In this document: piece by piece, positions 1 through 64,000 of the stretch
How the letters are laid out: every line of letters starts with the position of its first letter
How positions within the stretch are numbered: position 1 is the stretch's first letter
NCBI GenBank assembly: GCA_035527075.1
Contig: DATLBE010000007.1
Span: forward strand, 463 to 64,462
Origin: Nevskiaceae bacterium
GTDB lineage: Bacteria; Patescibacteriota; Microgenomatia; PFEM01
Length of the DNA: 64,000 nt
Direction: 5' to 3'
Position numbers and translations under genes: made by a program
Notes under the pieces: model-generated
Database searches by the model: none
Told to the model about the DNA's origin: nothing
Seen by the model: the letters and a program-made list of their open reading frames with translations, nothing else

Positions 1-274
1 ATGCTCCCAAAGATACAGCCAGCCCAATGGCGGAATAAAAGATAGTCTTTTTTGATTTTTCCAAATATTCGGGATTACCGGAACTGGTAATATATCCCAC
101 TCCTCCCCAGACAAAGAAAAGGGCGGCTAAAATCCCGGCCAAGGTAACCAAAATCTCTATGGTGTTCATCATAAAATTTTGGACTTTGGAAACATCATCG
201 GGTTGGGCATAAACTTGTGAAGCAAAAATCATGGCAGTCAAAACGAAAGATTGCAGCGTCAGAAAGATTCTCAT
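1..274 (-). CDS. Partial CDS running off the window start, VirB2/TrbC-like conjugative pilin candidate. Has a signal peptide and two hydrophobic segments.
   Basis: Manual minus-strand translation from ATG at 274..272 gives MRIFLTLQSFVLTAMIFASQVYAQPDDVSKVQNFMMNTIEILVTLAGILAALFFVWGGVGYITSSGNPEYLEKSKKTIFYSAIGLAVSLGA with no stop before position 1. A strong SD (GGAGGTGA) lies at 276-283. The architecture (cleavable signal, two hydrophobic helices, short polar loop) is typical of TrbC/VirB2 pilins. It is absent from the ORF track because it is truncated by the window edge. Confidence 0.45.
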   Translation of the reverse strand, partial: MRIFLTLQSFVLTAMIFASQVYAQPDDVSKVQNFMMNTIEILVTLAGILAALFFVWGGVGYITSSGNPEYLEKSKKTIFYSAIGLAVSLGA

Positions 275-442
275 AACTCACCTCCTTCCCTTTACCAGCA
301 GGCAGGAGATAAATAAAAACTGCCCTTTCGGGCAGCCAAACACTGAATTTCAATTATCTAGATTAAAACAAATTATAAAGTAAAAGTCAAATTTAACCCT
401 TGATATCATTGTAATAATTTAGGTTGAAATGTAAACTTAAAA

Positions 443-1402
443 TTGAAATGGTATAATTTAGTTAGTGTGGACGATATCTTTTTGCTTCTATTTCTACTCT
501 CACCAGTTCCTCTAGTAATTAGCTTAATCAAGCCAAGCATTTTCTCTCGATATTTTAAAAGAGACTTATCACGCAAAAAGCTCAGCTTATTCTTTGGCGG
601 CGCAACTGTTCTTTTCTTTGTCCTTTTTTGTTTGACTATTGAAACTACTCCTCGAGAACAAGTACTTCAAGCAGAAAACAGTAAACAGGAAAGTCAAACA
701 GTAGCAGGAGAATCAATAGAAGAAACACATCCATCATTAGTAGAGCAACCAACCACTTCAAACGTGGAAGTAGCAATAGTTACTAGGGTCATTGATGGAG
801 ACACAATTGAAATCGAAGGAGGTCAAGAAGTTCGCTATATAGGCATCGATACCCCTGAAACTGTTCATCCCAGCAATCCAGTTGAGTGTTATGGCAAAGA
901 AGCTTCTCAAAAAAACAAAGAATTAGTTGAAGGGAAAGAAGTTAAACTAGAAAAAGATGTTTCAGAAACAGACAAATATGGTAGGCTTTTAAGGTATGTT
1001 TGGCTTGGTGATATGTTTGTGAACGAATACCTTGTAAAAGAGGGCTATGCCCAGTCAAGCAGCTATCCCCCTGATGTTAGATACCAAGACCGATTTTTGG
1101 AAGCTCAAAGAAAAGCAAGAGAGGAAAAGAAAGGATTGTGGGGAGATATTTGCAATCCCTCTCAACAAATTCAAACATCACCCCAGGTTACTCCAAAAAC
1201 AACTCCATCAGCTCCCACTAATGCAACCCCGCCTACTCAGCAATCCACTAATCAAACATCAGAAAGTTACACTTGTGATTGTTCAAAAACTTGTCCTCAA
1301 ATGTCATCTTGTGCAGAAGCTCAATATCAACTAAATGTTTGTGGTTGTACTAGAAGAGATGGAGATGAAGATGGTATTGCCTGCGATGCTGACTGCCAAT
1401 AG
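443..1402 (+). CDS. Secreted or membrane-anchored thermonuclease (SNase/micrococcal nuclease-like) with a C-terminal Excalibur calcium-binding domain
   Basis: N-terminal TM helix, then the SNase fold signature (VTRVIDGDTIEI...RYIGIDTPE...YGRLLRYVW). A Pro/Thr/Gln-rich linker follows, then a Cys-rich C-terminus with DGDEDGIACD resembling the Excalibur DxDxDGxxCE motif. Confidence 0.8.
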   Translation: MKWYNLVSVDDIFLLLFLLSPVPLVISLIKPSIFSRYFKRDLSRKKLSLFFGGATVLFFVLFCLTIETTPREQVLQAENSKQESQTVAGESIEETHPSLVEQPTTSNVEVAIVTRVIDGDTIEIEGGQEVRYIGIDTPETVHPSNPVECYGKEASQKNKELVEGKEVKLEKDVSETDKYGRLLRYVWLGDMFVNEYLVKEGYAQSSSYPPDVRYQDRFLEAQRKAREEKKGLWGDICNPSQQIQTSPQVTPKTTPSAPTNATPPTQQSTNQTSESYTCDCSKTCPQMSSCAEAQYQLNVCGCTRRDGDEDGIACDADCQ

Positions 1403-1553
1403 GGGCGACGAACATAGCAAGATCCTAGACTTTCGAAAAAGCCGGAAGTATCTACTACGCCGTCTACTTGATAGAAGAGAATAAGGAGTTTTTCAAAAAG
1501 TATCTCAAGAAGGCAAAAATGAAAGTAAAGTTTGTTAGATCGAAAAAACAAAT

Positions 1554-2654
1554 ATGAAAAAATTGCGGACAGGAAAAACAAAAAGTATTTTACTCAGTTC
1601 TGTTGACTCGGCACTACTAGCAGTTGAAGTGTACAACAAGCCTAGAACAACCTTTCGACAACAAAACTATATAACTTTAATGGTGATGGCTTGGACAAGG
1701 TTGCTTCAGTCATATTTTTACCAGGAGATAGGTGATAAATATTACTACAAAAAAAAGAATGGCAGATACGAGAGGATTAATGGCGAGAGAAAGGCCTGGG
1801 ATTTAGCAAAGTGCGTTAAGGAGTTTAACAAACTCAAATCTGATAAGCTCTCGAACGGAGTCCGTGCAAACCTCAAATTTATTATTGGATTAAGACATAA
1901 AATTGAACACCGTTATGTTTCATCAAAGGAACTTGAAGCAAGTGTGTTTGGAGAATGTCAGGCCTGTCTCTACAACTATGAGAATTTGTTGGTTGATCTT
2001 TATGGAGGCGATTACGCATTGAACGAGGCTCTCTCCTTTTCCTTACAATTTTCTCAGTTCAGAACAGAGGAACAACAGAGAGCCAGTAAAACATTATTGT
2101 CTAAAGACATTAAAGCAATAAAACAGTATGTTGACAAATTTAGAACCAGTCTTGACGATAACGTTTTCAACTCTCAAGAATACAGCATCAAACTAATTCA
2201 GATACCGAAAATTAGTAATACAAACAGATCAGATTTGGCTATAGAGTTTGTTCGTTGGGATGAACTAAACGAAGAAGATCGAAAAAACTACCAGAAAGTG
2301 ACAACAATAATCAAAGATAAAGTTGTGAAGAGAGATGTTATAAGTGCTGGAAAACTACTCCCATCTGCTGTTTTAAACGAAATAAAAAAGAACACTAAAA
2401 AGTCATTGACTCACTACGACCACAAATGCCTTTATTTTATTTTCGATATTCGTCCGGTTAGCGGAGAAGACAAAGATCCCGTCGATACTGAAACTGAATA
2501 TTGTTTATATGATGAAGTACATAAAGACTACCTTTATGAGGATAAATGGGTAGACTTTCTCTCACAACTGATCGCTGGCATGAAGTTAACAAGAAAAAAG
2601 TGGAAAAAATACTATAGGGAAAGAAAAAAATTAGATATTTCTAATTATAAATGA
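1554..2654 (+). CDS. Hypothetical protein with an HEPN-like Rx4H motif (possible RNase or abortive-infection-type defence protein)
   Basis: 366 aa with no housekeeping signature. Contains GLRHKIEHRY (R-x4-H, the HEPN catalytic motif) in a predicted helical context. The N-terminal LLSSVDSALLAVEVYNKP resembles DUF3644/Abi-like HEPN families. Confidence 0.4.
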   Translation: MKKLRTGKTKSILLSSVDSALLAVEVYNKPRTTFRQQNYITLMVMAWTRLLQSYFYQEIGDKYYYKKKNGRYERINGERKAWDLAKCVKEFNKLKSDKLSNGVRANLKFIIGLRHKIEHRYVSSKELEASVFGECQACLYNYENLLVDLYGGDYALNEALSFSLQFSQFRTEEQQRASKTLLSKDIKAIKQYVDKFRTSLDDNVFNSQEYSIKLIQIPKISNTNRSDLAIEFVRWDELNEEDRKNYQKVTTIIKDKVVKRDVISAGKLLPSAVLNEIKKNTKKSLTHYDHKCLYFIFDIRPVSGEDKDPVDTETEYCLYDEVHKDYLYEDKWVDFLSQLIAGMKLTRKKWKKYYRERKKLDISNYK

Positions 2655-2761
2655 CCTCTTTTTTATACTGTCTCATTTGTCTCATTTAGCCTAAAATGAT
2701 ATACTCAGAATGGTCGAGTTATAGGGACTAACAGGTCCCAGACCGACCTGCTCAGCAAGGT

Positions 2762-3457
2762 ATGAAAATCTCTACAGTCTCGGCATTGATGAATTCGCGG
2801 ATATTTATTAGCGAGTGGGTGCAGATTTGCTCAACACTTTTCTTGGGAGCAATGGCCATTTATGCTCCGTATATAGCTGAAAAACTTAAACGTAAGTATT
2901 TCCAACCAGGATTAAGAATCAAATTTAAGTTGGCAACTCCAGGCTGTCATCAAACACGGAGGGTTGGGAAAAACTCAGACTTTCCTGTCTATTATTTTAG
3001 ATTCTTAGTCGAAAATTTTGGCAAAACCCAAGCTGAAGAGTGTGAAGTTTTTTTAGAAAAGATTTTTAAAGAGAACGGTGCGGGTGAGATGGTAGAAAAT
3101 AAAAAAATTTCACCTGTAAATTTAAAATGGTCGGGAATAAGAGATCCGTATAAAAGAACTATTCAACCAGAAAAAGAAATGTACTGCGACCTAGGTAAAG
3201 TTCAACACCCAGATGATTATTATCAATTTATATATAAAGGGTTTTCTAAGAGAGATGAGGCAACTAATAAGTTTATCCTTGAACTTCCCGAAAAGTACTA
3301 TTCGCAGCAAGACTGCTTAACTCCAGGAAAATATAAGATAAAAATATCTGTTTATAGCAATAATGCTAAAAAAGTTTCCCGCCAATTTTTATTGTCGTGG
3401 ACTGGAAAGTGGAAAGATGAAGAGTCGGATATGTTTAATGAATTGGTCATCAGTTAA
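2762..3457 (+). CDS. Hypothetical protein
   Basis: 231-aa ORF with a hydrophobic N-terminal segment and no recognisable family. It is flanked by a ~21-bp imperfect direct repeat (2737-2760 and 3487-3510). Confidence 0.5.
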   Translation: MKISTVSALMNSRIFISEWVQICSTLFLGAMAIYAPYIAEKLKRKYFQPGLRIKFKLATPGCHQTRRVGKNSDFPVYYFRFLVENFGKTQAEECEVFLEKIFKENGAGEMVENKKISPVNLKWSGIRDPYKRTIQPEKEMYCDLGKVQHPDDYYQFIYKGFSKRDEATNKFILELPEKYYSQQDCLTPGKYKIKISVYSNNAKKVSRQFLLSWTGKWKDEESDMFNELVIS

Positions 3458-3585
3458 GCAGAGAATAATTTATAAGATTCAAAAGTTCTAGACTGACCTG
3501 CTTAGTACCGCGCAACTCAGAGAAAATAAACTATGGGAGTAAATAACTAACCTTACCATTTACCCCAAAGGCATACCTAGAGAAA

Positions 3586-3963
3586 ATGTCGAAAAAAATT
3601 CCACAAAGATATTACTTAAAGCCCTACCTTCTCTTTCTATTTAAGGAGATCCCCGGCATAATCCAAATATTTTCCCTACCTACAATATTTGGAATATTAT
3701 TAAATCGCCCTTGGTGGGCTTATTTAGTGGGTTGTTTAACGGGTTTCTTTTTGGGCAGTTATTTAATTGCAAGGACTCTTGTTTATTTGTGTAACTTAAT
3801 GGTTACTAGAGACCCATTTTTAAATATAAAAATTAATTCCCGGGAAGAATTCATAGAATATGTTAAGTGGTGGATAGTCTATATTTTAATAACTGGCCTC
3901 TTTTTTGCTCTGCTAAGCGCTGTGACTATTCTCCAGATAAACTATAATTTTTCTAGGAATTGA
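3586..3963 (+). CDS. Small integral membrane protein (about 3 TM helices), hypothetical
   Basis: 125 aa with three strongly hydrophobic stretches. Confidence 0.5.
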   Translation: MSKKIPQRYYLKPYLLFLFKEIPGIIQIFSLPTIFGILLNRPWWAYLVGCLTGFFLGSYLIARTLVYLCNLMVTRDPFLNIKINSREEFIEYVKWWIVYILITGLFFALLSAVTILQINYNFSRN

Positions 3964-3987
3964 TAACAAATTCTATTTTATAAAAAA

Positions 3988-4007
3988 GGTTCGAACTCTG
4001 TCCACGG
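3988..4007 (+). repeat. Repeat family A, partial inverted copy (GGTTCGAACTCTGTCCACGG)
   Basis: Matches the reverse complement of the GTGGACGAAGTTCGAAC core found at 5917, 8717 and 12819. Lies 25 nt 3' of ORF 3586..3963. Confidence 0.6.
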
Positions 4008-4166
4008 TTCGCAGCAAGCTTGAGCACCCCAAGTGACCGAGATCTCTTAAAAAAACTGATAATCCTTGCAAATCTCGCTGTTTTCTCTTCGAAGATTCGA
4101 ACCAGCTATTTTCTCTAAAATAAGTTTCAACGTAGTTTACTAAACCCTGCAAAATATCTTATAACA

Positions 4167-4195
4167 TTGATAATCTGCCTCTAAGTTGATAAAAT
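4167..4195 (+). promoter_or_regulatory. Sigma70-like promoter for ORF 4204..4806, possibly producing a leaderless mRNA
   Basis: TTGATA (4167-4172), 17-nt spacer, TAAAAT (4190-4195). The ATG at 4204 is about 8 nt downstream of the -10 box. Confidence 0.4.
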
Positions 4196-4203
4196 ATTGA
4201 TGT

Positions 4204-4806
4204 ATGATAGAGGGACCAAGGCGACCAAGGACAATCGATTTTACAGACGAAAGCAAGACTTATGTTAAGGTAAGAGACTTAACTTTTGAGATTGAACATT
4301 CGCCTTGGGGTTCTATAGAAGAATATGGGGTTGAGGGTGTTTACTCTCTTGCATGGAAATTAAAAGATGTTGATGAAACAGTAATGGATGGGGCTTTGAT
4401 TACAATTGAATCTGGTTGTCGAACTCTTATTCAACATGTCGTGTCAGAAACAACTTTTTGCGAAGTCCCTCAGACAGGCATATTAACTTTTTTGGCTGTT
4501 GATCCTGAGGGAAATCTCCACATCCATCATTTTGATTCGCAAGAAGAAGATGCTAGTAGCTACATGATGGAAGTTAAAAAAGGCTGGACAATGTGTTGGT
4601 TCGCCTCTAAAAATCAAATTATACCAGCTCACGTATTAGAGCTTAGAGAACCAGGATTTAAAACGTCAGAGTTAGCTACGGTTGAATTTGGTGTGGCGGA
4701 ATTCAATGGGCACCCAATTCCACCAAAACTATGGGAAACTATAAAGCGTCTAATGGAGGAAGACTACGATCCTAAACTACTGTGGGACTGGGTTCGAAAA
4801 TCGTGA
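4204..4806 (+). CDS. Hypothetical protein
   Basis: 200-aa ORF, soluble, no recognisable motif. Confidence 0.5.
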   Translation: MIEGPRRPRTIDFTDESKTYVKVRDLTFEIEHSPWGSIEEYGVEGVYSLAWKLKDVDETVMDGALITIESGCRTLIQHVVSETTFCEVPQTGILTFLAVDPEGNLHIHHFDSQEEDASSYMMEVKKGWTMCWFASKNQIIPAHVLELREPGFKTSELATVEFGVAEFNGHPIPPKLWETIKRLMEEDYDPKLLWDWVRKS

Positions 4807-5047
4807 GCTAGCCTCTGCAAATAAGAAGTACTAACAAAGTTCACTAGCCCCCCTTTCAATGTTTGCCATAAACGAACTTTATCACTTTGCGAAAAAAATG
4901 TTAAATCACGGGCATGTTATATTAAATGCCAACTAGCTCGAACGATGGTATGTTTTCCGACGAATTGACTGGGTAACTGAGCTTGAATATCCAGAGTTTA
5001 CATCAAAGCAAGTAAATTCTTTTTTAGAGATACAATTAGAGTAATTT

Positions 5048-5524
5048 TTATAACTCTAGTAACCTGACGATAAAAAGATTAAGAATCGCCGCAAAGCTGA
5101 CCCACAAAATATAAGGAATGAGCAACAACCCAGCAATTCTAGAAATTTTATAAAAGCTCAAAGTAGCCAGCAAGATAAAAACCCAGAGGGCAATGATTTC
5201 CAAGAAAGCATATTGGGGCAAGCGCAAGCCAAAAAAGATGATTGACCATAAGGAATTAAGAACCAGTTGAATGGCAAAGAATATCAAAGCAGTTTTGACT
5301 TCTTTCTTCCCAATCCCCTTATTCCAGATTAAATAGGCAGCAATACCCATCAAGGTATAAAGAAGAAACCAAACAGGAGCAAATAACCAATTAGGAGGGC
5401 TAAAACTTGGTTTTTCAAGCCCAGCATACCAAGAAGGGATTGCAGGAGTGGTAAATATTAACCCCACCAGGCCTGCTCCCTGGCAAATCAAAACAGCTAA
5501 AATTAAGTTAAAAATCCTTTTCAT
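5048..5524 (-). CDS. tspO: TspO/MBR family tryptophan-rich sensory protein
   Basis: 158 aa with 5 TM helices. The Trp-rich motifs (WYAGLEKPSFSPPNWLFAPVWFLLYTLMGIAAYLIW) are characteristic of TspO/MBR. Confidence 0.85.
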   Translation of the reverse strand: MKRIFNLILAVLICQGAGLVGLIFTTPAIPSWYAGLEKPSFSPPNWLFAPVWFLLYTLMGIAAYLIWNKGIGKKEVKTALIFFAIQLVLNSLWSIIFFGLRLPQYAFLEIIALWVFILLATLSFYKISRIAGLLLIPYILWVSFAAILNLFIVRLLEL

Positions 5525-5765
5525 ATTTATTTTTCAAAATTTCAATCAAATCCTCTCTGTACAAACCCTCTAATTTTGGAATCAAATCTAACTCCAAATA
5601 ATCTTTAATTCCATGAACCACCCTTGGATTCACAAATTCTTCAAAATATTTTCCAGCTTCCTTAAAACCCTTCCCAAAATCCAAAAAAAATCGAGTGCTT
5701 TTGTCTTCCAACAAAATTTTATTTCCCCCAATTTCATTTATTCCTCCATAAAAAGTCAGTTTCAT
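5508..5765 (-). pseudogene. N-terminal fragment of an MBL-fold metallo-hydrolase (RNase J / beta-CASP-like) truncated before the HxHxDH motif
   Basis: MKLTFYGGINEIGGNKILLEDKSTRFFLDFGKGF matches the first beta-strands of MBL-fold hydrolases. The ORF stops after 85 aa, overlapping the tspO start, before any metal-binding motif. Confidence 0.4.
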
Positions 5766-5907
5766 AATAAAATATTCTCAAATTCTTAAGAATATTGGAA
5801 TGTTTATATTATTTGGCGATAAATGCTTTGTCTAAAATTGACGCAAATTCTCATATCTATATTCTACCAAATCAAAAAAGTCCAGGAAACTGGGCTTCTG
5901 AAACTAA

Positions 5908-5936
5908 CTCCCCATCGTGGACGAAGTTCGAACTAG
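5908..5936 (+). repeat. Repeat family A copy (CTCCCCATCGTGGACGAAGTTCGAACTAG)
   Basis: Near-identical to 8701-8735 and 12797-12840. Contains the palindromic TTCGAA and a tRNA T-arm-like GTTCGAAC motif. Lies immediately 3' of ORF 5953..6495. Confidence 0.8.
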
Positions 5937-5952
5937 TTTGAGTTTTTGATTT

Positions 5953-6495
5953 CTAAAGCCCAACTTTTGGAACATACGGCTGTAATCTATAAACCGGTAT
6001 ATTATTTTCTTTAAGCCAAGTTGTAAATTTTTCATCTATATCATCAGAAGGGCTTTCTAGGAAATTTGGTTGAACAATTAATAAAAGCTTGGCTTTTTTC
6101 ATTGTAAGAGCAAGTAGCACATATTCTGGATAAACCTCGTCAAGAATGATTAATCCTTTAAATCGAACCAAGTCAGGATAAGACAAGCCGTCATGGCCAG
6201 AAAATCTGTCTTGTCTTCTGGGTTCATGATAAGCGATTTCAATTTGATTAGCTCTCATAAAAACACAGTCAGAGAATTGTTGGTTTTCAGGTTCTGTTAA
6301 GATTTTATGCCTTAAAATTCTGCCAAAAGTTGATTTGCCAGAGGCGTTTTCATCAGCGGTAAGAACTACTACAGAACTGTTCCTTAGAAGTTCTAAAACA
6401 TCTTCAACTTCTTGAGTTCTTAAACTAAGTTTATCTTCAAGAATAGGATGGCCTAAAGAATCTCTAATAACTGGGTCGAATTCTATTTTTGGCAT
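5953..6495 (-). CDS. Hypothetical protein with a deviant P-loop (ASGKST) and hhhhDE Walker-B-like motif
   Basis: VVVLTADENASGKSTFGRIL and LIILDEV suggest a small NTPase-like fold. No family assignment is possible. Confidence 0.4.
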   Translation of the reverse strand: MPKIEFDPVIRDSLGHPILEDKLSLRTQEVEDVLELLRNSSVVVLTADENASGKSTFGRILRHKILTEPENQQFSDCVFMRANQIEIAYHEPRRQDRFSGHDGLSYPDLVRFKGLIILDEVYPEYVLLALTMKKAKLLLIVQPNFLESPSDDIDEKFTTWLKENNIPVYRLQPYVPKVGL

Positions 6496-6724
6496 ACAGA
6501 GGTATTATAGCAAAAAACTATTTAAGTTACAAGACATTTGGCTCTTAAATGCTCAGCGCCGCTTTTAAAAAAAGGAAGGAGATAATCAAGCAGTTATCTT
6601 AAAACCAAAATCCGTGGCTCCCTAGTCCTAGGATTAATCTAACTGAAATTATTAAGGCTTTTCAGACAGTAGCAGTAGTCGAACAAACAAAAGAAAGATT
6701 GAGGCAAATAAGAAAATTTTAAGT

Positions 6725-7174
6725 TTAAGGTCTCTCGAAATAAGTTTCGATATAATCTCCCTCTTGGGCAACAACAACCATATCTGTTTTTTTATCATAA
6801 ACGCCGTGGGTTATTAAATAGTCGCCAACCCTAATCGTACCCGTATGGAAATTTAATCGAATTTTTCCCATTTCCCTATCTCCTACGGGAGAAGGTGGGT
6901 AAGCAGTATAAGTGACATTTACAAAAATACCACTGTCTTTTTTAATTTTAAAAACAAACTTCCTTGGTGTGTCCAAAAGTCCTTCTGGAGTTGTATCACC
7001 TCCACTGACTACATATCCAAAAACTGCAGTAACAACTTTATCCAACATGTTTTCCTCTTCAATAATAATCGGGAAGGGTGTGGGTTGCTCCCTAGTAATG
7101 GGAAGTTCTAAATCTTTTCTTAATTCAGGCTTCAGCTGTAAACTAGCAACCACCCCAACCACTAAAGCAAACAT
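6725..7174 (-). CDS. Hypothetical secreted or membrane-anchored protein
   Basis: 149 aa with an N-terminal hydrophobic helix (MFALVVGVVASLQL). Confidence 0.45.
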   Translation of the reverse strand: MFALVVGVVASLQLKPELRKDLELPITREQPTPFPIIIEEENMLDKVVTAVFGYVVSGGDTTPEGLLDTPRKFVFKIKKDSGIFVNVTYTAYPPSPVGDREMGKIRLNFHTGTIRVGDYLITHGVYDKKTDMVVVAQEGDYIETYFERP

Positions 7175-7273
7175 AACGAATACCAGAATTGAAGCTCAAA
7201 AAGAAACATTTCTTTTCATACTTTTCATTTTAACATAATGAAAACAAGGTTCGTGGTTAGATTAAAACAAATT

Positions 7274-7385
7274 AGCTCGAAGGGCGTAACCTTAATATAA
7301 CCAAGAGTTTTTCCCATATTATCAAGGTTTTTGAAGATTTCAGGTTTGTGCAGGATTTACGAGAGGAGATAGCAAAAGTAAAGCC
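7274..7385 (+). repeat. Repeat family B copy 1 (~110 bp). The reverse strand has a promoter-like TTGATA-N19-TTATAT.
   Basis: About 90% identical to 9321-9436 and about 75% to 12434-12545. The conserved core is CTCGAAGGGCGTAACCTTAATATAACCAAGAGTTTTTCCCATATTATCAA. Confidence 0.8.
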
Positions 7386-7444
7386 TTGCTTAGTTTTAGC
7401 TACTTAGTTATCTATTTTTAGAGAGAACAAGTTGCTACCGCTCT

Positions 7445-8617
7445 TTACAAAATTTCCGTGAAATATTTTCTAATCACTTCTTTCTCTGCGTCTGAGTATC
7501 CTTTAATATATACACCCGGCATTCCAGGCACTTCCCCCTCAGCAAAGTATCCAAGCATAAACCCAGATACTTTGCCTTTTCCTTTTTCAAAAACTATCTT
7601 AAAGGCTCTCGCAAGCTCTTCTTCACTCATCCACCCCTCTTCTAAAACATCCACTATACCAGCCCCCTCTACAAAGAACCTGTCAAACACGCCAAATTCG
7701 TCAATAATAACTCCTTTGCAGCCATCCCTCTCTGCTCTGGCGAGCATATAATCTATAGCCCCTTCAACATGTTGTGAATAGCCTTCTAGTGTCAGTATGT
7801 CAGCCCACTGCAGCCGGTCCTTTGGCTCTAGACTTTCGCTTACTGGAAACAAAAGAGTAAGACCTATATAATCATATCCTGTGAACTCTCCCGGTGGCTC
7901 TTTAGCTATCCGAGCTATTGCTGTTTTATCAGGTGGTGAGCCGACTCCACCAAAGGACCAATAGATTTCACCATGATAAACTTTTTTAACTTTAGGAAGA
8001 ATCTCCTGTCCCCACTTGAAAACATCTACTGAAAGCACAGTCTGTGGCTCAGCTAGAGGAGCAAAAATTTCAACATCATGTTCTTCTGCAAATTCAGCCG
8101 CCTCAATAATCAGAGAGTTTAATTTTTCTAAATCTTTCTCTCCTAGCCTAGGCCTGGGTTTAGGGTAAAGGTTTGGGGTCAGCATAACTTTCATGTTGTT
8201 TTCTTGAGCAAGTCGAATGTTATCGAGTGCGTAAGACGTCTCTAAACGAACAACTGGATTGCCCTCCTCTTGAATAATTCCAATTGCTAAGGATGCAGTG
8301 TTCATTCCCAGGTCCTTCATCACCGGCATAATAGAAGCCAACCCACCCTTATCCAGCGCAGGCATCCAAGCTCCTTTGTAAATCACCTCTTTGGTAGCAA
8401 AAAAGTTTTTCCAAACAAAAAATCCTCCTATACCTAAGCCAATTAGAACTAATGAAATAATTAAAATCTTTATTATCAATCTCTTTTTGGGGTTTTTGGG
8501 TAGAGTTAGTTTGGGGGGTGTTTGGGGGATAATAGAGGGTTGTGGGTTTTGAGAAATATTCTTAACTTCAGGTTGTGTTTTCTGTGTGGTGGGAGCTTGT
8601 GGGATATTGACTTCCAT
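7445..8617 (-). CDS. Membrane-anchored protein with an extracytoplasmic TIM-barrel-like domain, possible glycoside hydrolase
   Basis: Pro/Gln/Thr-rich N-terminus, a single TM helix, then an alternating beta/alpha pattern with conserved acidic residues (IIDEFG, EG motifs). The family assignment is tentative. Confidence 0.35.
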   Translation of the reverse strand: MEVNIPQAPTTQKTQPEVKNISQNPQPSIIPQTPPKLTLPKNPKKRLIIKILIISLVLIGLGIGGFFVWKNFFATKEVIYKGAWMPALDKGGLASIMPVMKDLGMNTASLAIGIIQEEGNPVVRLETSYALDNIRLAQENNMKVMLTPNLYPKPRPRLGEKDLEKLNSLIIEAAEFAEEHDVEIFAPLAEPQTVLSVDVFKWGQEILPKVKKVYHGEIYWSFGGVGSPPDKTAIARIAKEPPGEFTGYDYIGLTLLFPVSESLEPKDRLQWADILTLEGYSQHVEGAIDYMLARAERDGCKGVIIDEFGVFDRFFVEGAGIVDVLEEGWMSEEELARAFKIVFEKGKGKVSGFMLGYFAEGEVPGMPGVYIKGYSDAEKEVIRKYFTEIL

Positions 8618-8700
8618 TAATTAAATTATAACATATTAGAATCCAGAACACGGAAAGTTCTAATAAAAACAAGTCAGCGAGGGGAGTTATATTAAGTACC

Positions 8701-8735
8701 GACTGGCTCCCCATCGTGGACGAAGTTCGGACTAC
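8701..8735 (+). repeat. Repeat family A copy (GACTGGCTCCCCATCGTGGACGAAGTTCGGACTAC)
   Basis: Aligns with 5908-5936 and 12797-12840. Lies immediately 3' of ORF 8764..9255. Confidence 0.8.
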
Positions 8736-8763
8736 TTTTAAGATTAAATTCGTAAATAAAGCC

Positions 8764-9255
8764 TTATTTTAAAGGTTTCATAATAATTAAAGAACGCTCT
8801 TTATATCCTTGCAAGGCATAAAACTGACGTGCCAGTTTATTAGGAGCAAAAACATCTAAACGGGCAATGTCACAAGCTTGAGATTTAAAGTAATCTTCCA
8901 GCTTAGCCAAAAGCCTTTTTCCTATTCCTTTACTTCTATATTGTGGGGCAACATATAATTCATTAATTATCCCTGGTTTTGTCTGGATTGCCTCCATTTG
9001 TTCTTCTTTATCTTGACTGCCAATATAGCCACCAATAAAACCAATTAACCTATCTTTAATATGTGCTACATAAACTTTTCCTTGCTCCTCCCTTGCCTCT
9101 TTTAGCATTTTTTCTGTAAAATATTTTGCTCCGCCGCCCTTAAATTGAGTTTTATGCATATTATCTATTTTCTCAAGATATGCACCAAATTCAGACATTA
9201 AACTAACAATCTGTTTCCAGTCATTCTGCTGATACTCTCCAATAACAATTTTCAT
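8764..9255 (-). CDS. GNAT family N-acetyltransferase
   Basis: 163 aa. The acetyl-CoA binding motif YRSKGIGKRLL (Q/R-x-x-G-x-G/A) and overall GNAT topology are present. Confidence 0.8.
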   Translation of the reverse strand: MKIVIGEYQQNDWKQIVSLMSEFGAYLEKIDNMHKTQFKGGGAKYFTEKMLKEAREEQGKVYVAHIKDRLIGFIGGYIGSQDKEEQMEAIQTKPGIINELYVAPQYRSKGIGKRLLAKLEDYFKSQACDIARLDVFAPNKLARQFYALQGYKERSLIIMKPLK

Positions 9256-9320
9256 TTTTTATCCCTCTTATTAATTCTACCACAAACCAAAAAATCCCAG
9301 AAAATCGGGCTTTCTGAAGC

Positions 9321-9436
9321 TAGCTCGAAGGGCGTAACCTTAATATAACCAAGAGTTTTCCCCATATTATCAAGGTATTTGAAGATTTCAGGTTTGTGCA
9401 GGAATTGAGAGAGGAAATAGAAAAAATGAAGATTGT
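9321..9436 (+). repeat. Repeat family B copy 2
   Basis: About 90% identical to 7274-7385 over about 100 bp. Confidence 0.8.
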
Positions 9437-9448
9437 AAACTCTTTAAG

Positions 9449-10222
9449 TTAAGATAGCTCTGCAACCATGACTGGAGGAAGATAAGCCTTAATTAAACCA
9501 CCAACAGCCCCTTGGGTTAATTGACCTGCCAACCACTTAGAAGCTCTTTTTATTTGTCTAAAAATTTCAGTAATTTTACTTGGTTCCTTATTGTCTTTTT
9601 TAAGCTCATTTTCTAAACTACCTAAAAGTTCTATGGCTTTTTCTTGACTAGATGACTCTATGTTCTGCGGAATTTGTTCTCTTATTTTGTTAAATGAATC
9701 AGTAATGTCACCAATGTTAATGTTTGCATCTCCTGTTTGGATTGGGCTACTATCTCCGCTTGTAATATTTTTTTGGCCAACATAGTCACCACCATCAGCA
9801 CTAACTTTGCCGGTACCTGCTATATTAATATTTCCTTGCATATAAACGGTTCCACCTCCACCAGGCTGTCCTGCTTTACCTGGCTCACCAAATTTCAAAA
9901 TTGGCTCAGGCTCCTTTTTATCTAAACTACTAAAATCATATCTTTTATATTCTGCAACCTTACGTGTTACAAAGACTTTAATCTCGTAAGCTGCTTTTTT
10001 TCTAATCTCTCGATTGCCTTCCGTTGGGGTAATACTTTTGCTTAGCTGGACGAATTCTTGGTAATCACCTTCATCTAGATTCTTTAATACAGCAGCTGTG
10101 TCTGCTAACCAATTTTGTGTTACGTCTTGTCTAGGTAGATGATACAGTTGCACAACATCTAACTTTTCAAAAAGTTTAACCAACTCTTCAACTAGTTTTT
10201 TCTTTTTTTCTGATGGCTTCAT
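9449..10222 (-). CDS. Hypothetical protein with a Gly-rich beta-repeat middle region
   Basis: 257 aa. The central GEPGKAGQPGGGGTVYMQGNINIAGTGKV...GDANINIGDI looks like a bactofilin/beta-helix-like repeat. No confident family. Confidence 0.45.
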   Translation of the reverse strand: MKPSEKKKKLVEELVKLFEKLDVVQLYHLPRQDVTQNWLADTAAVLKNLDEGDYQEFVQLSKSITPTEGNREIRKKAAYEIKVFVTRKVAEYKRYDFSSLDKKEPEPILKFGEPGKAGQPGGGGTVYMQGNINIAGTGKVSADGGDYVGQKNITSGDSSPIQTGDANINIGDITDSFNKIREQIPQNIESSSQEKAIELLGSLENELKKDNKEPSKITEIFRQIKRASKWLAGQLTQGAVGGLIKAYLPPVMVAELS

Positions 10223-10286
10223 AGAACTATGTAATTAATCCAACGTGGTCAGATTAAGAAAATTCGGCTCCGCCTGATGGGCAAGG

Positions 10287-10685
10287 TCAGCGCCTGTTTT
10301 GTTTATCTACACTCCCAAATCTCAAATAATCTTTATTTGCATGATGTTGGTTCCCATAATGCTCTTCCCAAGTTCCCCAACCATGATAATAACTAGTTAT
10401 AGTCTCATCCTTAAAGTTCACTACATGTAAATCTCCATCATTCTGAAAATCTTTGGTATCATAAAAAGCCGTTTCTACTGCCATTTGACTCCCGGAAGGT
10501 TGAGTAATAACACATCCGAGAAGTTCGTTTCTTGGAGTTTCCCTCTCATTAATTCCACAATCCTTCAATTCTTGAAGGTATGTACCTGGCATTGGCAAGG
10601 TAGCTAAGGAACCCATACTTATCCGTCTTTTCGAAAACGAATCTAATTGGTCCTTTGTTAATTTTTTTGTTCTTGGTTTCTTCAT
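10287..10685 (-). CDS. Hypothetical protein
   Basis: 132-aa ORF, basic N-terminus, His/Trp-rich C-terminus. Confidence 0.45.
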   Translation of the reverse strand: MKKPRTKKLTKDQLDSFSKRRISMGSLATLPMPGTYLQELKDCGINERETPRNELLGCVITQPSGSQMAVETAFYDTKDFQNDGDLHVVNFKDETITSYYHGWGTWEEHYGNQHHANKDYLRFGSVDKQNRR

Positions 10686-10710
10686 ATTTGGGTATAATAA
10701 GTTCCAACTG

Positions 10711-10758
10711 GCTCCCCCTAGTAGACTTATTCCGCAACCAAAAGATTGAGTTTGGTTT
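10711..10758 (+). repeat. Repeat family C copy 1 (GCTCCCCCTAGTAGACTTATTCCGCAACCAAAAGATTGAGTTTGG)
   Basis: About 90% identical to 12318-12366. Shares the AGTTCCAACTGGCTCCCC 5' module with family A copies at 8701 and 12797. A related GGGACGATTTTAGAAC lies at 10809-10826. Confidence 0.75.
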
Positions 10759-10832
10759 CAGTTTGCAAGAAGTCCAACAATTATTTTTCAGTCTCATGAA
10801 TAAATCCAATGGGACGATTTTAGAACTTTTTG

Positions 10833-11177
10833 TCACAAAACAAGCTCATCTTCCTTCATTCCTGCAAGAAGTTGTGCATGTATATGATTAACGCTCTGCT
10901 TACCACCACAATGGAATCCCCAAGTGTACCCTTTACCCTTAATAGATGAAGTTTTGATAACTTTTTCAACCACGTTACCAATTTTTTGTAAAAGTGTTGG
11001 TTCTTTTTCCATCATCTCAGAAAAATCAGAGTAATGAGTTTTAGGCGTAATTAATAAGTGTGTTTTTGCTCGAGGATTATTATCGGCAAAAACCACAATG
11101 TCTTCGTCTTCGTACAAAATATCTTCTTTTTTCTCCTTTGCTGCAATTTTACAAAACACACAGTCATTCATAATCAA
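10833..11177 (-). CDS. HIT (histidine triad) family protein
   Basis: The N-terminal CVFCKI and C-terminal VNHIHAQLL (HxHxQ variant of the HIT motif) match HIT/Hint-like nucleotide hydrolases and transferases. Confidence 0.7.
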   Translation of the reverse strand: MIMNDCVFCKIAAKEKKEDILYEDEDIVVFADNNPRAKTHLLITPKTHYSDFSEMMEKEPTLLQKIGNVVEKVIKTSSIKGKGYTWGFHCGGKQSVNHIHAQLLAGMKEDELVL

Positions 11178-11361
11178 AGTATACTAAATTTTTGAGGTTA
11201 ATTTCAAATAACGTAAGAGATAGAGCTAGCTCGCCCTCCCCCGTAAGGTCACTACTCGAACCGAAGGCTGGTTGAAAGACTATCTATTAGGAGAAAGTAT
11301 AGCTGAATTTCAGTTCACCTTCTGATACCCCCACCCCTCGACTCACTATATTTTGCTCGCC

Positions 11362-11379
11362 GGATGGGACGATTTTCGA
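11362..11379 (+). repeat. Short repeat GGGACGATTTTCGAAC, related to family A core and to 10809-10826
   Basis: 16 of 17 identical to 10810-10826. Resembles GTGGACGAAGTTCGAAC. Confidence 0.6.
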
Positions 11380-11481
11380 ACATGTACCACTTGTTGGTAA
11401 GCATGCATTACACTCACACCTATTCCTTGTCGGTAAAATATCCTATTTTTCCTTGATATTGGACAAAAAGCAATATAGAAT

Positions 11482-12273
11482 ATGTTTGTGACTCCAGATA
11501 GGCTAAATCCAGCTGACATCCGAGAAAAACTTCAGACTCGCCCAATTATACAACCCCCCCTTATTGTTCCTGTTTTAAATGGTTTTCAACTTGATGGTTG
11601 GATAACCCCAGTTGGAGCAGTTCCAGGAAAAGGAAGGAGGGTAGTTGGTCAAGAAAATCTAAGTAAATTTCTTGCCTATCATTGTAATTCAACAGGATTC
11701 GAGCTTAAAGATGTTATTGCCGGGGAAGATGATGATTTGCAATCTTTTGTAATTAAATGTGGGAATCATCAGGGGTGTGTTGAACTAACAGGAAACAACA
11801 ATATTTTGGATAAAGAGTACCAGTTTAAAGGAGTGTCAGGTGGCCGGGTGGCCATTGGATTGCAATTCCTGTTGGCTAAATATGCAAGAAGCTCACAGGA
11901 CAGCTTGCGCTTCCCCTACCTGGGTACTAGTTTATCTCGAGGCAAAGTAAGTTATTTTCCTATGGATTTAAGAATACCTCTATTTCTGGCAGAAGTGCAA
12001 CAAGCATTAACTACCGCTGACTATCAAGCCTCTTTAATTCAAAAAGCCCTAGTAATGGCTCAGAGATTAGATTTAACTATAAACGCTCGAGATGGACTTG
12101 TTTTCACAAACGGATTGCTTAAAAAAGCAGCTGTTGTGGAGGGAAATGCATGTCAATATGATCTTGTTAGCTCGGGAGAATACGCTGGACATAATGTTGA
12201 CACTCCCAACCAAGCCATACTCCTTCATTGGGTTTGTGGGACTTTTATCAGGGATTTGACTGATTCACTTTAA
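11482..12273 (+). CDS. Hypothetical protein
   Basis: 263-aa ORF, no recognisable family. Confidence 0.5.
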   Translation: MFVTPDRLNPADIREKLQTRPIIQPPLIVPVLNGFQLDGWITPVGAVPGKGRRVVGQENLSKFLAYHCNSTGFELKDVIAGEDDDLQSFVIKCGNHQGCVELTGNNNILDKEYQFKGVSGGRVAIGLQFLLAKYARSSQDSLRFPYLGTSLSRGKVSYFPMDLRIPLFLAEVQQALTTADYQASLIQKALVMAQRLDLTINARDGLVFTNGLLKKAAVVEGNACQYDLVSSGEYAGHNVDTPNQAILLHWVCGTFIRDLTDSL

Positions 12274-12317
12274 TCTAGGTTTGAATATTTAGCATATTCA
12301 CCCTTCAGTGAACACGT

Positions 12318-12366
12318 GCTCCCCCTAGTTGACTTATTCCGCAACCAAAAATTAGAGTTTGATTAT
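12318..12366 (+). repeat. Repeat family C copy 2
   Basis: Aligns with 10711-10758 (CTCCCCCTAGTTGACTTATTCCGCAACCAAAAATTAGAGTTTGATT). Confidence 0.75.
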
Positions 12367-12433
12367 AGCCTGAATGATGTTAAATTATTCTACGCAAGCC
12401 TAAAACTTCAAAAGATGGATAACTCTAACTTTA

Positions 12434-12545
12434 CCTCGAAGGGTGTAACTTTAATATAACCAAGCATTTTCCCCATATTATCAAAGTTTTTGATGAACTT
12501 ATATTTGTTAGCCAATTAAAAGAAGAAATGGGGAAAGTAAAATAC
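12434..12545 (+). repeat. Repeat family B copy 3 (more diverged)
   Basis: The conserved core CCTCGAAGGGTGTAACTTTAATATAACCAAGCATTTTCCCCATATTATCAAAG matches copies 1 and 2. Confidence 0.7.
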
Positions 12546-12547
12546 GT

Positions 12548-12766
12548 TTAAAATTTTGGAACTTTTAACCCAACACAGTTAAAAGTTCCACCAGAATCGT
12601 CTGCAGGCCCCGAAGGCCCACCAGTTTTAATAATTTTTCCAATACAAGTACAAGTTGGTTTTCCCCCAATACCTTCGAACACTGACCAAGTTCCGCAAGA
12701 ACTTAAAAAAGACCAAAGAAATAACAAGAGTGCCAAAACAAACAAACTCACTAATATTTTCTTCAT
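12548..12766 (-). CDS. Small secreted Cys-containing protein, hypothetical
   Basis: 72 aa, an N-terminal signal-like hydrophobic segment, and 5 Cys in the mature part. Confidence 0.4.
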   Translation of the reverse strand: MKKILVSLFVLALLLFLWSFLSSCGTWSVFEGIGGKPTCTCIGKIIKTGGPSGPADDSGGTFNCVGLKVPKF

Positions 12767-12796
12767 ATTCTTAATATATCACATTTAGATATATTA

Positions 12797-12840
12797 AGTT
12801 CCAACTGGCTCCCCATCGTGGACGATGTTAGAACTACTAT
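12797..12840 (+). repeat. Repeat family A copy (AAGTTCCAACTGGCTCCCCATCGTGGACGATGTTAGAACTACTAT)
   Basis: Aligns with 5908-5936 and 8701-8735. Abuts the stop codon of ORF 12837..13181. Confidence 0.8.
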
Positions 12841-13181
12841 TTACCAGATTTACCCGTAGACCAAATCAAAAACAATCTCTTTTTAAACCCACCCCGCTTT
12901 TTTCGTTTCTGCTTTTGATATTCTTCGACCTGACGAAAACTTAATTTATAATGAGAAGCAATAGACTTAACCAACTCCAAAACATCAGCCAGTTCGTTCA
13001 GAAGCGACTTCTTTGGGGCATCCACCAATTCTTTTGATTCTTCCACCAATTTTTTCTTTAATTCTTTTTCAAATTCTATCTCACCCAAGATTCTGGTTTC
13101 GTATTCCCCTTTGTTAGCCTCGATAAATTCAGGGATTCTATCTCTGATGAGCTTGCGATGGTAATATCTCTTTTTTGTCAT
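12837..13181 (-). CDS. MazG-like nucleotide pyrophosphohydrolase (PRA-PH/house-cleaning NTPase family)
   Basis: N-terminal KLIRDRIPEFIE and the later ELADVLELV helix are signatures of the MazG/phosphoribosyl-ATP pyrophosphohydrolase-like all-alpha NTP pyrophosphatases. Confidence 0.65.
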   Translation of the reverse strand: MTKKRYYHRKLIRDRIPEFIEANKGEYETRILGEIEFEKELKKKLVEESKELVDAPKKSLLNELADVLELVKSIASHYKLSFRQVEEYQKQKRKKRGGFKKRLFLIWSTGKSGK

Positions 13182-13293
13182 ACCCCCATTTTACCAAAAC
13201 ACCCCTTCTAACAAAAACACAAATCAAAAAAGCCCATGAAACTGGGCAGAAATCACTTGAATATAAAAATATAAAAGCTATACTCTGCGATGG

Positions 13294-13734
13294 ATGGAAA
13301 AAGAACAAAAACTATCTAGACCCCCTGTGGTTCAAAAACACCCATTTGGGTGTGGTGTGGCCTGCACGGCTTTTATCTTAAATTTAAGCTACCAAGAAAC
13401 ATTGAAACTTTTTGGAAACGGCAAAGAAAAAGCCTGCAATTTTGGATTTTCCTGTGAAGAAATAGCTGAAGCCTTAAATAATTCAGGAGGACATTTTGAG
13501 CATCGACATATCAAAGACGAAATTAAAGGAAAAATATATCAAGACAATACAATTGTTTTCATTAAAAGATCTAAACAGTACCCTACTGGACATTACCTCT
13601 GCAGATTCAAAGGTTTATGGATGGATCCATGGATAAATTTTCCTCAAAATCAAAATATTAAAGAAGCTAAAGCGGGCTTTAGAATTAAATTACCAGATAA
13701 AGCTATCTACGCCATTCTCCAAAAGGAATATTAG
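13294..13734 (+). CDS. Putative papain-like/C39-like cysteine peptidase
   Basis: QKHPFGCGVACTAFIL (Gln-x-x-x-Cys-Gly-x-Ala-Cys) with a downstream His (TGHYLC) resembles peptidase C39-type catalytic residues. Tentative. Confidence 0.4.
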   Translation: MEKEQKLSRPPVVQKHPFGCGVACTAFILNLSYQETLKLFGNGKEKACNFGFSCEEIAEALNNSGGHFEHRHIKDEIKGKIYQDNTIVFIKRSKQYPTGHYLCRFKGLWMDPWINFPQNQNIKEAKAGFRIKLPDKAIYAILQKEY

Positions 13735-13760
13735 CTCCCCGTATTGGACTCGAACCAGAC
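13732..13760 (+). repeat. Family A-like, tRNA-3'-end-like element (TAGCTCCCCGTATTGGACTCGAACCAGAC)
   Basis: Shares the GCTCCCC...GGAC..TCGAAC pattern. A T-arm-like GGACTCGAACC is followed by an anticodon-arm-like hairpin, but no complete tRNA can be folded. Confidence 0.5.
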
Positions 13761-13992
13761 AAATTCAGTCTGAAAAAGGCCAAAGCATCAGTTATAAGAA
13801 ATTTAAGGGAGCTGAAGCTGTCTTAATCTAGCCGATATAAAGTGTCTGGGAGCCAGCGCGTTTTTATTAGAACTTTTAGCCCTATTTTCCGTTTCCCCGG
13901 CCTTAATTTGGAGCTAAGAAATTTATGTTGGTGGTTGCAAAGCCGTTTAACTTAGGACAAAATATCAGTAAAAGAAAAAGAGGTGGTAAATA

Positions 13993-14109
13993 ATGGCAAA
14001 AACAAAAACTTCTACCTACGGTAAAAAGAAGCAGAAAATTGTACCGGTTCGCCGTTACAAAAAAGGTGGTAAGTGGGTTAAACAGCATAGGCGCTCTACC
14101 CCAAATTAA
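13993..14109 (+). CDS. Unannotated small basic protein (38 aa), hypothetical
   Basis: ATG at 13993 is preceded by a strong SD (GAGGTGG at 13981-13987). Translation is MAKTKTSTYGKKKQKIVPVRRYKKGGKWVKQHRRSTPN. It falls below the ORF-track length cutoff. It is more plausible than the antisense ORF 13903..14088. Confidence 0.4.
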   Translation: MAKTKTSTYGKKKQKIVPVRRYKKGGKWVKQHRRSTPN

Positions 14110-14399
14110 TAATAAATGCTTATTTTTGAAAAAGACTATGGATATGTTAGAACCTCATATTTAGAGCTTATTGAGGGTTTGATAATCCCAGAATATTGTT
14201 TCAAAACCTTGGATTGATTTTAGAGTATCTTTTACCAGATGTGCTAAATCAGTTAAGAAGGGTGTCAAGTAGCAAAACAAGTGACAGACTAGGTATAATT
14301 ATAGCCCATAGTTTGACAAATAGATAAAGAAGTGGTATTATACAAACAATATGAGCACCGCCTCTGTCGTAAGACAAGGGCGGTTTTTTGTTGTATAAT

Positions 14400-14613
14400 A
14401 TGGTAAACATGGCTGAAAAAAGAAAAAAAAGAACGAGTAGCTATTTATATTGACGGAAGTAATTTTTACAATTATTTAAAAGATATATTCTTTTAGGAAA
14501 AACTAAAAAAGACAGATTATTACTTGTTATTTTTACATTGAAAAACAGAAAAGTAAGAATCATTTCAGCAAGAGATATTAATAGAAAAGAGGTGAAACTT
14601 TATGAAAAAACAG
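14400..14613 (+). pseudogene. Degraded brnT-like (DUF497) toxin gene remnant
   Basis: The frame ending at 14613 encodes ...DYLLVIFTLKNRKVRIISARDINRKEVKLYEKTV, matching the conserved RIISAR C-terminus of BrnT toxins and overlapping the brnA start. The N-terminal half is disrupted by stops and frameshifts around an A8 homopolymer at 14412-14419. Confidence 0.35.
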
Positions 14614-14862
14614 TTTAAATTACCTAAATTTAAAAATGAAGACCAGGAAAGAAAATTCTGGGCTAAAGTTGATTTAGCTGAATATTTTGAGCCAGCTGGT
14701 TTTCAGCCAGTTTCTTTTCCTAATCTTAAACCAACAACTCGATCAATTTCGATTCGTTTACCTGAGTATTTGATTGATAGAGTCAAAGAACAGGCTAATG
14801 AAATTAATGTTCCTTATCAGTCTTTAATCAAGGGTTATTTAAAAAAGGCGATTTTTGGATAG
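14602..14862 (+). CDS. BrnA-like (CopG/RHH) antitoxin
   Basis: 86 aa. The SISIRLPEYLIDRVKEQANEINVPYQSLIKGYLKK matches the BrnA antitoxin family ribbon-helix-helix C-terminal region. Confidence 0.6.
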   Translation: MKKQFKLPKFKNEDQERKFWAKVDLAEYFEPAGFQPVSFPNLKPTTRSISIRLPEYLIDRVKEQANEINVPYQSLIKGYLKKAIFG

Positions 14863-14946
14863 GGGGACTCTTTTTACTAATGAAAACCAGATAGCAATGA
14901 TCGGTAAATTTTTTGAAAATTTAAAGGCCAAAGTTTCTAGCTAAAT

Positions 14947-15726
14947 TTATTCAATCCCCATCCATACTTTTTTTCCTATTCCCTCTTTTTTTATTTTTCT
15001 TACCGTTGTTAAGTAAAATTGGATTTCGTCATTATCTTCTTCCTCTGATTGCTCTTGAATAAACTTATTTAGGTAGCCCTGCATGTATCTATCCGGGCAA
15101 ACCAAAAGAATGGTCGGGAAAGGGTGGTGAGTGTTTATTTCCCAGACATTGGATGAATAATAATTAAAAAATCTAAAAATACGATGCCGTAAGGCATAAC
15201 GGGGAGTCTTCCTGACAAACATTTCCAAAAAATACCTTTTAGTTTCCCCCTGAGGTTCTTCAATGACAAAATATAAATCCGGCAGGGGCTCTGGAAGATA
15301 ATCGTGTTTGGCTAGATCAGTCCGGTTAAAGAAATGAAGTTTGGCTTTGTTTGCTAAGCAAAGATTTTCTAAATGAAAATAAATATCAGCTAAGAATAAG
15401 CTGTGGTTAATGAATTTCCTTGAGCGGAGGTTTTCCCGATAGATTCGGTTAAGCAGTGACTTGTTGATGTCTGGCTGTTTTTTTAAAACACCGGCGGCCT
15501 TTGATTTAAGATAATAAATGGCTGGCTGAATATTCTCCCCTAATTTCCGGGAATATATTCGGCCGAGATATTTGTTTTCGGTTAAGTCTTTTAGCCAGAG
15601 ATTGATTCGTCGGTGATCTTTGTGGTTAAGGAATTTCTGGAGGTGGCGTCTGTTAAGGAAGCGGAAGCGATGCAAGAGGATAAGTATTTCAGTTTGTTTT
15701 GAAGTCAGTTTTTTTGTTTGAGTCAT
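14947..15726 (-). CDS. Replication-relaxation family protein (Replic_Relax, winged-HTH)
   Basis: 259 aa. The N-terminal LTSKQTEILILLHRFRFLNRRHLQKFL has the typical wHTH organisation of the Replic_Relax plasmid/ICE proteins that partner with coupling ATPases. Confidence 0.55.
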   Translation of the reverse strand: MTQTKKLTSKQTEILILLHRFRFLNRRHLQKFLNHKDHRRINLWLKDLTENKYLGRIYSRKLGENIQPAIYYLKSKAAGVLKKQPDINKSLLNRIYRENLRSRKFINHSLFLADIYFHLENLCLANKAKLHFFNRTDLAKHDYLPEPLPDLYFVIEEPQGETKRYFLEMFVRKTPRYALRHRIFRFFNYYSSNVWEINTHHPFPTILLVCPDRYMQGYLNKFIQEQSEEEDNDEIQFYLTTVRKIKKEGIGKKVWMGIE

Positions 15727-15860
15727 AAAGTCGTTTTTTTTCCTAACTTTTGACTTGTTTACGTTTCTTCTCCCTTATCTATAAGGGAAAGGGGTAGTAA
15801 TTATCAATATATTTAAGGCTAAATTTAATGTTTTTTTGTCCCAGAGCTCTAGGACAATTT

Positions 15861-18512
15861 TTAAGGCATGATGCTTCCGGGCTGAACTTCGGCAATCAGC
15901 TTTGGCTGTAATGCCTTGTCCATCTTTTTGCTTTTTGCCGGCTGTCTTTTATAAGGAACGGTGTAAAGCTTTCTTGAAAGCTTAATGATTTGATTTTTTC
16001 TTTCGTTATTAAGGCTGGTTGTCACCGGAGTGGTTACTCCTGAAAATGGTTCTTCCGGGTTAAGGGCGCTTATTTTGATGTAAAAGTTAAATGAAGGAAG
16101 GCTGGCAATCTCGCCTTTTTCAATATAGGGCGAGAATTGGGGCAGAATCAGCCTTTCATCTTCCGGGTTCGCTGTCCGAAAACAAATGACTGTTCCGGTG
16201 TTGGCTAAGATGACATTAACCAAAGACTTATCCTTAAGCTGAGAAGTGGTCTGGTGAGCCATGACCGCATTTAGCCGGTATTTCCTGGCTTCTGATAAGA
16301 TTTCAGCAAAAGCAGTCGTGGCAAAGCTTTGAAATTCGTCAACGTAAAGATAAAAATCCTTCCTGTCTTTATCAGCAACCCTGGCTCTTTTTAAAGCCGC
16401 CAGCTGGATTTTAGTCATAATTAATATTCCGAAGACCTCTGAGGAGTCCTCGCCAATTCTGCCTTTAGAAACATTGCAAAGCAAGATTTTTCCGGACGAT
16501 AATATCTCGTCAAAGTTAATGCTTGATTTTTCCTGTTCTAAAATTCTTTTGGCTATTGGTGAAAAAAGAAAGCGGCCAATTTTATTGGTAATTGGAGATA
16601 TCATTTTTACCCTTTGGTAATTGCCGGCTTTGGCAAACTCATAACGCCAAAAATCTTTCAAGTCCTCATCATCCAATCCCCAGACAATTTTTTTACGATA
16701 AGTCGTGTCGATCAGCAGTTTGTAAATGGTAAATAAGGTTGGTTTTTCCGTGGTAAAAGCAGTATGGATGGTGTTTCTTAAAATATATTCCATTCTTGGT
16801 CCAGAATATCTTTCTGAGTAGATCTTGTGAAACAGGGAGATAATGCTTTCAGTCAAAAATTCTTTTTCCCTTAATGCATCGTCTTCATTCAGCCCTGGTG
16901 TTAGCTCCAGAAGGTTTAGGCCGATCGGATAGCTGACATCGTCCGGGTTAAAATAAATGACGTCACTGGCCCTGTCTTTGGGGATGGCAGGCAGTATTTT
17001 ATCAATCAAATCTCCATGAGGATCAATCACACATAATCCTTTCTTGTTTTTAATGTCCTGCAAAATCATGGACAAAAGCAAAGTCGATTTGCCGGTGCCG
17101 GTGGCACCAAGAACATACATATGTCTTCTTCTTTCATCTTGGGTTAAGCCGATTTTAGTGACAGTGCCGCCGTAAGTGTTTTTCGCAAAGATGACATCAA
17201 AATTATCAGTCTTTTTTAAGGAAAGCGGCGCTGGCAGTTGTTTGCTGTGTTGCTTGACCAAATCTTCAGTTTTGGTTTTAAGGGTAAAAGGCAGGTGGTA
17301 AATGTCGGCTACTTCCGAAGCTGATAGAACCGAATTACCAAACAAACCAAGCAGCCTGTTTTTAAATAAGTAAGCTTTAATTTTTTTAATTAAGTCTTGC
17401 TTAAAGTTGAAAAAAGTTACTAATGACTGATAGTTGGAGTTTCTAAAAGAAGACAAGGCGGAAATAAAGCCTCTGGTGCGTTTATTTTGTTTGCCGCGAT
17501 TACTGTTAACCACCAGAAGTCGCAAAGAAGTTTTAAAAAGCTGCTGGTCAAGTTTGTCTTTAATCAGTTTTTCAAGCTCTTTTTGATAAGCGTTGCTCGC
17601 TTTTTTATTTTTATCCAACCCTTCAAGATGCAAAAATGGCCCTTCCTTACCACCAGTTGCCAAAAATACCAAAAAGCCTACCGGTATTAGGAATACATAA
17701 AAGATAAGTCTTATTAATAATCTAAATAAATTAGCCAACTTATATTTTGCTTTCATATCTTTCAAACCGATTGCCAGGTCGCTTTTTGCTGAAATCAACC
17801 TAGTGATTGTTCTGGCTTGGTTTTTAAAGCGCCTGTTGACTGGAGAAGCGATAATTTGAAAGGATATCAGCTCGCCTTTATCCAGCTTGGTCATGTTGCC
17901 GGTGATATAGGCAATGGGATCGTGTTCTTTAAGCAGTTTTTGCTTTTTTAACGGATAGGCAAAGTGGCTTGATTGCTTAAAGTTAACGATTTTAAACTGC
18001 TCGCTTGTAAATTTTTTTGATAAATAATCATTAACCTGATTAATGCTAATCCCCGGAAGATAAGAAAGAAGGCTTTTTCTGACTAATTCAGCGTCTTCAC
18101 CATTTATTCTCAGTAAATACCTAATGCCCTCTTTTTTAGTGGAAACAATTTCAAAAGCATAGCTTTTATAGCTGTCAAAAAGTTTGTAGAAAAATGATCG
18201 TTGTTTGGCCAAGCCGTGAATGAGATTAAAAAGTTGCTGGGTGGAAAGAGGGCTTTGCAGGGTTTCTGTCAATGGTCTAATTTCAAATAAAATATACTTT
18301 TGTTTTAACTCCCATCTGATAAATAGTAGCCTCAATAATGTATAGACAATTAAAAGAAAAATAAATGTTAGAACTAAAGTTACTAGCAAATCGCTGAAAA
18401 AAGAAGTATCTAGAGATTTTAGGGCTCTGTTAAAGGAAAAGTCAGCTTGAAGAGGAGGCTCAAAAAAAAGGAAGCTTTTAATAAAATCTAGTGATTCACC
18501 AAAAATCCTCAT
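15861..18512 (-). CDS. Type IV secretion coupling protein (VirD4/TraD/TraG-like ATPase)
   Basis: 883 aa. Two N-terminal TM helices. Walker A LGATGTGKSTLL followed by CVIDPHGDL (TrwB/TraD hallmark). Walker B YLYVDEFQSF. Confidence 0.7.
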   Translation of the reverse strand: MRIFGESLDFIKSFLFFEPPLQADFSFNRALKSLDTSFFSDLLVTLVLTFIFLLIVYTLLRLLFIRWELKQKYILFEIRPLTETLQSPLSTQQLFNLIHGLAKQRSFFYKLFDSYKSYAFEIVSTKKEGIRYLLRINGEDAELVRKSLLSYLPGISINQVNDYLSKKFTSEQFKIVNFKQSSHFAYPLKKQKLLKEHDPIAYITGNMTKLDKGELISFQIIASPVNRRFKNQARTITRLISAKSDLAIGLKDMKAKYKLANLFRLLIRLIFYVFLIPVGFLVFLATGGKEGPFLHLEGLDKNKKASNAYQKELEKLIKDKLDQQLFKTSLRLLVVNSNRGKQNKRTRGFISALSSFRNSNYQSLVTFFNFKQDLIKKIKAYLFKNRLLGLFGNSVLSASEVADIYHLPFTLKTKTEDLVKQHSKQLPAPLSLKKTDNFDVIFAKNTYGGTVTKIGLTQDERRRHMYVLGATGTGKSTLLLSMILQDIKNKKGLCVIDPHGDLIDKILPAIPKDRASDVIYFNPDDVSYPIGLNLLELTPGLNEDDALREKEFLTESIISLFHKIYSERYSGPRMEYILRNTIHTAFTTEKPTLFTIYKLLIDTTYRKKIVWGLDDEDLKDFWRYEFAKAGNYQRVKMISPITNKIGRFLFSPIAKRILEQEKSSINFDEILSSGKILLCNVSKGRIGEDSSEVFGILIMTKIQLAALKRARVADKDRKDFYLYVDEFQSFATTAFAEILSEARKYRLNAVMAHQTTSQLKDKSLVNVILANTGTVICFRTANPEDERLILPQFSPYIEKGEIASLPSFNFYIKISALNPEEPFSGVTTPVTTSLNNERKNQIIKLSRKLYTVPYKRQPAKSKKMDKALQPKLIAEVQPGSIMP

Positions 18513-18587
18513 AATTTACCTTTTTGGGCAGTATTATGAGGCAGGATTAGTTATTAGTATACTACATGGAATAAAGAATCGAAACAC

Positions 18588-18809
18588 CTATTCATTTCTT
18601 GCATGACAAGGCTGCTTTCTTTTTTTTAAAATTTTAATATTCAAATAAAAGTTAACCAACGAAAGGGTAATTAATATTGCTAACAAAGCGATAAGAAGCT
18701 GCCCAAGTTCGGTGCAATAAATTACAGTTTTGGGTCGAATAAGAAAATACAGACCCAGCCCTGAGAGAATTACACCGACGCAAAGCAGTTTCAATGTCAA
18801 CCTACTCAT
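18588..18809 (-). CDS. Small two-TM membrane protein, hypothetical
   Basis: 73 aa with two hydrophobic helices. Confidence 0.35.
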   Translation of the reverse strand: MSRLTLKLLCVGVILSGLGLYFLIRPKTVIYCTELGQLLIALLAILITLSLVNFYLNIKILKKRKQPCHARNE

Positions 18810-18846
18810 TTTGATATTGACTTTGGAAGGAATTATCTTTTTTAGG

Positions 18847-19260
18847 TTATAAACTTTCGAAAAATACTATAAGCGCCTGAGTTCTGTCTTCCAGAAACCG
18901 TCTTGTTTCTTCTTCCTTCTCCCCTTTTTTTTCATTGGGTTGAGAAAATTCAGGAAGATGCCAGCAGTATGGGTTGTATCTCCTCACTATAGGATCTTGA
19001 TGTTTTGAAGAATCAATACAAGGGCCCAAAACCTCTTCCAAAACTTTCCGTTTTTCACGCATTTTCTGCTGAATTTTCTGCCTTAAAGCATGATTTGCAT
19101 GGGCAGCTCTCCATGCCTGACCCACTTGCCCAAGCAACCCATAAGAGTTTATTTTGTTCTCTCTAAAATCTTTAAGAGCACTCTCAAATTCACTGACTAC
19201 TTCCTCTTTCAGCAAAGTATGCTTTTCTAAAGTTGTGTTTCCTTTTCCTCTTTCTGTCAT
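18847..19260 (-). CDS. Hypothetical protein adjacent to tRNA-Val
   Basis: 137-aa charged, helical ORF. No family recognised. Confidence 0.4.
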   Translation of the reverse strand: MTERGKGNTTLEKHTLLKEEVVSEFESALKDFRENKINSYGLLGQVGQAWRAAHANHALRQKIQQKMREKRKVLEEVLGPCIDSSKHQDPIVRRYNPYCWHLPEFSQPNEKKGEKEEETRRFLEDRTQALIVFFESL

Positions 19261-19295
19261 TTTTGTTCTCCAAAAAGTCTTTTTATCACTTTGGG

Positions 19296-19369
19296 TGGTC
19301 GTGCCTGGATTCGAACCAGGGGCCTCTTCGATGTGAACGAAGCACTCTAACCGGCTGAGCTACACGACC
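19296..19369 (-). tRNA. tRNA-Val (anticodon CAC)
   Basis: The reverse complement folds as a cloverleaf: acceptor GGTCGTG/CACGACC, D-arm GCTC-AGCCGGTTA-GAGT, anticodon arm CTTCG-TTCACAT-CGAAG (anticodon CAC), T-arm CCTGG-TTCGAAT-CCAGG, discriminator A. CCA is not encoded. Confidence 0.85.
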
Positions 19370-19424
19370 AGCCTCTACTATTTTAACAATTTTACCCTTT
19401 ACAATCAATAAACTTGAGACTAAA

Positions 19425-20006
19425 ATGTTTAATGTGAGGCTTTTTCGGAAAATTGGTTCATTTTTTTTGGATTTAGTGGAGACGGTTGTCATGGCGATGG
19501 CTGTCTTTGTGATTATCTACCTCTTTTTGTTTCAGCCGCACCAAGTCAGAGGCAGTTCAATGTTTCCCAGCTTCCATGATGGAGAATATATTTTAACTGA
19601 TAAAATCTCTTACCGTTTAAAAGATCCCAAAAGAGGTGATGTCGTTATCTTCCGAGCCCCTCGCAACGAAGAATATGACTATATTAAAAGAATTGTTGGT
19701 TTACCAGACGATACTTTTAAAATTGAAAATGGAAAAATCTTCGTCAACAATAATCCTCTTAACGAAATTTACTTACCTACAAATCATGCTACTCTCCCTG
19801 GAAAATTCCATAAAGAAGGTGAAACCTTTGTCATTCCCAAAGACCAGTATTTTGTCTTAGGTGATAACCGCAGTCACAGTTCAGACTCAAGGGAATGGGG
19901 CTTGGTACCAAAAGAAAACATTGTCGGTAAAGCCTGGCTCCGTTATTGGCCAACAAACCGCTTCGGAATCATTCCAGAAGTTGCCTTTCAGTTTACTTAC
20001 TTGTAA
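19425..20006 (+). CDS. lepB: Signal peptidase I (S26 family)
   Basis: N-terminal TM, catalytic Ser motif (GSSMFPSF), Lys box (KRIVGLPDD) and GDNRSHSSDSREWG motif. Confidence 0.9.
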   Translation: MFNVRLFRKIGSFFLDLVETVVMAMAVFVIIYLFLFQPHQVRGSSMFPSFHDGEYILTDKISYRLKDPKRGDVVIFRAPRNEEYDYIKRIVGLPDDTFKIENGKIFVNNNPLNEIYLPTNHATLPGKFHKEGETFVIPKDQYFVLGDNRSHSSDSREWGLVPKENIVGKAWLRYWPTNRFGIIPEVAFQFTYL

Positions 20007-20820
20007 TGTTTTTGTAAATTTTCTGAAGTCTTTCCTCTGTATCAATTAAACTACCCTTGAGAACAATTAAAATTTTGGTTTGGATCCGCGAGCGGATTAA
20101 TTTAACGCCTACTGAATCATCATCACCTAAGGCTTGAGTTAGTTTTCTTGCCATTTGGTCGATTTCATCAGAAACAACTGTTGCTGATCTTACCCCAGCA
20201 GGGTGCAAAGGCTGACCAGCTTTCTTTTTCATTCGCCGAGCCACATCTTCAGTCCGCCTCACTGAGGCCTTCTCACGAAGAATAATTTTGTAAGCATCAA
20301 CCATCAGTTTTGGATTTTGAATGGCGGCCAAAGCTCGAGCATGACCTTCGCTGATTAAACCTGATAAAAGACCATCTTTTAACGCATCAGGTAAACTGAG
20401 GAGCTTGATTGAATTTGAAATGTAGGCAGGGCTTTTGCTTATTCTTTTGGCAATTTCCTTGTTGGTTAAACTAAATTCCTCCATTAACCGAATAAAAGCT
20501 TGGGCTCGTTCAAGGGGATTTAAATCTTCACGCTGAACATTTTCTACCAGTGCCATCTCCAGCATTCCTCGCGGCGAAGTTTCCCTAATAATTGTCGGTA
20601 CAGTTTTTAAACCAGCCAGTTTGGCCGCTCGCCAACGTCGCTCCCCAGCAATAATTTGATAACCAGCTGGCGTCTTAGCCACCATCAACGGTTCCAAAAT
20701 GCCATGTTCCTTAATTGATTCAACTAAATCAACCAAAGACTCAGACGTAATTAAACCTCTTGGCTGGAGAGGGTTAGCTTGAAGTGAACTAATTTCTATT
20801 TCTACAACTTGCTGAACCAT
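19993..20820 (-). CDS. parB: ParB/Spo0J-family partition or nucleoid-associated protein
   Basis: ParB N-terminal box (GERRWRAAKLAGL), a central HTH and a dimerisation tail. No adjacent parA. Confidence 0.85.
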   Translation of the reverse strand: MVQQVVEIEISSLQANPLQPRGLITSESLVDLVESIKEHGILEPLMVAKTPAGYQIIAGERRWRAAKLAGLKTVPTIIRETSPRGMLEMALVENVQREDLNPLERAQAFIRLMEEFSLTNKEIAKRISKSPAYISNSIKLLSLPDALKDGLLSGLISEGHARALAAIQNPKLMVDAYKIILREKASVRRTEDVARRMKKKAGQPLHPAGVRSATVVSDEIDQMARKLTQALGDDDSVGVKLIRSRIQTKILIVLKGSLIDTEERLQKIYKNITSK

Positions 20821-20823
20821 ATC

Positions 20824-21075
20824 TCAACGGGGAGAAATAGTAACTATTTTTTTGCCAAAACGTCTTTTAAACTGAACAATACCATCACGTAAAGCGAATA
20901 AAGTGAAATCGCGGCCCATACCCACGCCTGTTCCTGGATGAAATTTTGTTCCCCGCTGGCGAAGAATAATGTTACCTAGTTTTACCTTTTGGTCTCCGTA
21001 AATTTTCAGGCCCAACCTTTTTCCTGGCCGGGGACTTTGCTGTCTGGTTTTACCACTCGCCTTTGTTTTTGCCAT
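20824..21075 (-). CDS. rpmA: 50S ribosomal protein L27
   Basis: [13 protein letters not shown]...[24 protein letters not shown] matches the L27 consensus. No N-terminal propeptide. Confidence 0.9.
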
Positions 21076-21149
21076 CTTAAATCTATAATAACAAACTTTT
21101 CACGAATGTCAACCACAAATTTTATAAATTCTTTGCTAAAGCTCTTTCT

Positions 21150-21368
21150 TTATAGTCGTTCTATTCCTCTTCCTCTTAAAATCTCTCTAAGTCTCCTCAA
21201 TTCTTTAAGTTCCCCTAATTCTTTCACTGTTACGGCTCCATGACTAGTTTGAGTAAAACCAACAGCAAGATCACAATTCGGACATCCAGCCCCATCCCAA
21301 AGAGTTCTGCGCGTAATAACACCACAGTCCAGGCATCGTCGATTGCGCTTCGGTATTCTTTTAGGCAT
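21150..21368 (-). CDS. Putative C4 zinc-ribbon small protein between rplU and rpmA
   Basis: CLDCG...CPNC pairs. The position corresponds to where Firmicutes carry prp. The ORF sits in low-complexity sequence, so it is uncertain. Confidence 0.3.
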   Translation of the reverse strand: MPKRIPKRNRRCLDCGVITRRTLWDGAGCPNCDLAVGFTQTSHGAVTVKELGELKELRRLREILRGRGIERL

Positions 21369-21402
21369 TTACTTAATATTGTACCAAGACTATGGGTTGT
21401 TC

Positions 21403-21747
21403 TCAAGGAGACTTTTGGATTTTGGTTCGCGAAGCAGTAATTTTTTCGATTTTTATCTTAGTTAACAAGGGTCGGAAACCTTTAACGCGGCGGTAACGGG
21501 ATTTGGCTTTATAGGTAGCCACTCGAATTTTTTTACCCTTAAATTGTTCTAAAATTTTAGCTTCAATTTGGACGCCTTTGACCAAAGGTTGGCCAACACT
21601 AACTTTTTCACCGTCAATTAAAAGCAAAACCTGGTTAAAAGTTAACTTGCTTCCCTTTTTGCCTTCAATTTTGTCAACATCAATTTCATCACCCTCAGCG
21701 ACTTTATATTGAGAGCTACCGATTTTAATGACAGTGAACTTAGACAT
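21403..21747 (-). CDS. rplU: 50S ribosomal protein L21
   Basis: YKVAEGDEIDVDKIEG...KIRVATYKAKSRYRRVKGFR matches L21. Confidence 0.9.
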   Translation of the reverse strand: MSKFTVIKIGSSQYKVAEGDEIDVDKIEGKKGSKLTFNQVLLLIDGEKVSVGQPLVKGVQIEAKILEQFKGKKIRVATYKAKSRYRRVKGFRPLLTKIKIEKITASRTKIQKSP

Positions 21748-21770
21748 AGGACCTCATTATACTATCAAAC

Positions 21771-22847
21771 TCATCTAATCTCAATGATTTTTTCTCTTCC
21801 TTTTTGTTTGGCAATATTTTGGACAATCCCCAAACAAATCATCGTTGCCAACACAGAGCTACCCCCATAGGAAACAAGAGGCAAAGGAATACCGGTAACT
21901 GGCAGTAGGCCTAAATTGATAGCAATGTTGATAAAAATTTGGCTAAAAAGTAAACCAAAACAACCCACGCAAAACAAAAAACCAAAATTGTCCTTGCTTT
22001 TTTGGCTAATTGCTAAAATCCGCCAAAGCAGAAACCCAAAAGCCAAAATCAAAAAAACAGCGCCAAGAAAACCCAATTCTTCAGCCAGTGAAGCAAAAAT
22101 AAAATCCGTATGTCTTTCTGGCAAAAACTTAAGATGCGACTGAGTTCCCTTCCCCAGCCCTTTACCAAAAAATTGGCCAGAACCAACCGCTATCTTAGCT
22201 TGAATTAGATTATAACCGGTCCCTAAAGGGTCATTTAAAGGATTAAGAAAGCTTAAAATACGCAGACGTTGGTAATTTTTTAAAAAACGCCAAACTAAAG
22301 GCGGTAAAAAAAGGAACAAAATGCCTCCTAAAAGCAAAAAATGCCAGGTAATTCCAGCCGCCAAGACTATCCCTACCCAAGAGAAAATCATAACCAAAGT
22401 GCTGCCAAAATCTGGCTGAGAAAAAATTAAAAAAACTGGTATGAGCAAAAATAAAAACCCAATCACCATCTTTTTGCCTTTTACTTTTGGAGAACAAAAA
22501 AAATATGAAAAAAAGAGAATTAAAAACGGCTTGACTAACTCAGAAGGCTGGATAGTCAACGAGCCAATTTGCACCCAACGAAGCGTTCCTCGGGTAATCT
22601 CACCAAAAACAAGCGGCAAAAGAAGAAAAATTAAAGAAAGGCCAAAAAGCAGAGGCGAAATTTTAATATAAACTCGGTAATCTAATTGGCTAAAAATAAA
22701 GAAAAAAATCAGGGCCAAAAAAAGATGGGTTAGATGTTGAGTTAAAAAAGAAGAAGCCACGCTAGCCACCATCACGCTTCCAAAAATTGAAATTACCAAA
22801 GTAGCTATTAATAAAGGCCAATCAAAGTTTGAGAAAATTTTTTTCAT
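21771..22847 (-). CDS. rodA: SEDS family peptidoglycan glycosyltransferase, likely RodA
   Basis: 10-TM protein with the SEDS motifs (FLPERHTDFIFA, LPVTGIPLPLVSYGGSS). A second SEDS gene sits inside the dcw cluster, so this one is called RodA. Confidence 0.8.
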   Translation of the reverse strand: MKKIFSNFDWPLLIATLVISIFGSVMVASVASSFLTQHLTHLFLALIFFFIFSQLDYRVYIKISPLLFGLSLIFLLLPLVFGEITRGTLRWVQIGSLTIQPSELVKPFLILFFSYFFCSPKVKGKKMVIGFLFLLIPVFLIFSQPDFGSTLVMIFSWVGIVLAAGITWHFLLLGGILFLFLPPLVWRFLKNYQRLRILSFLNPLNDPLGTGYNLIQAKIAVGSGQFFGKGLGKGTQSHLKFLPERHTDFIFASLAEELGFLGAVFLILAFGFLLWRILAISQKSKDNFGFLFCVGCFGLLFSQIFINIAINLGLLPVTGIPLPLVSYGGSSVLATMICLGIVQNIAKQKGREKIIEIR

Positions 22848-22849
22848 TG

Positions 22850-25771
22850 TTAAGCAGTCGTGATTTTTAAATTCTTGCCTGGAGAAAGTTTAACAGCCAG
22901 AACTTTTTGTTTCAGAAATTGCCTTAATTTACTTTGTTTGGGAAATTTTGGCCCAAAAACAATTATCTTTTGGCCAAGTCGACAACCAGCTTTCTTACGC
23001 AACTCCTGAATTTGACGAACCATTTCTCTAACCTCCCCTTCGGCTTTAAGTTGAGGGGTGATTTTCGTTTCAAGTTCAACAGTAAGTTCATCTTTACTTT
23101 GAGTAAATTCAACTTCCTTGACATTTAACTCCTGTTTAATTAATTGAACCAATTCACCATCTAATTTTAAGATTGTTTTAGCTTTCACTTTAATTAATTG
23201 AAGTGGCTGGCGAACTTTAATCTTCGCTTTTTTCCTGGCCGCGTGTCCTAATTCACAAATCTTCCGCACCTTTTCCATCTGCTTAAGTAATTTTGTATCC
23301 AAAACTTTAAGATTGCTCACTTCAGGCCAAGCCTCCAAATGAACCGATTTGCCACCGACTAAATTTTTGTAAATCTCCTCAGTTAAAAAGGGAATAAAAG
23401 GAGCAAGAGTTCGTGATAAAACTACTAAAACAGTATAAAGAGTACTTAGGGTTAATTCTTGGTCTTTTTTGTCTAACACGGTTGGCCCCACTCGGCCCCG
23501 AGAAAGACGAACATACCAAGTGGATAAATCATGAACCAAATTTTCAATCTCTTTAATGGCCGACACCGTATTAAAATCATCCAAACTTTCAGTCACTTTA
23601 ATAATAGTTTGGTCCAATCGAGTAAGAATCCATAAATCTAATTTTGCTGGTTTTGAGGGTAGGGAGTTTTTTGGCTGCCAACAAACAACGTTAGCATAGG
23701 TCACCAGAAAGTTATAAACGTTCCATAAAGTCAAATGAAATCGGCGTCTGACTTTATCACCGACTTTAAAACCAAAATTCAAATTTATTCTGGGATTTTG
23801 GGTTAAATACACCCAGCGCATCACATCCACACCCATTTTTTCAGCCGCTTCATTAAATTCGATTGCGTTTCCCTTTGACTTGTGCATTTCTTCTCCTTTT
23901 TCATCTCGCACCAAAGCATGGGCCAAAACAGCTCGGTATGGTTCCTTATTTTCTAAAACAGTGCCCATGGCAATTAGAGAATAAAACCAATTTTTAAATT
24001 GACCATGAAAGTTTTCGGTAATAAAGTCAGCCGGAAACCATTCCTGCCAATACTTTTTGTCCGTCATATAACTGACTTTCTTTGTTTCAGGATCAATGAA
24101 AGTGGAAAATGGCACAATACCGGCGTCGAGCCAAGGATTGCCGACGTCAGGAGCCCGAGAGACTAATTTGCCACACTCCGGGCACTTAATTTTGATTTTA
24201 TCCACCCAAGGCCGATGAGGTGAATGCCCTTCAAATTTCTGCCAACCTCCAACTGCCTTTTTTTTCAGCTCCTCTTTTGAGCCAATGATTTCAAAATGGC
24301 CGCAGGAACATTCCCAAATCGGTAAGGCCAAGCCCCAGTAGCGTTTTTTACTAATTAACCAGTCATCCATATTCTTTAACCAGTCTAGTTCTCTTTTTAA
24401 ACCAAATTCAGGCAGCCAACGGATCTTCTTGGCCACTTCAGCCATTTTTTCTCGCAGGACTCGGCTACTCCAGCCTTTTTTTCCTTGTTTGACACCCATT
24501 CTGATATACCATTCATCCACCACCCGCCAAACAAGTTCAGTTTTACAACGCCAACAAACCGGATAACGGTGAGTATAAGGTTCAATTTTAAACAAAAATC
24601 TGCCGTTGTCTTTTTTCTTTAAAAAGTTAAAAATTAATTCCGGCTTGTTTTTGGCATTTTTGCCAGTTAAATGATTAAAACCGGCAAGATAATTGGCTCC
24701 TTCATCAATGGCTGAAATGACGGGTAAATTTTCTTTTTTACCCAATTGAAAGTCTTCCTGGCCAGCTCCAGGCGCCAGATGAACAATTCCTGTACCTTCA
24801 GTGGCCGTGACCAAGTCTTTATCAAGAACAACAGTATGAAACGTTTTGGGGTTTTCCTTCTGGGCTTTTTGAACTCGTGGCAATTCATCAAAAGGACCTT
24901 CATATCGCCAGCCTTTCAACTTCTTTCCTTGATGTTCCTCAATTTGTTGCCATTCTTTCTGTAAAATTTTATTTTTTAAGTCTTTAAGAAAAATCAAAAC
25001 TTCATCACTCCCTTTTTTCTTAAAAGCCCCGTAAATAAAATCAGGATTAACGGCTAAAGCGACGTTAGCAGGAATAGTCCAAGGTGTGGTTGTCCAAATC
25101 AAAAAATATTCATTTTTTCTGTTTTTAATAGGTAATTTGAAAAAAACTGAATCATGAGTAATTTTTTTGTACTCTTCGGTTAAAATTTCGTGTTGGGAGA
25201 TGGCTGTGCCGCAACGCGGACACCAAGGGACTGAATCTCGACCTTTGTAAAGCCAGCCGTTTTGATGGCACTTTTTTAAAAAATGCCAAATCATGTAATT
25301 ATTTTCATCACTCATGGTGTAGTATGAATTGTCCCAATCCATAAAATACCCAAGTCGCTTTGATTGCTCGGTTTGGACTTGAGCAAATTTTAAAGTACGC
25401 TGTTTACATTTTTTGACAAATTTATCAATGCCATATTTCTCAATATCTTTTTTGTCCTTAAAGCCAAGTTCTTTCTCGACTTCTACCTCCACCCACAGTC
25501 CCTGATTGTCAAAGCCATTTTGAAAGCGTTGTTTAAAACCGCGCATGTTTTTATACCGCTGGAAGCAATCTTTAAGAGTCCTTCCCCAAGCATGGTGAAC
25601 GCCCATGGGGTTGTTAGCCGTAATCGGGCCATCCAAAAAAGAAAAGCGGACTTTGGCGTCTTTATTCCTCTGAAGATATTTTTTAACTACACCTGATTGA
25701 TACCACCATTTCAAAAGCTTTTTTTCAAACTTAACAAAATCAGGTTTAGCAGTCGTTGGTTTGAAAGCCAT
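22850..25771 (-). CDS. ileS: Isoleucyl-tRNA synthetase
   Basis: Class I aaRS with a HIGH-region variant (GVHHAWG), KMSKS-like HKSKGN, editing-domain insert and a CWRCKT zinc motif typical of IleS. Confidence 0.8.
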   Translation of the reverse strand: MAFKPTTAKPDFVKFEKKLLKWWYQSGVVKKYLQRNKDAKVRFSFLDGPITANNPMGVHHAWGRTLKDCFQRYKNMRGFKQRFQNGFDNQGLWVEVEVEKELGFKDKKDIEKYGIDKFVKKCKQRTLKFAQVQTEQSKRLGYFMDWDNSYYTMSDENNYMIWHFLKKCHQNGWLYKGRDSVPWCPRCGTAISQHEILTEEYKKITHDSVFFKLPIKNRKNEYFLIWTTTPWTIPANVALAVNPDFIYGAFKKKGSDEVLIFLKDLKNKILQKEWQQIEEHQGKKLKGWRYEGPFDELPRVQKAQKENPKTFHTVVLDKDLVTATEGTGIVHLAPGAGQEDFQLGKKENLPVISAIDEGANYLAGFNHLTGKNAKNKPELIFNFLKKKDNGRFLFKIEPYTHRYPVCWRCKTELVWRVVDEWYIRMGVKQGKKGWSSRVLREKMAEVAKKIRWLPEFGLKRELDWLKNMDDWLISKKRYWGLALPIWECSCGHFEIIGSKEELKKKAVGGWQKFEGHSPHRPWVDKIKIKCPECGKLVSRAPDVGNPWLDAGIVPFSTFIDPETKKVSYMTDKKYWQEWFPADFITENFHGQFKNWFYSLIAMGTVLENKEPYRAVLAHALVRDEKGEEMHKSKGNAIEFNEAAEKMGVDVMRWVYLTQNPRINLNFGFKVGDKVRRRFHLTLWNVYNFLVTYANVVCWQPKNSLPSKPAKLDLWILTRLDQTIIKVTESLDDFNTVSAIKEIENLVHDLSTWYVRLSRGRVGPTVLDKKDQELTLSTLYTVLVVLSRTLAPFIPFLTEEIYKNLVGGKSVHLEAWPEVSNLKVLDTKLLKQMEKVRKICELGHAARKKAKIKVRQPLQLIKVKAKTILKLDGELVQLIKQELNVKEVEFTQSKDELTVELETKITPQLKAEGEVREMVRQIQELRKKAGCRLGQKIIVFGPKFPKQSKLRQFLKQKVLAVKLSPGKNLKITTA

Positions 25772-25867
25772 GGTTCTATTCTACAAAAAATCATCCTTAA
25801 CTTAAAGGACGATTTTTCTTAAAGCAAATTTGGTTAGTTTTATATCTTATAGTATAATAAGCCCGCT

Positions 25868-26782
25868 ATGTCCCCTGAACGTTATACATATAGTCTCTCA
25901 ACAGCGAGTGCCTTACCTTTCTCGGCGGAAATTCTACCTGGTAGGGGTGGACTTAAAAAGGGAACAGAAATTGCAAAACTATCGGGATTTGAAGCGGTGG
26001 AAGCAGTTGGACTTAAAGGGACCAACGCTGAAAGTCTAAGAGAAATAGCGGTTCCCGTCAGAACTACTCACGTTGTTTACAATTGGAATATTCCCAACAG
26101 CCCTTTTAAGAGAGTCATTTTTGCTGGAGAAAGACATTTTAAAAAGGTAGTCTTTAGAAAAACGGATTTGTCAAAACCCACTTTTATTGATATAGCCATC
26201 TTTCCCGCTGCTTTAGAAGCTGAAAGGAATCTTCTTGAAGTAACCAAACAAGCCAATGTTCCCTTAGTTGTTCACTTCTTAGATAAATTGGCAAGATTCC
26301 ACGACCCGGAGAAAGGCATTTTTTGCCTGTTTGAACCTCAACCTTGTTTAGGCGTGAATCTGTCTCCTGATGAAATCTTAGCCAAGATTCAAGAAAAAAG
26401 AGCTGGACTTTGCCTAGATACAAAACACATAAGAGACAAACCTCTTGTTGGTAAAAAATCAAACCTTGAACCATGGCCAGAATCCCTGGAGAAATTATTA
26501 CCTCACGCCCGAAATATGCATATTCAACCTCTTTCTCCTCAAGAATTAAAAGAAATGCTTGCACCTTATCAATACACTACTGGCCATCGCCAAGCAGCTG
26601 AACTAACTGATATGCTGGTTTTAATAAAAGAAGTCTATCCAGGGGAGCTTTTGACATTCGAAATTAATCCTCTTGAATTGGCAAGAGTCACTTCTCCCCG
26701 TGTTTTGGTTGATCCAGAATTATTGGTCGAAAACCTTCGGAGGGTTCGGGATTTTGTGAAAGAAGCCTTGGCTAAAGTCTAA
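25868..26782 (+). CDS. Hypothetical protein (possible TIM-barrel sugar-phosphate isomerase/epimerase-like)
   Basis: 304-aa ORF convergent with ftsZ. Weak xylose-isomerase-like TIM barrel resemblance (LCLDTKHI). Family uncertain. Confidence 0.45.
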   Translation: MSPERYTYSLSTASALPFSAEILPGRGGLKKGTEIAKLSGFEAVEAVGLKGTNAESLREIAVPVRTTHVVYNWNIPNSPFKRVIFAGERHFKKVVFRKTDLSKPTFIDIAIFPAALEAERNLLEVTKQANVPLVVHFLDKLARFHDPEKGIFCLFEPQPCLGVNLSPDEILAKIQEKRAGLCLDTKHIRDKPLVGKKSNLEPWPESLEKLLPHARNMHIQPLSPQELKEMLAPYQYTTGHRQAAELTDMLVLIKEVYPGELLTFEINPLELARVTSPRVLVDPELLVENLRRVRDFVKEALAKV

Positions 26783-26786
26783 TTTT

Positions 26787-27971
26787 TTACTTCCCCTGCC
26801 TTAAAAAGGCGGGGATGTCGAATTCTTCGCCGAATTCGTCCGGGGAAATCTCTTTTGGTTTTTTGGGCTCTTCTTTTTTCTCTGCCTTTTTTTCACTCTC
26901 CTTCAAATCCGCTGACTGGATGGCGAAGGGGGCTTCTGGCTTCTCACCTAAAATTCCTTCGGGTACTTCTGGTGGCCTGACAGGCCTGGCGACCATTTTT
27001 GCCAATCGACTTCGAGTTTCATCAAATCCGGTGGCGATGACAATGATTTTTACCTGGTCAATCATCCCCTCATCAATGATGGCCCCAAATCTAATGTTGG
27101 CATCAGCATCCGCTACTTGGCTGATTTCTTGAGCTGCTTCATTGACCTCAGTCATAGTTAAATCTGGACCGCCAATAATGTTGAAAAGAATCCCTTTAGC
27201 GCCTTCAATTGAAACATCCAATAAAGGCGAAGAAATGGCGGCTCTGGCCGCTGCTTGAGCCTTTTTTTCACCAACACCAGTGCCGATCCCGAGCAAAGAA
27301 CTTCCGGCATTGCTCATAATGGACCGGACATCAGCAAAATCAACGTTAATCAACCCAGGTGCGGTAATAATATCAGAAATGCCTTGGACAGCTTGGCCCA
27401 AAACCCCATCAATAACTTTAAAAGCTTCAACCAAAGTCATTTTTTGATCAATTACTTCCATAATACGTTGATTAGGGATGACGATTAAGGTATCAACTTT
27501 CTCTTTAAGTTTTTCGATGCCTTCTTCGGCGATAACCATTCTTCGGGTTCCCTCAAAGACAAATGGCTTGGTCACCACCGCAATACTTAAGGTACCGTTT
27601 TCTTTAGCTAATTCAGCGATTACCGGCATTCCTCCAGTGCCTGTGCCTCCACCCATACCACCTGCCATAAAAAGCATGTCCGTGTCCACCAAATACTCTT
27701 TTATTTTCTCCCGGGATTCTTCAGCCGCTTTAAAACCAATTTCCGGATCTCCACCTGATCCCAACCCTCGAGTTAAATTTTCACCGATTTGAATTTTAGT
27801 TGAGGCTTTATTGGCTAAAAGTGCCTGAACATCGGTATTGACAGCCACAAACTCCACTTCCTTGATTTGTTCATCCTCAATCATGGAGTTAATGGCATTA
27901 CCGCCACCACCACCGACTCCGAAAACTTTAATTTTAGCAAAACTGGCAGCGTCTGGTTTAACAAAAGCCAT
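26787..27971 (-). CDS. ftsZ: Cell division GTPase FtsZ
   Basis: GVGGGGGNA tubulin signature, GGGTGTG motif, T7 loop, and a C-terminal linker with conserved tail (DIPAFLRQ). Confidence 0.97.
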   Translation of the reverse strand: MAFVKPDAASFAKIKVFGVGGGGGNAINSMIEDEQIKEVEFVAVNTDVQALLANKASTKIQIGENLTRGLGSGGDPEIGFKAAEESREKIKEYLVDTDMLFMAGGMGGGTGTGGMPVIAELAKENGTLSIAVVTKPFVFEGTRRMVIAEEGIEKLKEKVDTLIVIPNQRIMEVIDQKMTLVEAFKVIDGVLGQAVQGISDIITAPGLINVDFADVRSIMSNAGSSLLGIGTGVGEKKAQAAARAAISSPLLDVSIEGAKGILFNIIGGPDLTMTEVNEAAQEISQVADADANIRFGAIIDEGMIDQVKIIVIATGFDETRSRLAKMVARPVRPPEVPEGILGEKPEAPFAIQSADLKESEKKAEKKEEPKKPKEISPDEFGEEFDIPAFLRQGK

Positions 27972-28012
27972 ATCTTTTTGGGCAGGAAAAGCAGAAGTTT
28001 GTAATTAGTATA

Positions 28013-29389
28013 CTACGGCAGAAAAGACTTTATCAAATTCAAAGCCTTGCCGGCAATTCCTTTAACTGGTAATTTTTGAAACTTCTTGCTGATTCGGCTA
28101 AAGGAAAAGCTTACACCAGGTTTTAAATCTGCTCTCGCCCCATACAAAACTAGACCCGTTGCTGTAGCAAAATCGGAAGTTAAAATATCATCAACCAAAC
28201 CGTTAAGCCGTTGAGGTTGACCAATCCTAACCGGCATGGCCAAAATTCTTTTGGCCGCATCAACCACACCCACTGTCTGAGCACCGCCGCCGCAAACAAC
28301 AATTCCGGCTGGCGTTAGCCCACCAGCATTGCTTTTTTTAATCTCCATACCCACCATTGTAAAAATTTCGTTCAATCTCGGTTTAATAATTCCCTCAGTC
28401 AAAGTTTTCCGAGAGACAGTTCGAGCCTCCTCAGTGATGCCTAATTTGGCCAAATCAATTTCATCTTCATCTTTTTCCTCATCTTTTTCCTGTTTCTTTT
28501 CTTCCTTCTTTATCTCCGTCAATTGTTCAGCTCCCAGATTGGGCAAAGTCGGTCTTTTTGCCTTAGTCGAAAGAACGATTTTTATTTTCTCGGCTACCTG
28601 CAAAGATGAAAGGCGCAAACCAATGGCTAAATCATTGGTAACGTTTTTAGCCCCAATTGGCAGGACTGAGGTATAAAAAACAGCTCCTTCAACATAAACC
28701 ACAATATTGGTTGTACCACCACCAATATCCACCAAAACCACTCCTAGTTCCTTTTCTGTGTCTGATAAAACACTTTCCGCTGAAGCTAAACCGCCCGCCA
28801 CCAAATCTTGAACATCCACTCCCATTTCCGAAACGCACTTGGTCAAATTTCTGATGGAGGTAGTCGAACCAGTAATAATGTGGGTTTCAATCTCCAACCT
28901 GACGCCGGACATGCCCATCGGATCTTTGATTCCTTCTTGGCCATCGGCAGTATAATAGCGAGGCAAAACATGAATGATTTCTCGAGAAGAGGGCAAAGAA
29001 ACTGCCTGGGCAGCATCAATCACCCTTTTTACATCTTCCTGGGTAATTTCACCCTCTGGTTCAGCTACAGCCACCACCCCTTTAGAGTTTTGGGAATTAA
29101 TATGGGCACCATTGACAGCAACAAAAGCTCGGTTGAGGTTATAGCCAGCCATTCTTTCAGCGGCTTCAACTGATTGAACAACAGTTTCACTGGCTTCTTC
29201 AATATCGACAATTTGGCCTTTGCGGATGCCTTGGGAAGGAATACTGGCCACGCCAATTACTTTTGGCTTTTCTCCCTCCTCACCTAAAGAAGCAATCAGA
29301 GTGGTAGTTTTGGACGAACCAATGTCAATGCCGGCAATAATTTTTTGTTTACTCATAAATGACGACTGGCTTATCAAACCGTAAGTCAA
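28013..29389 (-). CDS. ftsA: Cell division protein FtsA (actin-like ATPase)
   Basis: Actin-fold phosphate motifs (GIDIGSSKT, VDIGGGTT). Carries an E/K-rich insertion (IKKEEKKQEKDEEKDEDE). Confidence 0.9.
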   Translation of the reverse strand: MTYGLISQSSFMSKQKIIAGIDIGSSKTTTLIASLGEEGEKPKVIGVASIPSQGIRKGQIVDIEEASETVVQSVEAAERMAGYNLNRAFVAVNGAHINSQNSKGVVAVAEPEGEITQEDVKRVIDAAQAVSLPSSREIIHVLPRYYTADGQEGIKDPMGMSGVRLEIETHIITGSTTSIRNLTKCVSEMGVDVQDLVAGGLASAESVLSDTEKELGVVLVDIGGGTTNIVVYVEGAVFYTSVLPIGAKNVTNDLAIGLRLSSLQVAEKIKIVLSTKAKRPTLPNLGAEQLTEIKKEEKKQEKDEEKDEDEIDLAKLGITEEARTVSRKTLTEGIIKPRLNEIFTMVGMEIKKSNAGGLTPAGIVVCGGGAQTVGVVDAAKRILAMPVRIGQPQRLNGLVDDILTSDFATATGLVLYGARADLKPGVSFSFSRISKKFQKLPVKGIAGKALNLIKSFLP

Positions 29390-30071
29390 TCTGCTTAAGG
29401 TTTCTGCCTTCTATTTTAGACCGAGAAAAAATCAATTGTAAAGAGTCAAGTTGAAAATTAACTTCTTTAAGGCTTGAAAAAATCACCAAAAGCCCATCAC
29501 TCAACTCAATTTCAATCTGGCGTGGAGAAACAATTTTGGCTGTTTTGGGCATCAACAAGCGAAATTTTAAACTTTTTAAAAGATTAATTGTCCAAACAGC
29601 TTCTTTTTCAATTTTCTCACCAACATTAAGATTAATTGGCTGCTCTACTAAAATCACTGGTAACTCAATTTCATTTGCTTTTTCTAATAAAAAGCCTTCT
29701 TCATCAACAATCCAAAAACCTTCTTCTGGGCTTTTTAGCGCTGCTTGTGGTTCCCGTTTTTTAAGTTCAAAAGAAAGATGGTTGGGCAAACTTTTTTTAA
29801 TTTTGACTTCTTTTAAAAGAGGGTGGCTTGCTTTAATTTGACTCACTAAATCTTTGGTAGGAAAAAAAACAATGTTTTTTCCTATTGTCAAACTCATCAA
29901 CTCCATCCAAATTTCTCCCGGACAAGCGGTTTGGTTGAATCGACAATCAATCTTTTTAACAACTAAAGCGGTTTTTACAAAAACAACCAAACCAACAATT
30001 GAAACAATTAAAATGACAAAAATAGAAATTTTTTTTAAAAGACTTAAAACAGTTTTTTTCTTTTTTCTCAC
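29349..30071 (-). CDS. ftsQ: Cell division protein FtsQ/DivIB (POTRA domain)
   Basis: Poly-Lys N-terminus, a single TM, then a POTRA-like periplasmic domain. Position between murG and ftsA. Confidence 0.55.
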   Translation of the reverse strand: MRKKKKTVLSLLKKISIFVILIVSIVGLVVFVKTALVVKKIDCRFNQTACPGEIWMELMSLTIGKNIVFFPTKDLVSQIKASHPLLKEVKIKKSLPNHLSFELKKREPQAALKSPEEGFWIVDEEGFLLEKANEIELPVILVEQPINLNVGEKIEKEAVWTINLLKSLKFRLLMPKTAKIVSPRQIEIELSDGLLVIFSSLKEVNFQLDSLQLIFSRSKIEGRNLKQIDLRFDKPVVIYE

Positions 30072-31195
30072 TGGGCAGTTTTTTCAACCAAATCAGCAAT
30101 TTTTTGAGCGGCGTTTAGCTTAACTAATTTTTTCGCTTTGGCACCATTTTTTTGATAATTAGTAAGATTTTTCATCATCTCTACAATCACCTTTAAAAGG
30201 CTTCCACTAGACAATTCTTTTTGAGGTAAAATCTTAGCCAAACCTACCCCTTCAACCATTTGAGCGTTTTTCATTTGTTCATTTTGATAAAGCCAAGGCA
30301 AAGGAATCAAGAGAACCGGTTTTCCTAATGCAATAAGTTCGGTAATCGTATTGGCGCCGGCTCGGGAAACCACCAAATCAGCTTTATTTAAAACGGTACC
30401 CATCTCAACGCTGCTTAAATATTTTTTGACATGATAGCGTTTTTTCAACCTTGGCGGTAATTTATCTCTTATTTCTTCAAGCCTTTCAAAATCGCCCAAT
30501 GCATTCAGGTGGCCGCATTGGTGAAAAACATTAACCTTTTCAACCAATTGAGGCAAAACCAGCTGAACAGTTTGATTAATCGTGTGTGAACCTTGGTTAC
30601 CACCAGTAATAAAAACAAGTGGTAAATTCCTCTCAAAATTCAAAACTTGCCAAATTTGCTCATTAATTTCAAAAATCTCTTTTCTAATAGGGTTACCAGT
30701 CAAAATAACTTTATTATCAGGTAATTTTGCGATTGTCTGAGGCCAAGAAACAGCCACTTTTTTAGCAAAAAAGGCATTGATTCTGGTGGCCAAACCAAAA
30801 ACTGTTGTCTGTTCATGAGTCACAACAGGAATCCGCAATAACCAACCAGCTAACACCACGGGGACGCTAACATAACCACCAAAAGACAAAATAATGTCAG
30901 GTTTAATCCGTAAAAGCCAGAAAAAAGATTGAAAAAAACCAACCGGAATTTTTAAAATTGCCGGAATGGTGTAGCGGGTAAAGCGGCGTTGCACTCTGCC
31001 AGCTTTTATCGGGATAAAAGGCAAGTCTTTTTCAGCCATCACCTGAAATTCAACTGAAGGTGTTTTATCACCCTCCATGGCAAATTTTCGGCCAAAAAAG
31101 AAAATCTGCCAACCGCCTCGGTCCAAAAGTTCATCAATCACCGCCAATGCCGGCGTCAAATGCCCACCAGTAACCACAACTTTCTTTTTCTTCAT
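30068..31195 (-). CDS. murG: UDP-GlcNAc:lipid I GlcNAc transferase MurG
   Basis: N-terminal G-loop (VVVTGGHLTPALAV) and C-terminal GT28 domain. Confidence 0.9.
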   Translation of the reverse strand: MKKKKVVVTGGHLTPALAVIDELLDRGGWQIFFFGRKFAMEGDKTPSVEFQVMAEKDLPFIPIKAGRVQRRFTRYTIPAILKIPVGFFQSFFWLLRIKPDIILSFGGYVSVPVVLAGWLLRIPVVTHEQTTVFGLATRINAFFAKKVAVSWPQTIAKLPDNKVILTGNPIRKEIFEINEQIWQVLNFERNLPLVFITGGNQGSHTINQTVQLVLPQLVEKVNVFHQCGHLNALGDFERLEEIRDKLPPRLKKRYHVKKYLSSVEMGTVLNKADLVVSRAGANTITELIALGKPVLLIPLPWLYQNEQMKNAQMVEGVGLAKILPQKELSSGSLLKVIVEMMKNLTNYQKNGAKAKKLVKLNAAQKIADLVEKTAQ

Positions 31196-31281
31196 TTTGT
31201 TTTATCTATTATACATCGCCAGGGTTGTAAGTGGCCAGAAAAATTGTTAATCTATGACTCACTTTGATATAATTCAAACCA

Positions 31282-31512
31282 ATGACAGCTATAGAAAGAA
31301 AAGGAAACCAAAACTCCCCAAGCCCATCAAAAAGAATGACTGAGTCTTGGCAGATGATGGTCGAGAGCGACGAAGTCCAAATTTACATGAAGATGGGTCA
31401 GAAAAGTATAGAAAAATGCAGTCAAGAAGCATATTCCAAAGGCTGCTTCCACACATGCTATTACCTTCTAGCTCTTGAAGATTACTTAAAGTTTATAGGA
31501 GTACTTCAGTGA
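31282..31512 (+). CDS. Small hypothetical protein, possible partner of the downstream toxin-like ORF
   Basis: 76 aa. Its stop overlaps the GTG start of the next ORF by 4 nt (GTGA), which suggests translational coupling. Confidence 0.3.
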   Translation: MTAIERKGNQNSPSPSKRMTESWQMMVESDEVQIYMKMGQKSIEKCSQEAYSKGCFHTCYYLLALEDYLKFIGVLQ

Positions 31513-31853
31513 AGCAACAATACATAGGTGTTATTTTTACCAAACATGTCATCAATCGGCTTTATAATCAGGGCATTAGCCAGTCTGATGCTTGGCAGAC
31601 TTTTCAACATCCAGACAACAGTCTGCCTGGAAAAACGCCGGGTTCGCGAAAATTTTACAAGAACTTTGGTGACAAAAGAATCGAAATCGTGGCTAAAAAA
31701 AATGAAAAAGGCGAGTGGGTGATTCTCACTGGATGGATAAAATATCCGGGTAGTGGTCAACCTTCTGCTGCTTCAGATGAACCTTTTCTCCAAGGGGTTG
31801 TTGGTAAACTTGTAGAAAAAGGTTTAAACAAACTCAAAAAAACTACTTTTTAA
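31509..31853 (+). CDS. DUF4258-like toxin-fold small protein (GTG start)
   Basis: FTKHVINRLYNQGIS...KRIEIVAKKNEKGEWVILTGW matches the DUF4258 pattern (xxxKHAxxRMxxRGIS ... VVV...ITV). Opposite strand to the dcw genes. Confidence 0.4.
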   Translation: MKQQYIGVIFTKHVINRLYNQGISQSDAWQTFQHPDNSLPGKTPGSRKFYKNFGDKRIEIVAKKNEKGEWVILTGWIKYPGSGQPSAASDEPFLQGVVGKLVEKGLNKLKKTTF

Positions 31854-32949
31854 CCACTCTGTGTTTGGAGATGTTAATCATCACACCGGCACCGACTAAG
31901 GCCAAAACCAAAGACGAACCACCATAGGAAATGAAAGGCAAAGGAATGCCGGTTAAAGGGACTAAAGCCACCATAGCGGCGAGATTAATTAAAGCCTGTA
32001 AACCAATCCAAGCAGTGACACCGACAACCAGAAGTTGGCTAAATTCGTCAGGAGATTGTTTGGCAAGTTTAAAACCGCGCCAAATAAAAAGCAAAAAGAC
32101 CAGCAAAACTAAAACCCCACCAATAAAACCGGTTTCTTCGGCAATGACCGCAAAAATCGAATCAGTTGTCACTTCAGGCAAATATTCATATTTTTGTCTT
32201 GACTGGCCAAGCCCCAAACCAAAAAGGCCACCAGAACCTAAAGCAATCAAGACTTGGCGAATATGATAAGAAGCACCAAGTGGGTCATGGGTGGGATTCA
32301 AAAAAGTCAAAATCCGCTGGCGTCTATAAGGCGAAGAAAAAATTAAACCTGCACCTCCAACCAAACCGAGAATACCAATTAGGGCGATTTGCCAAACAGA
32401 CGCACCAGAAACAAAGTAAACCAAAACTCCTATCGCCACCACAATCACCGTCGTCCCCAAATCAGGCTCAAACATAATCAAACCAACCAAAACCGCAATT
32501 AAAACCAAAAAAGGCAAAAACTTTTTCTTATTACTTAAAAAAGCAGCCAAATAAACAATTAAAGCAAATTTGGCAAACTCAGCCGGTTGAAAACTAAAAC
32601 CCCCAAAACCAAGCCAGCGTCGGGCACCTAAAGCTTTTGTTCCTACTCCTGGAATTAAAACCAAAATTAAAAAGATAATGGCTAAAATCATCAGCGGTGC
32701 AGCTAACTTTCTTAAAAAACGATAATTAAAAAAACTGGCCAACCCAAAAGCCAGAAAGCCTAATCCAGCCCATTGAGCCTGAAGTTTAAAATAATAAAAT
32801 TTGTCGCCAAAATCACGGTAAGCTTCAACCACCGAAGCATTACCAACCATAATCACGCCAAAAATGGTCAAGAGAATAACCAGAGTCACCAGAATTAAGT
32901 CAGGTTTATTTGAGGCGTTTTTAAGAGTCAGTTTTAAGTGCTTTGACAT
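31843..32949 (-). CDS. ftsW: SEDS family protein FtsW (lipid II flippase / PG polymerase)
   Basis: SEDS motifs (LPEVTTDSIFAVIAEE, PLTGIPLPFISYGGSS). Dcw position between murD and murG. Confidence 0.9.
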   Translation of the reverse strand: MSKHLKLTLKNASNKPDLILVTLVILLTIFGVIMVGNASVVEAYRDFGDKFYYFKLQAQWAGLGFLAFGLASFFNYRFLRKLAAPLMILAIIFLILVLIPGVGTKALGARRWLGFGGFSFQPAEFAKFALIVYLAAFLSNKKKFLPFLVLIAVLVGLIMFEPDLGTTVIVVAIGVLVYFVSGASVWQIALIGILGLVGGAGLIFSSPYRRQRILTFLNPTHDPLGASYHIRQVLIALGSGGLFGLGLGQSRQKYEYLPEVTTDSIFAVIAEETGFIGGVLVLLVFLLFIWRGFKLAKQSPDEFSQLLVVGVTAWIGLQALINLAAMVALVPLTGIPLPFISYGGSSLVLALVGAGVMINISKHRVVKK

Positions 32950-34279
32950 GAGTTTTAAATTGTTTACCTCTTACTTTGTAATTGGCAAACATGTCAAATG
33001 AGGCGCAAGCTGGAGACAGTAAAACGATATCGCCAGGCTTGGCTTTTTTAAAAGCAGCCTTGACAATCTCCCTCATCCCGCCGGGTCTAAAGATAATCTC
33101 GCCTTTAAAGCCAGCTTTATTAACCGCTTTTTTAATCCGAGTGGCCATTTGGCCAATAAGAATAAGGGTTTTCACTGAGCTTTGGGCAATTTCTCGCCCG
33201 AGATTCGTATAATCAGAGCCTTTTTCAGAACCACCGGCAATTAAGATAATCGGCTTTTCAAAAGCTTTGATAGCTGCCATGGCTGTCTCAGGCGTAGTCG
33301 AGAATGAATCATTGTAAAAACTGACGCCCTTTAAAACTTTGACCTTTTCCAACCGGTGTTCTAAACCAGAAAAAGAAAAGACTGCCTTTTTAATTGAAGC
33401 CAAATCAGCTCCTGTTAAAGCGCTAGCGGTAATCGCTGCACAAACGTTATCCCAATTATGGGCGCCACGAAGCTGAAGTTTTTTTACCGAACCAATAATT
33501 TTTCCATTAAGTATAAAAGTTTCATTCTGAACATAGGCGCCATTGACTTTTTTTTGTCGACTAAAGTAATAAACTTTAGCTTGGGTCAACGAAGCAAAAG
33601 AGGAAGAGATAGGATTATCGCCGTTCAAAACGCTCAAATCACTCCCCTTTTGGTGTCGCAAAATGTTTGACTTCGCCTGAATATATTCTTTTTCATCTTG
33701 ATGATAATCGAGATGTTCAGGAACAATAAACAAAACCACGGCAATGTGAGGGCTTCTGGTTAAATCTTGAAGTTGAAAACTGGAAAGCTCTAATACCACC
33801 CAGCTATCTTTAGTTAATTTTGGCAACAAAGCCAACATTGGCTGACCAATATTGCCAGCTAAGAAAACTTTTTTGCCTGATTTTTTCAGTATCCGGTAAA
33901 TTAAAGTCGCCGTTGTCCCCTTGCCTTTAGTACCAGTCACGCCGATGATTCTGGCAGGACAAAGGTCAAAAAATAATTTGGTGGCGCTTAAAATTACGGC
34001 GCCTTTTTTTTCGGCTTGAAGAATTTCTAGCATCAACCGTCGAAAAGCTGGCGAACGGAAGATAATCTCAAACCCTTCCAATCCCCTACCCAAGTAATTC
34101 TTCTCTAACCTAAATTCAACCCCTTGCTTTTTAAAGTTTTTATAAGCCTCACCCAATTCGCTGGCACTTTTTTGATCAAAAACCGTAATTTTTACCTTTT
34201 TTTTCAAAAGATACTGACTTACATCTTGCCCCTCAATCCCCAACCCCAAAATCGCTATTTTTTTATTGGAAAATTTCAT
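32921..34279 (-). CDS. murD: UDP-N-acetylmuramoylalanine--D-glutamate ligase MurD
   Basis: N-terminal Rossmann (KKIAILGLGIEGQDVSQYL), Mur-ligase P-loop (GVTGTKGKGTT) and dcw context. Confidence 0.9.
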   Translation of the reverse strand: MKFSNKKIAILGLGIEGQDVSQYLLKKKVKITVFDQKSASELGEAYKNFKKQGVEFRLEKNYLGRGLEGFEIIFRSPAFRRLMLEILQAEKKGAVILSATKLFFDLCPARIIGVTGTKGKGTTATLIYRILKKSGKKVFLAGNIGQPMLALLPKLTKDSWVVLELSSFQLQDLTRSPHIAVVLFIVPEHLDYHQDEKEYIQAKSNILRHQKGSDLSVLNGDNPISSSFASLTQAKVYYFSRQKKVNGAYVQNETFILNGKIIGSVKKLQLRGAHNWDNVCAAITASALTGADLASIKKAVFSFSGLEHRLEKVKVLKGVSFYNDSFSTTPETAMAAIKAFEKPIILIAGGSEKGSDYTNLGREIAQSSVKTLILIGQMATRIKKAVNKAGFKGEIIFRPGGMREIVKAAFKKAKPGDIVLLSPACASFDMFANYKVRGKQFKTHVKALKTDS

Positions 34280-35311
34280 TTAAATCACGGCCAGCCAGAG
34301 GCCAAAAAGAGCAAGCATTAAACCGGCTAGCCAAGCACGCATAACAATTTTTGGCTCTTCCCAACCTCGATTTTGAAGCCAAAGATGAAACGGAGCGACA
34401 GTAAAAGTCCTTTTTTTTAAAAACTTTTTAGAAAGAATCTGGATTAAACTGGTACCTCCTTCAAAAATAATCACTCCGCCAATCACCAACAAAGCCATAA
34501 TTTTACCCAAAAGTAAACCAACCACGGCCAAAGTGGCACCAAAAGACAAAGCGCCCACATCACCCATCCAGATTCGAGCGGGGTAGACATTAAAGTATAA
34601 AAAGGCAATCAAGCTACCAATCCATAAAGCCAGAAAAACCGACAAAGTCGTGTCTAAAATCGAACTTGAGAGAATCCAGAAGGCAAAAAGACAAATCATC
34701 AATAAACCGGCTGATAAACCATCAAGGCCATCAGTAATATTAAAAGCATTGGCAAAAGCGACAATGATAAAAGCGGCGAAAGGAATGTACCATGCTCCTA
34801 ATTGAACCACACCCAAAAAAGGAATATTAACAAAATTTATTCCCAAATTTTGATACAAAAGAACAGCAATGATAAAAGCTAAAATCCATTGAATGATAAA
34901 TTTGTGCCGCAATCTTAAACCAAAAAAACCTGTTCTTTTAAATCCGAAAAACTTCATAATGTCATCGTAAAGCCCCAACATACCAAAAGATAAAAAGGAA
35001 AAAAACAAAACATTTAACTCATCTTTAATCGGATAAACAGCCGTTACGTAAACACCCAAGAAATCAACTAAAGGAAGTAGAACCGCGTATAAGAGAGCGG
35101 TAATAACGATAATTAACAAACCGCCCCCCACCGGAGTACCGGCTTTGTGTTTATGAAACCGGTCAAAAATTTTTGTTTTTAAACCCAAAAAATCACGGGT
35201 GGTTTGTTGCTGGCGAAGAAAACGAAGTTTGTATAAAAGATTAATAAAAGGAACAACTAAAACACTGGTGACGATAAAAGAAAAAATTAAAAGGCCTAAA
35301 CATAAAACCAT
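34280..35311 (-). CDS. mraY: Phospho-N-acetylmuramoyl-pentapeptide transferase MraY
   Basis: 10-TM protein with the MraY DD/DG motifs (NITDGLDGL, GDVGALSFG). Confidence 0.9.
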   Translation of the reverse strand: MVLCLGLLIFSFIVTSVLVVPFINLLYKLRFLRQQQTTRDFLGLKTKIFDRFHKHKAGTPVGGGLLIIVITALLYAVLLPLVDFLGVYVTAVYPIKDELNVLFFSFLSFGMLGLYDDIMKFFGFKRTGFFGLRLRHKFIIQWILAFIIAVLLYQNLGINFVNIPFLGVVQLGAWYIPFAAFIIVAFANAFNITDGLDGLSAGLLMICLFAFWILSSSILDTTLSVFLALWIGSLIAFLYFNVYPARIWMGDVGALSFGATLAVVGLLLGKIMALLVIGGVIIFEGGTSLIQILSKKFLKKRTFTVAPFHLWLQNRGWEEPKIVMRAWLAGLMLALFGLWLAVI

Positions 35312-35331
35312 ACACTAAAGATATTAAGCAA

Positions 35332-36570
35332 TTAAGACTTTTTTTGCAACTCAGGGCAAGCAGGACATTGTTGATAAAAGTGACAACCGGTTCGCTTGCA
35401 ACCGACCTTTTTTCCTGCCAATATCAGCAAAACCCGTTCCATGTGTTTTAACAAAGAGCCCTTAAGATAAAGCAAATCGCTTTTTTTAAGTAATTTTTTC
35501 AAGACAGTGGCGACTTCACTGACATTTTTAACCCAAAAAACCCGATTTTTTTCCATACCGCTTTCGACTGCCTGTTGAGCCGTAAATTTCTGTAAAGGAC
35601 CTACAGAAACTAAATAATCAATCTTCAAATTCGCTACCTTTTTTCCCACTGCTTGATGGCTTTTTTTGGCCAAAACGCCCAGTTCGCCCATTTCACCCAA
35701 AACTGCAATGCGGCGCCCCGCCGGCTGGCGGGGCAGGTCAGCCAAAACTTCAAGCCCGGCCATGGTTGAAGCAGGATTGGCTCGCAAGGCATCATTAATT
35801 AAAACCGAGCCCAAAGGTCCTTCTTCAATGCTCAAGCGGCCTTTTAAAGGCTTAAGTTTTGCCAACCCCGTTTTGATTTCTTGCCAACTTAAACCTTCAA
35901 TTACTCCCACCGCAGCCGCCACCAGGCAAGCATAAACAAAATGCTGGCCAATCAAACCAGTTTCAATTTTAAATTCTTTATCGTGATGATGAAGACTAAA
36001 ACTGGTCCCTCTAAAATCAACTTTTATTTTGTCAGCCCAAAAATCGGCTTTTAGTAAACTTCCATACCAATAAATTTTGGCTTTGGTTTTTTTAGCCATT
36101 GGCTGAACGTTTTTGTCATCCCAATTCAAAATCGCCCAGCCATCATCGGGCAACGCCTGAAGAAGTTTAGTTTTTTCTTTAATTACGCCTTTAATGGAGC
36201 CTAAAAGCTCAGGGGCAGAATGAGTCGGATTAATACCAGTCACAACAGCAATTGAAGGTTTGACTAGGCTAAGATGAAAATCCATCTCGTTTGTGTGATC
36301 AACCCCATATTCCAAAACCAGTTTTTGATACCAAGGCCGAAGTTTTAAAAGGGTTATTGGCAGATTGTAAATGGTATCCAAATTTAAATCGGTTTGTAAG
36401 GTTTTGAATTTTTCTGAAAGAACTGTGGCAATTGCCCGTGTCGTATTGGTCTTTCCATAACTGCCGGTAACACCAACTATTGTTACTTGGGGATTTAATT
36501 TAAGCCAAATCTTGGCTAACACCCTTCTTGTCTGATGAAGAGATTTTTTCCACTTTACGGTCTCCGCCAT
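35332..36570 (-). CDS. murF: UDP-MurNAc-tripeptide--D-Ala-D-Ala ligase MurF, with a C-terminal Cys-rich extension
   Basis: Mur ligase P-loop (VGVTGSYGKTNTT) and position between murA and mraY. The C-terminal KKVGCKRTGCHFYQQCPACPEL is a zinc-ribbon-like appendix. Confidence 0.8.
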   Translation of the reverse strand: MAETVKWKKSLHQTRRVLAKIWLKLNPQVTIVGVTGSYGKTNTTRAIATVLSEKFKTLQTDLNLDTIYNLPITLLKLRPWYQKLVLEYGVDHTNEMDFHLSLVKPSIAVVTGINPTHSAPELLGSIKGVIKEKTKLLQALPDDGWAILNWDDKNVQPMAKKTKAKIYWYGSLLKADFWADKIKVDFRGTSFSLHHHDKEFKIETGLIGQHFVYACLVAAAVGVIEGLSWQEIKTGLAKLKPLKGRLSIEEGPLGSVLINDALRANPASTMAGLEVLADLPRQPAGRRIAVLGEMGELGVLAKKSHQAVGKKVANLKIDYLVSVGPLQKFTAQQAVESGMEKNRVFWVKNVSEVATVLKKLLKKSDLLYLKGSLLKHMERVLLILAGKKVGCKRTGCHFYQQCPACPELQKKS

Positions 36571-36632
36571 ACCCTAATTTTACCATTTTTCCAAAGCCAG
36601 CTCAATCAGGCGGTCGAGGAGTTGGGCTATAC

Positions 36633-37892
36633 TTATTCGACTCTCTTGATATCAGCGCCCAGACTTCTTAACCTGCCCTCGATATTTTCATAACCCCGTT
36701 CAATCATCTCAATATTGGCAATTTCACTTTTGCCTTGAGCACATAAGGCAGCCAACACCAAGGCCATGCCGGCGCGAATATCAGGACTTTCCAAATTTTT
36801 ACCTTTTAACTTTGTTGGCCCAGTAACCAAAACCCGATGAGGATCACATAAAGTAATTTTGGCACCCATGGTAATTAATTTATCCACAAAAAACATTCTT
36901 GATTCATACATCCAGTCATGGCAAAGGGTCGTTCCTTCTGCTTGAGTAGCCAAAACAATCAAAGGGCTCATTAAGTCAGTTGGAAACCCTGGCCAAGGCC
37001 GGGTTTGAACTTTCTTGGTTGGTGCCACTAATTTTGAGGGAAAAACTGTCAAAGCACCATCTTTTATTTTGTATTCCACACCCATTCTTTTAAAGTAAAG
37101 AAGAATCATTGGTAAGTCTTTTTCTTTTACGCCAACAATTGATAGCTTGCTTTTAGTGACAGCCCCAATAACAGCAAAAGTGCCAGCATCAATGTAGTCA
37201 GGACCAATTCTGTATTTTGTTCCACGTAAATTCTTTGACCCATAAATTGTAATCCTGTTGGTGCCGGCGCCTTCGATTCTGACGCCCATGTTGGTTAAAA
37301 ACTGAGCTAAATCCTCAACATGAGGTTCACAGGCGGCAGCTTCAATCACCGTTACCCCTGGAATCAAACTAGCCATCATCATTGCGTTTTCAGTGGCGGT
37401 CACCGAAATTTCATCAAGAAAAATATGACCCGGATGAAGTGTTTTAACTTCCGACTCATAATCTTCTTCCCCATTAATTGTTTTTGCCCCTAAAACCTCA
37501 AGAGCATCAAAATGAGTCCCAACCGCCCGGCGACCAATAATACATCCACCAGGGTGTCTAAGCCTAGCCTTACCAAACCGAGCCAACAACGGCCCTAACA
37601 ATAAAATTGAAGCCCTTAATTTTTGAACCAGCTCTGGATTTAAAGAAAATTTGTTTACTCCCTTCGTGTTAATTTTTAATTTATCCGTACCTAAGCCTTC
37701 AATCTCTGCTCCAATGTCTTTAAGAATTTCACCCATCACCAAGACGTCACTAATTTTAGGCACATTTTCCAAAAAACATTCCTGCTGAGTAAGCAAGGTG
37801 GCCGCCATGATAGGTAAAATGGCGTTCTTGTTACCAGAAATTTTAATTTCACCCTTAAGTGTTTTACCACCTTTAATAATAAATTTAGCCAT
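36633..37892 (-). CDS. murA: UDP-N-acetylglucosamine 1-carboxyvinyltransferase MurA
   Basis: KISGNKNAILPIMAA, a catalytic Cys region (RLRHPGGCIIG) and the EPSP-synthase-like fold. Confidence 0.92.
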   Translation of the reverse strand: MAKFIIKGGKTLKGEIKISGNKNAILPIMAATLLTQQECFLENVPKISDVLVMGEILKDIGAEIEGLGTDKLKINTKGVNKFSLNPELVQKLRASILLLGPLLARFGKARLRHPGGCIIGRRAVGTHFDALEVLGAKTINGEEDYESEVKTLHPGHIFLDEISVTATENAMMMASLIPGVTVIEAAACEPHVEDLAQFLTNMGVRIEGAGTNRITIYGSKNLRGTKYRIGPDYIDAGTFAVIGAVTKSKLSIVGVKEKDLPMILLYFKRMGVEYKIKDGALTVFPSKLVAPTKKVQTRPWPGFPTDLMSPLIVLATQAEGTTLCHDWMYESRMFFVDKLITMGAKITLCDPHRVLVTGPTKLKGKNLESPDIRAGMALVLAALCAQGKSEIANIEMIERGYENIEGRLRSLGADIKRVE

Positions 37893-37916
37893 AAAACCTC
37901 CTTTTTAGTTTATAAG

Positions 37917-38813
37917 TTAAATTTTATCAAATCCAAGCAAATAAATCTCCTTTTCAAGTCTAACGCCAAATTTTTTTTGAACCTTAGTTTTGGCCAGTTT
38001 AATTAATTGAAGAACATCTTTGGCCCGAGCTTGACCCAAATTGACAATAAAATTGGCGTGTTGGGGAGAAATTTGGGCATCACCGATTCGTCTTCCCTTC
38101 AAACCACAGCCTTCAATCAACTTGCCGGCTGATAATGGTTTGGGGTTAATAAAAATGCAACCAGCCGAAAGCTCTTTGGGTTGAATCTCCCGTTTTTTCA
38201 AAATTTTTTTGATTTTTTTTGAGATTTCTTTTCTCACTCCCTTTCCTAATTGCAACTCTACTTCTAAAATAATTTCACTAGTTTTTTTAAAACGGCTTTG
38301 GCGATATTTGAATTGGCAATTTTTCTGATTAAGCCATTTAATTTCACCTTTCTCTGTTAAAACGCGCACCTTCAAAACTCTATCGCCAATATTTTGTTGC
38401 CAGGCTCCGGCATTACCTCGGACGGCTCCGCCTAAAGTCCCGGGAATGCCTGCAACAAACTCTAAGCCAAACAAGCCTACTTTGGCCGTTTCTTCAACTA
38501 ATGTTTTTAGCTTCACCCCACCATCAGCAATGATATTTGAATTTCGAAGCTTGAATTCCGAAGTTTGAATTTTTATCACTAAACCTTTAAAGCCTTGGTC
38601 GCTAATCAAAAGATTTGAGCCTTCGCCTAAAATAAAATAAGGGATTTTTAACCTTCTGGCTAATTTTACGGCTTGAATTATCTTGTCAGTCGTGTTTGCT
38701 TCGTAAAACAAATCAGCCGGGCCGCCAATTTTGAAAGTGGTGTGACCAGCCAGCAAAACATCAGCTTTCACTCCCGGCAATTTCTTCGTTAACTCGGTAT
38801 ATTTTTTAATCAT
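37917..38813 (-). CDS. murB: UDP-N-acetylenolpyruvoylglucosamine reductase MurB
   Basis: FAD-binding domain (TFKIGGPADLF...ILGEGSNLL) and a C-terminal MurB domain. Confidence 0.88.
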   Translation of the reverse strand: MIKKYTELTKKLPGVKADVLLAGHTTFKIGGPADLFYEANTTDKIIQAVKLARRLKIPYFILGEGSNLLISDQGFKGLVIKIQTSEFKLRNSNIIADGGVKLKTLVEETAKVGLFGLEFVAGIPGTLGGAVRGNAGAWQQNIGDRVLKVRVLTEKGEIKWLNQKNCQFKYRQSRFKKTSEIILEVELQLGKGVRKEISKKIKKILKKREIQPKELSAGCIFINPKPLSAGKLIEGCGLKGRRIGDAQISPQHANFIVNLGQARAKDVLQLIKLAKTKVQKKFGVRLEKEIYLLGFDKI

Positions 38814-40212
38814 TTTTTAACTTTTCTATTATCATCTTTGAGATCAAATAGGATTTACCAGCGCCAAAAACTATCACCACATCGCCGCTTTCAGCCTGGC
38901 GAGCAAGACCGTCCGCCAGATCCTCAAAATCTTTGATGTATTTGGCTTTGGCGCCAATCTTTTGAACCAAATCTTCGACTCTAATTTTGCCTGTGTCTTT
39001 TTCTCTGCCAGCATAAATTTTGGTGACAATGACTCTATCTGCCAAATTTAAAGAAGAAGCAAAACCATTTAAAAAAAGATGAAGCCGAGAAAACTGATGG
39101 GGCTCAAAAACCGCCCAAATTCTTGACTGGGGATATTTTTGTTTAGCTGCTTTTAAAGTGGCTGCAACGGCTGTTGGGTGAACAGCATAATCATCAAAAA
39201 CTTTCACTCCCTTAGCCTCTCCAATTAAATCAAAACGTCTGCCCAAACCACCAAATTGACTTAAAACCCGGTTGATTTTTTCTGGTTTAATTTTCAAAAA
39301 AATCGCGCAAGCAATGACGCCCAGCGCATTAGCAACATTATGAATACCAGGAATCTTTAATTGAAACTCCTTTCGGCCAAAATCATTCGTCACCGTAAAT
39401 CGGGTGAACTCAGGCTTGATTTCCTTGACTGTGGCTTGATATTCAGTCACAAAAGGAAAAGCAAAGCTTTTGTTTATTAAGTAACCGATTATTTTTACTT
39501 GATTTTTTATCAACCATGGTTTTAATTCTTGTAAAAGTGTCTGAATTCCTTGACTTTCTTCATTAACAATCAATATTTTCGGCTTTTGAACTTTTCGGAC
39601 AAATTTTTTGAAGGCGTCACAAAATTGGCCAAAATCTTTGAAAAATTCAGGATGGTCCATCTCAATATTGTTAATAATGATGATTGAAGGTGAGTAGGAT
39701 AAAAAGTTGTAGTTAAACTCATCAGCTTCACAAACAAAATATTTTGATTTGCCTGCTCTGACCGTTGCTTGCCATTCGGGAACAATGGCACCGACTTCAA
39801 CAATCGGATCTAACCCGCTTGCTTCTAAAACCAAGCCTGTCAGAGCTGTAGTGGTTGATTTGCCGTGAGTGCCGGCAATAGCAATCACAAACTTGTTTTT
39901 TTGTAAGTACTTAGCCATAAACTCTTGCCAGGTCATCAAAATACCTCGTTTTTTGGCTTCGACAATTTCTGGATGGTCAGGATTAACATCCAAAACAGCA
40001 GGAGTGACAGCTAAAATATCAACGCCTTTAAGATGACTGACGTCATGACCAACTAAAGATTTAATGCCGGCTTTGGCAAGTGACTTCAGATAATAAGTGT
40101 CTTTAGCCAAATCACAACCTGTGACTTGAAAGCCTTGATTTTTGGCCAAAATCGCTACTCCCGCTATTCCACTACCACCTATACCCATAAAATGAACGTG
40201 AGTTTTCTTCAT
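38806..40212 (-). CDS. murC: UDP-N-acetylmuramate--L-alanine ligase MurC
   Basis: MurC N-terminus (VHFMGIGGSGIAGVA) and P-loop (IAGTHGKSTTT). Confidence 0.9.
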   Translation of the reverse strand: MKKTHVHFMGIGGSGIAGVAILAKNQGFQVTGCDLAKDTYYLKSLAKAGIKSLVGHDVSHLKGVDILAVTPAVLDVNPDHPEIVEAKKRGILMTWQEFMAKYLQKNKFVIAIAGTHGKSTTTALTGLVLEASGLDPIVEVGAIVPEWQATVRAGKSKYFVCEADEFNYNFLSYSPSIIIINNIEMDHPEFFKDFGQFCDAFKKFVRKVQKPKILIVNEESQGIQTLLQELKPWLIKNQVKIIGYLINKSFAFPFVTEYQATVKEIKPEFTRFTVTNDFGRKEFQLKIPGIHNVANALGVIACAIFLKIKPEKINRVLSQFGGLGRRFDLIGEAKGVKVFDDYAVHPTAVAATLKAAKQKYPQSRIWAVFEPHQFSRLHLFLNGFASSLNLADRVIVTKIYAGREKDTGKIRVEDLVQKIGAKAKYIKDFEDLADGLARQAESGDVVIVFGAGKSYLISKMIIEKLKND

Positions 40213-41435
40213 TTTTTCTTTTTTAATTTTTCTTTTAAAGCTTTTCTGGCTTCTTTGTGGTCACTCCAAGGATATTCAGTTGTCCCAAAACACATCGATT
40301 GCTCGTGGCCCTTGCCGCAAATGACAACAATGTCGCTTTTTTTGGCTAATTTTTGAATAGCAAACTTGATCGCTTCACTTCGATCTGGTATCCGAAAGAA
40401 ATTTTTACCCTCAACACCACCGGCTTTTTGACAACCTCGAGCTATCTGGTTAATGATTTTATCAACGTCTTCTGTTCTTGGATCTTCTGCTGTTAAAACA
40501 CTCACATCAGCTAACCGACTCGCAATTTTACCCATTATTGGTCGTTTCCGAGCATCTCTTAAACCGGCACAACCAAAAACAGCAATTAGTCTGTGATGTT
40601 TTGACTCTCTGAGGGTTTTTAAGACATTTTTTAAACCATTTGAGGTGTGGGCAAAATCCACAATCACTTGAAAATCTTGGCCTTCGTCTATTTTTTCCAT
40701 TCTGCCTTTGACTCCCTTAAAAGCAGTTATTGTCCTTCTAATTTTTTCGGCCGGAATTTCCAATGATGAGGTGGCGGCGATCGCCGCTAAACAATTATAT
40801 TGGTTGTATTCTCCTGGAAGAGAGGTTTTAAATTGAAATTTTTTAGGGTTAAAATCAGCTGTGTTTTTAATTCCGTAGGTGACGAGTTGCGTTTGTTTAT
40901 TTTTTTTGGTTTTGGTTAAAAGAGTTTGGTAAGATCGGTCGTCTCGGTTCAAAACAGCGATTTTTACATTTTCAAAAAGCCTGGCTTTCGCCTGAAGATA
41001 ATTTTGATAAGTGCCATGATAATCAAGATGCTCATGGGTAACATTGGTAATCACTCCCATCAAAAAATTGATGCCAAAAACCCGGTGCTGGTCTAAACCA
41101 TGGGAAGTCACTTCCAAAACAAGATATTCATAATCTTGGTCAGCGATTTTTTTTAAAAAGGCTTGTAATTTCCAAGGATGAGGAGAGGTAACATGGAGGC
41201 CGGCCGAAACTGTCGAGATCAAAGCCACTTTTTTTTCAACCTGAAGCAAAATTTGGTAAATCAAGGTGGCGGTCGTAGTTTTACCGTCAGTTCCAGTGAC
41301 GCCGATAATTTTTAAATGGCGTCCGGGGTAACGATAAGTAAAGGCGGCTAAAAAAGCCACCGGCAGGTGGAAGAAAGAATTGACCATCCAGTTAGGAATC
41401 AAATGACGGATTTTCGACCACCAGTTTTTAAACAT
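40209..41435 (-). CDS. murE: UDP-MurNAc-L-Ala-D-Glu--diamino acid ligase MurE (compact)
   Basis: P-loop IIGVTGTDGKTTT and a Mur ligase central and C-terminal domains. Short N-terminal domain. Confidence 0.8.
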   Translation of the reverse strand: MFKNWWSKIRHLIPNWMVNSFFHLPVAFLAAFTYRYPGRHLKIIGVTGTDGKTTTATLIYQILLQVEKKVALISTVSAGLHVTSPHPWKLQAFLKKIADQDYEYLVLEVTSHGLDQHRVFGINFLMGVITNVTHEHLDYHGTYQNYLQAKARLFENVKIAVLNRDDRSYQTLLTKTKKNKQTQLVTYGIKNTADFNPKKFQFKTSLPGEYNQYNCLAAIAATSSLEIPAEKIRRTITAFKGVKGRMEKIDEGQDFQVIVDFAHTSNGLKNVLKTLRESKHHRLIAVFGCAGLRDARKRPIMGKIASRLADVSVLTAEDPRTEDVDKIINQIARGCQKAGGVEGKNFFRIPDRSEAIKFAIQKLAKKSDIVVICGKGHEQSMCFGTTEYPWSDHKEARKALKEKLKKKK

Positions 41436-41471
41436 CGCTCTAATTATACTTCGCCGTTAGCGTCAAAACCA

Positions 41472-43178
41472 CTATCCAGGTTGGATACCGTAATAGGTGA
41501 AAAGTTCTTTGGCAATGTCAAACCACAAGGGCGCGGCTGTTTCTGATCCCCACGGTGAGGAAGTTGGTTCCCGAAGAGTAACCAGCATGATAAATTTCGG
41601 TTCGTCAGCTGGCGCAAAACCAATAAAAGAAGCAATGGTTTTTTCTTCATCATAATGGCCAGCCACCGGAATTTGAGCTGTCCCGGTTTTGCCTGCAATT
41701 CGAAAGCCTTTGGGTTTTGCCCATTTGGCCTCACCATTCTCAACCGCATTAACCATGATTTCTGTCATTAAGCGCGCCGTCGCCGGATTAATGACTTGCC
41801 TCTCAAACTGAGGTTGAACCCCTATCACTTCTTGATCATAAACCACTTTTTGAACCACATAAGGTTTCATTAAACGGCCTTGGTTAGCAATTGCCCCAAC
41901 CGCTTTCACCATTTGAATCGGGGTGATTGCAACTCCTTGACCAAAAGCGGCTGTGGCTAAATCAATTAATCCCCACTCATTTGCTGGTCGAAGCGGTGGA
42001 GATGTCTCGTCTTCAAGATCAATACCAGCTGGTTGACCTAAACCAAATTTTTTAAGGTAGGCGACCATTTTTTCAATTCCCAACTTTTCAGCCACAAAAA
42101 TCATGCCGATATTATCAGATTTTTGAATCACCTCAACCATTGTTAATTGTGGATGATACTCGTCATTCCAAGTTCGAATAGTGTAGTCAGCAATTCGCCT
42201 GGGACCTGAGCATTGGTCACAGCGCGTCTCTGGTTCCACCACTCCTTCATTTAAAGCCGCCGCCATCACTAAAACTTTAAAAGTCGAGCCGGGCTCATAA
42301 GAAGAAGCCACAACCGGGTTGGGATAAAATTCTTTGTCAAAAGCAAAATACCTGGCTGGGTCATAACCAGGTAAAGAAACGGTGCCTAAAATTGCGCCCG
42401 TGCCCGGTTCGGCCACAACCACTAGACCACTAGCCGCACCATAGCGTTTAAGACTCCGACGAAGCTCTTCCTCAATAATAAATTGAACAGTTCGATCAAT
42501 CGTGGTCACCAAACTGCGACCGTCTTTACCCCCTTCCCCTTTAACCTCGCCCACCAAAATTGGTTTCCCTGAAGCGTCTTTTTCCCGGCGAAGCACACCT
42601 GATCTGCCTTTCAATTCAAGTTCATAGTAACCCTCAAGACCAAAATAGCCCTTGTCTCGACCGTTAATATCCGAACCTACAAAACCAAGTAAATGGGCGG
42701 CCCCCGACCCTTCGGGGTAACTTCTTTTTGGTTCTTCCTCAAAACCGAGACCTTCAATTTGCAAATTTTCCAAAATTTTTTTCGTTTCCCGAGAAAGACG
42801 ATGTTTAAGGGGCACCCAAACCAAATCTTGACGTTTTAACCGGGCTTCAAGCATTTGCTCGGTTTCCAAAAGAAGCTCCTTTTTCGAAACCAAAAAAGGA
42901 GCAATTTGGGCGGCAATTTCCTCAGGCTTGTCTTTTAAATCAGGCAAGGAGGCAAAAGCCAAAAAAGCTTCTTCGTTGGTCACCAAAGGAAAACCATCGC
43001 GAGCCAAAATTTTGCCTCTTCGGGCCGGAATTTCAAACGAAACCCAATGCTGACCTTCAGCGGCAGCTGATAACTCAGGAGAATTTAAAATTTGCCAATA
43101 AAACAATCGGCCAGCCACCAAAAAGCCACTGATTAGAAAAAAACCAAACAAAAGATTGACTCTCGTGTTTAGACTCAC
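41472..43178 (-). CDS. ftsI: Penicillin-binding protein (class B transpeptidase, FtsI/PBP2-like)
   Basis: N-terminal TM, dimerisation domain, and transpeptidase motifs STFK, SDN (KSDNIGM) and KTGT. Confidence 0.9.
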   Translation of the reverse strand: MSLNTRVNLLFGFFLISGFLVAGRLFYWQILNSPELSAAAEGQHWVSFEIPARRGKILARDGFPLVTNEEAFLAFASLPDLKDKPEEIAAQIAPFLVSKKELLLETEQMLEARLKRQDLVWVPLKHRLSRETKKILENLQIEGLGFEEEPKRSYPEGSGAAHLLGFVGSDINGRDKGYFGLEGYYELELKGRSGVLRREKDASGKPILVGEVKGEGGKDGRSLVTTIDRTVQFIIEEELRRSLKRYGAASGLVVVAEPGTGAILGTVSLPGYDPARYFAFDKEFYPNPVVASSYEPGSTFKVLVMAAALNEGVVEPETRCDQCSGPRRIADYTIRTWNDEYHPQLTMVEVIQKSDNIGMIFVAEKLGIEKMVAYLKKFGLGQPAGIDLEDETSPPLRPANEWGLIDLATAAFGQGVAITPIQMVKAVGAIANQGRLMKPYVVQKVVYDQEVIGVQPQFERQVINPATARLMTEIMVNAVENGEAKWAKPKGFRIAGKTGTAQIPVAGHYDEEKTIASFIGFAPADEPKFIMLVTLREPTSSPWGSETAAPLWFDIAKELFTYYGIQPG

Positions 43179-43183
43179 GGTGA

Positions 43184-43495
43184 TTATTTTAGAGCCACGG
43201 GAACCTGTGGAGTAAGATGTAAAACTCGAGTTGTTCTTAAAAAGCCTCCATTTTCCGCTTCCAAAGAAATTTTACTCAAAGAAGAAAGTTTACTTGTTTG
43301 TTCAATTAAAGCTCGATTTTCCTCTTCCAAACGGGCTGTTTCTTGCTCTAACTGACGAATCTCCTCACCAGTGTTAGCTAATTGATGAGAAATTGCCAGT
43401 TGAGTTAAGGCTAAAACCAAAACAAAACTGACAATAATATAAATCAATTTTCGCACCCTAGAAATGTCTGATAATTTTGTTTTATTTTTCATCAA
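43184..43495 (-). CDS. ftsL: FtsL/DivIC-like septation protein (TM plus coiled coil)
   Basis: 103 aa with a single TM followed by a leucine-zipper-like coiled coil. Position between rsmH and ftsI. Confidence 0.5.
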   Translation of the reverse strand: MMKNKTKLSDISRVRKLIYIIVSFVLVLALTQLAISHQLANTGEEIRQLEQETARLEEENRALIEQTSKLSSLSKISLEAENGGFLRTTRVLHLTPQVPVALK

Positions 43496-44372
43496 TTTTC
43501 TCTCCTGCTCTTAACTTAGCACTGCGGCTGCGAGGATTTTTCCCAACTTCTTCTTGTGTTGGCCTGACCGGTTTTTTGGTCAAAATTCGCAGCTCGCCGG
43601 CCTCGTCTTTTTTTCGAAAAAATTGTTTGACAATTCTGTCCTCGCCTGAATGAAAACTAATCACTACCAATCTGCCGCCCAACTTTAACAAGTCTAAAGC
43701 CTGAGGCAAAGCATTTTTTAAATTGTTCAGCTCATCATTAACCGCTATCCGCAAAGCCTGAAAGCAACGCGTGGCCGGATGCAGACGGATAAACCCTCTT
43801 TTTGATCTCACCTTAGCAATAATCTCGGCCAGCTCGTTGCTGGCTTTAATTGGCTTTAATCGACGGGCGCGGCAAATAGCCTCAGCAATGCGCCGAGAAT
43901 AGTGCTCCTGACCCAATTTAGAAAAAAGCTCATCCAACTCTCCTTTATTTAAACCATTCACCAAATCTGCCGCGGTCACCGAAAGGCTAGGATCCATTCT
44001 CATGTCCAAAGGGCCTTCAAGTTTAAAAGAAAACCCTCGTTTGGGAGTCTCCAGCTGATAAGTAGAAACCCCAAGGTCAAAAAGAATCCCAGCGACGCCG
44101 GTATATTTGTTTTTCTCGGCAATTTTTTTTAAATGAACAAAATTTCCCTGGACAAGCCGCCAGGAAGTAGGGCAGGCAGTGGGTAAACACCTCCCGGCGG
44201 CCTTGATTGCCTCAGGGTCACAATCGATACCTAAAATTTTTCCACCTAAGCTTAAAATCTGCTGCGCGTGTCCTCCGCCACCAATGGTGGCGTCAATGTA
44301 TTTCTCCCCTCGAATAACTTTCAAATAATTAATAATTTCTTTTAAAAGTACTGGCTTATGAAACCTTGCCAT
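43482..44372 (-). CDS. rsmH: 16S rRNA (cytosine1402-N4)-methyltransferase RsmH (MraW)
   Basis: HKPVLLKEIINYL start, SAM motif DATIGGGGHA and dcw position. Confidence 0.92.
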   Translation of the reverse strand: MARFHKPVLLKEIINYLKVIRGEKYIDATIGGGGHAQQILSLGGKILGIDCDPEAIKAAGRCLPTACPTSWRLVQGNFVHLKKIAEKNKYTGVAGILFDLGVSTYQLETPKRGFSFKLEGPLDMRMDPSLSVTAADLVNGLNKGELDELFSKLGQEHYSRRIAEAICRARRLKPIKASNELAEIIAKVRSKRGFIRLHPATRCFQALRIAVNDELNNLKNALPQALDLLKLGGRLVVISFHSGEDRIVKQFFRKKDEAGELRILTKKPVRPTQEEVGKNPRSRSAKLRAGEKIDEK

Positions 44373-44503
44373 TAGCCTTGACTCCTGTCCTTACCCCCTT
44401 TTTTTCTTTTCCGTTTTTATTTGTTTCCTCCACCAACCGTTCGAGCCTTTGCCTCATCAGTTTGCCATTGAGTCGGATCACTTTAACTACCTCCTTTTAA
44501 AAA

Positions 44504-44908
44504 TTAAATATTTTCTTTGGCAATTTTATTAGAGTAAGTCTCCCAAACTGTCTTATTCCAAATCTCGAAATGATCGCCCGCGCCAATCAGGGTCAATTTA
44601 TCCGTAACACCAGCATATTTCATCATTGCCTCAGGAACTACAAATCTTCCTTGTGAGTCTAAAGTCACTCTTTCGGCATTTGTACAAAGTTTTCTGCGAA
44701 GCATTCGTCCTTGCCCATCGGAAATTGGTCGGGAAAGATCAGCGGCGGTAACCTGCTCCCATTTTTCTTCTTCGAAACCAAAAATACAATCTTCCATTCC
44801 AACAGATAAAATAAGTTGATTGCCTTTTATTTCTCTTCTCAATTTGCTGGGTAAGGCTAGCCTGTTTTTGTCAATTAGGGTTGGTTGGTAAGTTCCCAAA
44901 AGCATCAA
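44504..44908 (-). CDS. mraZ: Transcriptional regulator MraZ
   Basis: Tandem MraZ/SpoVT-AbrB-like halves (DKNRLALP ... DSQGRFVVP). The likely true start is the ATG at 44905. Confidence 0.85.
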   Translation of the reverse strand: MMLLGTYQPTLIDKNRLALPSKLRREIKGNQLILSVGMEDCIFGFEEEKWEQVTAADLSRPISDGQGRMLRRKLCTNAERVTLDSQGRFVVPEAMMKYAGVTDKLTLIGAGDHFEIWNKTVWETYSNKIAKENI

Positions 44909-44914
44909 AATTCT

Positions 44915-44976
44915 CCTTTTTATACCATTTTATTCCATTTTCACCCATTTTGAACCAATTTGATATTGCTTGTCAA
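44915..44976 (-). promoter_or_regulatory. mraZ promoter (TTGACA-N18-CAAAAT) with three 10-bp-phased direct repeats (CCATTTT on the plus strand), putative MraZ operator
   Basis: -35 at 44976-44971, -10 at 44952-44947. CCATTTT occurs at 44925-44931, 44935-44941 and 44945-44951 at an exact 10-bp period, overlapping the -10 and 5'UTR. SD AAGGAG at 44920-44915. Confidence 0.45.
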
Positions 44977-45025
44977 GAGGCAAAAAAAGATAAACAAAAC
45001 TACAAAATTAGCTTAGAAAAAGAAA

Positions 45026-45835
45026 TTATTCAGTAGGAGTTTTTGTGGTGGCTATTGCCATAAAAGCGGCTAATTGGCCGACTGAGGCGGAAAGAGTTTT
45101 GCCGTCAGTTTTAAAGTCTTCTTCTTCAACTTGCCACGCTCTCCCATCCCAAGAATAAAGGGCAACATCGGGATTTTCTTCGATTAGAGCCAAATTAACA
45201 ATTCCACTTTTAATCGTTTTGCTGCCCGCGGTGAAAACACCGTAAATCTCACTGACCGGTTGGCCCTCAATCTCTCTAGGCAAGCCAACAGTGGGCATCG
45301 TTAAATAAAAAGTGGTCGGAGAAATTGTGCCTTCAAGTTGAAAATTATTATCAATTGACGTTAAAATTTTATCTCCTTGCTGAAGATGAAAATCAGCAAT
45401 AAATTTTCTCACCCCATCTGAGCCGCGGAAACGCAAAGTTAAAGTACCTTCAGTGACATCCTCATCATATTTACAAACGTCGCGGGAGCAAGTGCCTAAA
45501 AGCAGTTTTCTTTCAACTGCCGCCTCACCATCAAGATCGATCGAGCCAATCACGCCTCGAGAAAGACCGGCAGAAAGATAAACTAATTCATACTCAATCG
45601 TTTGGGCATTTTTAACTCTTGAAATCTCTAAAGTTAATTCTCGGCCATCAGTTCTGGGAGTGAGAGTCACAAAAGGTCGTTCTTCTAAAGTTGTTTTAAT
45701 CAGAACTCCTTCTGATTCAGGCGTGACTGGTTCTTCTTCAGCTGGCTTTTTGCTTTTGAAAATAAAAAAACCACCAACACCTAAAATGGTTAAGACAACC
45801 AAAATAATCAAAAAAGTGGTTAAGTTTTTTTTCAT
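45026..45835 (-). CDS. Hypothetical membrane-anchored extracytoplasmic protein
   Basis: 269 aa with an N-terminal TM followed by a beta-rich domain. Confidence 0.45.
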   Translation of the reverse strand: MKKNLTTFLIILVVLTILGVGGFFIFKSKKPAEEEPVTPESEGVLIKTTLEERPFVTLTPRTDGRELTLEISRVKNAQTIEYELVYLSAGLSRGVIGSIDLDGEAAVERKLLLGTCSRDVCKYDEDVTEGTLTLRFRGSDGVRKFIADFHLQQGDKILTSIDNNFQLEGTISPTTFYLTMPTVGLPREIEGQPVSEIYGVFTAGSKTIKSGIVNLALIEENPDVALYSWDGRAWQVEEEDFKTDGKTLSASVGQLAAFMAIATTKTPTE

Positions 45836-47130
45836 TAATCTATCTTATCTTGAAAAAATTTAATTAATTTGTCAACCTTTACTCTTTCTTGTTTCATCGT
45901 ATCTCGGTCTCTGACCGTGACAGTATTGTCTTTTAGGGTTTGATGATCCGTGGTTACACACCAAAAAGTTCCTATCTCGTCTTGGCGACGGTAACGCTTG
46001 CCGATGTTGCCAATATCATCCCAAGCCACCATAAATTTGGACTTTAAATTTTCATAAATCTCTTTTGCTTTTTTCACCAAATCCGGTTTATTAGCTAAAA
46101 GTGGAAAAATAGCGACTTTATAAGGAGAAAGTCTGGGATCGAGTGATAAAAATACTCGAACACCTTTATTGTCCTTTTCTTCACGATAAGCCTCTAAAAG
46201 TAGAACTAAAGCTATCCGTTCAACTCCTAACGATGGTTCAATCACATAAGGATAGAATTTTTTACCTTTTTCATCCTGAAATCGAAGATCTTTGCCAGAA
46301 AATTTAGAATGATTTTTAAGGTCAAAATCAGTCCGGTTAGCAATGCCTTCAAGCTCAGCCCAACCAAAGGGAAATTTATATTCAATATCAACTGTTCTTT
46401 TAGAATAATGAGCTAAAGCACTTTTTGGATGCTCAAAGAAACGCAGCTTCCTTTTGTTTATCCCCAAATCGGTATACCATTTCAAACGCTCTTTCAACCA
46501 ATAGTCAAACCATTTTTCATCTTCACCAGGCTTGACAAAATATTCAAGCTCCATCATCTCAAATTCTCGGTCGCGAAAGATAAAATTACCCGTCGTCACC
46601 TCATTCCTAAATCCCTTGCCAATTTGGGCAATACCAAAAGGCACTTTTGGCTGAAGAGTATCAACGACATTGATAAAATTGGTAAAAATTCCCTGACAAG
46701 TCTCTGGTCGAAGATATGCCCTACTGGCTGTTTCTTTAGCCGGCCCCACATGGGTCTCAAACATGAGATTAAATTGCTTAACTTCAGCTAATTCACCACC
46801 ACACTCTGGACATTTATCACTTTTAATATGGCCGGCCCGAAACCGCTTGTGGCAAGACTTACATTCTCTTAAAGGATCAGTAAAAGAAAGAGTGTGGCCA
46901 GAAGCTTCCCAGACCCTAGGGTTATGAATAATCGTTGAATCCAAACCATAGACCTCATCACGACTATGAACTACTGTTTTCCACCACCAGGCTTTAATGT
47001 TATTTTTTAACTCGACTCCCAAAGGACCAAAATCCCAAAACCCACCAATTCCTCCATAAATTTCAGAGGAAGGAAAAACAAATCCCCTTCTTTTACAAAG
47101 GGATACAATCTTTTCCATTAAACCAGTCAT
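45835..47130 (-). CDS. glyQS: Glycyl-tRNA synthetase (alpha2 type)
   Basis: GFVFPSSEIYGG...WDFGPLGVELKNNIK matches class II GlyRS motif 1 and the archaeal/Gram-positive type architecture. Confidence 0.9.
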   Translation of the reverse strand: MTGLMEKIVSLCKRRGFVFPSSEIYGGIGGFWDFGPLGVELKNNIKAWWWKTVVHSRDEVYGLDSTIIHNPRVWEASGHTLSFTDPLRECKSCHKRFRAGHIKSDKCPECGGELAEVKQFNLMFETHVGPAKETASRAYLRPETCQGIFTNFINVVDTLQPKVPFGIAQIGKGFRNEVTTGNFIFRDREFEMMELEYFVKPGEDEKWFDYWLKERLKWYTDLGINKRKLRFFEHPKSALAHYSKRTVDIEYKFPFGWAELEGIANRTDFDLKNHSKFSGKDLRFQDEKGKKFYPYVIEPSLGVERIALVLLLEAYREEKDNKGVRVFLSLDPRLSPYKVAIFPLLANKPDLVKKAKEIYENLKSKFMVAWDDIGNIGKRYRRQDEIGTFWCVTTDHQTLKDNTVTVRDRDTMKQERVKVDKLIKFFQDKID

Positions 47131-47165
47131 TTGAAATCAATGATAGCTCATTTAAGAAAAGCAAG

Positions 47166-47714
47166 TCAAATTGAAAAACCTGATTTACTGTTGATTTTTC
47201 TCTCGGTAATTTCTTCGATATAAGCGTTGAGGTTACCTTTAGTCTGCCTGAGCCCAGGGGGAATACCAAAGCCTAATTCCTCCAAAAGCTTCTCTTCAAA
47301 AGCTCTGGTAAGACCTAAACGCTTCTCTTGACCTATTTTATTTAAAGAGTCTTTTAAAAGTCTGAAAACTGCTTGATTGGGCTGGCCTTCTGGGGTAAGC
47401 TTATCCACTAATTCACAAAAATAATAAGCGGTGCCCACCTTGCTTAAATTTTTCCGCCATTCCTTAAAGGAATTTAAAACTTGGACTTCGGTGAGGATAT
47501 CTAAATTTCTACCTCTTGCCAGAAAGATAATGACTTGATTAAAAAGCTCAACGTTGCCGCCTTTGCGGCTGGTGATTTTTCTGACGCCTTTGGCTAAGGC
47601 TTTAATTTTGCCGTAGTGTTTGGAGTAAATGGTTAAAATTTTATCAGCTTCGCCAAAATTGATTCTTTTTAAAATGACACCTTCAGTCTTGTAACTACGG
47701 CTCGTTCGGGTCAA
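47166..47714 (-). CDS. recO: DNA repair protein RecO (short form)
   Basis: N-terminal OB fold (TEGVILKRINFGEADKILTIYSKHYGKIKALAKGVRK) closely matches RecO. Confidence 0.75.
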   Translation of the reverse strand: MTRTSRSYKTEGVILKRINFGEADKILTIYSKHYGKIKALAKGVRKITSRKGGNVELFNQVIIFLARGRNLDILTEVQVLNSFKEWRKNLSKVGTAYYFCELVDKLTPEGQPNQAVFRLLKDSLNKIGQEKRLGLTRAFEEKLLEELGFGIPPGLRQTKGNLNAYIEEITERKINSKSGFSI

Positions 47715-49633
47715 AATTTTACTTCCTTATCAGCTCGCAATTCAAAATTTTGAAGTTGCCCGTCAAGTTTAATGATATATTCGTGAGTTTTGGTGCCAGG
47801 TTGTTTTTGGATTAATAATTTATATTCTTGGTCTTTTCCTACTTTAAAAGGCAACTCGTATTTGAAAGTTAACTGAGCTTTCCCTTGTGGCCGTAAGGGA
47901 GCTTTATCACCGTAAAAAGCCTCAAAAACGGTTTTACCAAGGTCTTCGTAGGTTCTCACTTCAATTTCAGAACCCGTGGCTTCAATCAGTTGGCTGCCTT
48001 GAGGTACAAAAAGTCGAATCCAATCGCGGTATGGCGCATTCAAGCAAAGCTCGCCAGCTTCCAAGTTACAATTAGACGGTGGCGCAGGATTTCTGTAGTC
48101 AATGGTCACTGTTTTGGTGACGGCACCGTCGGAACCGATTTCAATCTCCTGAGTGACATTCTGCTCAATAAACATGTTTGATTTGGCACCGGCAAAATTG
48201 CAATCATTAAGATGAAAATAATCGCCATCATATTCTTTAATTCTACCTGCAGCATTTAAGGCTTCAATTGCCCCTTGAATTTCTTCATCAAAAAAGTAAA
48301 AAAGTAAGTGTTTTTCTTGAATATTGGCGAAAACAACATTAAAAAATTCCGGCCAGTTTTTCCGGGGAGACTGCATGACGTTGAGAAGAATGGAATGCAT
48401 CAAGGGTCCCAAAACCGCTTTTCTTTCGGTTCGCAGGGTGCCAGTTGGTTTGGTAATCTGGCGCTCAAGTTCATAAAAAACTTGAGGGCAGTCACAGCGA
48501 GGATCATTCTCGGCAGAAAAATTACCCCAATCGGCCACCCCAATTGGACCTAAAACTTTCAAAATATTAACAAGGACTTGAGTGTCAACAGCAATAATGC
48601 CATCAATATCGGTTCTGCCAACTTTGGTGTAATTTTCCCAAAAAGTTTCCATTGATTTTTTAAAATCAGGTGAAAGGTTCATGTCTCGAAGATGCCAATA
48701 AGAAACGTTTTTGTGATAATCAAGAATTGGTTGAGGTGCCTTTAACCGATTGCCAAAACGAGCATCCAAACCGTAAATATCATAAGAGCCCAACGGTTTA
48801 AAATTACCATTATGAACCGACAAAATCGCGTAGGCCGTCAAAAAACCGCCGGTGGGTCTTAACTCTGCGTCATTTTGAAAAAGTAAAAGGTATTTTTTCT
48901 CCTCCGGAATACCCAGAAGCGGCTTGAGGAAGCCTATAATGGGCTTGGCTTCAATCGCCGCTTTGGCGGCGCCATCAACAGTGTTTTTAAGCAGAACTAC
49001 ATTCTGCCTGACTTTTTTACCAAAAATCGCCTCCGGATAACGCTGGGGATCGATTTGGTCTACCTCTTTTTGGGCAAGCTCAAGTTTTTGGCCAATCTCA
49101 TCCAAACTGGGCTGAAGTTTATCGAGTGTGTCTAAAACCAACATTAAACGGTCTTCCATCGTCATTTCACCCGGCTCCTTTTCTTCCTCTTTCTTCTCAA
49201 AGCCAAGCAAATCAGCGTAAGGCTGGAGTGATTCAACGGCGATGTTAACAGACTCAAGTAGGTACTGACCACCAGCAAAAAGACGTTCCCCGTCCCAATA
49301 AAAACCACCCACGAAAGGTATAAATTTCAACCAAATCATTTTTCGATATTCTGAATTTAGCCGGTCAAGGCTCTCACCAGTAGATTCAAGCTTAACAAAG
49401 GCCGTATCAAGATCCTGAACCTGAATCGCTTCACCCGCACCTTTGACTTCAACCATTAAATTAGAAGCTTCTTTATTAAGGCTTAAAACAGGTAAAATAA
49501 GAAAGAATGTCAATAAAATTAAAGCAATTGCCAAAATACCCAGAAAGATAAACAATTTCTTTTTTTTTCTTCGCTTTTTTGGTTCTTTAGGAACTTCTTC
49601 CTGTTCAGTTGTCTCAAGTTTGATTTTGTCCAT
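47711..49633 (-). CDS. Large membrane-anchored hypothetical protein heading the glycan locus
   Basis: 640 aa, Lys-rich N-terminus, one TM, and a large extracytoplasmic domain. The architecture recalls DUF4012-type proteins found beside polysaccharide loci, but the family is unverified. Confidence 0.5.
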   Translation of the reverse strand: MDKIKLETTEQEEVPKEPKKRRKKKKLFIFLGILAIALILLTFFLILPVLSLNKEASNLMVEVKGAGEAIQVQDLDTAFVKLESTGESLDRLNSEYRKMIWLKFIPFVGGFYWDGERLFAGGQYLLESVNIAVESLQPYADLLGFEKKEEEKEPGEMTMEDRLMLVLDTLDKLQPSLDEIGQKLELAQKEVDQIDPQRYPEAIFGKKVRQNVVLLKNTVDGAAKAAIEAKPIIGFLKPLLGIPEEKKYLLLFQNDAELRPTGGFLTAYAILSVHNGNFKPLGSYDIYGLDARFGNRLKAPQPILDYHKNVSYWHLRDMNLSPDFKKSMETFWENYTKVGRTDIDGIIAVDTQVLVNILKVLGPIGVADWGNFSAENDPRCDCPQVFYELERQITKPTGTLRTERKAVLGPLMHSILLNVMQSPRKNWPEFFNVVFANIQEKHLLFYFFDEEIQGAIEALNAAGRIKEYDGDYFHLNDCNFAGAKSNMFIEQNVTQEIEIGSDGAVTKTVTIDYRNPAPPSNCNLEAGELCLNAPYRDWIRLFVPQGSQLIEATGSEIEVRTYEDLGKTVFEAFYGDKAPLRPQGKAQLTFKYELPFKVGKDQEYKLLIQKQPGTKTHEYIIKLDGQLQNFELRADKEVKF

Positions 49634-50272
49634 TTAAAGCGCTCCTTTGCCAGAAATCATTACCCAAGGGGTTTTTAAAATAATGATGACGTCTTGAAAA
49701 ATTGATTTTTGTCTGGCATATTGGGCATCCATTTTTACTCTTTTGTCAAAATTAATCTCACTCCGACCGGTCACCTGCCAATAACCGGTAATGCCTGGTT
49801 TAACTTTCAAAAGTTGTTCAACATACTTTTTTGTCTGAGGATAAACTTTTTGTTGTTCCTTCAACTCATCTGGATAATAAGCTCGCGGGCCAACAATGTT
49901 CATTTCTCCTTTTAGGATGTTAAATATCTGGGGTAATTCATCTAAAGAAAAACGCCTCAATAGGCGCCCAACTTGGGTAATTCGGGGGTCGTCTTTCAAT
50001 TTATAACTGCCCTTTTTGTATTGTTTGTAAATTCGACGAAATTTGGGGTCGGTTCTAAGTAATTGGTGAGCATTGGCAATCATCGAACGAAATTTAAACA
50101 TCCGGAACATTTTTTTATTCTTTCCCACTCTTTTGGGCGTAACAGCAAAAATTGGCCCAGCTGAATCAATTTTAATCAGAACCGGCACAATCATAAAAAC
50201 CGGGGCAAAAACAATTAATAAAATAATTGCCATCAAGATATCAAGGATTCGTTTGACAGTATCGTAAGGCAT
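49634..50272 (-). CDS. Undecaprenyl-phosphate sugar phosphotransferase (bacterial sugar transferase, PglC/WbaP C-terminal-domain type)
   Basis: The KFRSM...DELPQ...NILKGEMNIVGPRA motifs are characteristic of the small monotopic phosphoglycosyl transferases. Confidence 0.88.
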   Translation of the reverse strand: MPYDTVKRILDILMAIILLIVFAPVFMIVPVLIKIDSAGPIFAVTPKRVGKNKKMFRMFKFRSMIANAHQLLRTDPKFRRIYKQYKKGSYKLKDDPRITQVGRLLRRFSLDELPQIFNILKGEMNIVGPRAYYPDELKEQQKVYPQTKKYVEQLLKVKPGITGYWQVTGRSEINFDKRVKMDAQYARQKSIFQDVIIILKTPWVMISGKGAL

Positions 50273-50275
50273 AAT

Positions 50276-51391
50276 TTAAAGATACTCAGTTTTTCTTTTA
50301 TCTTTCAAGAGTTCAACTAATTTCTTGACATTTTGGGCTTTGTCTCTTCTACAAATCAAAACTGCATCGGTGGTATCAACAACAATTAAGTCCTCAACAT
50401 CAATCACCGCGATTAGTTGATCGTCAAATTGAATCAAATTATTTTTGGCATTTAAACCAATAAACTCGCCCTTCTTACCATATTTAATCACCACATTGCC
50501 ATCTTTGTCTTTTTTAGAAATGTCATAAATAACACTCCAATCACCGATATCATTCCAACCCATTTGGGCAGGAATCATCAATGCCTTTTTCACTTTTTCC
50601 GAAACCGCCACATCAACAGAAACATTTGGAGCTTGCAAGTAAGCAGCTTTCATCACCGATTGAAACTGGCTGGTTCCTAAAACTTTCTCAACTTTGTTTA
50701 AGGCCTTAAAAGTGGTTGGTGAATGTTTCTTTAAAGCCGCCAAGAAAAAGCTGGCTGACCAAACATACATCCCTGAATTCCAATAATAGTCTCCCGTGGC
50801 CATAAATTTTTTAGCCGTCTTGTAATCTGGCTTTTCGACAAATTTCTCTAGCTTAAAGACGGGCACACCATTAATTTTCCTGATAATTTTTTTAGCGTGA
50901 ATATAACCAAGACCGGTGTGGATTCGGGTTGGTTTAATACCGACCGCCACCAAGGTTTGATAGTCAAATGCGGCTTGAGCCGCAGCCAACTCTACTTTTT
51001 TAAAAATTGCTTCCTTCCTCACTAAATTGTCAGCCCAAAAATTCATGACCACTGCTTGAGGGTCTTGTTTTTTGGCCATTAAAGTGCCTAAACCACAGGC
51101 AATGGCTGTATTACGACGCATTGGTTCCCAAACAATGTTTTTTTCTGGGATAGCGGGTGCTTCTTTTTTTATTTCCTGAGCATAATCACGGCTGACAGTC
51201 ACAACAATCATTCTTTCAGGGATGACTAATCCTTTCAACCGTTTGACTGTTTTTTGAAAAAGCGTATCTTTACCCAAAAGGCGAGAAAATTGTTTGGGTG
51301 TTTTATTGCGTGAGCGGGGCCAAAGTCTTGTCCCGCCACCACCACAAATAATCAAGGCATACAAGTGTTTTTTTAACTCATTTTCTGCCAT
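50276..51391 (-). CDS. Mannose-1-phosphate guanylyltransferase-like nucleotidyltransferase
   Basis: N-terminal LIICGGGGTRLWPRS (G-x-G-T-R nucleotidyltransferase motif) and a C-terminal left-handed-helix-less MPG-like domain. Confidence 0.75.
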   Translation of the reverse strand: MAENELKKHLYALIICGGGGTRLWPRSRNKTPKQFSRLLGKDTLFQKTVKRLKGLVIPERMIVVTVSRDYAQEIKKEAPAIPEKNIVWEPMRRNTAIACGLGTLMAKKQDPQAVVMNFWADNLVRKEAIFKKVELAAAQAAFDYQTLVAVGIKPTRIHTGLGYIHAKKIIRKINGVPVFKLEKFVEKPDYKTAKKFMATGDYYWNSGMYVWSASFFLAALKKHSPTTFKALNKVEKVLGTSQFQSVMKAAYLQAPNVSVDVAVSEKVKKALMIPAQMGWNDIGDWSVIYDISKKDKDGNVVIKYGKKGEFIGLNAKNNLIQFDDQLIAVIDVEDLIVVDTTDAVLICRRDKAQNVKKLVELLKDKRKTEYL

Positions 51392-52470
51392 TTTTCCTCC
51401 ACCAATCTTTTCATCCTTTTGACAAATTCTTCTTGGCTAAACCGCAGCGCATTGGTGCGACACTCCTTTGGATCAAACTTTAAATTTTTAAATTTCTTTA
51501 TCGCACCTATTAATTCTTTCTCACTTTGTTTTTCAAAAAATAAACCGGTTTTACCTTCAATAACGGTTTCTAAAACGCCACCGTTTCGATAAGCAATCAC
51601 CGGCCTGCCACAGCTTTGTGCCTCTAACGGTACTAAGCCAAAATCTTCAACCTGCGGAAAGATAACCGCACGACATTTTTGATAGTAGCCTAAAAGTTGG
51701 GCATCTGTCAACTGGCCAAGAAATTGAACGTTTTTTTTGGCCATTTTTTTTAATTTTTTCGCTTGTTGGCCAACGCCGACAATTTTTAAAGGTAACCCCA
51801 ACTGGTTAAAAACCCTAACCACCAAGTCAACTTTTTTGTAAGCTACCAAGCGAGAAACAACCAAAAAAAAATCAGCTGGTTTACCATCAATACCCGGCCG
51901 CCACTTTTCAGTCTCCACTGGCGGGTAAATCACCTTTGAATCTCGGCGATAATATTTTTTAATTCTTTTTTGAACATTTTTGGAAATCGCCAAATAAACA
52001 TCAGGCCGTTGACTGGCAATCTTATCCCATCTACGCAGATAAGCAACAATTGGTTTAGTTAAAAACCTCAGGGTTTTATTCTGAAAATAATCCTCATAAT
52101 CACTCCATAAATAGCGTGTAGGTGTCAAGCAATAACAAAAATGAAGGGTTTGGGGTTTGGTGACAATTCCTTTTGCCTCAGCGCTGGTGACTGAAATGAC
52201 AACATCATATCCGCCAGCTGGCGGATCGAAGTTAAAACTTTCAAAAGCCAAAGGCGTCAGCCAGGGATAAATTTCATGGTGCTTTTTGGCCAAAGGAAGT
52301 TTATTTAAAAAAGAGGGAATGACCCTAAATTTTTTTGCCCAAAGAGCAGTTTTTGGATTATAAACAGCTGTAAAAAGGGGCGCTTCCGGCCAAATTTGAT
52401 GTAAAGCCAAAAGGACTCTTTCTGCCCCACCCCATTTATTGACCCGGTCATAAACTAAAGCAACTTTCAT
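51373..52470 (-). CDS. Glycosyltransferase family 4 (GT-B)
   Basis: The C-terminal E-x7-E region (GLVPLEAQSCGRPVIA) is typical of GT4. Confidence 0.8.
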   Translation of the reverse strand: MKVALVYDRVNKWGGAERVLLALHQIWPEAPLFTAVYNPKTALWAKKFRVIPSFLNKLPLAKKHHEIYPWLTPLAFESFNFDPPAGGYDVVISVTSAEAKGIVTKPQTLHFCYCLTPTRYLWSDYEDYFQNKTLRFLTKPIVAYLRRWDKIASQRPDVYLAISKNVQKRIKKYYRRDSKVIYPPVETEKWRPGIDGKPADFFLVVSRLVAYKKVDLVVRVFNQLGLPLKIVGVGQQAKKLKKMAKKNVQFLGQLTDAQLLGYYQKCRAVIFPQVEDFGLVPLEAQSCGRPVIAYRNGGVLETVIEGKTGLFFEKQSEKELIGAIKKFKNLKFDPKECRTNALRFSQEEFVKRMKRLVEEKWQKMS

Positions 52471-53564
52471 TTCGATCCGTTCTTATAAACTTCAATAGTT
52501 TCCCTTGCCATTTTTTGCCAACTGTATTTTTCAACTTGTTGATAACCCAGTTTAACCATTTTACTTTTAAGTTCTTTGTTGCCAACAACTTTTTTTATTT
52601 TCTTTGCCATTTCGCCAACATCCAAGGGATTAAAATAAACAGCCGCCTGACCGTAGACTTCTGGCAAACAGGAAGAGCTTGAGGCAATCACTGGCAAACC
52701 AACAGCCATTGCCTCAAGGCCTGGTAAACCAAAACCCTCAAGCAATGAAGGAAAAACAAACGCTTCAGCTTGTTGATAAAGAGCGACTAAATCTTTATCC
52801 GGAACAAAACCAGCCAAAGTCACTAATTTTTCTGCTTTAAGCATCTTAATTTTCTTTTTAAATCTTTGCCAAAAAACATTCCTGGCACAAACAACTACCA
52901 ACCGAAGATTGATTTTTTGGACTGCCCTGACTAGGCTGACAACATTTTTATGAGGATAAAGACTGCCGGTGTAAATGACAAAAGGTTTTTTAATTTTGTA
53001 TTTTGTCAACAAATTTCCAATCTTAAATTTGTCATCTACGCCTTCATAAGTAACCACAATTTTTTCTGGTGGTAAATGATATCGCCTTGTCAGCTCTGTT
53101 TTTGTCCATTGGCTGGGAACAATAATTCTTGCCGCTCGATTAACGACTAACCAAACTAAAAAGCGATAGTTTAAAAATTTAAACCAATAAAACAGCGGCC
53201 ATTTTGTCGTTGTTCTTACTCCTCGTGATTGATGTTTAATCAAATCATGGATAGTCACAATTTGTCGACCCCACCAAAAAAAAGGCACATTAAAATGAGG
53301 AAAATGGACCAAATCCGGCTTTAGTTTGATCAGTTGAAGCGGTAAAAAAAACTGCTCTTTTAAAGAATAGTGTCCGTAATCAGCCAAAACTTTTTTAAAT
53401 CTTGGATTGGCAAAATGAACCTTTTGATAATATTTTTTTCTTAACAAAACCCAATAATTATTCTTTTTGTCTTGCTTTTCAATTTCCTTAACTAAATTTA
53501 AAACATACCGGCCAATGCCGGCATGTTTTAAACCATACATCCTACCATCAATAACAATTTTCAT
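52467..53564 (-). CDS. Glycosyltransferase family 4 (GT-B)
   Basis: GFGLPGLEAMAVGLPVIAS motif. Confidence 0.75.
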   Translation of the reverse strand: MKIVIDGRMYGLKHAGIGRYVLNLVKEIEKQDKKNNYWVLLRKKYYQKVHFANPRFKKVLADYGHYSLKEQFFLPLQLIKLKPDLVHFPHFNVPFFWWGRQIVTIHDLIKHQSRGVRTTTKWPLFYWFKFLNYRFLVWLVVNRAARIIVPSQWTKTELTRRYHLPPEKIVVTYEGVDDKFKIGNLLTKYKIKKPFVIYTGSLYPHKNVVSLVRAVQKINLRLVVVCARNVFWQRFKKKIKMLKAEKLVTLAGFVPDKDLVALYQQAEAFVFPSLLEGFGLPGLEAMAVGLPVIASSSSCLPEVYGQAAVYFNPLDVGEMAKKIKKVVGNKELKSKMVKLGYQQVEKYSWQKMARETIEVYKNGSK

Positions 53565-53568
53565 TTTT

Positions 53569-54486
53569 CTACTTAAGATAATGGTGTAAAATTCTAAAAA
53601 AGCCTTTCAATTTGATTCCGAAAATCACCAACCAAGTAAGCCAGTGAGGATATTTATCGCGGTAAAATTTTTGGTAAAAAATTTCCATGGCTTTAATTGA
53701 AGCTTTGGCTGTTTTAATTCGGGTCTGACGACTCGCCGGTGAGATTTTCTCTGATTCTTTTCTTAATCCGGAGCTGGCACCTTTATAATGCACCAAAAAC
53801 GGTTCAGGATAAAACATCACCTGCCAACCCGCTTGTTTAATCCGATAAAAATAGTCTAAATCTTCGCCATAAAAAAAATATTGATCATCCCAAGGGCCGA
53901 CTTGATTAATAACTTCGCGGCGAACAAACATAAAAGTGCCAAAACCAGCGTCAATTTCATGAACCTTGTTAAGATCAAGGTAAAACTTGTGATATTGACC
54001 AAACGTTTTACTTTTAGGAAAAAGTTTCTCCAGACCAAGAAAATAGGAAATTGAGGGCCAAGGAGTTGGAAAACTCCGATGACAATCAGGGTCCATCCCA
54101 CCAGAAACCAGCATAGTTTTAGCTGTGGCGGCGCCCACTTTAGGATTTTTATCCATAAAAGTTATCATTTTTTTAAAAGCATCTGGTTTCACTTTTGTAT
54201 CAGAATTTAGAAACAAAATATACCTGCCTCTGGCAATTTTCAGGCCGAGATTATTACCGCCGGAAAAACCAAGATTAACCTTACTTTCGATTAATTTTAC
54301 CCACGAAAATGCTTTTTTAATCATGGCGACCGAGCCGTCAGTTGAAGCGTTATCGACCACAATGGTTTCATACTGAAAACTATTTTTTTCCGATTTTAAA
54401 ACTGATTGCAAACAATCCCGGAGTAAATCCTTGGTATTAAAATTTAAAATAATGATTGATAAATCAACTTTTTTGGCCACCAACAA
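53569..54486 (-). CDS. Glycosyltransferase family 2 (GT-A)
   Basis: IIILNFNTKD...VVDNASTDGS and DxD-like motifs. Confidence 0.85.
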   Translation of the reverse strand: MLVAKKVDLSIIILNFNTKDLLRDCLQSVLKSEKNSFQYETIVVDNASTDGSVAMIKKAFSWVKLIESKVNLGFSGGNNLGLKIARGRYILFLNSDTKVKPDAFKKMITFMDKNPKVGAATAKTMLVSGGMDPDCHRSFPTPWPSISYFLGLEKLFPKSKTFGQYHKFYLDLNKVHEIDAGFGTFMFVRREVINQVGPWDDQYFFYGEDLDYFYRIKQAGWQVMFYPEPFLVHYKGASSGLRKESEKISPASRQTRIKTAKASIKAMEIFYQKFYRDKYPHWLTWLVIFGIKLKGFFRILHHYLK

Positions 54487-55666
54487 CCTCCTGATAAACT
54501 TTGTCTAATTTTTGGGCACTTTTTCGCCAACTATACTTCTTTTTAACTAAATCTTTAGACTTTCTACCAATCTTTTCAATTAAAGTTTTATCCTGTAAAA
54601 TCTTGACTGTTTTCTCTGCGAGCTTGGCAAAATCATCAGCAATAAAAATCTCCTCACCATCTTTAGCTTCTATCCCCTCTTTTCCTTGCCGGGTGGTCAC
54701 AATCGGTAAGCCCGAAGCCATGGCTTCAAAAAACTTAGTTCGACTTCCTCCTCCACTTCTCATTGGCGCTACCGACACCCAGGCTTGTTGATAGGCTTTC
54801 CTAGACTCTTTAATCTCCTGAACCAAGACATCATCTGATTTTAAACCAGACAGAAATTCGGGTGCATGCCGACCAACAATCCAGAGTTTTGCTTTTGGAA
54901 CTTCCTGCTTAATTAAAGGCCAAACTTTATCAATCAAAAGCCTTGCCCCCTCTCTGTTTTCCATCCATTTAAAATTGCCAACTCCGAAAAGAACAACTGA
55001 CTCTTTTGCCCGAGAGAAAATTTTTTTACTAAAATAAACTTCATCAACACCGTTAGGAACAATCTCTACCTTTAATTTTTTAACAAGACTTTCCATCAAC
55101 TTCTTATCCTCCTGAGACACAGCCACCGTCATATCCGCTTTCTTCCAATAAAGTTTCTCCCAAAATTTTAATTTAACTACATCAATCCACAAAAAAGGCT
55201 TAATGAAAAACCAAAACCAGGGTAGAGCCTTTACAAAATGTTGATAAACTCGATATTCTATTGTCTGATCAACTAGAAGAATGGGAACATCTGTTTTGGG
55301 TACCTCAGGCATCAAATAAAAAGTCTCCACATGAATTAAGTCGTAGTCATTCCTCTCTAGTTCTTGCCTAATTATTTCTTTGACTTCTCTGGAAAAATAA
55401 ATCGAAGCTAAGAATGGATAAAGACTAAAACCAGTAAAAAAAATGTTTATTGGCGCCCAAGCTTTTCGTCTTTTGAATAACTTTATTTGCTTACAGTAGG
55501 GTGAGAGTTTTTTTAAAAATCGCTTCTCTTTATCGTCTCTAATAAAACTAAACAAAGTAATCTGATGTTTCTTACCTAAATTTTTGATTAAATTAAATGA
55601 CCGCGTCTGGCCTCCCGAATAGGGCGGATAAGGGAAATATGGGGTAAGCATTAAAACTTTCATCAA
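54464..55666 (-). CDS. Glycosyltransferase family 4 (GT-B)
   Basis: FEAMASGLPIVTT C-terminal GT4 motif. Confidence 0.8.
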   Translation of the reverse strand: MMKVLMLTPYFPYPPYSGGQTRSFNLIKNLGKKHQITLFSFIRDDKEKRFLKKLSPYCKQIKLFKRRKAWAPINIFFTGFSLYPFLASIYFSREVKEIIRQELERNDYDLIHVETFYLMPEVPKTDVPILLVDQTIEYRVYQHFVKALPWFWFFIKPFLWIDVVKLKFWEKLYWKKADMTVAVSQEDKKLMESLVKKLKVEIVPNGVDEVYFSKKIFSRAKESVVLFGVGNFKWMENREGARLLIDKVWPLIKQEVPKAKLWIVGRHAPEFLSGLKSDDVLVQEIKESRKAYQQAWVSVAPMRSGGGSRTKFFEAMASGLPIVTTRQGKEGIEAKDGEEIFIADDFAKLAEKTVKILQDKTLIEKIGRKSKDLVKKKYSWRKSAQKLDKVYQEVVGGQKS

Positions 55667-57135
55667 TCTTGAACGTTGGATTCTAATGAAAAAATTACAT
55701 ACTGGTTAGTCCGTTTAACCATTGGATAATTTTCAACCATGTATTGCCCAAATTCCAAGCTTTCCTCGAATTTAGTGGTGACATAAACAGTGGCTCCCAA
55801 ATTTTTGGCATTTTCAATCGATTCAGGAATGTTTGGAAAATATGAGGCATAACCACCAGTCCAACCATAGCGATTAGTATTGTAAAGAAGGGTGACATCA
55901 TTAGAATCACCAGTTAAAACTAAAGCATCTTTAGGAAATAACTGGTCAACTGCTTGCCCAGCCAAATCAACACCCCCTTGGATTAAATAAAAGCCTCGTA
56001 CTTCAAACCAAGAAAAACCGAGCATAAAAAGAACGCAGGCTAAAACCGCGATAAAACCAAGTAATCGAGAAAATTCTTTCCTCGCTCTGACTAAAAGCCA
56101 ATAAACGCTCTTGGCTAAAAAGACGGCGGCAATGGGAATAAAAGGAATTTGATAATAATCATGAGTAACGTTGCCGGCAGCCAAAACACATACATAAGCA
56201 AAAAACGAGACTAACCATAGGTGAAAAAACCAGCCTTCTTTTTCTTTTGGTTTTAAAATCAAACCAAAGACCAAAAGAGGTAACCCCCAGTAACCTAAAA
56301 TTAATTTACCTATTCTTTCAGCAAAAATCCATCGGAAAAAAGCAGGTCGAAAACGAATCCCTCCCTGATTAAAAAGCCAATCATAACGAGGAACTCCTTC
56401 AGGAAAACGAGCAATCCAAAGGCGCCAAGCTACAAATGGCAAAATCGCCAAAACAGAAAAAAGCCATAATTTTTTTTGTCTGAATAAATTAAACTGATAC
56501 CTCCGCCAAACTAGATAAAACATGGGTAAAGCCAGAAAAAGCGGAAAAGTTTTAAGAGCCAAAGACCAGGAGGTAAACAATAAGGCAAAAATAAACCTTT
56601 TAACTGAGTCATCTTTTGCCAGCCAACGATTAAAAAAATACAGCATACCCATGCTAGTAAAAAGCATCATTGGTTCTGGCAAAATTACCCTAGAATAAAA
56701 AATACTGTAAGGTAAAACGGCAGCAAAAAAAGCAGCCAAAAGACCAATCCATTCATTAAACAATTCTTTTACTAATAAAAACAGAAAAATTATCATTCCT
56801 AAAGAAAAAAGAATTGAAACCAAACGAGCCAAAAATTCTTGGACACCAAAAACTCGATAAAGACCAGCGACAATTGTCTGGTAAATTGGCGGTTCTACTA
56901 AAAAGAGACGCTTGGGATTAGGAGTGCCAATGTGAAGTGAAGTCATATTATCAATTCGGGGCTGGAAAAAATCAAATCCTTCTTTAATAAAGTTTCTAGC
57001 CACGGCAGCTGTGTCTGCTTGACGCCAGGAGTGATGATCGGCTAAGGGAATATTAATTTTATAAAGTCGCAAAGCCAATGCCAATAATAAAATTAAAAAC
57101 AGTGAAAACCATTGGTTAAAAATTGTTTTTTTCAT
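55663..57135 (-). CDS. GT-C fold membrane glycosyltransferase (ArnT / protein O-mannosyltransferase PMT-like, GT39/GT83-type)
   Basis: Multi-TM protein with the first-loop signature DHHSWRQADTAAVARNF characteristic of the ArnT/PMT family. Confidence 0.65.
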   Translation of the reverse strand: MKKTIFNQWFSLFLILLLALALRLYKINIPLADHHSWRQADTAAVARNFIKEGFDFFQPRIDNMTSLHIGTPNPKRLFLVEPPIYQTIVAGLYRVFGVQEFLARLVSILFSLGMIIFLFLLVKELFNEWIGLLAAFFAAVLPYSIFYSRVILPEPMMLFTSMGMLYFFNRWLAKDDSVKRFIFALLFTSWSLALKTFPLFLALPMFYLVWRRYQFNLFRQKKLWLFSVLAILPFVAWRLWIARFPEGVPRYDWLFNQGGIRFRPAFFRWIFAERIGKLILGYWGLPLLVFGLILKPKEKEGWFFHLWLVSFFAYVCVLAAGNVTHDYYQIPFIPIAAVFLAKSVYWLLVRARKEFSRLLGFIAVLACVLFMLGFSWFEVRGFYLIQGGVDLAGQAVDQLFPKDALVLTGDSNDVTLLYNTNRYGWTGGYASYFPNIPESIENAKNLGATVYVTTKFEESLEFGQYMVENYPMVKRTNQYVIFSLESNVQD

Positions 57136-58591
57136 TTTCTTCTTCCGCCAGCTGTCGGACCAGCCTTAATCTAGTGATGCCAACCAAAATTCCCATTAAA
57201 ATCCAGAAGATAAAAGCAACTTTTGAAGCTACAAAAACATCAATAAAAACAGCATTAGCAAACATGCCAAGAATGGCACCACAGATACCCACTACTAATG
57301 CCTTCTCCAAATTTAATTTTACCTGAGTGAAAAAACTTAGCACTTGCCTACCAATCTCCAGGAATATTAAAAAGAAGGCGCCAAAACCCAGCAACCCAGT
57401 TTCCGCCAAAGTTCGCAAATAATCATTGTCTGTGGCTAAAGTAACTGAAGAATAACCAGTTCCCAAAAAGGGATTCTTAGCAAAAGCCCTTAAAGCACGA
57501 GGCCACTCAACTTTAAACCTAATCGCACTAGAATATTCAACCGCCAATTCTGTCGTCGGTTTCCATTCTTCCACCGCTGCCGCAGTGGCCACTTTTGTTG
57601 GCGTCGGTTTAAGAACAACGGGAGCTTCTTTAGAAAATGGCATTGTTTTCTTTTTAACAACAGGCTTAGTTGGAGTAGGCTTTAAAACTAAAGCCACTTC
57701 TCTTTCTTTTCTCGGAATCCAGCCTGTCAGGCCAGAAAGATCAATATCAAAAGTAGCCGCATATCTTTGACTAATATCCGACGATAAAAGCATAAAAACC
57801 ACACTTAAAACCAAAACCGGCCCAAGCCAACGATATTTTTTCAAACCAAGTAAAACAAAAGTAACGGCTACCAAATAGGCAACAAAAGAAACCCGAGAAG
57901 CAGTTAAAATCAAAAGATAAAAAGCCAGAAAAGCAACAATAAACATCGCTATTTTACTTAAACGACTCTTCAGACCAATAATAAACCCAGCTGATAAAGC
58001 CAAAAACAAAACTAAAAAAGCCGCTAAGTCATAATGACCGGCAAAAGTGGAGCTGATTCTAGCCCATTCATCAAGTTGTAATAACATACCTTTAGAAAAC
58101 TCTACATTCATGGTTGAAACTACTGGCCAGTTGAAAAACTTTTGGCCAATCCCATAAACAAAAATCCCAATTGTGGTCAAAAATAAAACTAAACCGTAAT
58201 TTTTAACATTTTTCAGGCTTCTGATAGAAGCCAAGGTAACAAAAAACAATGACATGTATTCAATCCGGCGCAAAAAATGAAGTAGAGCAATATGAGGAAC
58301 AACGTGTTTAGTAATGAAGATTGCACTAACCAAAGATAAAGCTCCGACTAACCAATAGAGAAGAATAAATTTTCCCACTTTATTCTTCAAAGTAGAAAAA
58401 CCTTTAAAAATTTCTAAAACAAACCAGATAAATAAAACTGAAACGACAAGCAAATCTTCAATTCTAATGGCGACATAAGTCCCCGGTACATTGAATAAGG
58501 GAAACTTGGGGTAAAGCGGAATAAACAACATTAAAGCTGCCACCGCTAAAAATAAAATGTTAATTCTAGGCAATTTTAAACGCTTCAGCAT
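57116..58591 (-). CDS. O-antigen ligase / Wzy-like polymerase family membrane protein with an internal Pro/Thr/Lys-rich repeat
   Basis: 10 or more TM helices with a large loop, as in the O-antigen ligase family. Internal VLKPTPTKPVVKKK...VVLKPTPTKVATAA direct repeat. Confidence 0.5.
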   Translation of the reverse strand: MLKRLKLPRINILFLAVAALMLFIPLYPKFPLFNVPGTYVAIRIEDLLVVSVLFIWFVLEIFKGFSTLKNKVGKFILLYWLVGALSLVSAIFITKHVVPHIALLHFLRRIEYMSLFFVTLASIRSLKNVKNYGLVLFLTTIGIFVYGIGQKFFNWPVVSTMNVEFSKGMLLQLDEWARISSTFAGHYDLAAFLVLFLALSAGFIIGLKSRLSKIAMFIVAFLAFYLLILTASRVSFVAYLVAVTFVLLGLKKYRWLGPVLVLSVVFMLLSSDISQRYAATFDIDLSGLTGWIPRKEREVALVLKPTPTKPVVKKKTMPFSKEAPVVLKPTPTKVATAAAVEEWKPTTELAVEYSSAIRFKVEWPRALRAFAKNPFLGTGYSSVTLATDNDYLRTLAETGLLGFGAFFLIFLEIGRQVLSFFTQVKLNLEKALVVGICGAILGMFANAVFIDVFVASKVAFIFWILMGILVGITRLRLVRQLAEEENEKNNF

Positions 58592-59438
58592 AAGTTTGTT
58601 TAAGATAATTGTTGCCGGTCAGCCAACCAACTATTAACGAAATGGCTGCCTTTAATTTTAACATCATCTTAAGAATTGACAGCTGCCAAGAAGGACAATG
58701 TTTTTTATAAAAATAAATCAAACCGCGATAAATATTAAGAATCGGATCCTTCCGACCCGCCTTAGAACTTCCCCTGCCCAAGTGAATAATTTTGGGGCCT
58801 GGATAAAACATCACTTTGTAACCTGCTTTTTTTATCCGATAACACCATTCGATTTCATCCATATACATAAAAATGCCCTCATCCATAAGCCCTGCCTTTT
58901 TAATCACCTCTGGGCGAACCATTAAAGCCGCCCCCATAACCCAGTCAACCTCTTTTGTCTGGTGATAAGAAGTTCTCACTAAATTACCCAACCAATGTTC
59001 GAAAAAAAGCATTATGGCACTGACCAGTAAATTAGGAAAGGACCCAGCCGAAGGTTGAGGCGTTCTATCGGGATTAAGAAGTTTACAGCCAACTACACCA
59101 ACTTGCGGATGTTTATCCATAAATTCAGCCATTTTTAAATGAGCGTTATTCAAAATTACTGTATCTGAATTAAGCAACAAAAAATATTCCCCTTTGGCTT
59201 TCTTCATGGCCTGATTATTAGCGGCCCCGAAACCGAGGTTTTTTTTATTTTTGAGCAACACCACCATGGGAAATTTTTTCTCGATCATTTCTATTGAACC
59301 ATCGGTTGAACCATTATCAACCACAATAACTTCAAAACTACCTTGTTCTGGCAGCAAACTTCGCAAACACTTTACCAGAAGCTTTTTGGTATTCCAATTG
59401 ATGATAATAACGGAAACTTTTACTTTCTTTTTGACCAT
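58566..59438 (-). CDS. Glycosyltransferase family 2 (GT-A)
   Basis: VSVIIINWNT...VVDNGSTDGS motifs. Confidence 0.85.
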   Translation of the reverse strand: MVKKKVKVSVIIINWNTKKLLVKCLRSLLPEQGSFEVIVVDNGSTDGSIEMIEKKFPMVVLLKNKKNLGFGAANNQAMKKAKGEYFLLLNSDTVILNNAHLKMAEFMDKHPQVGVVGCKLLNPDRTPQPSAGSFPNLLVSAIMLFFEHWLGNLVRTSYHQTKEVDWVMGAALMVRPEVIKKAGLMDEGIFMYMDEIEWCYRIKKAGYKVMFYPGPKIIHLGRGSSKAGRKDPILNIYRGLIYFYKKHCPSWQLSILKMMLKLKAAISLIVGWLTGNNYLKQTYAEAFKIA

Positions 59439-60010
59439 AGAAAAGAAACCAGACTAACAAATTGATAAAAAATAATAACCGCCAACCCCACAATTCCCGT
59501 CCAAACTAACAGACGTGCCCAAATCGGTGAACGAACATAATGAAGAATAATTTTGGTGCTGAACCTCTTACCTTCGATTGAAAAATCAACTTCGGGTTTT
59601 TTAATTTGGTTACGGTAGGCTTCGTCTTGGCTAGGAATCCAACCGCTGATAAATAAAGATTCCCGGAGCGGATGAACCAATTCTTCATAAAAACTACTAT
59701 GAATCGTATCAACAATAGTTTCCAAAGCATATTCAGGGGGATGATTAAGGCGATAAGTAAATAAAGGAATACTTAAAAAAGTGGATTTTTTAAATTCTTT
59801 GGCATAAAAATCTATCACTTCTTGACGAGACAAATTAGTGTAATAAGCAACATAAATGGCAGGAATCTGACCGCTATCGACTGGCTCGGTCGATCTTAGG
59901 GAGTTGGGTAAAACAGGAACACTCGGTTCTGGGATAAGAAGGCAAACAACTCCTAAAACATAAATCGCTAAAACAACTATCAACAAACTCTTGGGGTTAA
60001 TTTTTTTCAT
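59420..60010 (-). CDS. Hypothetical bitopic membrane protein
   Basis: 196 aa with N- and C-terminal TM helices. Confidence 0.4.
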   Translation of the reverse strand: MKKINPKSLLIVVLAIYVLGVVCLLIPEPSVPVLPNSLRSTEPVDSGQIPAIYVAYYTNLSRQEVIDFYAKEFKKSTFLSIPLFTYRLNHPPEYALETIVDTIHSSFYEELVHPLRESLFISGWIPSQDEAYRNQIKKPEVDFSIEGKRFSTKIILHYVRSPIWARLLVWTGIVGLAVIIFYQFVSLVSFLWSKRK

Positions 60011-60020
60011 TGTTTAATTC

Positions 60021-60662
60021 TTACTGAAATAATCTGGCTCGGCCAAGTCTATAGTGGAAATCTCTCAGTTTTCTTTCACCTATTTCCTGTGCAGGTACGC
60101 CACCGACAATTTTCCCTGGGGCTACATCTTTAGTCACTATCGCTCCTGCAGCCACCACCGCCCCTTTACCGATTTTTACACCCGGCAGAATTATGGCTCG
60201 AGGACCAATGAAAACATAATCACCAATCTCTACCGGTTCTTCGGTTACTTTAAACTCTGAATCATGAATTTGATGCTCGGAATTGTAAATTAAAACTTGC
60301 GAAGCAATGGCCGTATGACTACCGATTTTCAATTTTGCCCGGCCGTCAAGAAAACAATGGTCGCCAATAATCGTGTCATCACCAATAACAATATTTTGGG
60401 GCTGAAAAAAATTGGCCACCATATGAATGGTTGAACCCTGACCTATTTTTATACCGGCTAAACGGTAACAGAAATGGCGAAAACAGTGGCAAGGCAAATA
60501 ACCCACCCAGCGCAAAAGCATCAACTCAAAATCCAAAAAGCAATTTTTAATTCGATTAACAATCTTGGGCAACGCTTCTGCTAAAGTCAAGGGCCGCCCG
60601 GCTTTATCTTTAAACATTTTCACCTCCTGTTCTTTCCAATATTTTAAGTGTTTCCTGAGCAC
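60021..60662 (-). CDS. Hexapeptide-repeat (left-handed beta-helix) sugar O/N-acetyltransferase
   Basis: Repeated [LIV]G-x-x-x-x hexapeptides ([15 protein letters not shown]...[31 protein letters not shown]). Confidence 0.85.
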
Positions 60663-61719
60663 ATTTTTTCCAGCTAAATTGGCGACTTTGTTTGAATCCT
60701 TTTTTGATAAGCTTTTCTCGGTTTTCCATCGCTGCCCTTATTCCTCTGGCAATATCTTTAACATCATAAGGGTTAACCACCGCTCCCGCCTCCCCCACTA
60801 TTTCCGGCAAACTACCGGCATTTGAAACAACCACCGGTGTGCCACAAGCCATTGCCTCAATTGCTGGAATACCAAAACCCTCCCAAAAAGACGGCATCAC
60901 AAAAACCTCGGCGCCAGACATAAGCACTGGTACATCTCCTTCTTCAATAAATCCGGTAAAAATCACTTGCTTCCCTAACCCCAATTTTTTTACTTTTTCA
61001 AAAATCGTTTTAAACATCCATCCTTTGCGCCCAGCCACTACCAGCTGCAAGTTTTTCTCACCCAGACGAGCAAAGGCTTGCAGCAAACCCTCAATATTTT
61101 TGTTCGGTTTTAACGTGCCCAAAAAAAGAATGTAATTTTGTTTTATTTTATATTTTCTCTTAACCTCCTCAATTTTCCCTCTTGCCTCTTGCTTTTTGAA
61201 TTTTTCTTTATCGTATCCCGGATAAGTAATCTTAATTTTGTCCGGCTCCAAACCGTAGTATCTAATTATATCATTCTTAGTCGATTTGGAGATAGCTAAG
61301 ATATGAACCGCCCGCTTAATTGAGAGTAAGGTCCAAAATTTAAGTTTGGCCAAAATCGGCTTAGTAAACTGGTGTGGATATCGCAAATAGCCTAAATCCA
61401 TAATAGACACCACTAGCGGCGCAGGAGTAAACAGTGGACAATAATGACCTGGATTAAAGACTAAGTCAGGCTTGGGTCGCTGTTGAAACAAAGCGCGGGG
61501 CAGACCAAAAAAATTCCAAAGTCGGGGCGGGCCAACAACGCGATAGTGCCAATTTTTTCGCTCTTTAGGTAAATCAGGAAGAGGTAAACTCGGTAAATAA
61601 ACATGGTATTGATTTTTATAATCCAGCTGGTAAAGCGCTTTGATTAGTTCAAAAGCATACTGATTTGAACCAACTCGGTTTTTAACATTAGCTTCGTAGC
61701 CAATCAAACTAACTCTCAT
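60610..61719 (-). CDS. Glycosyltransferase family 4 (GT-B)
   Basis: [20 protein letters not shown] motif. Confidence 0.8.
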
Positions 61720-61721
61720 TT

Positions 61722-62864
61722 TTATTTTTGCCCCGTCGCTTCCTCATAAATTTTTAGGGTTTCTTTAGCTGCCTTTTCCCAAGAAAATTGCTTAACTTGA
61801 TTCAAGCCTGCTTTGATTAGTCTTTCTCTCTTTTCTATCGCTTCCTTTATGCCTCGAGCGATATCATCTGTATCAAGAGGATTAACTAAAACCGCGGCCT
61901 TGCCCGCCACTTCAGGCATGCTTGAGATATTGGACGTAAGCACTGGACAACCACAAACAAAAGCTTCTAAAATCGGAAAGCCAAATCCTTCATATAAAGA
62001 AGGATAAACCAAACAAGAAGCACCAGAATAAAGCCCCGGTAAATCTTCACTTGGAACATAGCCCGTGAATTTGATATTTGATATTTGATATTTGATATTT
62101 GAACTTTCTATATCTCCCCAGCCAAACTTGCCCACAATAACCAAACTAAACTCTGGATTATCACTTTCAAACCTTGAAAAGGCTTTTATTATGCGCTTAA
62201 AGTTTTTGCGCGGTTCAAGAGTGGCCACACAAAGAAGATATTTGCCTTTTATTTTATATTTCTTCTTCACTTGCTCTACCTCTTTTTTAGAGGCTCTTTT
62301 AAAATCTTCAAAAGCCGCTTCATAAACCACCCGAATTTTTTTTGTCGGAATTTCCAATAACTTAACTGCGTCTTTTTTAGTCGTTTCAGAAACAGCAATA
62401 ATTAAATCGCACTCATTTTTGACCAAAGCCAACCGCCTTTTCATCACCGCGGCAATTTTGGGATGAGAAACATTGGGGTGTCTCATAAAACCAAAGTCGT
62501 GAATGGTAGTCACCTTAGCGGCCTTGGTGGGCGGCTGAGTCCAATCAGAGGAATGAAAAACGTCAATCTTACCAATCAATTTTTCTACTGGCAAAAACCG
62601 AAACTTATTCCCCAAAATTTCAGCCAACGTTGGGGGGAAAGTAATGATTTTTGAGTTAAAGTTTTTATTGATTTTCTTAACTTCAGCGGCAAATTCTTGA
62701 AGAATATTCTTCAACCTTAATGAGCTGCCAAATAGGATATAGTCATTTTTTTTGTCAATCCTGGCTAAGGCCTTAACTAAATTCCGAGTATAAAAGGAAA
62801 CACCAGTACCATAAACTATTTGGCTGATATCAATGGCTATTTTCATTGTTTTTGATAAACCCAA
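61722..62864 (-). CDS. Glycosyltransferase family 4 (GT-B) containing a heptanucleotide tandem repeat
   Basis: EGFGFPILEAFVCGCPVLTS motif. The coding region contains the (TTTGATA)x4.7 repeat at 62070-62104. Confidence 0.8.
   Translation of the reverse strand: MGLSKTMKIAIDISQIVYGTGVSFYTRNLVKALARIDKKNDYILFGSSLRLKNILQEFAAEVKKINKNFNSKIITFPPTLAEILGNKFRFLPVEKLIGKIDVFHSSDWTQPPTKAAKVTTIHDFGFMRHPNVSHPKIAAVMKRRLALVKNECDLIIAVSETTKKDAVKLLEIPTKKIRVVYEAAFEDFKRASKKEVEQVKKKYKIKGKYLLCVATLEPRKNFKRIIKAFSRFESDNPEFSLVIVGKFGWGDIESSNIKYQISNIKFTGYVPSEDLPGLYSGASCLVYPSLYEGFGFPILEAFVCGCPVLTSNISSMPEVAGKAAVLVNPLDTDDIARGIKEAIEKRERLIKAGLNQVKQFSWEKAAKETLKIYEEATGQK
62070..62104. repeat. Heptanucleotide tandem repeat (TTTGATA x4 perfect plus 1 imperfect) inside the GT4 CDS
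   Basis: Read directly: TTTGATA TTTGATA TTTGATA TTTGATA TTTGAAC. It encodes SNIKYQISNIKF on the minus strand. Confidence 0.9.
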
Positions 62865-63991
62865 AGCGGAATTTGATTAAAATTAACCTCTTTTATTTTA
62901 ACAAAATTATTATCAGTTAACCAAAAAGAAATTTTTTCATCAGGGTCAAAAAGAGGCACCAAATAACAAATGTAGAAAATTTTATTTCTGTCAACTAAGT
63001 TTTGGCTACTCGTCCCCATTGCTAACGGAATTTTGTTTTTGGCATAGTAAGTATAGGGCCAGTGAGAGCTTAAAGAAGGCAAAAGTGCTACTGAATTTGC
63101 AATCTCTTGTTTTTCAATATAGCTCACCACTCCCCGCCAGTCTTCTCGATGAAAATAAGGGTTAGTATAGAAAACAGCGAGAGAAATCAAATTAACAGCC
63201 AAAATAAAGAAAATCAAAATCTGCCGTAAGCCAGAATTCGAAAACCGGGTTATCCCCAAACTGAGCAATAAATAAAAGGCAGGCAAAACTAAAAGCAAAC
63301 GGAAAGGCTGGTAATTAGGGATAAAAATAGAAATCAGCCAAGCAGAAAGGATTGGCACAACTAGCCACAACAAAATTGTTAATTGCCTTTTGTCAATTGT
63401 CAATTTTCTCTTCTGAAAAAATCCTCTAGCAATAATCACTCCATAAGCCAAAAACAAAACTCCGGCAATGACAGCATAAAGTTTTTTATTAAAAATTGTA
63501 ATTCTGCCAATAGAAAACTTAATAAAAGTCAACGGCAAAGCTTTCGTGAAATTGACATTAACCAATTTCCCCCACTCCGGCAGAGCCTGAATTGCCTGGC
63601 GGCCTACTTGGATTTGAGTCAAAAACATTGGCAACCAAGGAAGGAAAAATAAAAGACATAAAAACTGAAGAATCAAAAACGGGGCGGCTATAGCTTGAGC
63701 CAAAAGAACAAAAAGACCAAAATAATCAGAATAAAGAAGCAAAACTGTTGCCAAAACATAACCTATTTTTAGCGGTCGAGTGTTATTTTTCTTTTGGCAA
63801 CTGATTAACCTGACAAAGAAGTACATTGATAAGGCAGCAAAAAACGTGGTCATCGCATACATCCTCGCCTCTTGGGAATAATAAATGTGGAATGGGGCCG
63901 TACTCATCAAAAGGGCTACGATAATTGCCGATTGCCTATTGATATGGACCATTAATTTATAAACAACAAAGACTGTTGCTATACCAAACAA
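62843..63991 (-). CDS. GT-C / ArnT-PMT-like polytopic membrane glycosyltransferase, probably N-terminally truncated by the window edge
   Basis: About 11 TM helices. The FHIYYSQEARMY loop resembles the GT39/GT83 family. The ORF reaches within 9 nt of the window end, so the true start is likely beyond it. Confidence 0.45.
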   Translation of the reverse strand: MFGIATVFVVYKLMVHINRQSAIIVALLMSTAPFHIYYSQEARMYAMTTFFAALSMYFFVRLISCQKKNNTRPLKIGYVLATVLLLYSDYFGLFVLLAQAIAAPFLILQFLCLLFFLPWLPMFLTQIQVGRQAIQALPEWGKLVNVNFTKALPLTFIKFSIGRITIFNKKLYAVIAGVLFLAYGVIIARGFFQKRKLTIDKRQLTILLWLVVPILSAWLISIFIPNYQPFRLLLVLPAFYLLLSLGITRFSNSGLRQILIFFILAVNLISLAVFYTNPYFHREDWRGVVSYIEKQEIANSVALLPSLSSHWPYTYYAKNKIPLAMGTSSQNLVDRNKIFYICYLVPLFDPDEKISFWLTDNNFVKIKEVNFNQIPLWVYQKQ

Positions 63992-64000
63992 AACCGATGG

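What the first reader, a model, noticed from the sequence alone, without database searches (positions are those of the whole stretch)
1..19369. Remnants of a conjugative or mobilisable element next to tRNA-Val
Three hallmark conjugation functions occur in the accessory block. A VirB2/TrbC-like pilin gene with a perfect SD is truncated by the window start (1-274, minus strand). A replication-relaxation family protein lies at 14947-15726. A VirD4/TraD-type coupling ATPase lies at 15861-18512 (Walker A GATGTGKST, VIDPHGD, Walker B VDEF). The block ends at tRNA-Val (19296-19369), a classic integration target. More T4SS genes and an integrase probably lie upstream of the window. A 12-bp identity (GATTCGAACCAG) between the tRNA T-arm (19307-19318) and 4089-4100 could be a coincidental T-loop match or an att core.
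Basis: partly seen in the sequence, partly recalled or inferred. Interest (0 to 1): 0.6.

Follow-up and report, generated by a model that had tools for sequence, protein, structure and literature searches.

The report
Recombinase-less conjugative island beside tRNA-Val
In a tiny-genome "candidate phyla radiation" bacterium, window 1-19369 is most of a ~25 kb island next to tRNA-Val that holds a DNA-transfer module, a mating-channel operon and an array of small cargo genes separated by recombination-site relics, but it lacks the recombinase that related copies carry.

Summary
Pfam confirms a VirB2-like pilin (1-274), a Replic_Relax/MOBC protein (14947-15726) and a VirD4/TraD-like coupling ATPase (15861-18512) beside tRNA-Val(CAC) at 19292-19370.

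- **Upstream:** extending the contig shows VirB6, PrgI/VirB3, TrsD, VirB4 and an M23 hydrolase, then polysaccharide genes. No integrase is present.
- **Host:** a Microgenomatia (Patescibacteria) bacterium. In 80 related species the ParB-LepB-tRNA-Val synteny is kept, but none has these genes downstream.
- **Recurring order:** tRNA, coupling ATPase, MOBC, variable cargo, then the T4SS operon recurs in two other genomes. In two relatives a large serine recombinase sits between a different tRNA and the coupling ATPase. The window copy has two small unrelated ORFs there.
- **Att site:** no tRNA-Val duplication exists, and the 12-mer is not an att core.
- **Unexpected:** the 14 kb cargo zone is a cassette-like array. 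Its junction repeats match the C-terminal coding tail and tRNA-like att arm of serine recombinases. The same motif marks shuffled cassette arrays in other metagenomes.

Verdict: a recombinase-less ICE/IME-type island. It is a new variant of known kinds and of moderate interest.

The parts
1..274 (-). First 91 of 108 codons of a VirB2/TrbC-like T4SS pilin. It is the first gene of the T4SS operon, which continues upstream of the window.
   Evidence: Pfam T4SS_pilin 1e-10 and TrbC 5e-7. SD and ATG read. Full gene and downstream operon on L001.
443..1402 (+). Secreted staphylococcal-type nuclease with an Excalibur domain (cargo).
   Evidence: Pfam SNase 5.9e-28 and Excalibur 2e-4. Homologues lie next to the same module in L006 and next to a cassette array in L140.
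1554..2654 (+). DUF3644 protein, a candidate phage-defence gene (cargo).
   Evidence: Pfam DUF3644 1e-53. PADLOC PDC-S19 4.3e-135.
2655..13800 (.). Cassette-like cargo zone of about 16 small genes: TspO, GNAT, HIT, a MazG-like protein and hypotheticals. Nearly every intergenic gap holds a repeat relic.
   Evidence: ORFs and Pfam. Repeats. The repeats are absent from the rest of the window and from the 80 related loci.
3985..4011 (+). Family-A junction relic in inverted orientation, just after the stop of the + strand gene at 3586-3963.
   Evidence: Sequence read. Its antisense reads LRTVDRVRT. Weak profile hit, E 0.5.
4094..4105 (+). The 12-mer shared with the tRNA-Val T-arm. It lies in the same relic-rich intergenic gap.
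   Evidence: No extension of the match.
5886..5940 (-). Family-A junction motif A1, followed by a terminator-like hairpin. Its antisense encodes LPIVDEVRTSLSF.
7273..7383 (-). Family-B 111-nt junction repeat, copy 1.
8685..8739 (-). Family-A junction motif A2, after the GNAT gene. Its antisense encodes DWLPIVDEVRTTFKIKFVNKALF.
   Evidence: The independent recombinase-tail profile A7 hits it at E 9e-3.
9321..9431 (-). Family-B junction repeat, copy 2.
10690..10832 (-). Split or compound family-A junction after the HIT gene. Its antisense encodes NWLPLVDLFRNQKIEF... and, in another frame, WDDFRTFC.
   Evidence: Profile A7 hit at E 4.5e-4.
11353..11385 (+). Recombinase-tail-like fragment (AGWDDFRT).
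12318..12389 (-). Junction relic related to 10690-10782. Its antisense encodes LPLVDLFRNQKLEFDYSL...
   Evidence: (family D3).
12432..12542 (-). Family-B junction repeat, copy 3.
12787..12841 (-). Family-A junction motif A3, which starts at the MazG-like stop codon.
   Evidence: Profile A7 hit at E 4e-3.
13735..13770 (+). Decayed tRNA 3'-end-like fragment: the antisense of a T-loop plus acceptor end, reading LPVLDSNQT.
   Evidence: Sequence read.
14602..14862 (+). CopG/BrnA-type antitoxin without a called toxin partner.
   Evidence: Pfam CopG_antitoxin 3.8e-27.
14947..15726 (-). Replic_Relax (MOBC-type) putative relaxase: an N-terminal winged helix plus a C-terminal alpha/beta domain.
15861..18512 (-). 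VirD4/TraD-like type IV coupling protein with an N-terminal membrane domain (DUF8128).
   Evidence: It is 77-81% identical, and the same 883 aa length, in L006 and L008.
18513..18630 (-). Conserved 5' region of the module, up to 93% identical to L008. It probably holds the promoter. An oriT here is not excluded.
18588..19260 (-). Two small ORFs (73 and 137 aa) with no family. They occupy the place where relatives have the serine recombinase and a 53-55 aa ORF.
19292..19370 (-). tRNA-Val(CAC), the island boundary. Its 3' end faces the island.
   Evidence: The ParB-LepB-tRNA-Val position is conserved in most of 80 species.

Best explanation
Window 1-19369 is the tRNA-proximal 19 kb of a roughly 25 kb ICE/IME-type island in a Microgenomatia (Patescibacteria) chromosome.

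Read from tRNA-Val, the island contains:
1. Two small ORFs.
2. A DNA-processing and coupling module: a VirD4-like T4CP plus a MOBC/Replic_Relax putative relaxase.
3. About 14 kb of small, individually expressed cargo genes.
4. A monoderm-type (MPF-FATA-like) T4SS operon: pilin, VirB6, PrgI/VirB3, TrsD, VirB4 and an M23 hydrolase.

In related genomes the same module is delivered to tRNA 3' ends by a large serine recombinase. That recombinase's reading frame ends inside the attachment site. The window copy has lost the recombinase, so it can no longer excise on its own. It may still move if a recombinase acts in trans, or it may serve only as fixed transfer machinery.

The cargo zone grew by repeated site-specific insertion. 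Each cargo unit is bounded by a relic made of a recombinase-gene tail plus a tRNA-like att arm.

**Shown:** gene identities, colinearity in three genomes, the recombinase in relatives, absence of these genes from the orthologous site in 80 species, and the relationship of the relics to recombinase tails.

**Inferred:** actual DNA transfer, relaxase activity, an oriT, the order of insertion events, and that the T4SS operon belongs to the mobile unit.
For: - **Gene identities:**
- **Intact and conserved module:** T4CP and MOBC have the same lengths as in relatives. Nucleotide identity is 79% against 81% amino-acid identity, which indicates purifying selection.
- **Module boundaries:** DNA similarity to L006 and L008 covers only the stretch from the promoter region to the MOBC stop codon.
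- **Recombinase in relatives:** a large serine recombinase with Resolvase, Recombinase and Zn-ribbon domains lies between tRNA-Lys or tRNA-Glu and the T4CP.
- **Recurring order:** tRNA-(LSR)-T4CP-MOBC-cargo-pilin-VirB6-PrgI-TrsD-VirB4-M23, all co-directional, recurs in GCA_042571875.1 (L008 plus L211, 29 kb of cargo) and in SRR28370467_212950 (L213 plus L212, about 10 kb of cargo, with an ArdC-N protein).
- **Accessory at this site:** 80 species keep ParB-LepB-tRNA-Val but have other genes downstream.
- **Relics in the window:** six tail-like fragments all lie on the + strand, against 1 hit in 1.2 Mb of related DNA. The independent profile A7 finds only these at E<0.01.
- **The tail belongs to recombinases:** full-length serine recombinases P0265, P0340 and P0335 carry the same tail, which in some runs on into antisense tRNA.
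- **Direct example next to an intact recombinase:** L008 shows 'tail plus 10-nt tRNA-Glu end' repeated at the borders of small recombinase-less segments.
- **Literature:** the MOBC, VirD4 and serine-integrase combination is known from streptococcal IME class 8 (PMC5357655, PMC5704250).
Against: - No recombinase, att duplication or excised form was found for the window copy.
- VirB4 is far more conserved (at least 72% identity in the top 120 of more than 5690 homologues) than MOBC (133 homologues, falling quickly to 50%). Patescibacteria T4SSs are reported as chromosomal and mostly relaxase-free (PMC12102498). The T4SS may therefore be resident rather than part of the element.
- The far end of the island is not defined. 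The similarity between the polysaccharide genes beyond the T4SS and the genes downstream of tRNA-Val in relatives is weak.
- The relics resemble a tRNA-Glu-like end, not tRNA-Val, so the cargo was not built by simple serial insertion into tRNA-Val.
- The orientation of motif arrays relative to nearby tRNAs in other contigs is not uniform.
- The PD-(D/E)XK fold of the MOBC C-terminal domain was not confirmed.
Confidence: 0.6

Rival explanations
1. There is no mobile element. The T4SS operon is the resident, vertically inherited Patescibacteria secretion system used for host interaction. The T4CP and the Replic_Relax protein have been recruited for non-conjugative roles, and the block is simply a fast-evolving chromosomal region that happens to lie next to tRNA-Val.
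For: - VirB4 is extremely conserved and nearly universal in the class.
- PMC12102498 reports that these T4SSs are chromosomal and lack relaxases in most genomes. It also reports T4CP genes far from virB4 and not essential in the one strain tested by transposon mutagenesis.
- The window has no integrase and no att repeat.
Against: - The T4CP-MOBC module sits at three different tRNA loci with different flanks. In relatives a serine recombinase lies beside it, and in one of them that gene overlaps the tRNA.
- DNA similarity stops exactly at the module borders.
- The orthologous site in 80 species lacks these genes.
- An ArdC-N anti-restriction gene accompanies the module in one relative.
Confidence: 0.22
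2. The cargo zone is an active gene-cassette platform, analogous to an integron but driven by a large serine recombinase. Cassettes made of a promoter, an ORF and a 'tail/att' site are captured and shuffled in trans at the conserved motif. The zone is not the debris of whole elements that decayed.
For: - The same 27-31 nt motif bounds 0.5-1 kb single-gene units in many low-GC metagenome contigs, with 2-3 copies per contig on one strand.
- L142, L147 and L204 share the motif and its left and right flanks in different combinations, while the ORFs between them differ.
- L008 has two recombinase-less segments, each ending in 'tail plus tRNA-end core', between the tRNA and an intact recombinase.
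- The cargo is typical of cassettes: GNAT, HIT, MazG-like, toxin-antitoxin parts and a defence candidate.
Against: - No intact recombinase was found next to any of the metagenome arrays held here.
- All seven contigs of the window's own population show the same cassette order.
- Large serine recombinases are not known to recombine attL or attR-type sites without a directionality factor (own knowledge).
- Homologous recombination at 30-110 nt repeats could give the same mosaics.
Confidence: 0.3
3. The family-A and family-B repeats are structured 3'-UTR RNA elements or REP-like hairpins placed before terminators, and have nothing to do with recombination.
For: - The motif follows stop codons and is often followed by a terminator-like hairpin.
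- Its outer flanks can pair, and the pairing bases differ between copies.
Against: - Rfam has no match.
- The inner palindrome is not kept in the variant copies.
- Across copies the antisense frame keeps a peptide through synonymous and conservative changes. Arg is coded by AGA, CGC, CGG and CGA, and ATCGTG changed to CTAGTA keeps L/I-V.
- That same peptide ends real serine recombinases.
Confidence: 0.08

Closest known systems
Patescibacteria-clade T4SS (MPF-FATA-derived), Quinonero-Coronel et al. 2025 (PMC12102498)
   Same: - Same operon content: a VirB2-like pilin, VirB6, PrgI/VirB3, a TrsD-like N-terminal VirB4 fragment, VirB4 and an M23 hydrolase instead of VirB1.
- Chromosomal location.
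- The T4CP is encoded more than 20 genes from virB4.
   Different: - Here a MOBC-type putative relaxase is adjacent to the T4CP. That paper found relaxases in only 103 genomes.
- The T4CP-MOBC pair is colinear with the T4SS across a cargo zone in three genomes, with a serine recombinase and a tRNA at one end in relatives. This points to an ICE-like unit rather than a purely co-opted system.
Streptococcal IME class 8 (serine integrase, VirD4 coupling protein and MobC/PF13814 relaxase), Coluzzi et al. 2017 (PMC5357655)
   Same: The same three-protein combination and compact order (recombinase, coupling protein, relaxase) is seen in relatives L006 and L008. The relaxase belongs to the same Pfam family.
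   Different: - The window copy lacks the integrase.
- The recombinase of the relatives lies beside tRNA genes (its frame overlaps tRNA-Lys in L006; a 10-nt copy of the tRNA-Glu 3' end lies in its tail in L008), whereas serine-integrase IMEs are described as integrating inside genes (PMC5704250).
- A T4SS operon is linked in cis.
Tandem accretion with cis-mobilisable elements (CIMEs) and composite SCC islands
   Same: Arrays of recombinase-less units are delimited by repeated att-type sequences next to a conserved target gene (PMC5704250 for CIMEs; SCC from own knowledge).
   Different: - Units here are mostly single genes of 0.5-1.5 kb.
- The repeat is the recombinase gene's own 3' tail plus a tRNA-like arm.
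- The enzyme class is a large serine recombinase acting at tRNA-like sites.
Integron cassette arrays and CALINs
   Same: Both have one-strand arrays of small, mostly unknown-function ORFs, each followed by a conserved site, with shuffled order between genomes.
   Different: - No IntI tyrosine recombinase is present.
- The sites lack the R''/R' (RYYYAAC / GTTRRRY) boxes and the length of attC sites.
- Cassettes appear to carry their own promoters.

Membership tests
Type IV coupling protein (VirD4/TraD/TrwB) | P-loop NTPase domain of the TrwB/VirD4 type with Walker A and B motifs | tested here: met
   TrwB_AAD_bind 38.9 bits (cut-off 20.5) and T4SS-DNA_transf 25.9 bits (cut-off 20.1). TrwB structure 1e9r at 5.8e-8. 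GATGTGKST and VDEF read.
Type IV coupling protein (VirD4/TraD/TrwB) | C-terminal TraG-D_C region rather than a HerA or FtsK architecture | tested here: met
   TraG-D_C 24.9 bits (cut-off 22). FtsK_SpoIIIE falls below its cut-off at 18.1 bits against 24. DUF87/HerA also matches, which is expected within this superfamily. All NCBIfam equivalogs score below their cut-offs, so this is a divergent member.
Type IV coupling protein (VirD4/TraD/TrwB) | N-terminal membrane anchor and a gene next to a relaxase | tested here: met
   Hydrophobic stretches near residues 40-65 and 265-290. DUF8128 N-terminal domain. The MOBC gene lies 134 nt downstream.
MOBC relaxase (Pfam Replic_Relax PF13814) | Match to the family profile | tested here: met
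   45.7 bits against a cut-off of 25.3. PF13814 is equated with CONJscan MOBC in PMC5357655.
MOBC relaxase (Pfam Replic_Relax PF13814) | N-terminal HTH fused to a PD-(D/E)XK nuclease-like domain (PMC3424549) | tested here: inconclusive
MOBC relaxase (Pfam Replic_Relax PF13814) | Site-specific nicking at an oriT | not testable with these tools
   No oriT was identified. The only conserved non-coding stretch is 18513-18630.
VirB2/TrbC pilin | Profile match, signal peptide and two hydrophobic helices in a protein of about 100 aa | tested here: met
   Pfam. The sequence MRIFLTLQSFVLTAMIFASQVYA is followed by two hydrophobic stretches. The protein is 108 aa on L001.
MPF-FATA-type T4SS | VirB4 of the monoderm (CD1110) family with VirB3/PrgI, a VirB6-like protein and a cell-wall hydrolase in one operon | tested here: met
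   NCBIfam conju_CD1110 347.9 bits (cut-off 325). PrgI 29.5 bits (cut-off 27). Peptidase_M23. TrbL_3 plus a pilin domain in the 428-aa protein. All of these lie outside the window on L001.
Integrative conjugative or mobilisable element (ICE/IME) | Own integrase or recombinase | tested here: not met
   No recombinase family matches any ORF of 1-19369 or of the 8.4 kb upstream. tblastn with the recombinases of the relatives finds nothing in the 64 kb window. This feature is present in relatives L006 and L008.
Integrative conjugative or mobilisable element (ICE/IME) | Flanking att repeats derived from the target | tested here: not met
   There is no second copy of the tRNA-Val 3' end. The 12-mers at 4094 and 4878 are isolated, and words similar to the one at 4878 recur elsewhere in the window.
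Integrative conjugative or mobilisable element (ICE/IME) | Absent from the same site in related genomes, or present at other sites | tested here: met
   Absent downstream of tRNA-Val in 80 species. The module sits at tRNA-Lys and tRNA-Glu loci in relatives.
Integrative conjugative or mobilisable element (ICE/IME) | Excision and transfer | not testable with these tools
   This needs reads or an experiment. All seven contigs of this population are colinear.
Integron | IntI tyrosine recombinase and attC sites with R''/L''/L'/R' boxes | tested here: not met
   No Phage_integrase hit. The motif is about 30-37 nt, and what is conserved is its centre, not RYYYAAC / GTTRRRY ends.

The most novel reading that the evidence does not exclude
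Patescibacteria carry an integron-like gene-capture system run by tRNA-targeting large serine recombinases. The recombinase's C-terminal coding tail doubles as one arm of its attachment site. Single-gene cassettes carrying a copy of that 'tail/att' sequence are inserted and shuffled in trans, building cargo arrays between the transfer module and the T4SS of ICE-like units. On this reading, part of the 'co-opted' Patescibacteria T4SS is still a working conjugation system.
Probability: 0.25. Interest if true: 0.8.

Novelty: new variant of a known kind. Interest (0 to 1): 0.55.

Why it matters
Patescibacteria are very abundant and almost genetically intractable, and they are thought to have turned their T4SS to non-conjugative uses. 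A colinear unit of T4CP, MOBC relaxase candidate, cargo and T4SS that sits at different tRNA genes, with a serine recombinase in relatives, has two consequences:

- It makes the question 'do these bacteria still conjugate?' directly testable.
- It names candidate parts (recombinase, att motif, relaxase, oriT region) for building genetic tools.

If the junction motif is a real recombination site, it would also explain how these tiny genomes exchange defence and accessory genes.

Tried and rejected
- **tRNA-Val att duplication.** The 25-mer with up to 3 mismatches and all exact 11-mers gave only isolated 11-12-mers at 4094 and 4878. The one at 4878 was judged chance because similar AT-rich words occur elsewhere in the window. 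The one at 4094 has no extension.
- **Classical integron.** No IntI was found, and the repeats do not have attC box structure.
- **Known RNA families.** Rfam at E<=1 found only the tRNA.
- **Junction motif as a true tRNA 3' half.** The T-stem does not pair, so I kept only 'tRNA-Glu-like, decayed'.
- **Small antisense ORFs as a real protein family.** There are no Pfam hits. Most copies lack a start codon or have a stop immediately upstream.
- **An intact recombinase beside the metagenome arrays.** None was found in the mostly short loci fetched.
- **Alternative cassette orders in the window's own population.** None was found.
- **The 137-aa and 73-aa ORFs as recombinase remnants.** No similarity was found.
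- **Fold evidence for the MOBC nuclease domain.** The searches were swamped by winged-helix matches. The afdb50 library was unavailable.
- **Family B repeats.** They were not detected by the recombinase-tail profiles. Their link to recombinase tails rests only on a conserved antisense peptide.

Full report
**1. Observation**

The window has about 38% GC. ARAGORN and Rfam find a single tRNA, tRNA-Val(CAC), at 19292-19370 on the minus strand. Its 3' end faces lower coordinates, towards the block in question.

Pfam confirms the three hallmark genes with scores above the curated cut-offs:
- ORF 2-274(-) is a T4SS_pilin/TrbC protein. It has a signal-peptide-like start and a GGAGG 7 nt before the ATG.
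- 14947-15726(-) is a Replic_Relax protein.
- 15861-18512(-) matches TrwB_AAD_bind, T4SS-DNA_transf and TraG-D_C as well as the related DUF87/HerA model. TrwB is its best solved relative. It falls below every NCBIfam equivalog cut-off, so it is a divergent coupling protein.

The 12-mer exists, but at 4094-4105 and 19308-19319. The 25-nt tRNA 3' probe has no second copy.

**2. What lies upstream**

An exact-protein look-up found the same sequence on longer metagenome contigs. Window base 1 corresponds to L001 base 8448, at 99.99% identity.

Upstream, all on the minus strand, are:
- the rest of the 108-aa pilin;
- a 428-aa pilin-domain/TrbL_3 (VirB6-like) protein;
- a PrgI (VirB3-like) protein;
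- a 186-aa TrsD-like protein;
- a VirB4 that passes the NCBIfam CD1110-family cut-off;
- an M23 peptidase and a C39 peptidase.

After these come a polysaccharide flippase and glycosyltransferases. The prediction of an integrase or relaxase upstream is not.

**3. Host and site**

ParB-anchored loci from 80 species are all Microgenomatia: Shapiro-, Woese-, Ames- and Collierbacteria and others. All keep IleRS-RodA-L21-L27-ParB-LepB, and most have tRNA-Val next to it.

None has a homologue of any block protein in the 10 kb that follow, apart from weak glycosyltransferase and flippase hits. In the closest relative with enough sequence, tRNA-Val is followed by PnuC, an AAA_28 protein, a lipase-like protein and a glycosyltransferase cluster. 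The block is accessory at this site.

**4. The T4CP-MOBC module is mobile in relatives**

The Replic_Relax protein has only 133 detectable homologues. Those that carry a meaningful source name are Patescibacteria; the identical protein itself is labelled Nevskiaceae (see section 8). Pfam PF13814 corresponds to the MOBC relaxase class and to streptococcal IME class 8 (serine integrase, VirD4, MobC).

- In a 406-kb JGI contig (L006, 81% identity) the order is RuvC, tRNA-Lys, a 579-aa ORF on the opposite strand that overlaps the tRNA by 62 nt, a 53-aa ORF, T4CP, MOBC.
- In GCA_042571875.1 (L008, 71% identity) the order is RuvC, tRNA-Glu, two small genes, a 576-aa ORF, a 55-aa ORF, T4CP, MOBC.

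Both long ORFs are large serine recombinases with Resolvase, Recombinase and Zn-ribbon domains, and they are 80% identical to each other.

DNA similarity between the window and these loci covers only 14962-18618. That is about 105 nt of 5' region, the T4CP and MOBC, and it stops at the MOBC stop codon. The window has a 137-aa and a 73-aa ORF of no family where the recombinase should be, and no trace of a recombinase anywhere in its 64 kb. A Woykebacteria relative has MOBC alone beside tRNA-Glu(CTC).

**5. Is the T4SS part of the unit?**

VirB4 has more than 5690 homologues at E<1e-30, and the top 120 are all at least 72% identical. This agrees with the published picture of a widespread chromosomal Patescibacteria T4SS that mostly lacks relaxases, with T4CP genes usually far from virB4.

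However, the co-directional order T4CP-MOBC-cargo-pilin-VirB6-PrgI-TrsD-VirB4-M23 recurs:
- in GCA_042571875.1, with 29 kb of cargo including DEAD/MZB and Vsr genes, and VirB4 95% identical;
- on a 29-kb Logan contig, with MOBC 50% identical, an ArdC-N protein and about 10 kb of cargo.

In the window the T4CP lies about 26 genes from virB4, outside the 20-gene neighbourhood that the published survey used. I therefore regard the whole ~25 kb as one ICE-like unit as the best reading. I keep 'resident T4SS plus a separate mobilisable module' as a serious rival. The distal border could not be fixed.

**6. The cargo zone**

Between about 2.7 and 13.8 kb lie about 16 small genes: a nuclease, DUF3644 (PADLOC PDC-S19, 4e-135), TspO, GNAT, HIT, a MazG-like protein and many of unknown function. 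A CopG/BrnA antitoxin gene follows at 14602-14862. Nearly every intergenic gap in the zone holds a repeat.

Family A reads GTTCGAAC-TCGTCCACGATGGGGAGC on the minus strand. It follows stop codons at 5886-5940, 8685-8739 and 12787-12841, with split or variant copies at 10690-10832, 11353-11385, 12318-12389, 4916-4960 and, inverted, 3985-4011. Family B (111 nt) is at 7273, 9321 and 12432. None of these occurs in the other 45 kb of the window or in the 80 related loci.

A metagenome scan with the 17-mer returned many chance hits in high-GC coding DNA. It also returned about 40 low-GC loci that share the extended motif, often 2-3 copies per contig on one strand, spaced 0.35-3 kb apart, each after a small ORF. 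L142, L147 and L204 share the motif and its flanks in different combinations, while the ORFs between them differ.

**7. What the motif is**

Read on the antisense strand, the copies encode W-LPIVD(D/E)(V/F)R(T/N)... Arginine is coded by AGA, CGC, CGG or CGA in different copies. Variant copies change ATCGTG to CTAGTA yet keep (I/L)V. Longer copies run about 27 codons to a stop.

- **Fragments that extend upstream.** A profile search returned only short ORFs. Some extend upstream as ...SNxxLxxxxxxPTYRKPFDxxAKGLSRxNWLP....
- **Full-length recombinases with the same tail.** An exhaustive search with that independent profile (A7) found 1043 proteins. They include serine recombinases (P0265 and P0340 full-length; P0335 N-terminally truncated) that carry this region at their extreme C-terminus. 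In P0340 and P0305 the tail continues as ...DSN(P/L)..., the signature of an antisense tRNA 3' end.
- **The window's own fragments.** In the window's six-frame translation, profile A7 hits only three fragments at E<0.01, all in the cargo zone. A peptide pattern finds six fragments in the window, all on the + strand, against one in 1.2 Mb of related DNA.
- **Direct example beside an intact recombinase.** In L008 the last 19 codons of the recombinase gene plus the 10-nt tRNA-Glu end TGGGGTCACA are repeated at 768-836 and 2521-2589. They bound two recombinase-less segments that lie between the tRNA and the recombinase.

The window motif ...GATGGGGAGCCA resembles a tRNA-Glu 3' end. This rests on direct sequence comparison and on my own knowledge of the E. 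coli tRNA-Glu sequence.

I infer that in this recombinase family the reading frame ends inside a tRNA-mimicking att arm, and that the repeats are att-type relics or sites.

Two questions remain open:
- whether the array arose by decay of whole elements or by capture of single cassettes in trans. All seven contigs of this population show one order, and no intact recombinase was found beside the other arrays;
- what family B is. It keeps an antisense peptide (LEGRNLNITK.F.HIIKVFEDF...) across 24% nucleotide divergence, but the tail profiles do not detect it.

**8. Protein-level checks**

T4CP and MOBC are intact and have the same lengths as in relatives. Amino-acid identity is not lower than nucleotide identity, so both are under purifying selection.

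The sequence-identical MOBC protein is labelled 'Nevskiaceae bacterium' in NCBI, and several syntenic MAGs are labelled Gammaproteobacteria. These labels conflict with the gene content.

**9. Verdict**

The block is a recombinase-less ICE/IME-type island at tRNA-Val (confidence about 0.6). It combines two known kinds: the Patescibacteria T4SS, and a MOBC, VirD4 and serine-recombinase mobilisation module. It adds a cassette-like cargo zone whose junctions derive from recombinase tails and tRNA-like att arms.

The most novel reading that the evidence does not exclude is a serine-recombinase-driven cassette-capture system in Patescibacteria (probability about 0.25).

Noticed in passing
window 5886-5940, 8685-8739, 12787-12841 and variants; loci L097, L142, L147, L173, L204, L205 and others: A conserved 27-31 nt junction motif (…GT(T/C)CGAAC(A/T)TCGTCCACGATGGGGAGC) bounds small gene units here and in about 40 low-GC metagenome contigs. 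Its antisense encodes the C-terminal tail of large serine recombinases.
   Followed up: yes
window 7273-7383, 9321-9431, 12432-12542: Three copies of a 111-nt repeat (family B) follow stop codons. The + strand frame keeps a peptide (LEGRNLNITK.F.HIIKVFEDF…) despite 24% nucleotide divergence. The recombinase-tail profiles do not detect it, and its origin is unexplained.
   Followed up: partly
L008 382-391, 827-836, 2580-2589: The 10-nt tRNA-Glu 3' end TGGGGTCACA is repeated twice downstream of the tRNA. Each downstream copy is preceded by about 60 nt identical to the last 19 codons of the serine recombinase gene. These repeats delimit two recombinase-less segments.
   Followed up: partly
L006 5144-5216 and 5155-6894: The serine recombinase ORF overlaps the whole 3' part of tRNA-Lys (62 nt) on the opposite strand. 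Its last 20 codons are therefore antisense tRNA.
   Followed up: partly
window 1554-2654: The DUF3644 protein matches the PADLOC phage-defence candidate PDC-S19 at 4e-135. A related module in L006 is followed by SLFN/AlbA_2, HEPN and MmeI-type genes, so the cargo is defence-rich.
   Followed up: partly
window 5508-5765: The 85-aa ORF begins MKLTFYGGINEIGGNKILLED, which by eye looks like the N-terminus of a metallo-beta-lactamase-fold RNase J-type protein. It is probably a gene fragment that overlaps the TspO start. It has no Pfam hit.
   Followed up: no
window 18483-18591 vs L008 4500-4607: The 5' region of the T4CP gene is 93% identical between genomes, while the coding region is 77% identical. 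It contains a direct CCTGCCT repeat and could hold a regulatory site or an oriT.
   Followed up: partly
window 19993-25771 and loci L010-L089: The order IleRS-RodA-L21-(small ORF)-L27-ParB-LepB is conserved across 80 Microgenomatia species, mostly with tRNA-Val next to it. In the window a 72-aa Cys-rich (CxxC…CxxC) ORF at 21150-21368 sits between L21 and L27.
   Followed up: partly
P0001; loci L010, L011, L013, L017 and others: The source labels look wrong. The identical MOBC protein is named 'Nevskiaceae bacterium', and many syntenic MAGs are named 'uncultured Gammaproteobacteria' or 'Pseudomonadales'. Their gene order and relatives are those of Microgenomatia.
   Followed up: no
window ~10482, ~12400-12840, ~13068 (ends of L002, L215, L217, L218, L005): Independent assemblies of the same population break repeatedly inside the cargo zone near the repeats. 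This hints at repeat-induced breaks or strain heterogeneity there.
   Followed up: partly
window 8618-8640 and 12767-12790: Extended -10-like boxes (TGTTATAAT, TGATATATT) lie 6-7 nt before the ATG of the 390-aa and 72-aa ORFs with no Shine-Dalgarno sequence. This suggests leaderless cassette transcripts.
   Followed up: no

What the first reader, a model, noticed from the sequence alone, without database searches (positions are those of the whole stretch)
2650..14110. Cassette-like array of short orphan ORFs punctuated by at least three families of conserved intergenic repeats
Between about 2.6 and 14.1 kb nearly every intergenic gap carries a member of a modular repeat set. Family A (about 30-45 bp, core GTGGACGAAGTTCGAAC with palindromic TTCGAA, often preceded by AGTTCCAACTGGCTCCCC) has full copies at 5908-5936, 8701-8735 and 12797-12840, a partial inverted copy at 3988-4007, and relatives at 13732-13760, 10809-10826, 11362-11379 and 4925-4945. 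Family B (about 110 bp) lies at 7274-7385, 9321-9436 and 12434-12545. Family C (about 48 bp) lies at 10711-10758 and 12318-12366, with a relative at 6608-6630. The family A copies at 3988, 5908, 8701 and 12797 sit immediately 3' of an ORF in the same gene-relative orientation. Family B carries a conserved promoter-like TTGATA-N19-TTATAT on the strand of the downstream gene. The intervening genes are unrelated (HEPN-like, TspO, GNAT, HIT, MazG-like, peptidase, orphans). This is the architecture of a cassette array, by analogy with integron attC-bounded cassettes or MITE/REP-punctuated hypervariable islands. The GTTCGAAC cores also resemble tRNA T-arms, so they could be serial att scars. No integrase is visible in the window.
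Basis: seen in the sequence. Interest (0 to 1): 0.75.

Follow-up and report, generated by a model that had tools for sequence, protein, structure and literature searches.

The report
tRNA-seeded gene-cassette array in Patescibacteria
The repeats mark the joints of an integron-like array of small swappable gene cassettes; each joint is a conserved 32-base relic of a tRNA 3' end, and the same system sits behind the tRNA-Asn gene in many ultra-small (Patescibacteria/CPR-type) bacteria, apparently undescribed.

Summary
The repeats are real and confined to about 4.9-13.8 kb of the 64-kb window. Family A is a sharply bounded 32-nt motif, M (AACTAGTyCGAACwTCGTCCACGATGGGGAGC on the minus strand).

- **Spread:** M is not local. 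It occurs in 7 genome and 55 metagenome loci.
- **Array form:** All 32 loci with two or more copies have every copy on one strand. Median spacing is 729 bp, mostly with one or two ORFs between copies.
- **Anchor:** In 10 loci the array starts directly after an intact tRNA-Asn(GTT) downstream of dnaG-rpoD.
- **Shared trailers:** The sequences after M's GGAGC are the same kinds that follow the tRNA's own GGAGC. One cassette is bounded by the tRNA in one genome and by M in another.
- **Families B and C:** Family C is a degenerate tRNA-Asn 3' half. Family B ends in the same GAGC-plus-trailer junction.
- **Mobility:** Related genomes show cassette gain, loss and reshuffling with breakpoints at M.

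My best reading is a site-specific, integron-like cassette platform whose site derives from a tRNA. In the window it lies inside a type IV secretion island beside tRNA-Val. No recombinase was found anywhere, hairpin support is weak, and the exact crossover point is unresolved. It fails the membership tests for an integron.

The parts
5901..5944 (-). Motif M, copy A1 (cassette joint). It lies 25 nt after the stop codon of ORF 5953-6495.
   Evidence: nhmmer E = 7e-14
5866..5900 (-). Trailer of the terminator type (TTAGTTTCAGAA + GCCCAGTTTCCTGGAC + T-run), directly after A1. The same module follows genuine tRNA-Asn genes elsewhere.
8702..8741 (-). Motif M, copy A2. It lies 37 nt after the stop codon of the GNAT gene.
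   Evidence: E = 1.6e-13
8685..8705 (-). Trailer of type CCAGTyGGwACTTAATATAAC after A2. It has the same form as the trailer of tRNA-Asn in L007, L041 and L061.
   Evidence: (family D4)
12803..12841 (-). Motif M, copy A3. It lies 8 nt after the stop codon of the MazG-like gene.
   Evidence: E = 2.5e-12
12788..12812 (-). The end of A3 plus its trailer (GGAGCCAGTTGGAACTTAATATATC). It is 25/25 identical to the last 7 nt of tRNA-Asn plus 18 nt of trailer in L041/L061.
10690..10834 (-). Long variant of the joint. The M-like left half (10812-10834) and the family C1 right part, which ends CTACTAGGGGGAGC (10711-10782), are separated by a variable centre. A CCAGTTGGAACTTATTATA trailer follows at 10690-10710.
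12311..12428 (-). Family C2 joint. Its right end GGTTGCGGAATAAGTCAACTAGGGGGAGC is a degenerate tRNA-Asn 3' half.
7270..7383 (-). Family B1 joint, ending ...GGTTACGCCCTTCGAGC|TAA. The opposite strand carries a conserved 36-codon open frame.
9283..9431 (-). Family B2 joint (9320-9431), followed by TAGCTTCAGAAA and a terminator hairpin (9283-9319). This is the same trailer that follows tRNA-Asn and M elsewhere.
12424..12545 (-). Family B3 joint, the most diverged window copy.
6608..6720 (-). Diverged relic of family B (79% identical to L062 379-499).
13729..13760 (-). Near-native tRNA 3' fragment (TCTGGTTCGAGTCCAATACGGGGAGCTAA). It aligns with the T-arm and acceptor 3' strand of tRNA-Asn, and there is no 5' half.
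   Evidence: (not called as a tRNA)
13841..13856 (+). Remnant of an M right end (GGGAGCCAG) on the opposite strand, head-to-head with the previous part. It is followed by 302 bp that are 93% identical to the DNA following an M copy in L016.
13220..13247 (-). Third copy of the terminator-type trailer hairpin, upstream of the MazG-like gene.
4916..4945 (-). Degenerate joint: a ...TTCGAGC end plus a TAGTTGGCATTTAATATAAC trailer, downstream of TspO.
   Evidence: (family D4); not significant on its own
11362..11381 (-). Weak relic of the M left half (GTTCGAAAATCGTCCCATCC).
   Evidence: E = 5.8; weak
3988..4121 (+). 3' fragment of tRNA-Gln (3988-4010) plus conserved downstream DNA. This is a separate tRNA-derived scar at the left edge of the variable region.
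5048..13734 (.). Cargo ORFs between the joints: TspO 5048-5524 with an 85-aa ORF 5508-5765 (-); 180 aa 5953-6495 (-); 149 aa 6725-7174 (-); 390 aa 7445-8617 (-); GNAT 8764-9255 (-); 257 aa 9449-10222 (-); 132 aa 10287-10685 (-); HIT 10833-11177 (-); 263 aa 11482-12273 (+); 72 aa 12548-12766 (-); MazG-like 12837-13181 (-); 146 aa 13294-13734 (+).

Best explanation
Window 4.9-13.8 kb is an array of small mobile gene cassettes, each usually one ORF with its own promoter and terminator, joined by tRNA-derived recombination sites.

**The site.** The commonest site, M, is a 32-nt sequence that ends in GGAGC. Those five bases mimic the last acceptor bases plus discriminator of tRNA-Asn.

**The primary platform.** In the lineage that carries the system, the platform is the 3' end of the tRNA-Asn(GTT) gene downstream of dnaG-rpoD.
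- A circular cassette carrying M recombines at or next to the tRNA's terminal GGAGC.
- The tRNA stays intact, the new cassette lands next to it, and older cassettes are pushed outward.
- The result is a one-directional array: tRNA, cassette, M, cassette, M, and so on.
- Further M-by-M exchanges delete, add and reshuffle cassettes.

**The window copy.** It is a secondary, partly decayed array inside a type IV secretion island next to tRNA-Val. It contains:
- three canonical M sites;
- longer or more degenerate tRNA-Asn-like joints (families C and B, and the fragment at 13729-13760);
- two cassettes with reversed ORFs.

**Shown versus inferred.**
- Shown: the array architecture, the link to tRNA-Asn, the interchangeability of the tRNA end and M, and cassette polymorphism at M.
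- Inferred: that a dedicated recombinase encoded elsewhere catalyses the reaction, that cassettes pass through a circular form, and where exactly the crossover lies.
For: 1. **M is widespread.** It has sharp edges and occurs in 7 GTDB genome loci and 55 metagenome loci with unrelated flanks.
2. **M is better conserved than its hosts.** RpoD of the host genomes is only 66-94% identical, while the M core is identical.
3. **Array statistics.**
   - The profile search finds 124 copies in 57 loci.
   - In all 32 loci with two or more copies, every copy is on one strand, across 67 intervals.
   - Median spacing is 729 bp; 58 of 67 intervals hold one or two ORFs.
   - 88 ORFs are co-oriented with M and 23 are reversed, so M follows the array's orientation, not each gene's.
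4. **Arrays start at tRNA-Asn.** In 10 loci, 8 of them distinct, an intact tRNA-Asn(GTT) lies just after dnaG-rpoD. The array starts immediately downstream and is co-directional with it.
5. **Shared trailers.** The three trailer types after the tRNA's ...CCGGAGC also follow M's ...GGGGAGC.
   - The types are CAGTTGGAACTTAATATA, TAGCTTCAGAAA plus terminator, and a TTGACT-N17-TATAAT promoter.
   - Window A3 plus its trailer is 25/25 identical to the tRNA-Asn end plus trailer of L041.
6. **The same cassette behind tRNA or M.**
   - L063 and L070 are 99.4% identical over 1189 bp. Homology stops 4 nt inside the tRNA in L063, at the point where L070 has an M copy.
   - L021 nt 1-127 are 100% identical to the DNA after tRNA-Asn in L046, and the match stops inside M's GGAG.
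7. **Cassette gain or loss.** L054 has a 411-bp cassette (a 73-aa ORF) that L065 lacks, with the junction inside M.
8. **Reshuffling between fixed flanks.** Cassette clusters c3, c4, c6, c7, c8, c13, c14 and c17 have different neighbours in different loci. The flanks, rpoD-tRNA on one side and a zinc-finger protein plus methyltransferase on the other, stay constant.
9. **Breakpoints concentrate at M.** 143 of 259 internal alignment ends lie within about 100 nt of M.
10. **M is specific to the island.** There is no copy in 50 kb of core genes in the window.
11. **Length variants.** They keep both ends of M and vary only the centre.
12. **Family C.** Its right end is 22/30 identical to the tRNA-Asn 3' half.
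Against: - **No recombinase found.** I looked in the window, in 9.5 kb beyond position 1, and beside arrays elsewhere. Only about 50 ORFs were scanned with Pfam. The rest were checked by a crude motif search or by eye.
- **No circular cassette junction was observed.**
- **The crossover maps to two places.** The tRNA-versus-M comparisons put it in the terminal GGAGC. The L054/L065 indel puts it in the centre of M.
- **The predicted hairpin is weak.** It is not significantly stable (z = -1.0 to -1.7) and shows no covariation.
- **Homologous recombination could explain some shuffling.** M plus its trailer gives 30-80 nt of near-identity, which may be enough without a dedicated enzyme.
- **Ascertainment bias.** Most copies were found with an exact 21-22-nt pattern, which inflates the apparent conservation.
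- **The window array is atypical.** It does not start at a tRNA-Asn, and several of its joints are degenerate.
Confidence: 0.6

Rival explanations
1. M is an RNA-level element: a tRNA-like mini-helix in 3' UTRs, for example an RNase P/Z processing or stability signal that insulates transcription units. In this view the cassette pattern comes from ordinary homologous recombination, after natural transformation or conjugation, between the conserved M-terminator-promoter modules, with no dedicated recombinase.
For: - M usually lies between a stop codon and an intrinsic terminator, where a co-transcribed tRNA would sit.
- It ends like a tRNA (GGA-G-CCA/CTA), and its trailers are those of tRNA-Asn.
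- 79% of ORFs are co-oriented with it.
- No recombinase was found.
- M plus its trailer offers 30-80 nt of identity for RecA, and the L054/L065 breakpoint lies inside M.
Against: - M is absent behind the roughly 40 core genes of the window and is clustered in a few loci per genome.
- 23 of 111 ORFs are reversed, yet M keeps the array's orientation.
- The tRNA|cassette and M|cassette junctions share only GGAGC on the left, which is too short for homologous recombination.
- No base-pair covariation was seen.
- The tRNA covariance model gives no match at E <= 10.
Confidence: 0.2
2. This is classical tandem accretion. Larger integrase-bearing elements (phages, integrative elements, tycheposon-like units) integrated one after another into tRNA genes and then decayed. 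The repeats are passive leftover att scars, and the present 'cassettes' are remnants.
For: - Partial tRNA copies are the expected scars. Family C, the fragment at 13729-13760 and the tRNA-Gln fragment at 3988-4010 look like that.
- Serial integration at one tRNA and scattered partial tRNAs are documented for tycheposons (10.1101/2020.12.28.424599).
- The window array lies in a mobile-looking type IV secretion island.
Against: - M is not a decaying copy of the local tRNA. It is a distinct 32-nt sequence kept identical across hosts whose own tRNA-Asn and RpoD differ.
- The units are about 0.3-2 kb, with one or two unrelated ORFs and no integrase fragments.
- The same cassettes recur in different orders.
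Confidence: 0.12
3. The repeats are a selfish short repeat, of the REP/RAYT, MITE or IS200/IS605-derived type, that inserts into intergenic DNA on its own. Under this view the genes between copies are not mobile units.
For: - The motif is short, partly palindromic and intergenic.
- Copies are strand-biased, as elements moved by single-strand transposases can be.
Against: - No pair of loci differs by the motif alone. The only clean indel carries a gene.
- There are no terminal inverted repeats or target duplications.
- Copies are clustered, not dispersed across the genome.
- Arrays start at a tRNA 3' end and share the tRNA's trailers.
- No transposase was seen.
Confidence: 0.05

Closest known systems
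Integrons, especially sedentary chromosomal integrons with homogeneous attC sites such as Vibrio VCR arrays
   Same: - One-directional arrays of mostly single-ORF cassettes of unrelated function.
- Median unit size about 0.7 kb.
- A conserved site at the 3' end of each cassette, with conserved ends and a variable centre.
- A minority of reversed ORFs.
- A fixed insertion platform at one end.
- Cassette content differs between close relatives.
   Different: - No intI gene next to the array.
- The platform is the 3' end of a tRNA gene, not attI with a Pc promoter.
- The site is 32 nt, derives from a tRNA, and lacks the R''/R' consensus.
- Many cassettes bring their own terminator and promoter.
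- The hairpin is not supported by energy or covariation.
tRNA-targeting integrative elements and the islands they build, e.g. tycheposons of Prochlorococcus (10.1101/2020.12.28.424599)
   Same: - Integration at a tRNA gene that stays intact.
- Repeated integrations at one site push older units outward.
- Partial tRNA copies mark the unit borders.
- The result is a hypervariable island between conserved flanks.
   Different: - Tycheposons are multi-gene elements that carry their own tyrosine recombinase. Here the units are single genes without any recombinase.
- The border repeat here is not a copy of the local tRNA end. It is a separate motif that is better conserved than the tRNA itself.
Modules moved by host recombinases (IMEX elements at dif; pdif modules of Acinetobacter plasmids)
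   Same: Small cargo modules without their own recombinase, bounded by short conserved sites and presumably moved by an enzyme encoded elsewhere.
   Different: From my own knowledge, those sites are 28-bp XerC/XerD sites with a 6-bp spacer, and pdif sites alternate in orientation. M has no such layout, and all copies are direct repeats. This comparison rests on reading the sequences only.

Membership tests
Integron | IntI-type tyrosine recombinase gene adjacent to the array | tested here: not met
   Pfam scans found none in window ORFs from 1-20.8 kb, in precomputed Pfam for the 9.5 kb upstream in L071, or in ORFs flanking arrays in L010, L016, L050, L054, L063 and L070. A tyrosine/serine recombinase motif search of 445 ORFs gave only false positives. 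Window 20.8-64 kb was judged by eye to be a cell-division/cell-wall gene cluster.
Integron | attC sites: imperfect palindromes of 57-141 bp with R'' (RYYYAAC) and R' (GTTRRRY) boxes and extrahelical bases | tested here: not met
   M is 32 nt, or about 44 nt with its pairing flanks. The best R''-like heptamer, TCCGAAC, matches 5/7. No GTTRRRY sits at the 3' boundary in most copies. A bulged hairpin is predicted, but z = -1.0 to -1.7 and there is no covariation. The attC covariance model itself was not available.
Integron | Array of co-oriented, mostly single-ORF cassettes whose content varies between relatives | tested here: met
   32 of 32 multi-copy loci are single-stranded; median spacing is 729 bp; 37 of 67 intervals hold one ORF; 88 ORFs are co-oriented and 23 reversed. 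Cassettes are reshuffled between fixed flanks.
Integron | attI platform with a common promoter Pc driving promoterless cassettes | tested here: not met
   The platform is the tRNA-Asn 3' end. Joints commonly carry a terminator followed by a -10-like box for the next gene. Promoter activity was not tested.
tRNA-targeting integrative element / tycheposon-type island | Insertion at the 3' part of a tRNA gene that remains intact | tested here: met
   Intact tRNA-Asn(GTT) lies at the head of arrays in 10 loci. Homology between genomes stops at or 4 nt inside the tRNA 3' end.
tRNA-targeting integrative element / tycheposon-type island | Units flanked by direct repeats that are partial copies of the target tRNA | tested here: inconclusive
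   Family C is 22/30 identical to the tRNA-Asn 3' half. 13729-13760 aligns with the T-arm and acceptor. The last 14 nt of M are 11/14 identical to the L043 tRNA-Asn end. However, M as a whole is a distinct conserved motif and is not a copy of the neighbouring tRNA.
tRNA-targeting integrative element / tycheposon-type island | Element-encoded integrase next to the att site | tested here: not met
   Same searches as for IntI.
REP / MITE / IS200-IS605-derived repeats | Autonomous insertion of the repeat itself, genome-wide dispersal, terminal inverted repeats or an associated transposase | tested here: not met
   Copies are clustered. No indel involves the motif alone. No transposase was seen. 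Whole genomes could not be scanned.
CRISPR array | Regular repeat-spacer periodicity of about 60-70 bp | tested here: not met
   Spacing is 275-6301 bp and the intervals contain ORFs.
Functional tRNA gene | Cloverleaf detected by tRNA models | tested here: not met
   ARAGORN finds only tRNA-Val in the window. Rfam at E <= 10 gives no tRNA match in 2500-14500.

The most novel reading that the evidence does not exclude
Patescibacteria (CPR bacteria) have their own gene-capture system, analogous to the integron but evolved independently.
- The 3' end of the tRNA-Asn gene serves as the insertion platform.
- A 32-nt site derived from a tRNA marks each single-gene cassette.
- A recombinase encoded elsewhere in the genome, possibly not of the IntI type, inserts, excises and reshuffles cassettes.
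- Arrays can be copied onto conjugative islands, as in this window.
Probability: 0.45. Interest if true: 0.9.

Novelty: new variant of a known kind. Interest (0 to 1): 0.78.

Why it matters
**A route for gene acquisition.** Ultra-small symbiotic bacteria have minimal genomes, and how they acquire adaptive genes is poorly understood. A dedicated cassette platform behind a housekeeping tRNA would be a main route for accessory genes. The cargo seen here includes acetyltransferases, TspO, HIT and MazG hydrolases, kinases, phospholipase D and peptidases.

**An independent origin of the integron layout.** It would show that this layout has arisen more than once, here from a tRNA integration site.

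**Practical uses.**
- The 32-nt motif is a search handle for cataloguing the mobile gene pool of these organisms in metagenomes.
- It is also a bait for finding the enzyme.
- Arrays of this kind break assemblies. One source contig ends inside the window array. They may therefore be under-represented in binned genomes.

Tried and rejected
- **tRNA-Val as the source of the repeats.** Its 3' end (…GGTTCGAATCCAGGCACGACCA) does not resemble M.
- **Known RNA families.** Rfam found nothing at gathering thresholds or at E <= 10 in 2.5-14.5 kb.
- **attC-like hairpin.** Folds of the window copies and of the consensus variants are not significantly stable, and there is no covariation.
- **Viral origin.** Five hits to the 17-mer in viral contigs are chance matches in GC-rich coding DNA. 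A degenerate M pattern gave none.
- **Plasmids and phages.** No match in either collection.
- **Recombinase hunt.** Pfam on about 50 ORFs, a motif search of 445 ORFs and the upstream contig L071 all came up empty.
- **Family B as a fragment of a larger gene, possibly a split integrase.** The database search found only three 72-73-aa ORFs with unrelated N-termini.
- **Family B as a promoter.** The spacer is too long for the scan, and in copy B2 a terminator follows immediately.
- **Circular cassettes among the contigs.** Only L050 (11.1 kb, four M-like sites) has a terminal overlap, and this is ambiguous.
- **Literature.** Searches for integrons, attC or tRNA-Asn cassettes in CPR/Patescibacteria found nothing relevant.
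- **Not possible.** Further scans of the genome and metagenome collections were ruled out by the caps.

Full report
**1. The observation**

Mechanical repeat finding and short-word BLAST confirm the three families at the stated places. They also reveal a fourth repeat.
- Family A lies at 5906-5933, 8705-8732 and 12807-12834. Each matches with at most 2 mismatches, and none is expected by chance.
- Family B lies at 7273-7383, 9321-9431 and 12432-12542.
- Family C lies at 10711-10782 and 12318-12389.

Nothing similar occurs in the remaining 50 kb of the window. That remainder, read by eye from N-terminal sequences and gene order, is a cell-division/cell-wall gene cluster plus glycosyltransferases.

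**2. The surroundings**

The only tRNA in the window is tRNA-Val(cac) at 19292-19370 on the minus strand. Between it and position 1 lie:
- a VirD4-like coupling ATPase (15861-18512);
- a Replic_Relax protein (14947-15726);
- a CopG antitoxin;
- the repeat-rich region;
- DUF3644 and SNase genes.

Two source contigs identical to the window (L001, L071) show what lies just beyond position 1. In order: pilin, TrbL, PrgI-like, TraC-like and VirB4-like genes, M23 and C39 peptidases, then polysaccharide genes.

So the array sits inside a type IV secretion island of about 25 kb. No recombinase is present in the island. One source contig breaks inside the array.

**3. Family A is a widespread motif**

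An exact scan with CTCCCCATCGTGGACGAWGTT found 7 loci in species-representative genomes. Four copies lie in three regions of the 615-kb chromosome OZ246397.1.

A 22-nt version found 55 metagenome loci. The flanks are unrelated from locus to locus.

Read on the window's minus strand, which I call 'gene orientation', the conserved block is 32 nt with sharp edges: AACTAGT(C/T)CGAAC(A/T)TCGTCCACGATGGGGAGC. I call it M.

A profile search brings the total to 124 copies in 57 loci.

**4. Array architecture**

These figures come unless noted.
- In all 32 loci with two or more copies, every copy is on the same strand, across 67 intervals.
- Spacing is 275-6301 bp, with a median of 729 bp.
- 37 intervals hold one ORF of at least 50 aa, and 21 hold two.
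- 88 ORFs are co-oriented with M and 23 are reversed.
- Typical loci read ORF-M-ORF-M, for example seven units in 4 kb in L066 and L070.
- Cargo is heterogeneous: GNAT, TspO, a zinc-finger protein, an APH-type kinase, phospholipase D, a PLP decarboxylase, DUF3089 and BNR proteins.

**5. The link to tRNA-Asn**

In 10 loci, 8 of them distinct, an intact tRNA-Asn(GTT) lies just after dnaG-rpoD. The array begins right behind it, in the same direction.

The tRNA ends ...CCGCCGGAGC and is followed by one of a few trailers:
- CAGTTGGAACTTAATATA...;
- TAGCTTCAGAAA plus a GC hairpin and a T-run;
- a TTGACT-N17-TATAAT promoter.

The same trailers follow M's ...GATGGGGAGC.

In the window, A2, A3 and C1 carry the first type, and A1 and B2 carry the second. 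A3 plus its trailer is 25/25 identical to the last 7 nt of tRNA-Asn plus 18 nt of trailer in L041.

Two pairs of loci show that the tRNA end and M are interchangeable left neighbours:
- L063 and L070 are 99.4% identical over 1189 bp. Homology ends 4 nt inside the tRNA in L063, at the point where L070 has an M copy. The cassette c13 thus follows the tRNA in one genome and M in the other.
- The first 127 nt of L021 are 100% identical to the DNA after tRNA-Asn in L046. The match ends inside M's GGAG.

Downstream of the last tRNA base, L007, L046, L063 and L066 carry four unrelated sequences, even though their tRNAs are 92-100% identical.

**6. Cassette mobility**

- Of 259 internal alignment ends between loci, 143 fall within about 100 nt of M. 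They pile up at its two edges and at the end of the terminator trailer.
- L033 and L058 share a cassette plus M at 99.6% identity and diverge exactly after GGGGAG.
- L007/L046, L054/L065 and L039/L048 share M plus the downstream DNA and diverge at M's other edge.
- L054 contains a 411-bp unit (promoter, 73-aa ORF, M) that L065 lacks. The upstream flank is 100% identical and the downstream flank 87%. L065's single site combines the left half of one L054 site with the right half of the other.
- Labelling inter-M segments by sequence cluster shows the same cassettes with different neighbours. The flanks stay constant: dnaG-rpoD-tRNA on one side, and a zinc-finger gene, methyltransferase and hydrolase on the other.

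**7. What the three families are**

- **Variants of M.** They keep the two ends and vary the centre. The centre is 2 nt in the common form, 22-24 nt in an intermediate form, and about 25 nt in a long form that contains a T-loop-like GGTTCGATT.
- **Window 10690-10834.** This is a long variant, and its right part is 'family C'.
- **Family C.** Its right end, TGGTTGCAGAATAAGTCCTTTAGGGGGAGC, is 22/30 identical to the variable-loop, T-arm and acceptor part of tRNA-Asn.
- **Window 13729-13760.** It retains a canonical GGTTCGAGTCC T-loop followed by ...ACGGGGAGC.
- **Family B.** It ends ...GGTTACGCCCTTCGAGC. In the window, L004, L007 and L043 the same trailers follow it. Its derivation from a tRNA is my inference only.

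So all the families are joints that end in the last bases of a tRNA acceptor arm. M is the commonest and the best conserved. It is more conserved than the hosts' own tRNA-Asn, and their RpoD proteins are only 66-94% identical.

**8. Structure**

All three length variants can fold into the same hairpin:
- an outer stem, CTAG-TCC pairing with GGA-(G)-CTAG, with one bulged G;
- an inner stem, CATCG pairing with CGATG;
- a variable tip.

Support for it is weak.
- The energies are ordinary (z = -1.0 to -1.7).
- On 84 distinct copies, 86% of cells pair, against 34-53% for slid controls. No measure exceeds the shuffles, and there are no compensatory changes.
- Ascertainment through an exact pattern limits this test.

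I treat the hairpin as possible but unproven. The primary sequence is what is conserved.

**9. Mechanism**

The most economical reading is site-specific recombination of small cassettes.
- The tRNA-Asn 3' end acts as the platform.
- M acts as the cassette-borne site.
- The enzyme acts in trans.

The arguments for a DNA-level site, as opposed to an RNA element or a selfish repeat, are these:
- M clusters in islands and is absent behind core genes.
- Its orientation follows the array even where ORFs are reversed.
- The tRNA and M share only GGAGC to the left of identical downstream DNA, which is too little for homologous recombination.
- No polymorphism involves the motif alone.

The weak points are these:
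- No recombinase was found near any array.
- No circular intermediate was seen.
- The crossover maps to two places: the terminal GGAGC in the tRNA/M comparisons, and the centre of M in the L054/L065 indel.

Homologous exchange between nearly identical M-plus-trailer modules probably adds to the shuffling.

From general knowledge, a hairpin followed by 7-9 nt and then the break point is also the layout recognised by HUH nucleases and relaxases. That option is untested.

**10. Comparison with known systems**

- **Integrons.** The architecture matches: one-directional arrays of single ORFs, a site with conserved ends and a variable centre, and a fixed platform. The defining features are not met, namely intI, attC consensus and size, and attI/Pc.
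- **tRNA-targeted islands built by serial integration.** It resembles these, for example tycheposons, where later integrations push earlier ones inward and partial tRNAs are scattered through the island (10.1101/2020.12.28.424599). Those units are multi-gene and carry their own integrase, and their border repeats are copies of the target tRNA.
- **Literature.** Full-text searches found no description of such arrays in CPR/Patescibacteria. The library is incomplete, so prior description cannot be excluded.

**11. Verdict**

- The window holds a secondary, partly degenerate copy of a widespread, apparently undescribed cassette system that is seeded at a tRNA.
- I rate it a new variant of a known kind, with high interest.
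- The mechanism is unproven, because the enzyme is unknown.

Noticed in passing
window 3988-4121 (+): A 3' fragment of tRNA-Gln. It aligns from the T-loop to the 3' end of tRNA-Gln(ctg) in L016 and carries a 5-nt insertion. About 110 nt of conserved downstream DNA follow. The 5' half of the tRNA is missing. This looks like a separate att-type scar at the left edge of the variable region.
   Followed up: partly
window 7276-7383, 9324-9449, 12435-12548 (+ strand); also L004, L007, L010, L043, L052, L059: On the strand opposite to the array, family B holds an open frame of 36-42 codons (LEGRNLNITKSFPHIIKVFEDFRFVQELREEIEKMK). It always starts exactly at the joint. It is conserved at the amino-acid level, and differences fall in the order codon position 3 > 1 > 2. 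Database relatives are only three 72-73-aa ORFs with unrelated N-termini. Whether it is a micro-protein, a relic of a split gene or a nucleotide-level constraint is unresolved.
   Followed up: partly
L050 (metagenome contig Ga0209745_1002230, 11,139 bp): The whole contig has a 99-nt exact terminal overlap, so it may be circular. It carries four M-like sites on one strand and only cargo genes: BNR, phosphoesterase, two DUF3089, phospholipase D and a PLP decarboxylase. It could be an excised multi-cassette circle, a plasmid without a recognisable replication gene, or an assembly artefact.
   Followed up: partly
window 1-19290 plus about 6 kb upstream (L071 3941-9832): A type IV secretion island next to tRNA-Val(cac). 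It contains C39 and M23 peptidases, VirB4-like, TraC-like, PrgI-like, TrbL and pilin genes, a VirD4-like ATPase (15861-18512), Replic_Relax (14947-15726) and a CopG antitoxin (14602-14862). No integrase was seen and the island's ends were not defined.
   Followed up: partly
window 13729-13856: A tRNA-like 3' fragment on the minus strand lies head-to-head with an M right-end remnant on the plus strand. The remnant is followed by 302 bp (13848-14149) that are 93% identical to L016 2559-2858. That stretch includes a small, very basic ORF on the plus strand at 13994-14110. In L016 this segment lies next to the tRNA-Gln region, which in the window is 9.7 kb away and inverted. This suggests an inversion or insertion between oppositely oriented sites.
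   Followed up: no
L004/L008/L009 (OZ246397.1) and L010 (DATKWK010000017.1): The public record titles look wrong. One is a 615-kb 'Gammaproteobacteria' chromosome and the other a 'Bathyarchaeia' contig. Both carry the same cassette arrays as contigs labelled Patescibacteria or Saccharibacteria, and OZ246397.1 (L009) also has bacterial dnaG-rpoD.
   Followed up: no
L040 877-1035 and L010 4262-4440: ORF-less units of about 105 nt lie between an M site and a family C end. They may be empty or non-coding cassettes, or an unrecognised small RNA.
   Followed up: no
window 5508-5765 (-): An 85-aa ORF overlapping the start of TspO has no Pfam match. From memory only, its N-terminus (MKLTFYGGINEIGGNKILLED...) resembles the start of metallo-beta-lactamase-fold RNase J-type proteins, so it may be a truncated gene fragment.
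   Followed up: no

Follow-up and report, generated by a model that had tools for sequence, protein, structure and literature searches.

DUF4258 (PF14076) is a toxin family of 6K members in which no activity has been demonstrated and whose genes lie in the order antitoxin/toxin (Gerdes, 2025; PMC11980606). BrnT (PDB 3u97; PF04365) has the opposite arrangement, with the antitoxin BrnA encoded 3′ of the toxin (PMC11980606). DUF4258 overlaps Ntox49 and belongs to the colicin-like BECR branch, which is defined by a pre-alpha helix with a catalytic histidine and whose characterised members are mostly tRNases. The better-known toxins RelE, ParE, HigB, YoeB and MqsR, CdiA-CT, and the colicin D and E5 tRNases all act in conflict or addiction, with a cognate immunity protein or antitoxin and a patchy, mobile distribution. 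Some endoribonucleases are instead tethered to the membrane: RNase E has an amphipathic membrane-targeting segment, and RNase Y has an N-terminal transmembrane helix.

The locus described here lies in the dcw cluster of a Patescibacteria genome and encodes a small protein, ORF2, that can be compared with each of these systems. ORF2 shares with DUF4258 a motif, the [pre-alpha + alpha + beta1-4] topology and a similar size. However, typical DUF4258 genes are toxins of antitoxin/toxin bicistrons or of MqsA-type fusions (PMC11980606), whereas the ORF2 family is solitary, single-copy and syntenic, and it also differs by its C-terminal membrane-type helix and by its sub-threshold scores. Identity between ORF2 and BrnT is 12-13%, with no PF04365 match even at E <= 10; the genes 3′ of ORF2 are ftsW or variable genes and not BrnA, which places ORF2 outside BrnT, and BrnT, unlike ORF2, has no membrane tail. 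In contrast to the RelE-type toxins and the tRNases, ORF2 appears to be vertically inherited, at fixed chromosomal sites and under housekeeping-like selection. What ORF2 would have in common with RNase E and RNase Y is the joining of a nuclease-type domain to a short amphipathic or transmembrane anchor; their catalytic folds are unrelated to its own, and for ORF2 both RNase activity and membrane binding are predicted. The tail is also like the amphipathic membrane-targeting helices of the FtsA/MinD type, with a hydrophobic moment comparable to that of FtsA and no homology. Neither the fold nor the DUF4258 superfamily is new; the novelty lies in a single-copy version that lacks an antitoxin, has a putative membrane tail and is fixed at clade-specific sites in essential operons of a Patescibacteria class.

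Two plus-strand genes in the dcw cluster

In the window (the whole 64,000-nt stretch of DNA analysed here), the dcw genes on the minus strand run in the order MraZ-like ORF, rsmH, a small ftsL-like gene, ftsI, Mur ligases, murA, mraY, murD and ftsW. Past ftsW come ORF2 and ORF1 on the plus strand, followed on the minus strand by murG, an ftsQ-like gene, ftsA and ftsZ. ftsW closes the upstream half of the cluster, and murG heads the downstream half (murG-ftsQ-ftsA-ftsZ), divergent from ORF1/ORF2. The features that matter here are:

30068..31195, minus strand: murG (Pfam Glyco_transf_28, E 4e-26; Glyco_tran_28_C, E 3e-32)
31282..31512, plus strand: ORF1, ATG start, 76 aa
31497..31501, plus strand: Shine-Dalgarno-like AGGAG for ORF2, read from the sequence, in the 3′ end of ORF1 and 7 nt 5′ of the GTG
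31509..31853, plus strand: ORF2, GTG start, 114 aa
31843..31853, both strands: convergent overlap of the 3′ ends of ORF2 and ftsW, 11 nt, from the coordinates
31843..32949, minus strand: ftsW (Pfam FTSW_RODA_SPOVE, E 7e-107)
32921..34279, minus strand: murD (Pfam/inspection)
41472..43178, minus strand: ftsI (Pfam/inspection)
43482..44372, minus strand: rsmH (Pfam/inspection)
44504..44908, minus strand: MraZ-like ORF (by inspection only)

The gap between murG and ftsW is 647 bp long and holds both plus-strand ORFs, and in the GTGA at 31509..31512 the GTG start of ORF2 overlaps the TGA stop of ORF1. An earlier note on this DNA had described two plus-strand ORFs with a GTGA overlap in the murG/ftsW gap of a minus-strand dcw cluster, the second of them convergent with ftsW and overlapping it by about 10 nt; the coordinates and the Pfam matches of the flanking genes agree with this layout, and the overlap measures 11 nt. 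Both ORFs are genuine genes and did not arise by chance. ORF2 has 39 close homologs and ~222 cluster representatives and a dN/dS of 0.11-0.27, and its GTG start is supported by the MK-x-R-Y N-terminus conserved among the homologs. For ORF1, the argument is that three or four homologs keep its frame and length with a dN/dS of ~0.4-0.5.

Fold and family of ORF2

A search of 5.8 billion proteins found 39 homologs of ORF2 (100-122 aa, 51-100% identity), all of them unannotated and from Patescibacteria-type MAGs, with 17 residues invariant in their alignment. Searching 1.84 billion cluster representatives exhaustively with a profile widened the family to only 222 representatives at E <= 1e-3, nearly all of 80-135 aa, where the ~222 members are 50%-identity clusters. 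As far as these searches reach, the ORF2 family is small and lineage-restricted. Every source names it "hypothetical protein", with no precomputed Pfam domain, and a literature search for the family in Patescibacteria found nothing. NCBIfam and PADLOC gave no match for ORF2, and the family profile matched no PDB sequence at E <= 10.

The sole Pfam match of ORF2 is to DUF4258 (15.9 bits, E 0.016, profile positions 1-67 of 71), below the gathering score of 25 bits and thus short of formal Pfam membership. DUF4258 is also matched weakly, and again below threshold, by all 39 homologs (E <= 1; best E 3.1e-5). The DUF4258 toxin-like pattern that the earlier note had read in ORF2 is therefore real, in that these 39 weak matches and the motif described below support a fold of the RelE/BECR type, but it is a weak pattern and does not make ORF2 a formal member of the family. 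The part of the protein concerned is:

31530..31742, plus strand: predicted BECR/RelE-like core domain, ORF2 aa 8-78 (beta0, pre-alpha helix, alpha, four-stranded sheet)

The pre-alpha helix carries T11-x-H13-A/V-x-x-R17-x-x-x-(R/Q)21-x-I23. We take the N-terminal helix motif of DUF4258 to be H-A-x-x-R-x-x-x-R-x-I, and its conserved histidine is found across the ORF2 family, throughout which the motif reads T-x-H-A-x-x-R-x-x-x-R. Among 129 divergent family representatives, T11 occurs in 121, H13 in 117, R17 in 118 and R21 in 119, and each of T11, H13, R17, R21, K/R51 and W76 is kept in 117-123. The ORF2 of the window has H13 and R17 but a glutamine at the near-invariant Arg21, which counts against reading it as a domesticated RNase. 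Its predicted topology, with pre-alpha helix, alpha helix and four-stranded antiparallel sheet, is that of the colicin-like BECR/RelE-ParE proteins, and the structure is similar to those of solved members, with weak Foldseek E-values (best 0.023). The assignment to a toxin fold stands because a motif of DUF4258 type sits in the pre-alpha helix, and the sequence comparisons and the structural model together support a divergent, DUF4258-like BECR (RelE-superfamily) fold for ORF2.

A putative membrane anchor

The core is followed by a linker (aa 79-92) that is variable and of low confidence in the predicted structure, and then by a second element:

31785..31847, plus strand: C-terminal cationic amphipathic helix, ORF2 aa 93-113, PFLQGVVGKLVEKGLNKLKK; predicted helix and putative membrane-targeting tail

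The AF2 pLDDT of this tail is ~50-58, and the model shows no confident docking onto the core. In the window, the tail has a hydrophobic moment (muH) of 0.71 and a net charge of +4 (z 3.3 against shuffles), and the tails of all 39 close homologs are likewise amphipathic cationic helices, with a mean muH of 0.73 and a mean charge of +3.7. By the same measure the membrane-targeting helix of E. coli FtsA has a muH of 0.62. The homologs thus share what is expected of amphipathic membrane targeting, a terminal cationic helix of high muH that is conserved in character. Tails of at least 11 residues (median 38) are present in 128 of the 129 representatives of the wider family; they are net positive in 123, have a muH >= 0.6 in 92, are transmembrane-like in 9, and typically end in a segment rich in Trp, Phe, Leu and Lys. 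In two proteins (P0095 and P0121) the domain is repeated four or five times in tandem, followed by a clear transmembrane helix, and in another (P0167) the domain is followed by transmembrane segments and another domain. From these patterns we infer that the conserved architecture of the family is a BECR domain joined to a putative membrane anchor. A signal peptide is absent, so the domain would face the cytoplasm.

Genomic contexts and inheritance

The comparison covered 134 related loci, 132 of them with an ORF2 homolog: protein look-ups supplied 12, a set with one genome for each GTDB species 40 and metagenome contigs 80, and a few more were collected for ORF1. Peptide patterns served to find the loci, and several duplicate a contig already in the set, so what is counted below is loci and not independent genomes. 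ORF2 was found in the following contexts:

dcw context, 52 loci: murG (minus) adjoining ORF2 (plus), with ftsW (minus) beyond it where the contig reaches that far; both flanks in 24
gltX context (Woesebacteria-type, 37-54% identity), 46 loci: c2 (minus), gltX (plus), c3 (plus), c6 (plus), ORF2 (plus)
str-operon context (58-59% identity), 4 loci: rpoC, rpsL, rpsG (zinc-finger gene), ORF2 (plus), fusA, tuf
other contexts, a few loci: ORF2 beside murB (L015, L077) or a PD-(D/E)XK nuclease

Orthologs in the dcw context are 51-80% identical to the ORF2 of the window, and the starts of murG and ORF2 lie a median of 47 nt apart (<= 150 nt in 38/46). In the str operon, ORF2 again lies on the strand opposite to the operon and diverges from its downstream half; in the gltX context, an HlyD/ABC/FtsX-type transporter often lies 3′ of it. 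When 102 unique ORF2 proteins are placed on a neighbour-joining tree, these contexts come out as essentially monophyletic. For the loci in the dcw context, identity to the window is correlated between ORF2 and murG (r 0.65), with means of 59% and 57.5%, and the Nei-Gojobori dN/dS of ORF2 given above compares with 0.11-0.17 for murG and 0.34-0.40 for ftsQ. A scan of species representatives found essentially one ORF2 match per genome. No ORF2 homolog was found in the viral contigs of IMG/VR or, by tblastn, in the plasmids of PLSDB and the phages of INPHARED.

The fixed contexts, the tree, the murG-like divergence and dN/dS, the single copy and the lack of homologs in these mobile elements together argue that ORF2 is a resident gene, passed on vertically and only rarely relocated. 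At least two relocations have taken place, each to the opposite strand within an essential operon, which could be a trace of past selfish behaviour. The earlier note had proposed that a two-gene addiction module was inserted into the dcw cluster. This proposal finds no support in the comparison: ORF2 sits at the same murG/ftsW site in 52 related loci, nearly all of them without ORF1, and gives no sign of mobility. That note had also named conservation of the genes at one dcw position, with signs of a housekeeping function, as the observation that would overturn its proposal, and for ORF2 the comparison across relatives gave such a result: the same site in 52 loci and selection like that on murG.

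Putative promoters and transcription

Between the starts of murG and ORF1, a consensus scan gave two promoter-like sites placed back-to-back:

31208..31237, minus strand: murG promoter-like site, TGGCCA-18-TATAAT, with the -10 box 12 nt 5′ of the murG ATG
31244..31273, plus strand: ORF1/ORF2 promoter-like site, TTGTTA-18-TATAAT with a TG extension, ending 8 nt before the ORF1 ATG

From these matches we infer the promoters of murG and of ORF1/ORF2. The TATTATACATCGC block, which holds the -10 box of murG, is kept in L007, L129, L131 and L133. On the plus strand, relatives that have no ORF1 carry a TGATATAAT/TGATAAAAT box 8-12 nt 5′ of the ORF2 ATG, and an extended -10 box also accompanies ORF2 in the str-operon context. 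Since the plus-strand site in the window ends 8 nt from the ATG, the ORF1/ORF2 transcript would carry no leader or a very short one. Taken at the level of consensus matches, ORF2 would be transcribed on its own in this lineage, with a short leader or none, and as a bicistron with ORF1 in the window. An extended -10 promoter of ORF2 back-to-back with that of murG would also split the dcw cluster in two, such that, again at consensus level, mraZ...ftsW and murG-ftsQ-ftsA-ftsZ would be separate transcription units in this lineage. A terminator scan found none between ORF2 and ftsW, and Rfam models run on 30800-32300 at E <= 1 gave only chance eukaryotic matches and no known ncRNA.

ORF1 and the question of an antitoxin

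ORF1, a small protein predicted to be all-helical, was found in only four or five loci, all from very close relatives: the window, L008, L132 and L133/L134. The homolog in L008 has 77 aa, lies 5′ of ORF2 with the same 4-nt overlap and is 38% identical; that in L132 is partial and was detected by alignment only; and that in L133/L134 (P0192) is 45% identical. These three or four homologs (30-45% identity) keep frame and length, the 4-nt overlap is present in two loci, and the dN/dS given above marks a fast-evolving gene. ORF1 is missing from the equally close L007 (with an ORF2 80% identical to that of the window), L129, L130, L131 and L049 and from all more distant loci, and a tblastn census gave no ORF1 match in 128/132 ORF2-bearing loci other than L008.

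By murG, L133/L134 are the nearest relatives (85-88% identity); they have the promoter and ORF1, after which come unrelated sequence and a minus-strand gene, with no ORF2 within the remaining 70-150 nt of contig. ORF1 and ORF2 therefore each occur without the other: ORF1 without an adjacent ORF2 in L133/L134, and ORF2 without ORF1 in loci such as L007. Because the promoter-like box lies directly 5′ of ORF2 in relatives that have no ORF1 but 5′ of ORF1 in the window, where ORF2 has gained the AGGAG, ORF1 looks to have been acquired recently between the promoter and ORF2.

As for what ORF1 might be, a search with the single sequence returned only itself, a profile search added only P0191 and P0192, a fold search gave no meaningful match, and Pfam, NCBIfam and PADLOC gave no family, only noise (Cap3, E 0.03). 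The suggestion that it might be an antitoxin-family protein was not borne out, since no antitoxin family or DNA-binding fold (RHH, HTH, AbrB, Phd/YefM, MqsA) was found.

The best-surviving alternative to a resident ORF2 with a young neighbour is that ORF1 and ORF2 are a working type II toxin-antitoxin (TA) pair in the window genome and its nearest relatives, with ORF1 as the proteic antitoxin and ORF2 as an RNase toxin of the DUF4258 class. With a small gene lying upstream and overlapping by 4 nt, the layout resembles a type II TA operon, and antitoxin-then-toxin order with such an overlap has been reported for DUF4258 modules (PMC11980606). ORF2 has the BECR toxin fold, and ORF1 is small, evolves rapidly (38-45% identity, against 73-80% for ORF2) and, like an orphan antitoxin, persists without an adjacent ORF2 in L133/L134. 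However, we consider such a pair unlikely. More than 120 loci have ORF2 but no ORF1, among them L007, whose ORF2 is 80% identical, as well as L129, L130 and L131; a toxin that depended on ORF1 could not persist in that state. Nor does ORF1 have a DNA-binding or antitoxin fold or family, and ORF2 experiences purifying selection equal to that on murG, gives no sign of mobility in viral contigs, plasmids, phages or its tree, and carries a conserved membrane-type tail that is atypical among type II toxins. None of the usual marks of a type II system, namely a co-occurring adjacent antitoxin, a known antitoxin family or fold, or a patchy, mobile or multi-copy distribution, was found for the ORF2 family.

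A proposed domestication of a toxin fold

We lean, with modest confidence, towards the explanation that ORF2 is a resident, domesticated, solitary, membrane-tethered DUF4258-like BECR protein and not a mobile addiction module, and that ORF1 is a young accessory. In this explanation, ORF2 would have been inherited vertically in a Patescibacteria (Microgenomatia-type) lineage. Its N-terminal 80 residues would form a divergent DUF4258/colicin-like BECR RNase fold that keeps the His/Arg motif, and its C-terminal ~20 residues, as a cationic amphipathic helix, would most likely be a tether to the cytoplasmic face of the membrane. Transcription would start from a compact extended -10 promoter of its own, back-to-back with that of murG. 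A toxin fold would in this way have been domesticated to a cellular role, most likely as a specific, non-lethal endoribonuclease or an RNA-binding protein at the membrane that may act on tRNA or mRNA. ORF1, helical and lineage-restricted, would be a gene that a few close relatives gained between the promoter and ORF2, and it would be co-transcribed with ORF2; it may modulate ORF2 and would be dispensable for the family. RNase catalysis, its substrate and membrane binding are predicted here from sequence. To our knowledge, every characterised relative of the BECR fold is a conflict toxin, which counts against domestication.

A second alternative is that ORF2 is a self-restrained or conditional toxin, either a fused TA protein or a stress or phage-defence effector, in which the C-terminal helix is a cis inhibitor or holds the protein at the membrane until a trigger. 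TA fusions exist in the superfamily, including 17 DUF4258-MqsA proteins with an N-terminal toxin (PMC11980606), and a restrained toxin would fit with the lack of a separate antitoxin in most genomes, with the conserved His/Arg motif, which suggests retained activity, and with the flexible linker that parts the tail from the core. Yet the tail is only ~20 residues long and is a generic amphipathic or transmembrane anchor of Trp, Phe, Leu and Lys whose sequence is poorly conserved, so that lipid binding is more plausible than a specific protein interface, and AF2 models it with low confidence and does not confidently dock it onto the core. With, in addition, no PADLOC match and with murG, ftsW, gltX and fusA as neighbours instead of defence-island genes, we regard a self-restrained or conditional toxin as very unlikely. 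Finally, ORF2 might be a nuclease-dead, membrane-associated adaptor for envelope or division proteins that uses the RelE-like fold as a scaffold, which would explain its fixation beside murG and ftsW and would be in keeping with the conserved dcw position in 52 loci, the tail muH comparable to that of the FtsA helix (0.73 vs 0.62), the murB gene adjoining ORF2 in L015 and L077 and the missing near-invariant Arg21 in the window, but such an adaptor is very unlikely given that sister clades hold ORF2 by gltX or in the str operon (rpsG/fusA) and not by division genes, that the family-wide residues (T-x-H-A-x-x-R-x-x-x-R, K51, W76) form a DUF4258/colicin-like active-site-region motif and no new surface, and that variable genes between ORF2 and ftsW speak against a tight operonic link.

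The preferred explanation of ORF2 as a resident, domesticated BECR protein can be extended to a broader and bolder one, in which a class of Patescibacteria would have domesticated a colicin/RelE-type fold as an antitoxin-free, membrane-anchored housekeeping RNase, for tRNA or mRNA processing or as a regulator of host operons. The recurrent placement on the opposite strand at internal operon breaks (ftsW/murG; rpsG/fusA) would then have been selected, for example because it couples expression, or a bidirectional promoter, to division and translation genes. We think this extension quite unlikely.

If ORF2 is indeed domesticated, it would be a clean case of toxin-fold domestication in genome-reduced Patescibacteria, BECR and DUF4258 being otherwise known only from conflict systems, and DUF4258 would gain a tractable, non-lethal member for biochemistry. 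The comparison also flags a conserved family that is unannotated and cautions that a small RelE-like gene behind a small ORF is not always an addiction module. The addiction module proposed for the dcw cluster is largely explained away.

Neighbouring genes of ORF2

The distance from ORF2 to ftsW ranges from -19 to ~2800 nt across relatives, and the 11-nt overlap is specific to the window genome. Convergent transcription had been suggested in the earlier note to affect ftsW; since the overlap varies so widely, a conserved antisense effect is unlikely, and we do not consider antisense control of ftsW to be under selection. In relatives, the genes that lie between the two are unrelated cargo, such as one for a MATCAP-like protein, one for a 214-aa protein that is conserved, and small orphan ORFs.

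No conserved small partner gene of ORF2 was found across contexts. As possible partners we considered the minus-strand genes of 98-124 aa that lie 3′ of ORF2 in L005, L007, L011, L012, L017 and L023, together with a 103-aa gene in L003, and rejected them because they do not cluster with one another. The sole exception among the small ORFs on the 3′ side is a treble-clef zinc-finger protein, which is limited to the str-operon context. In the gltX clade, c6 (110 aa, directly 5′ of ORF2) is a candidate antitoxin; it belongs to no family, has no similarity to ORF1 and is absent from the window. Upstream of ORF2 in L003, a NUDIX gene lies between murG and ORF2.

ORF2 homologs in other operons

Outside the dcw cluster, homologs of ORF2 (31509-31853, +; DUF4258-like, 114 aa) occupy two further contexts. 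In four related loci (L011, L061, L062 and L065), the str operon hosts opposite-strand ORF2 homologs with 58-59% identity, and their geometry is that found at murG/ftsW, in another essential operon. A 98-aa treble-clef zinc-finger gene (PF23477) lies between rpsG and ORF2, fusA and ORF2 are divergent, and the ORF2 ATG is preceded by the same TGATAAAAT box as in the dcw context. In a Woesebacteria-type clade (L022-L045, L096-L128), ORF2 homologs close a tight co-directional array that begins with gltX, in which the intergenic gaps are often 1-15 nt. The two gene orders are, for example:

L061:526-8253, str operon: rpoC, rpsL, rpsG, zinc-finger gene, ORF2(+), fusA, tuf
L034:3093-9354, gltX clade: gltX, c3, c6, ORF2

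Neither c3 (~315 aa, one TM segment) nor c6 (~110 aa) has a match in Pfam, and a HlyD/ABC/FtsX-type transporter is common downstream of ORF2. The linkage of ORF2 to glutamyl-tRNA synthetase is suggestive, fitting a colicin-like (tRNase-type) fold, and c6 could be a partner protein.

Variable cargo between murG and ftsW

In relatives, the murG-ftsW slot is a site of variable cargo. The nearest relatives of the window by murG (85-88% identity), L133:1030-1327 and L134:641-1019, have the same predicted promoter as the window and a homolog of ORF1 (31282-31512, +; 76 aa) at 45% identity; after ORF1, in place of ORF2, come a stretch of unrelated sequence and part of a minus-strand gene, and the contigs stop there, which points to a strain-variable junction. 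Between ORF2 and ftsW, relatives carry a 214-aa conserved protein (L008:658-1302, L131:1016-1660, L132:558-827; 64-72% identity among loci) whose gene the window lacks, a 444-aa MATCAP-family (PF08014) protein (L001:6381-7715), or assorted small orphan ORFs. On the other side, at L003:5610-6035, a NUDIX gene separates murG from ORF2.

Variation in ORF2

At residue 21 (31569-31571), the window's ORF2 has Gln. Arg stands at this position, within the R-x-x-x-R motif of the pre-alpha helix, in 119 of 129 family representatives and in >90% of close homologs. Gln21 could attenuate the activity of the window's protein. The substitution is not correlated with ORF1: L008 and L132, both ORF1-bearing, have Arg.

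Some ORF2 cluster representatives are multi-domain proteins. P0095 (526 aa) and P0121 (516 aa) have four or five tandem ORF2-type domains followed by a C-terminal transmembrane helix; in P0167 (372 aa), TM segments come after one ORF2-type domain, and an additional domain lies at the C-terminus.

Other features of the dcw cluster

In the window, one gene and two ORFs also lie within the cluster:

36633-37892, murA (EPSP_synthase family), flanked by Mur-ligase genes
37917-38813, 298-aa ORF
40209-41435, 408-aa ORF

In one relative, a single 815-aa gene (L003:6925-9372, likewise in L004) has both MurD and FtsW domains (MurD-like_N, Mur_ligase_M, Mur_ligase_C and FTSW_RODA_SPOVE), an apparent murD-ftsW gene fusion.

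Taxonomic label

The window's proteins bear the NCBI name 'Nevskiaceae bacterium'. Its dcw genes and ORF2 have their greatest similarity to genes from Shapirobacteria, Woesebacteria, Microgenomates and Patescibacteria MAGs. The NCBI label is probably wrong. Many related MAGs are filed as 'uncultured Gammaproteobacteria' or even 'Bathyarchaeia'.
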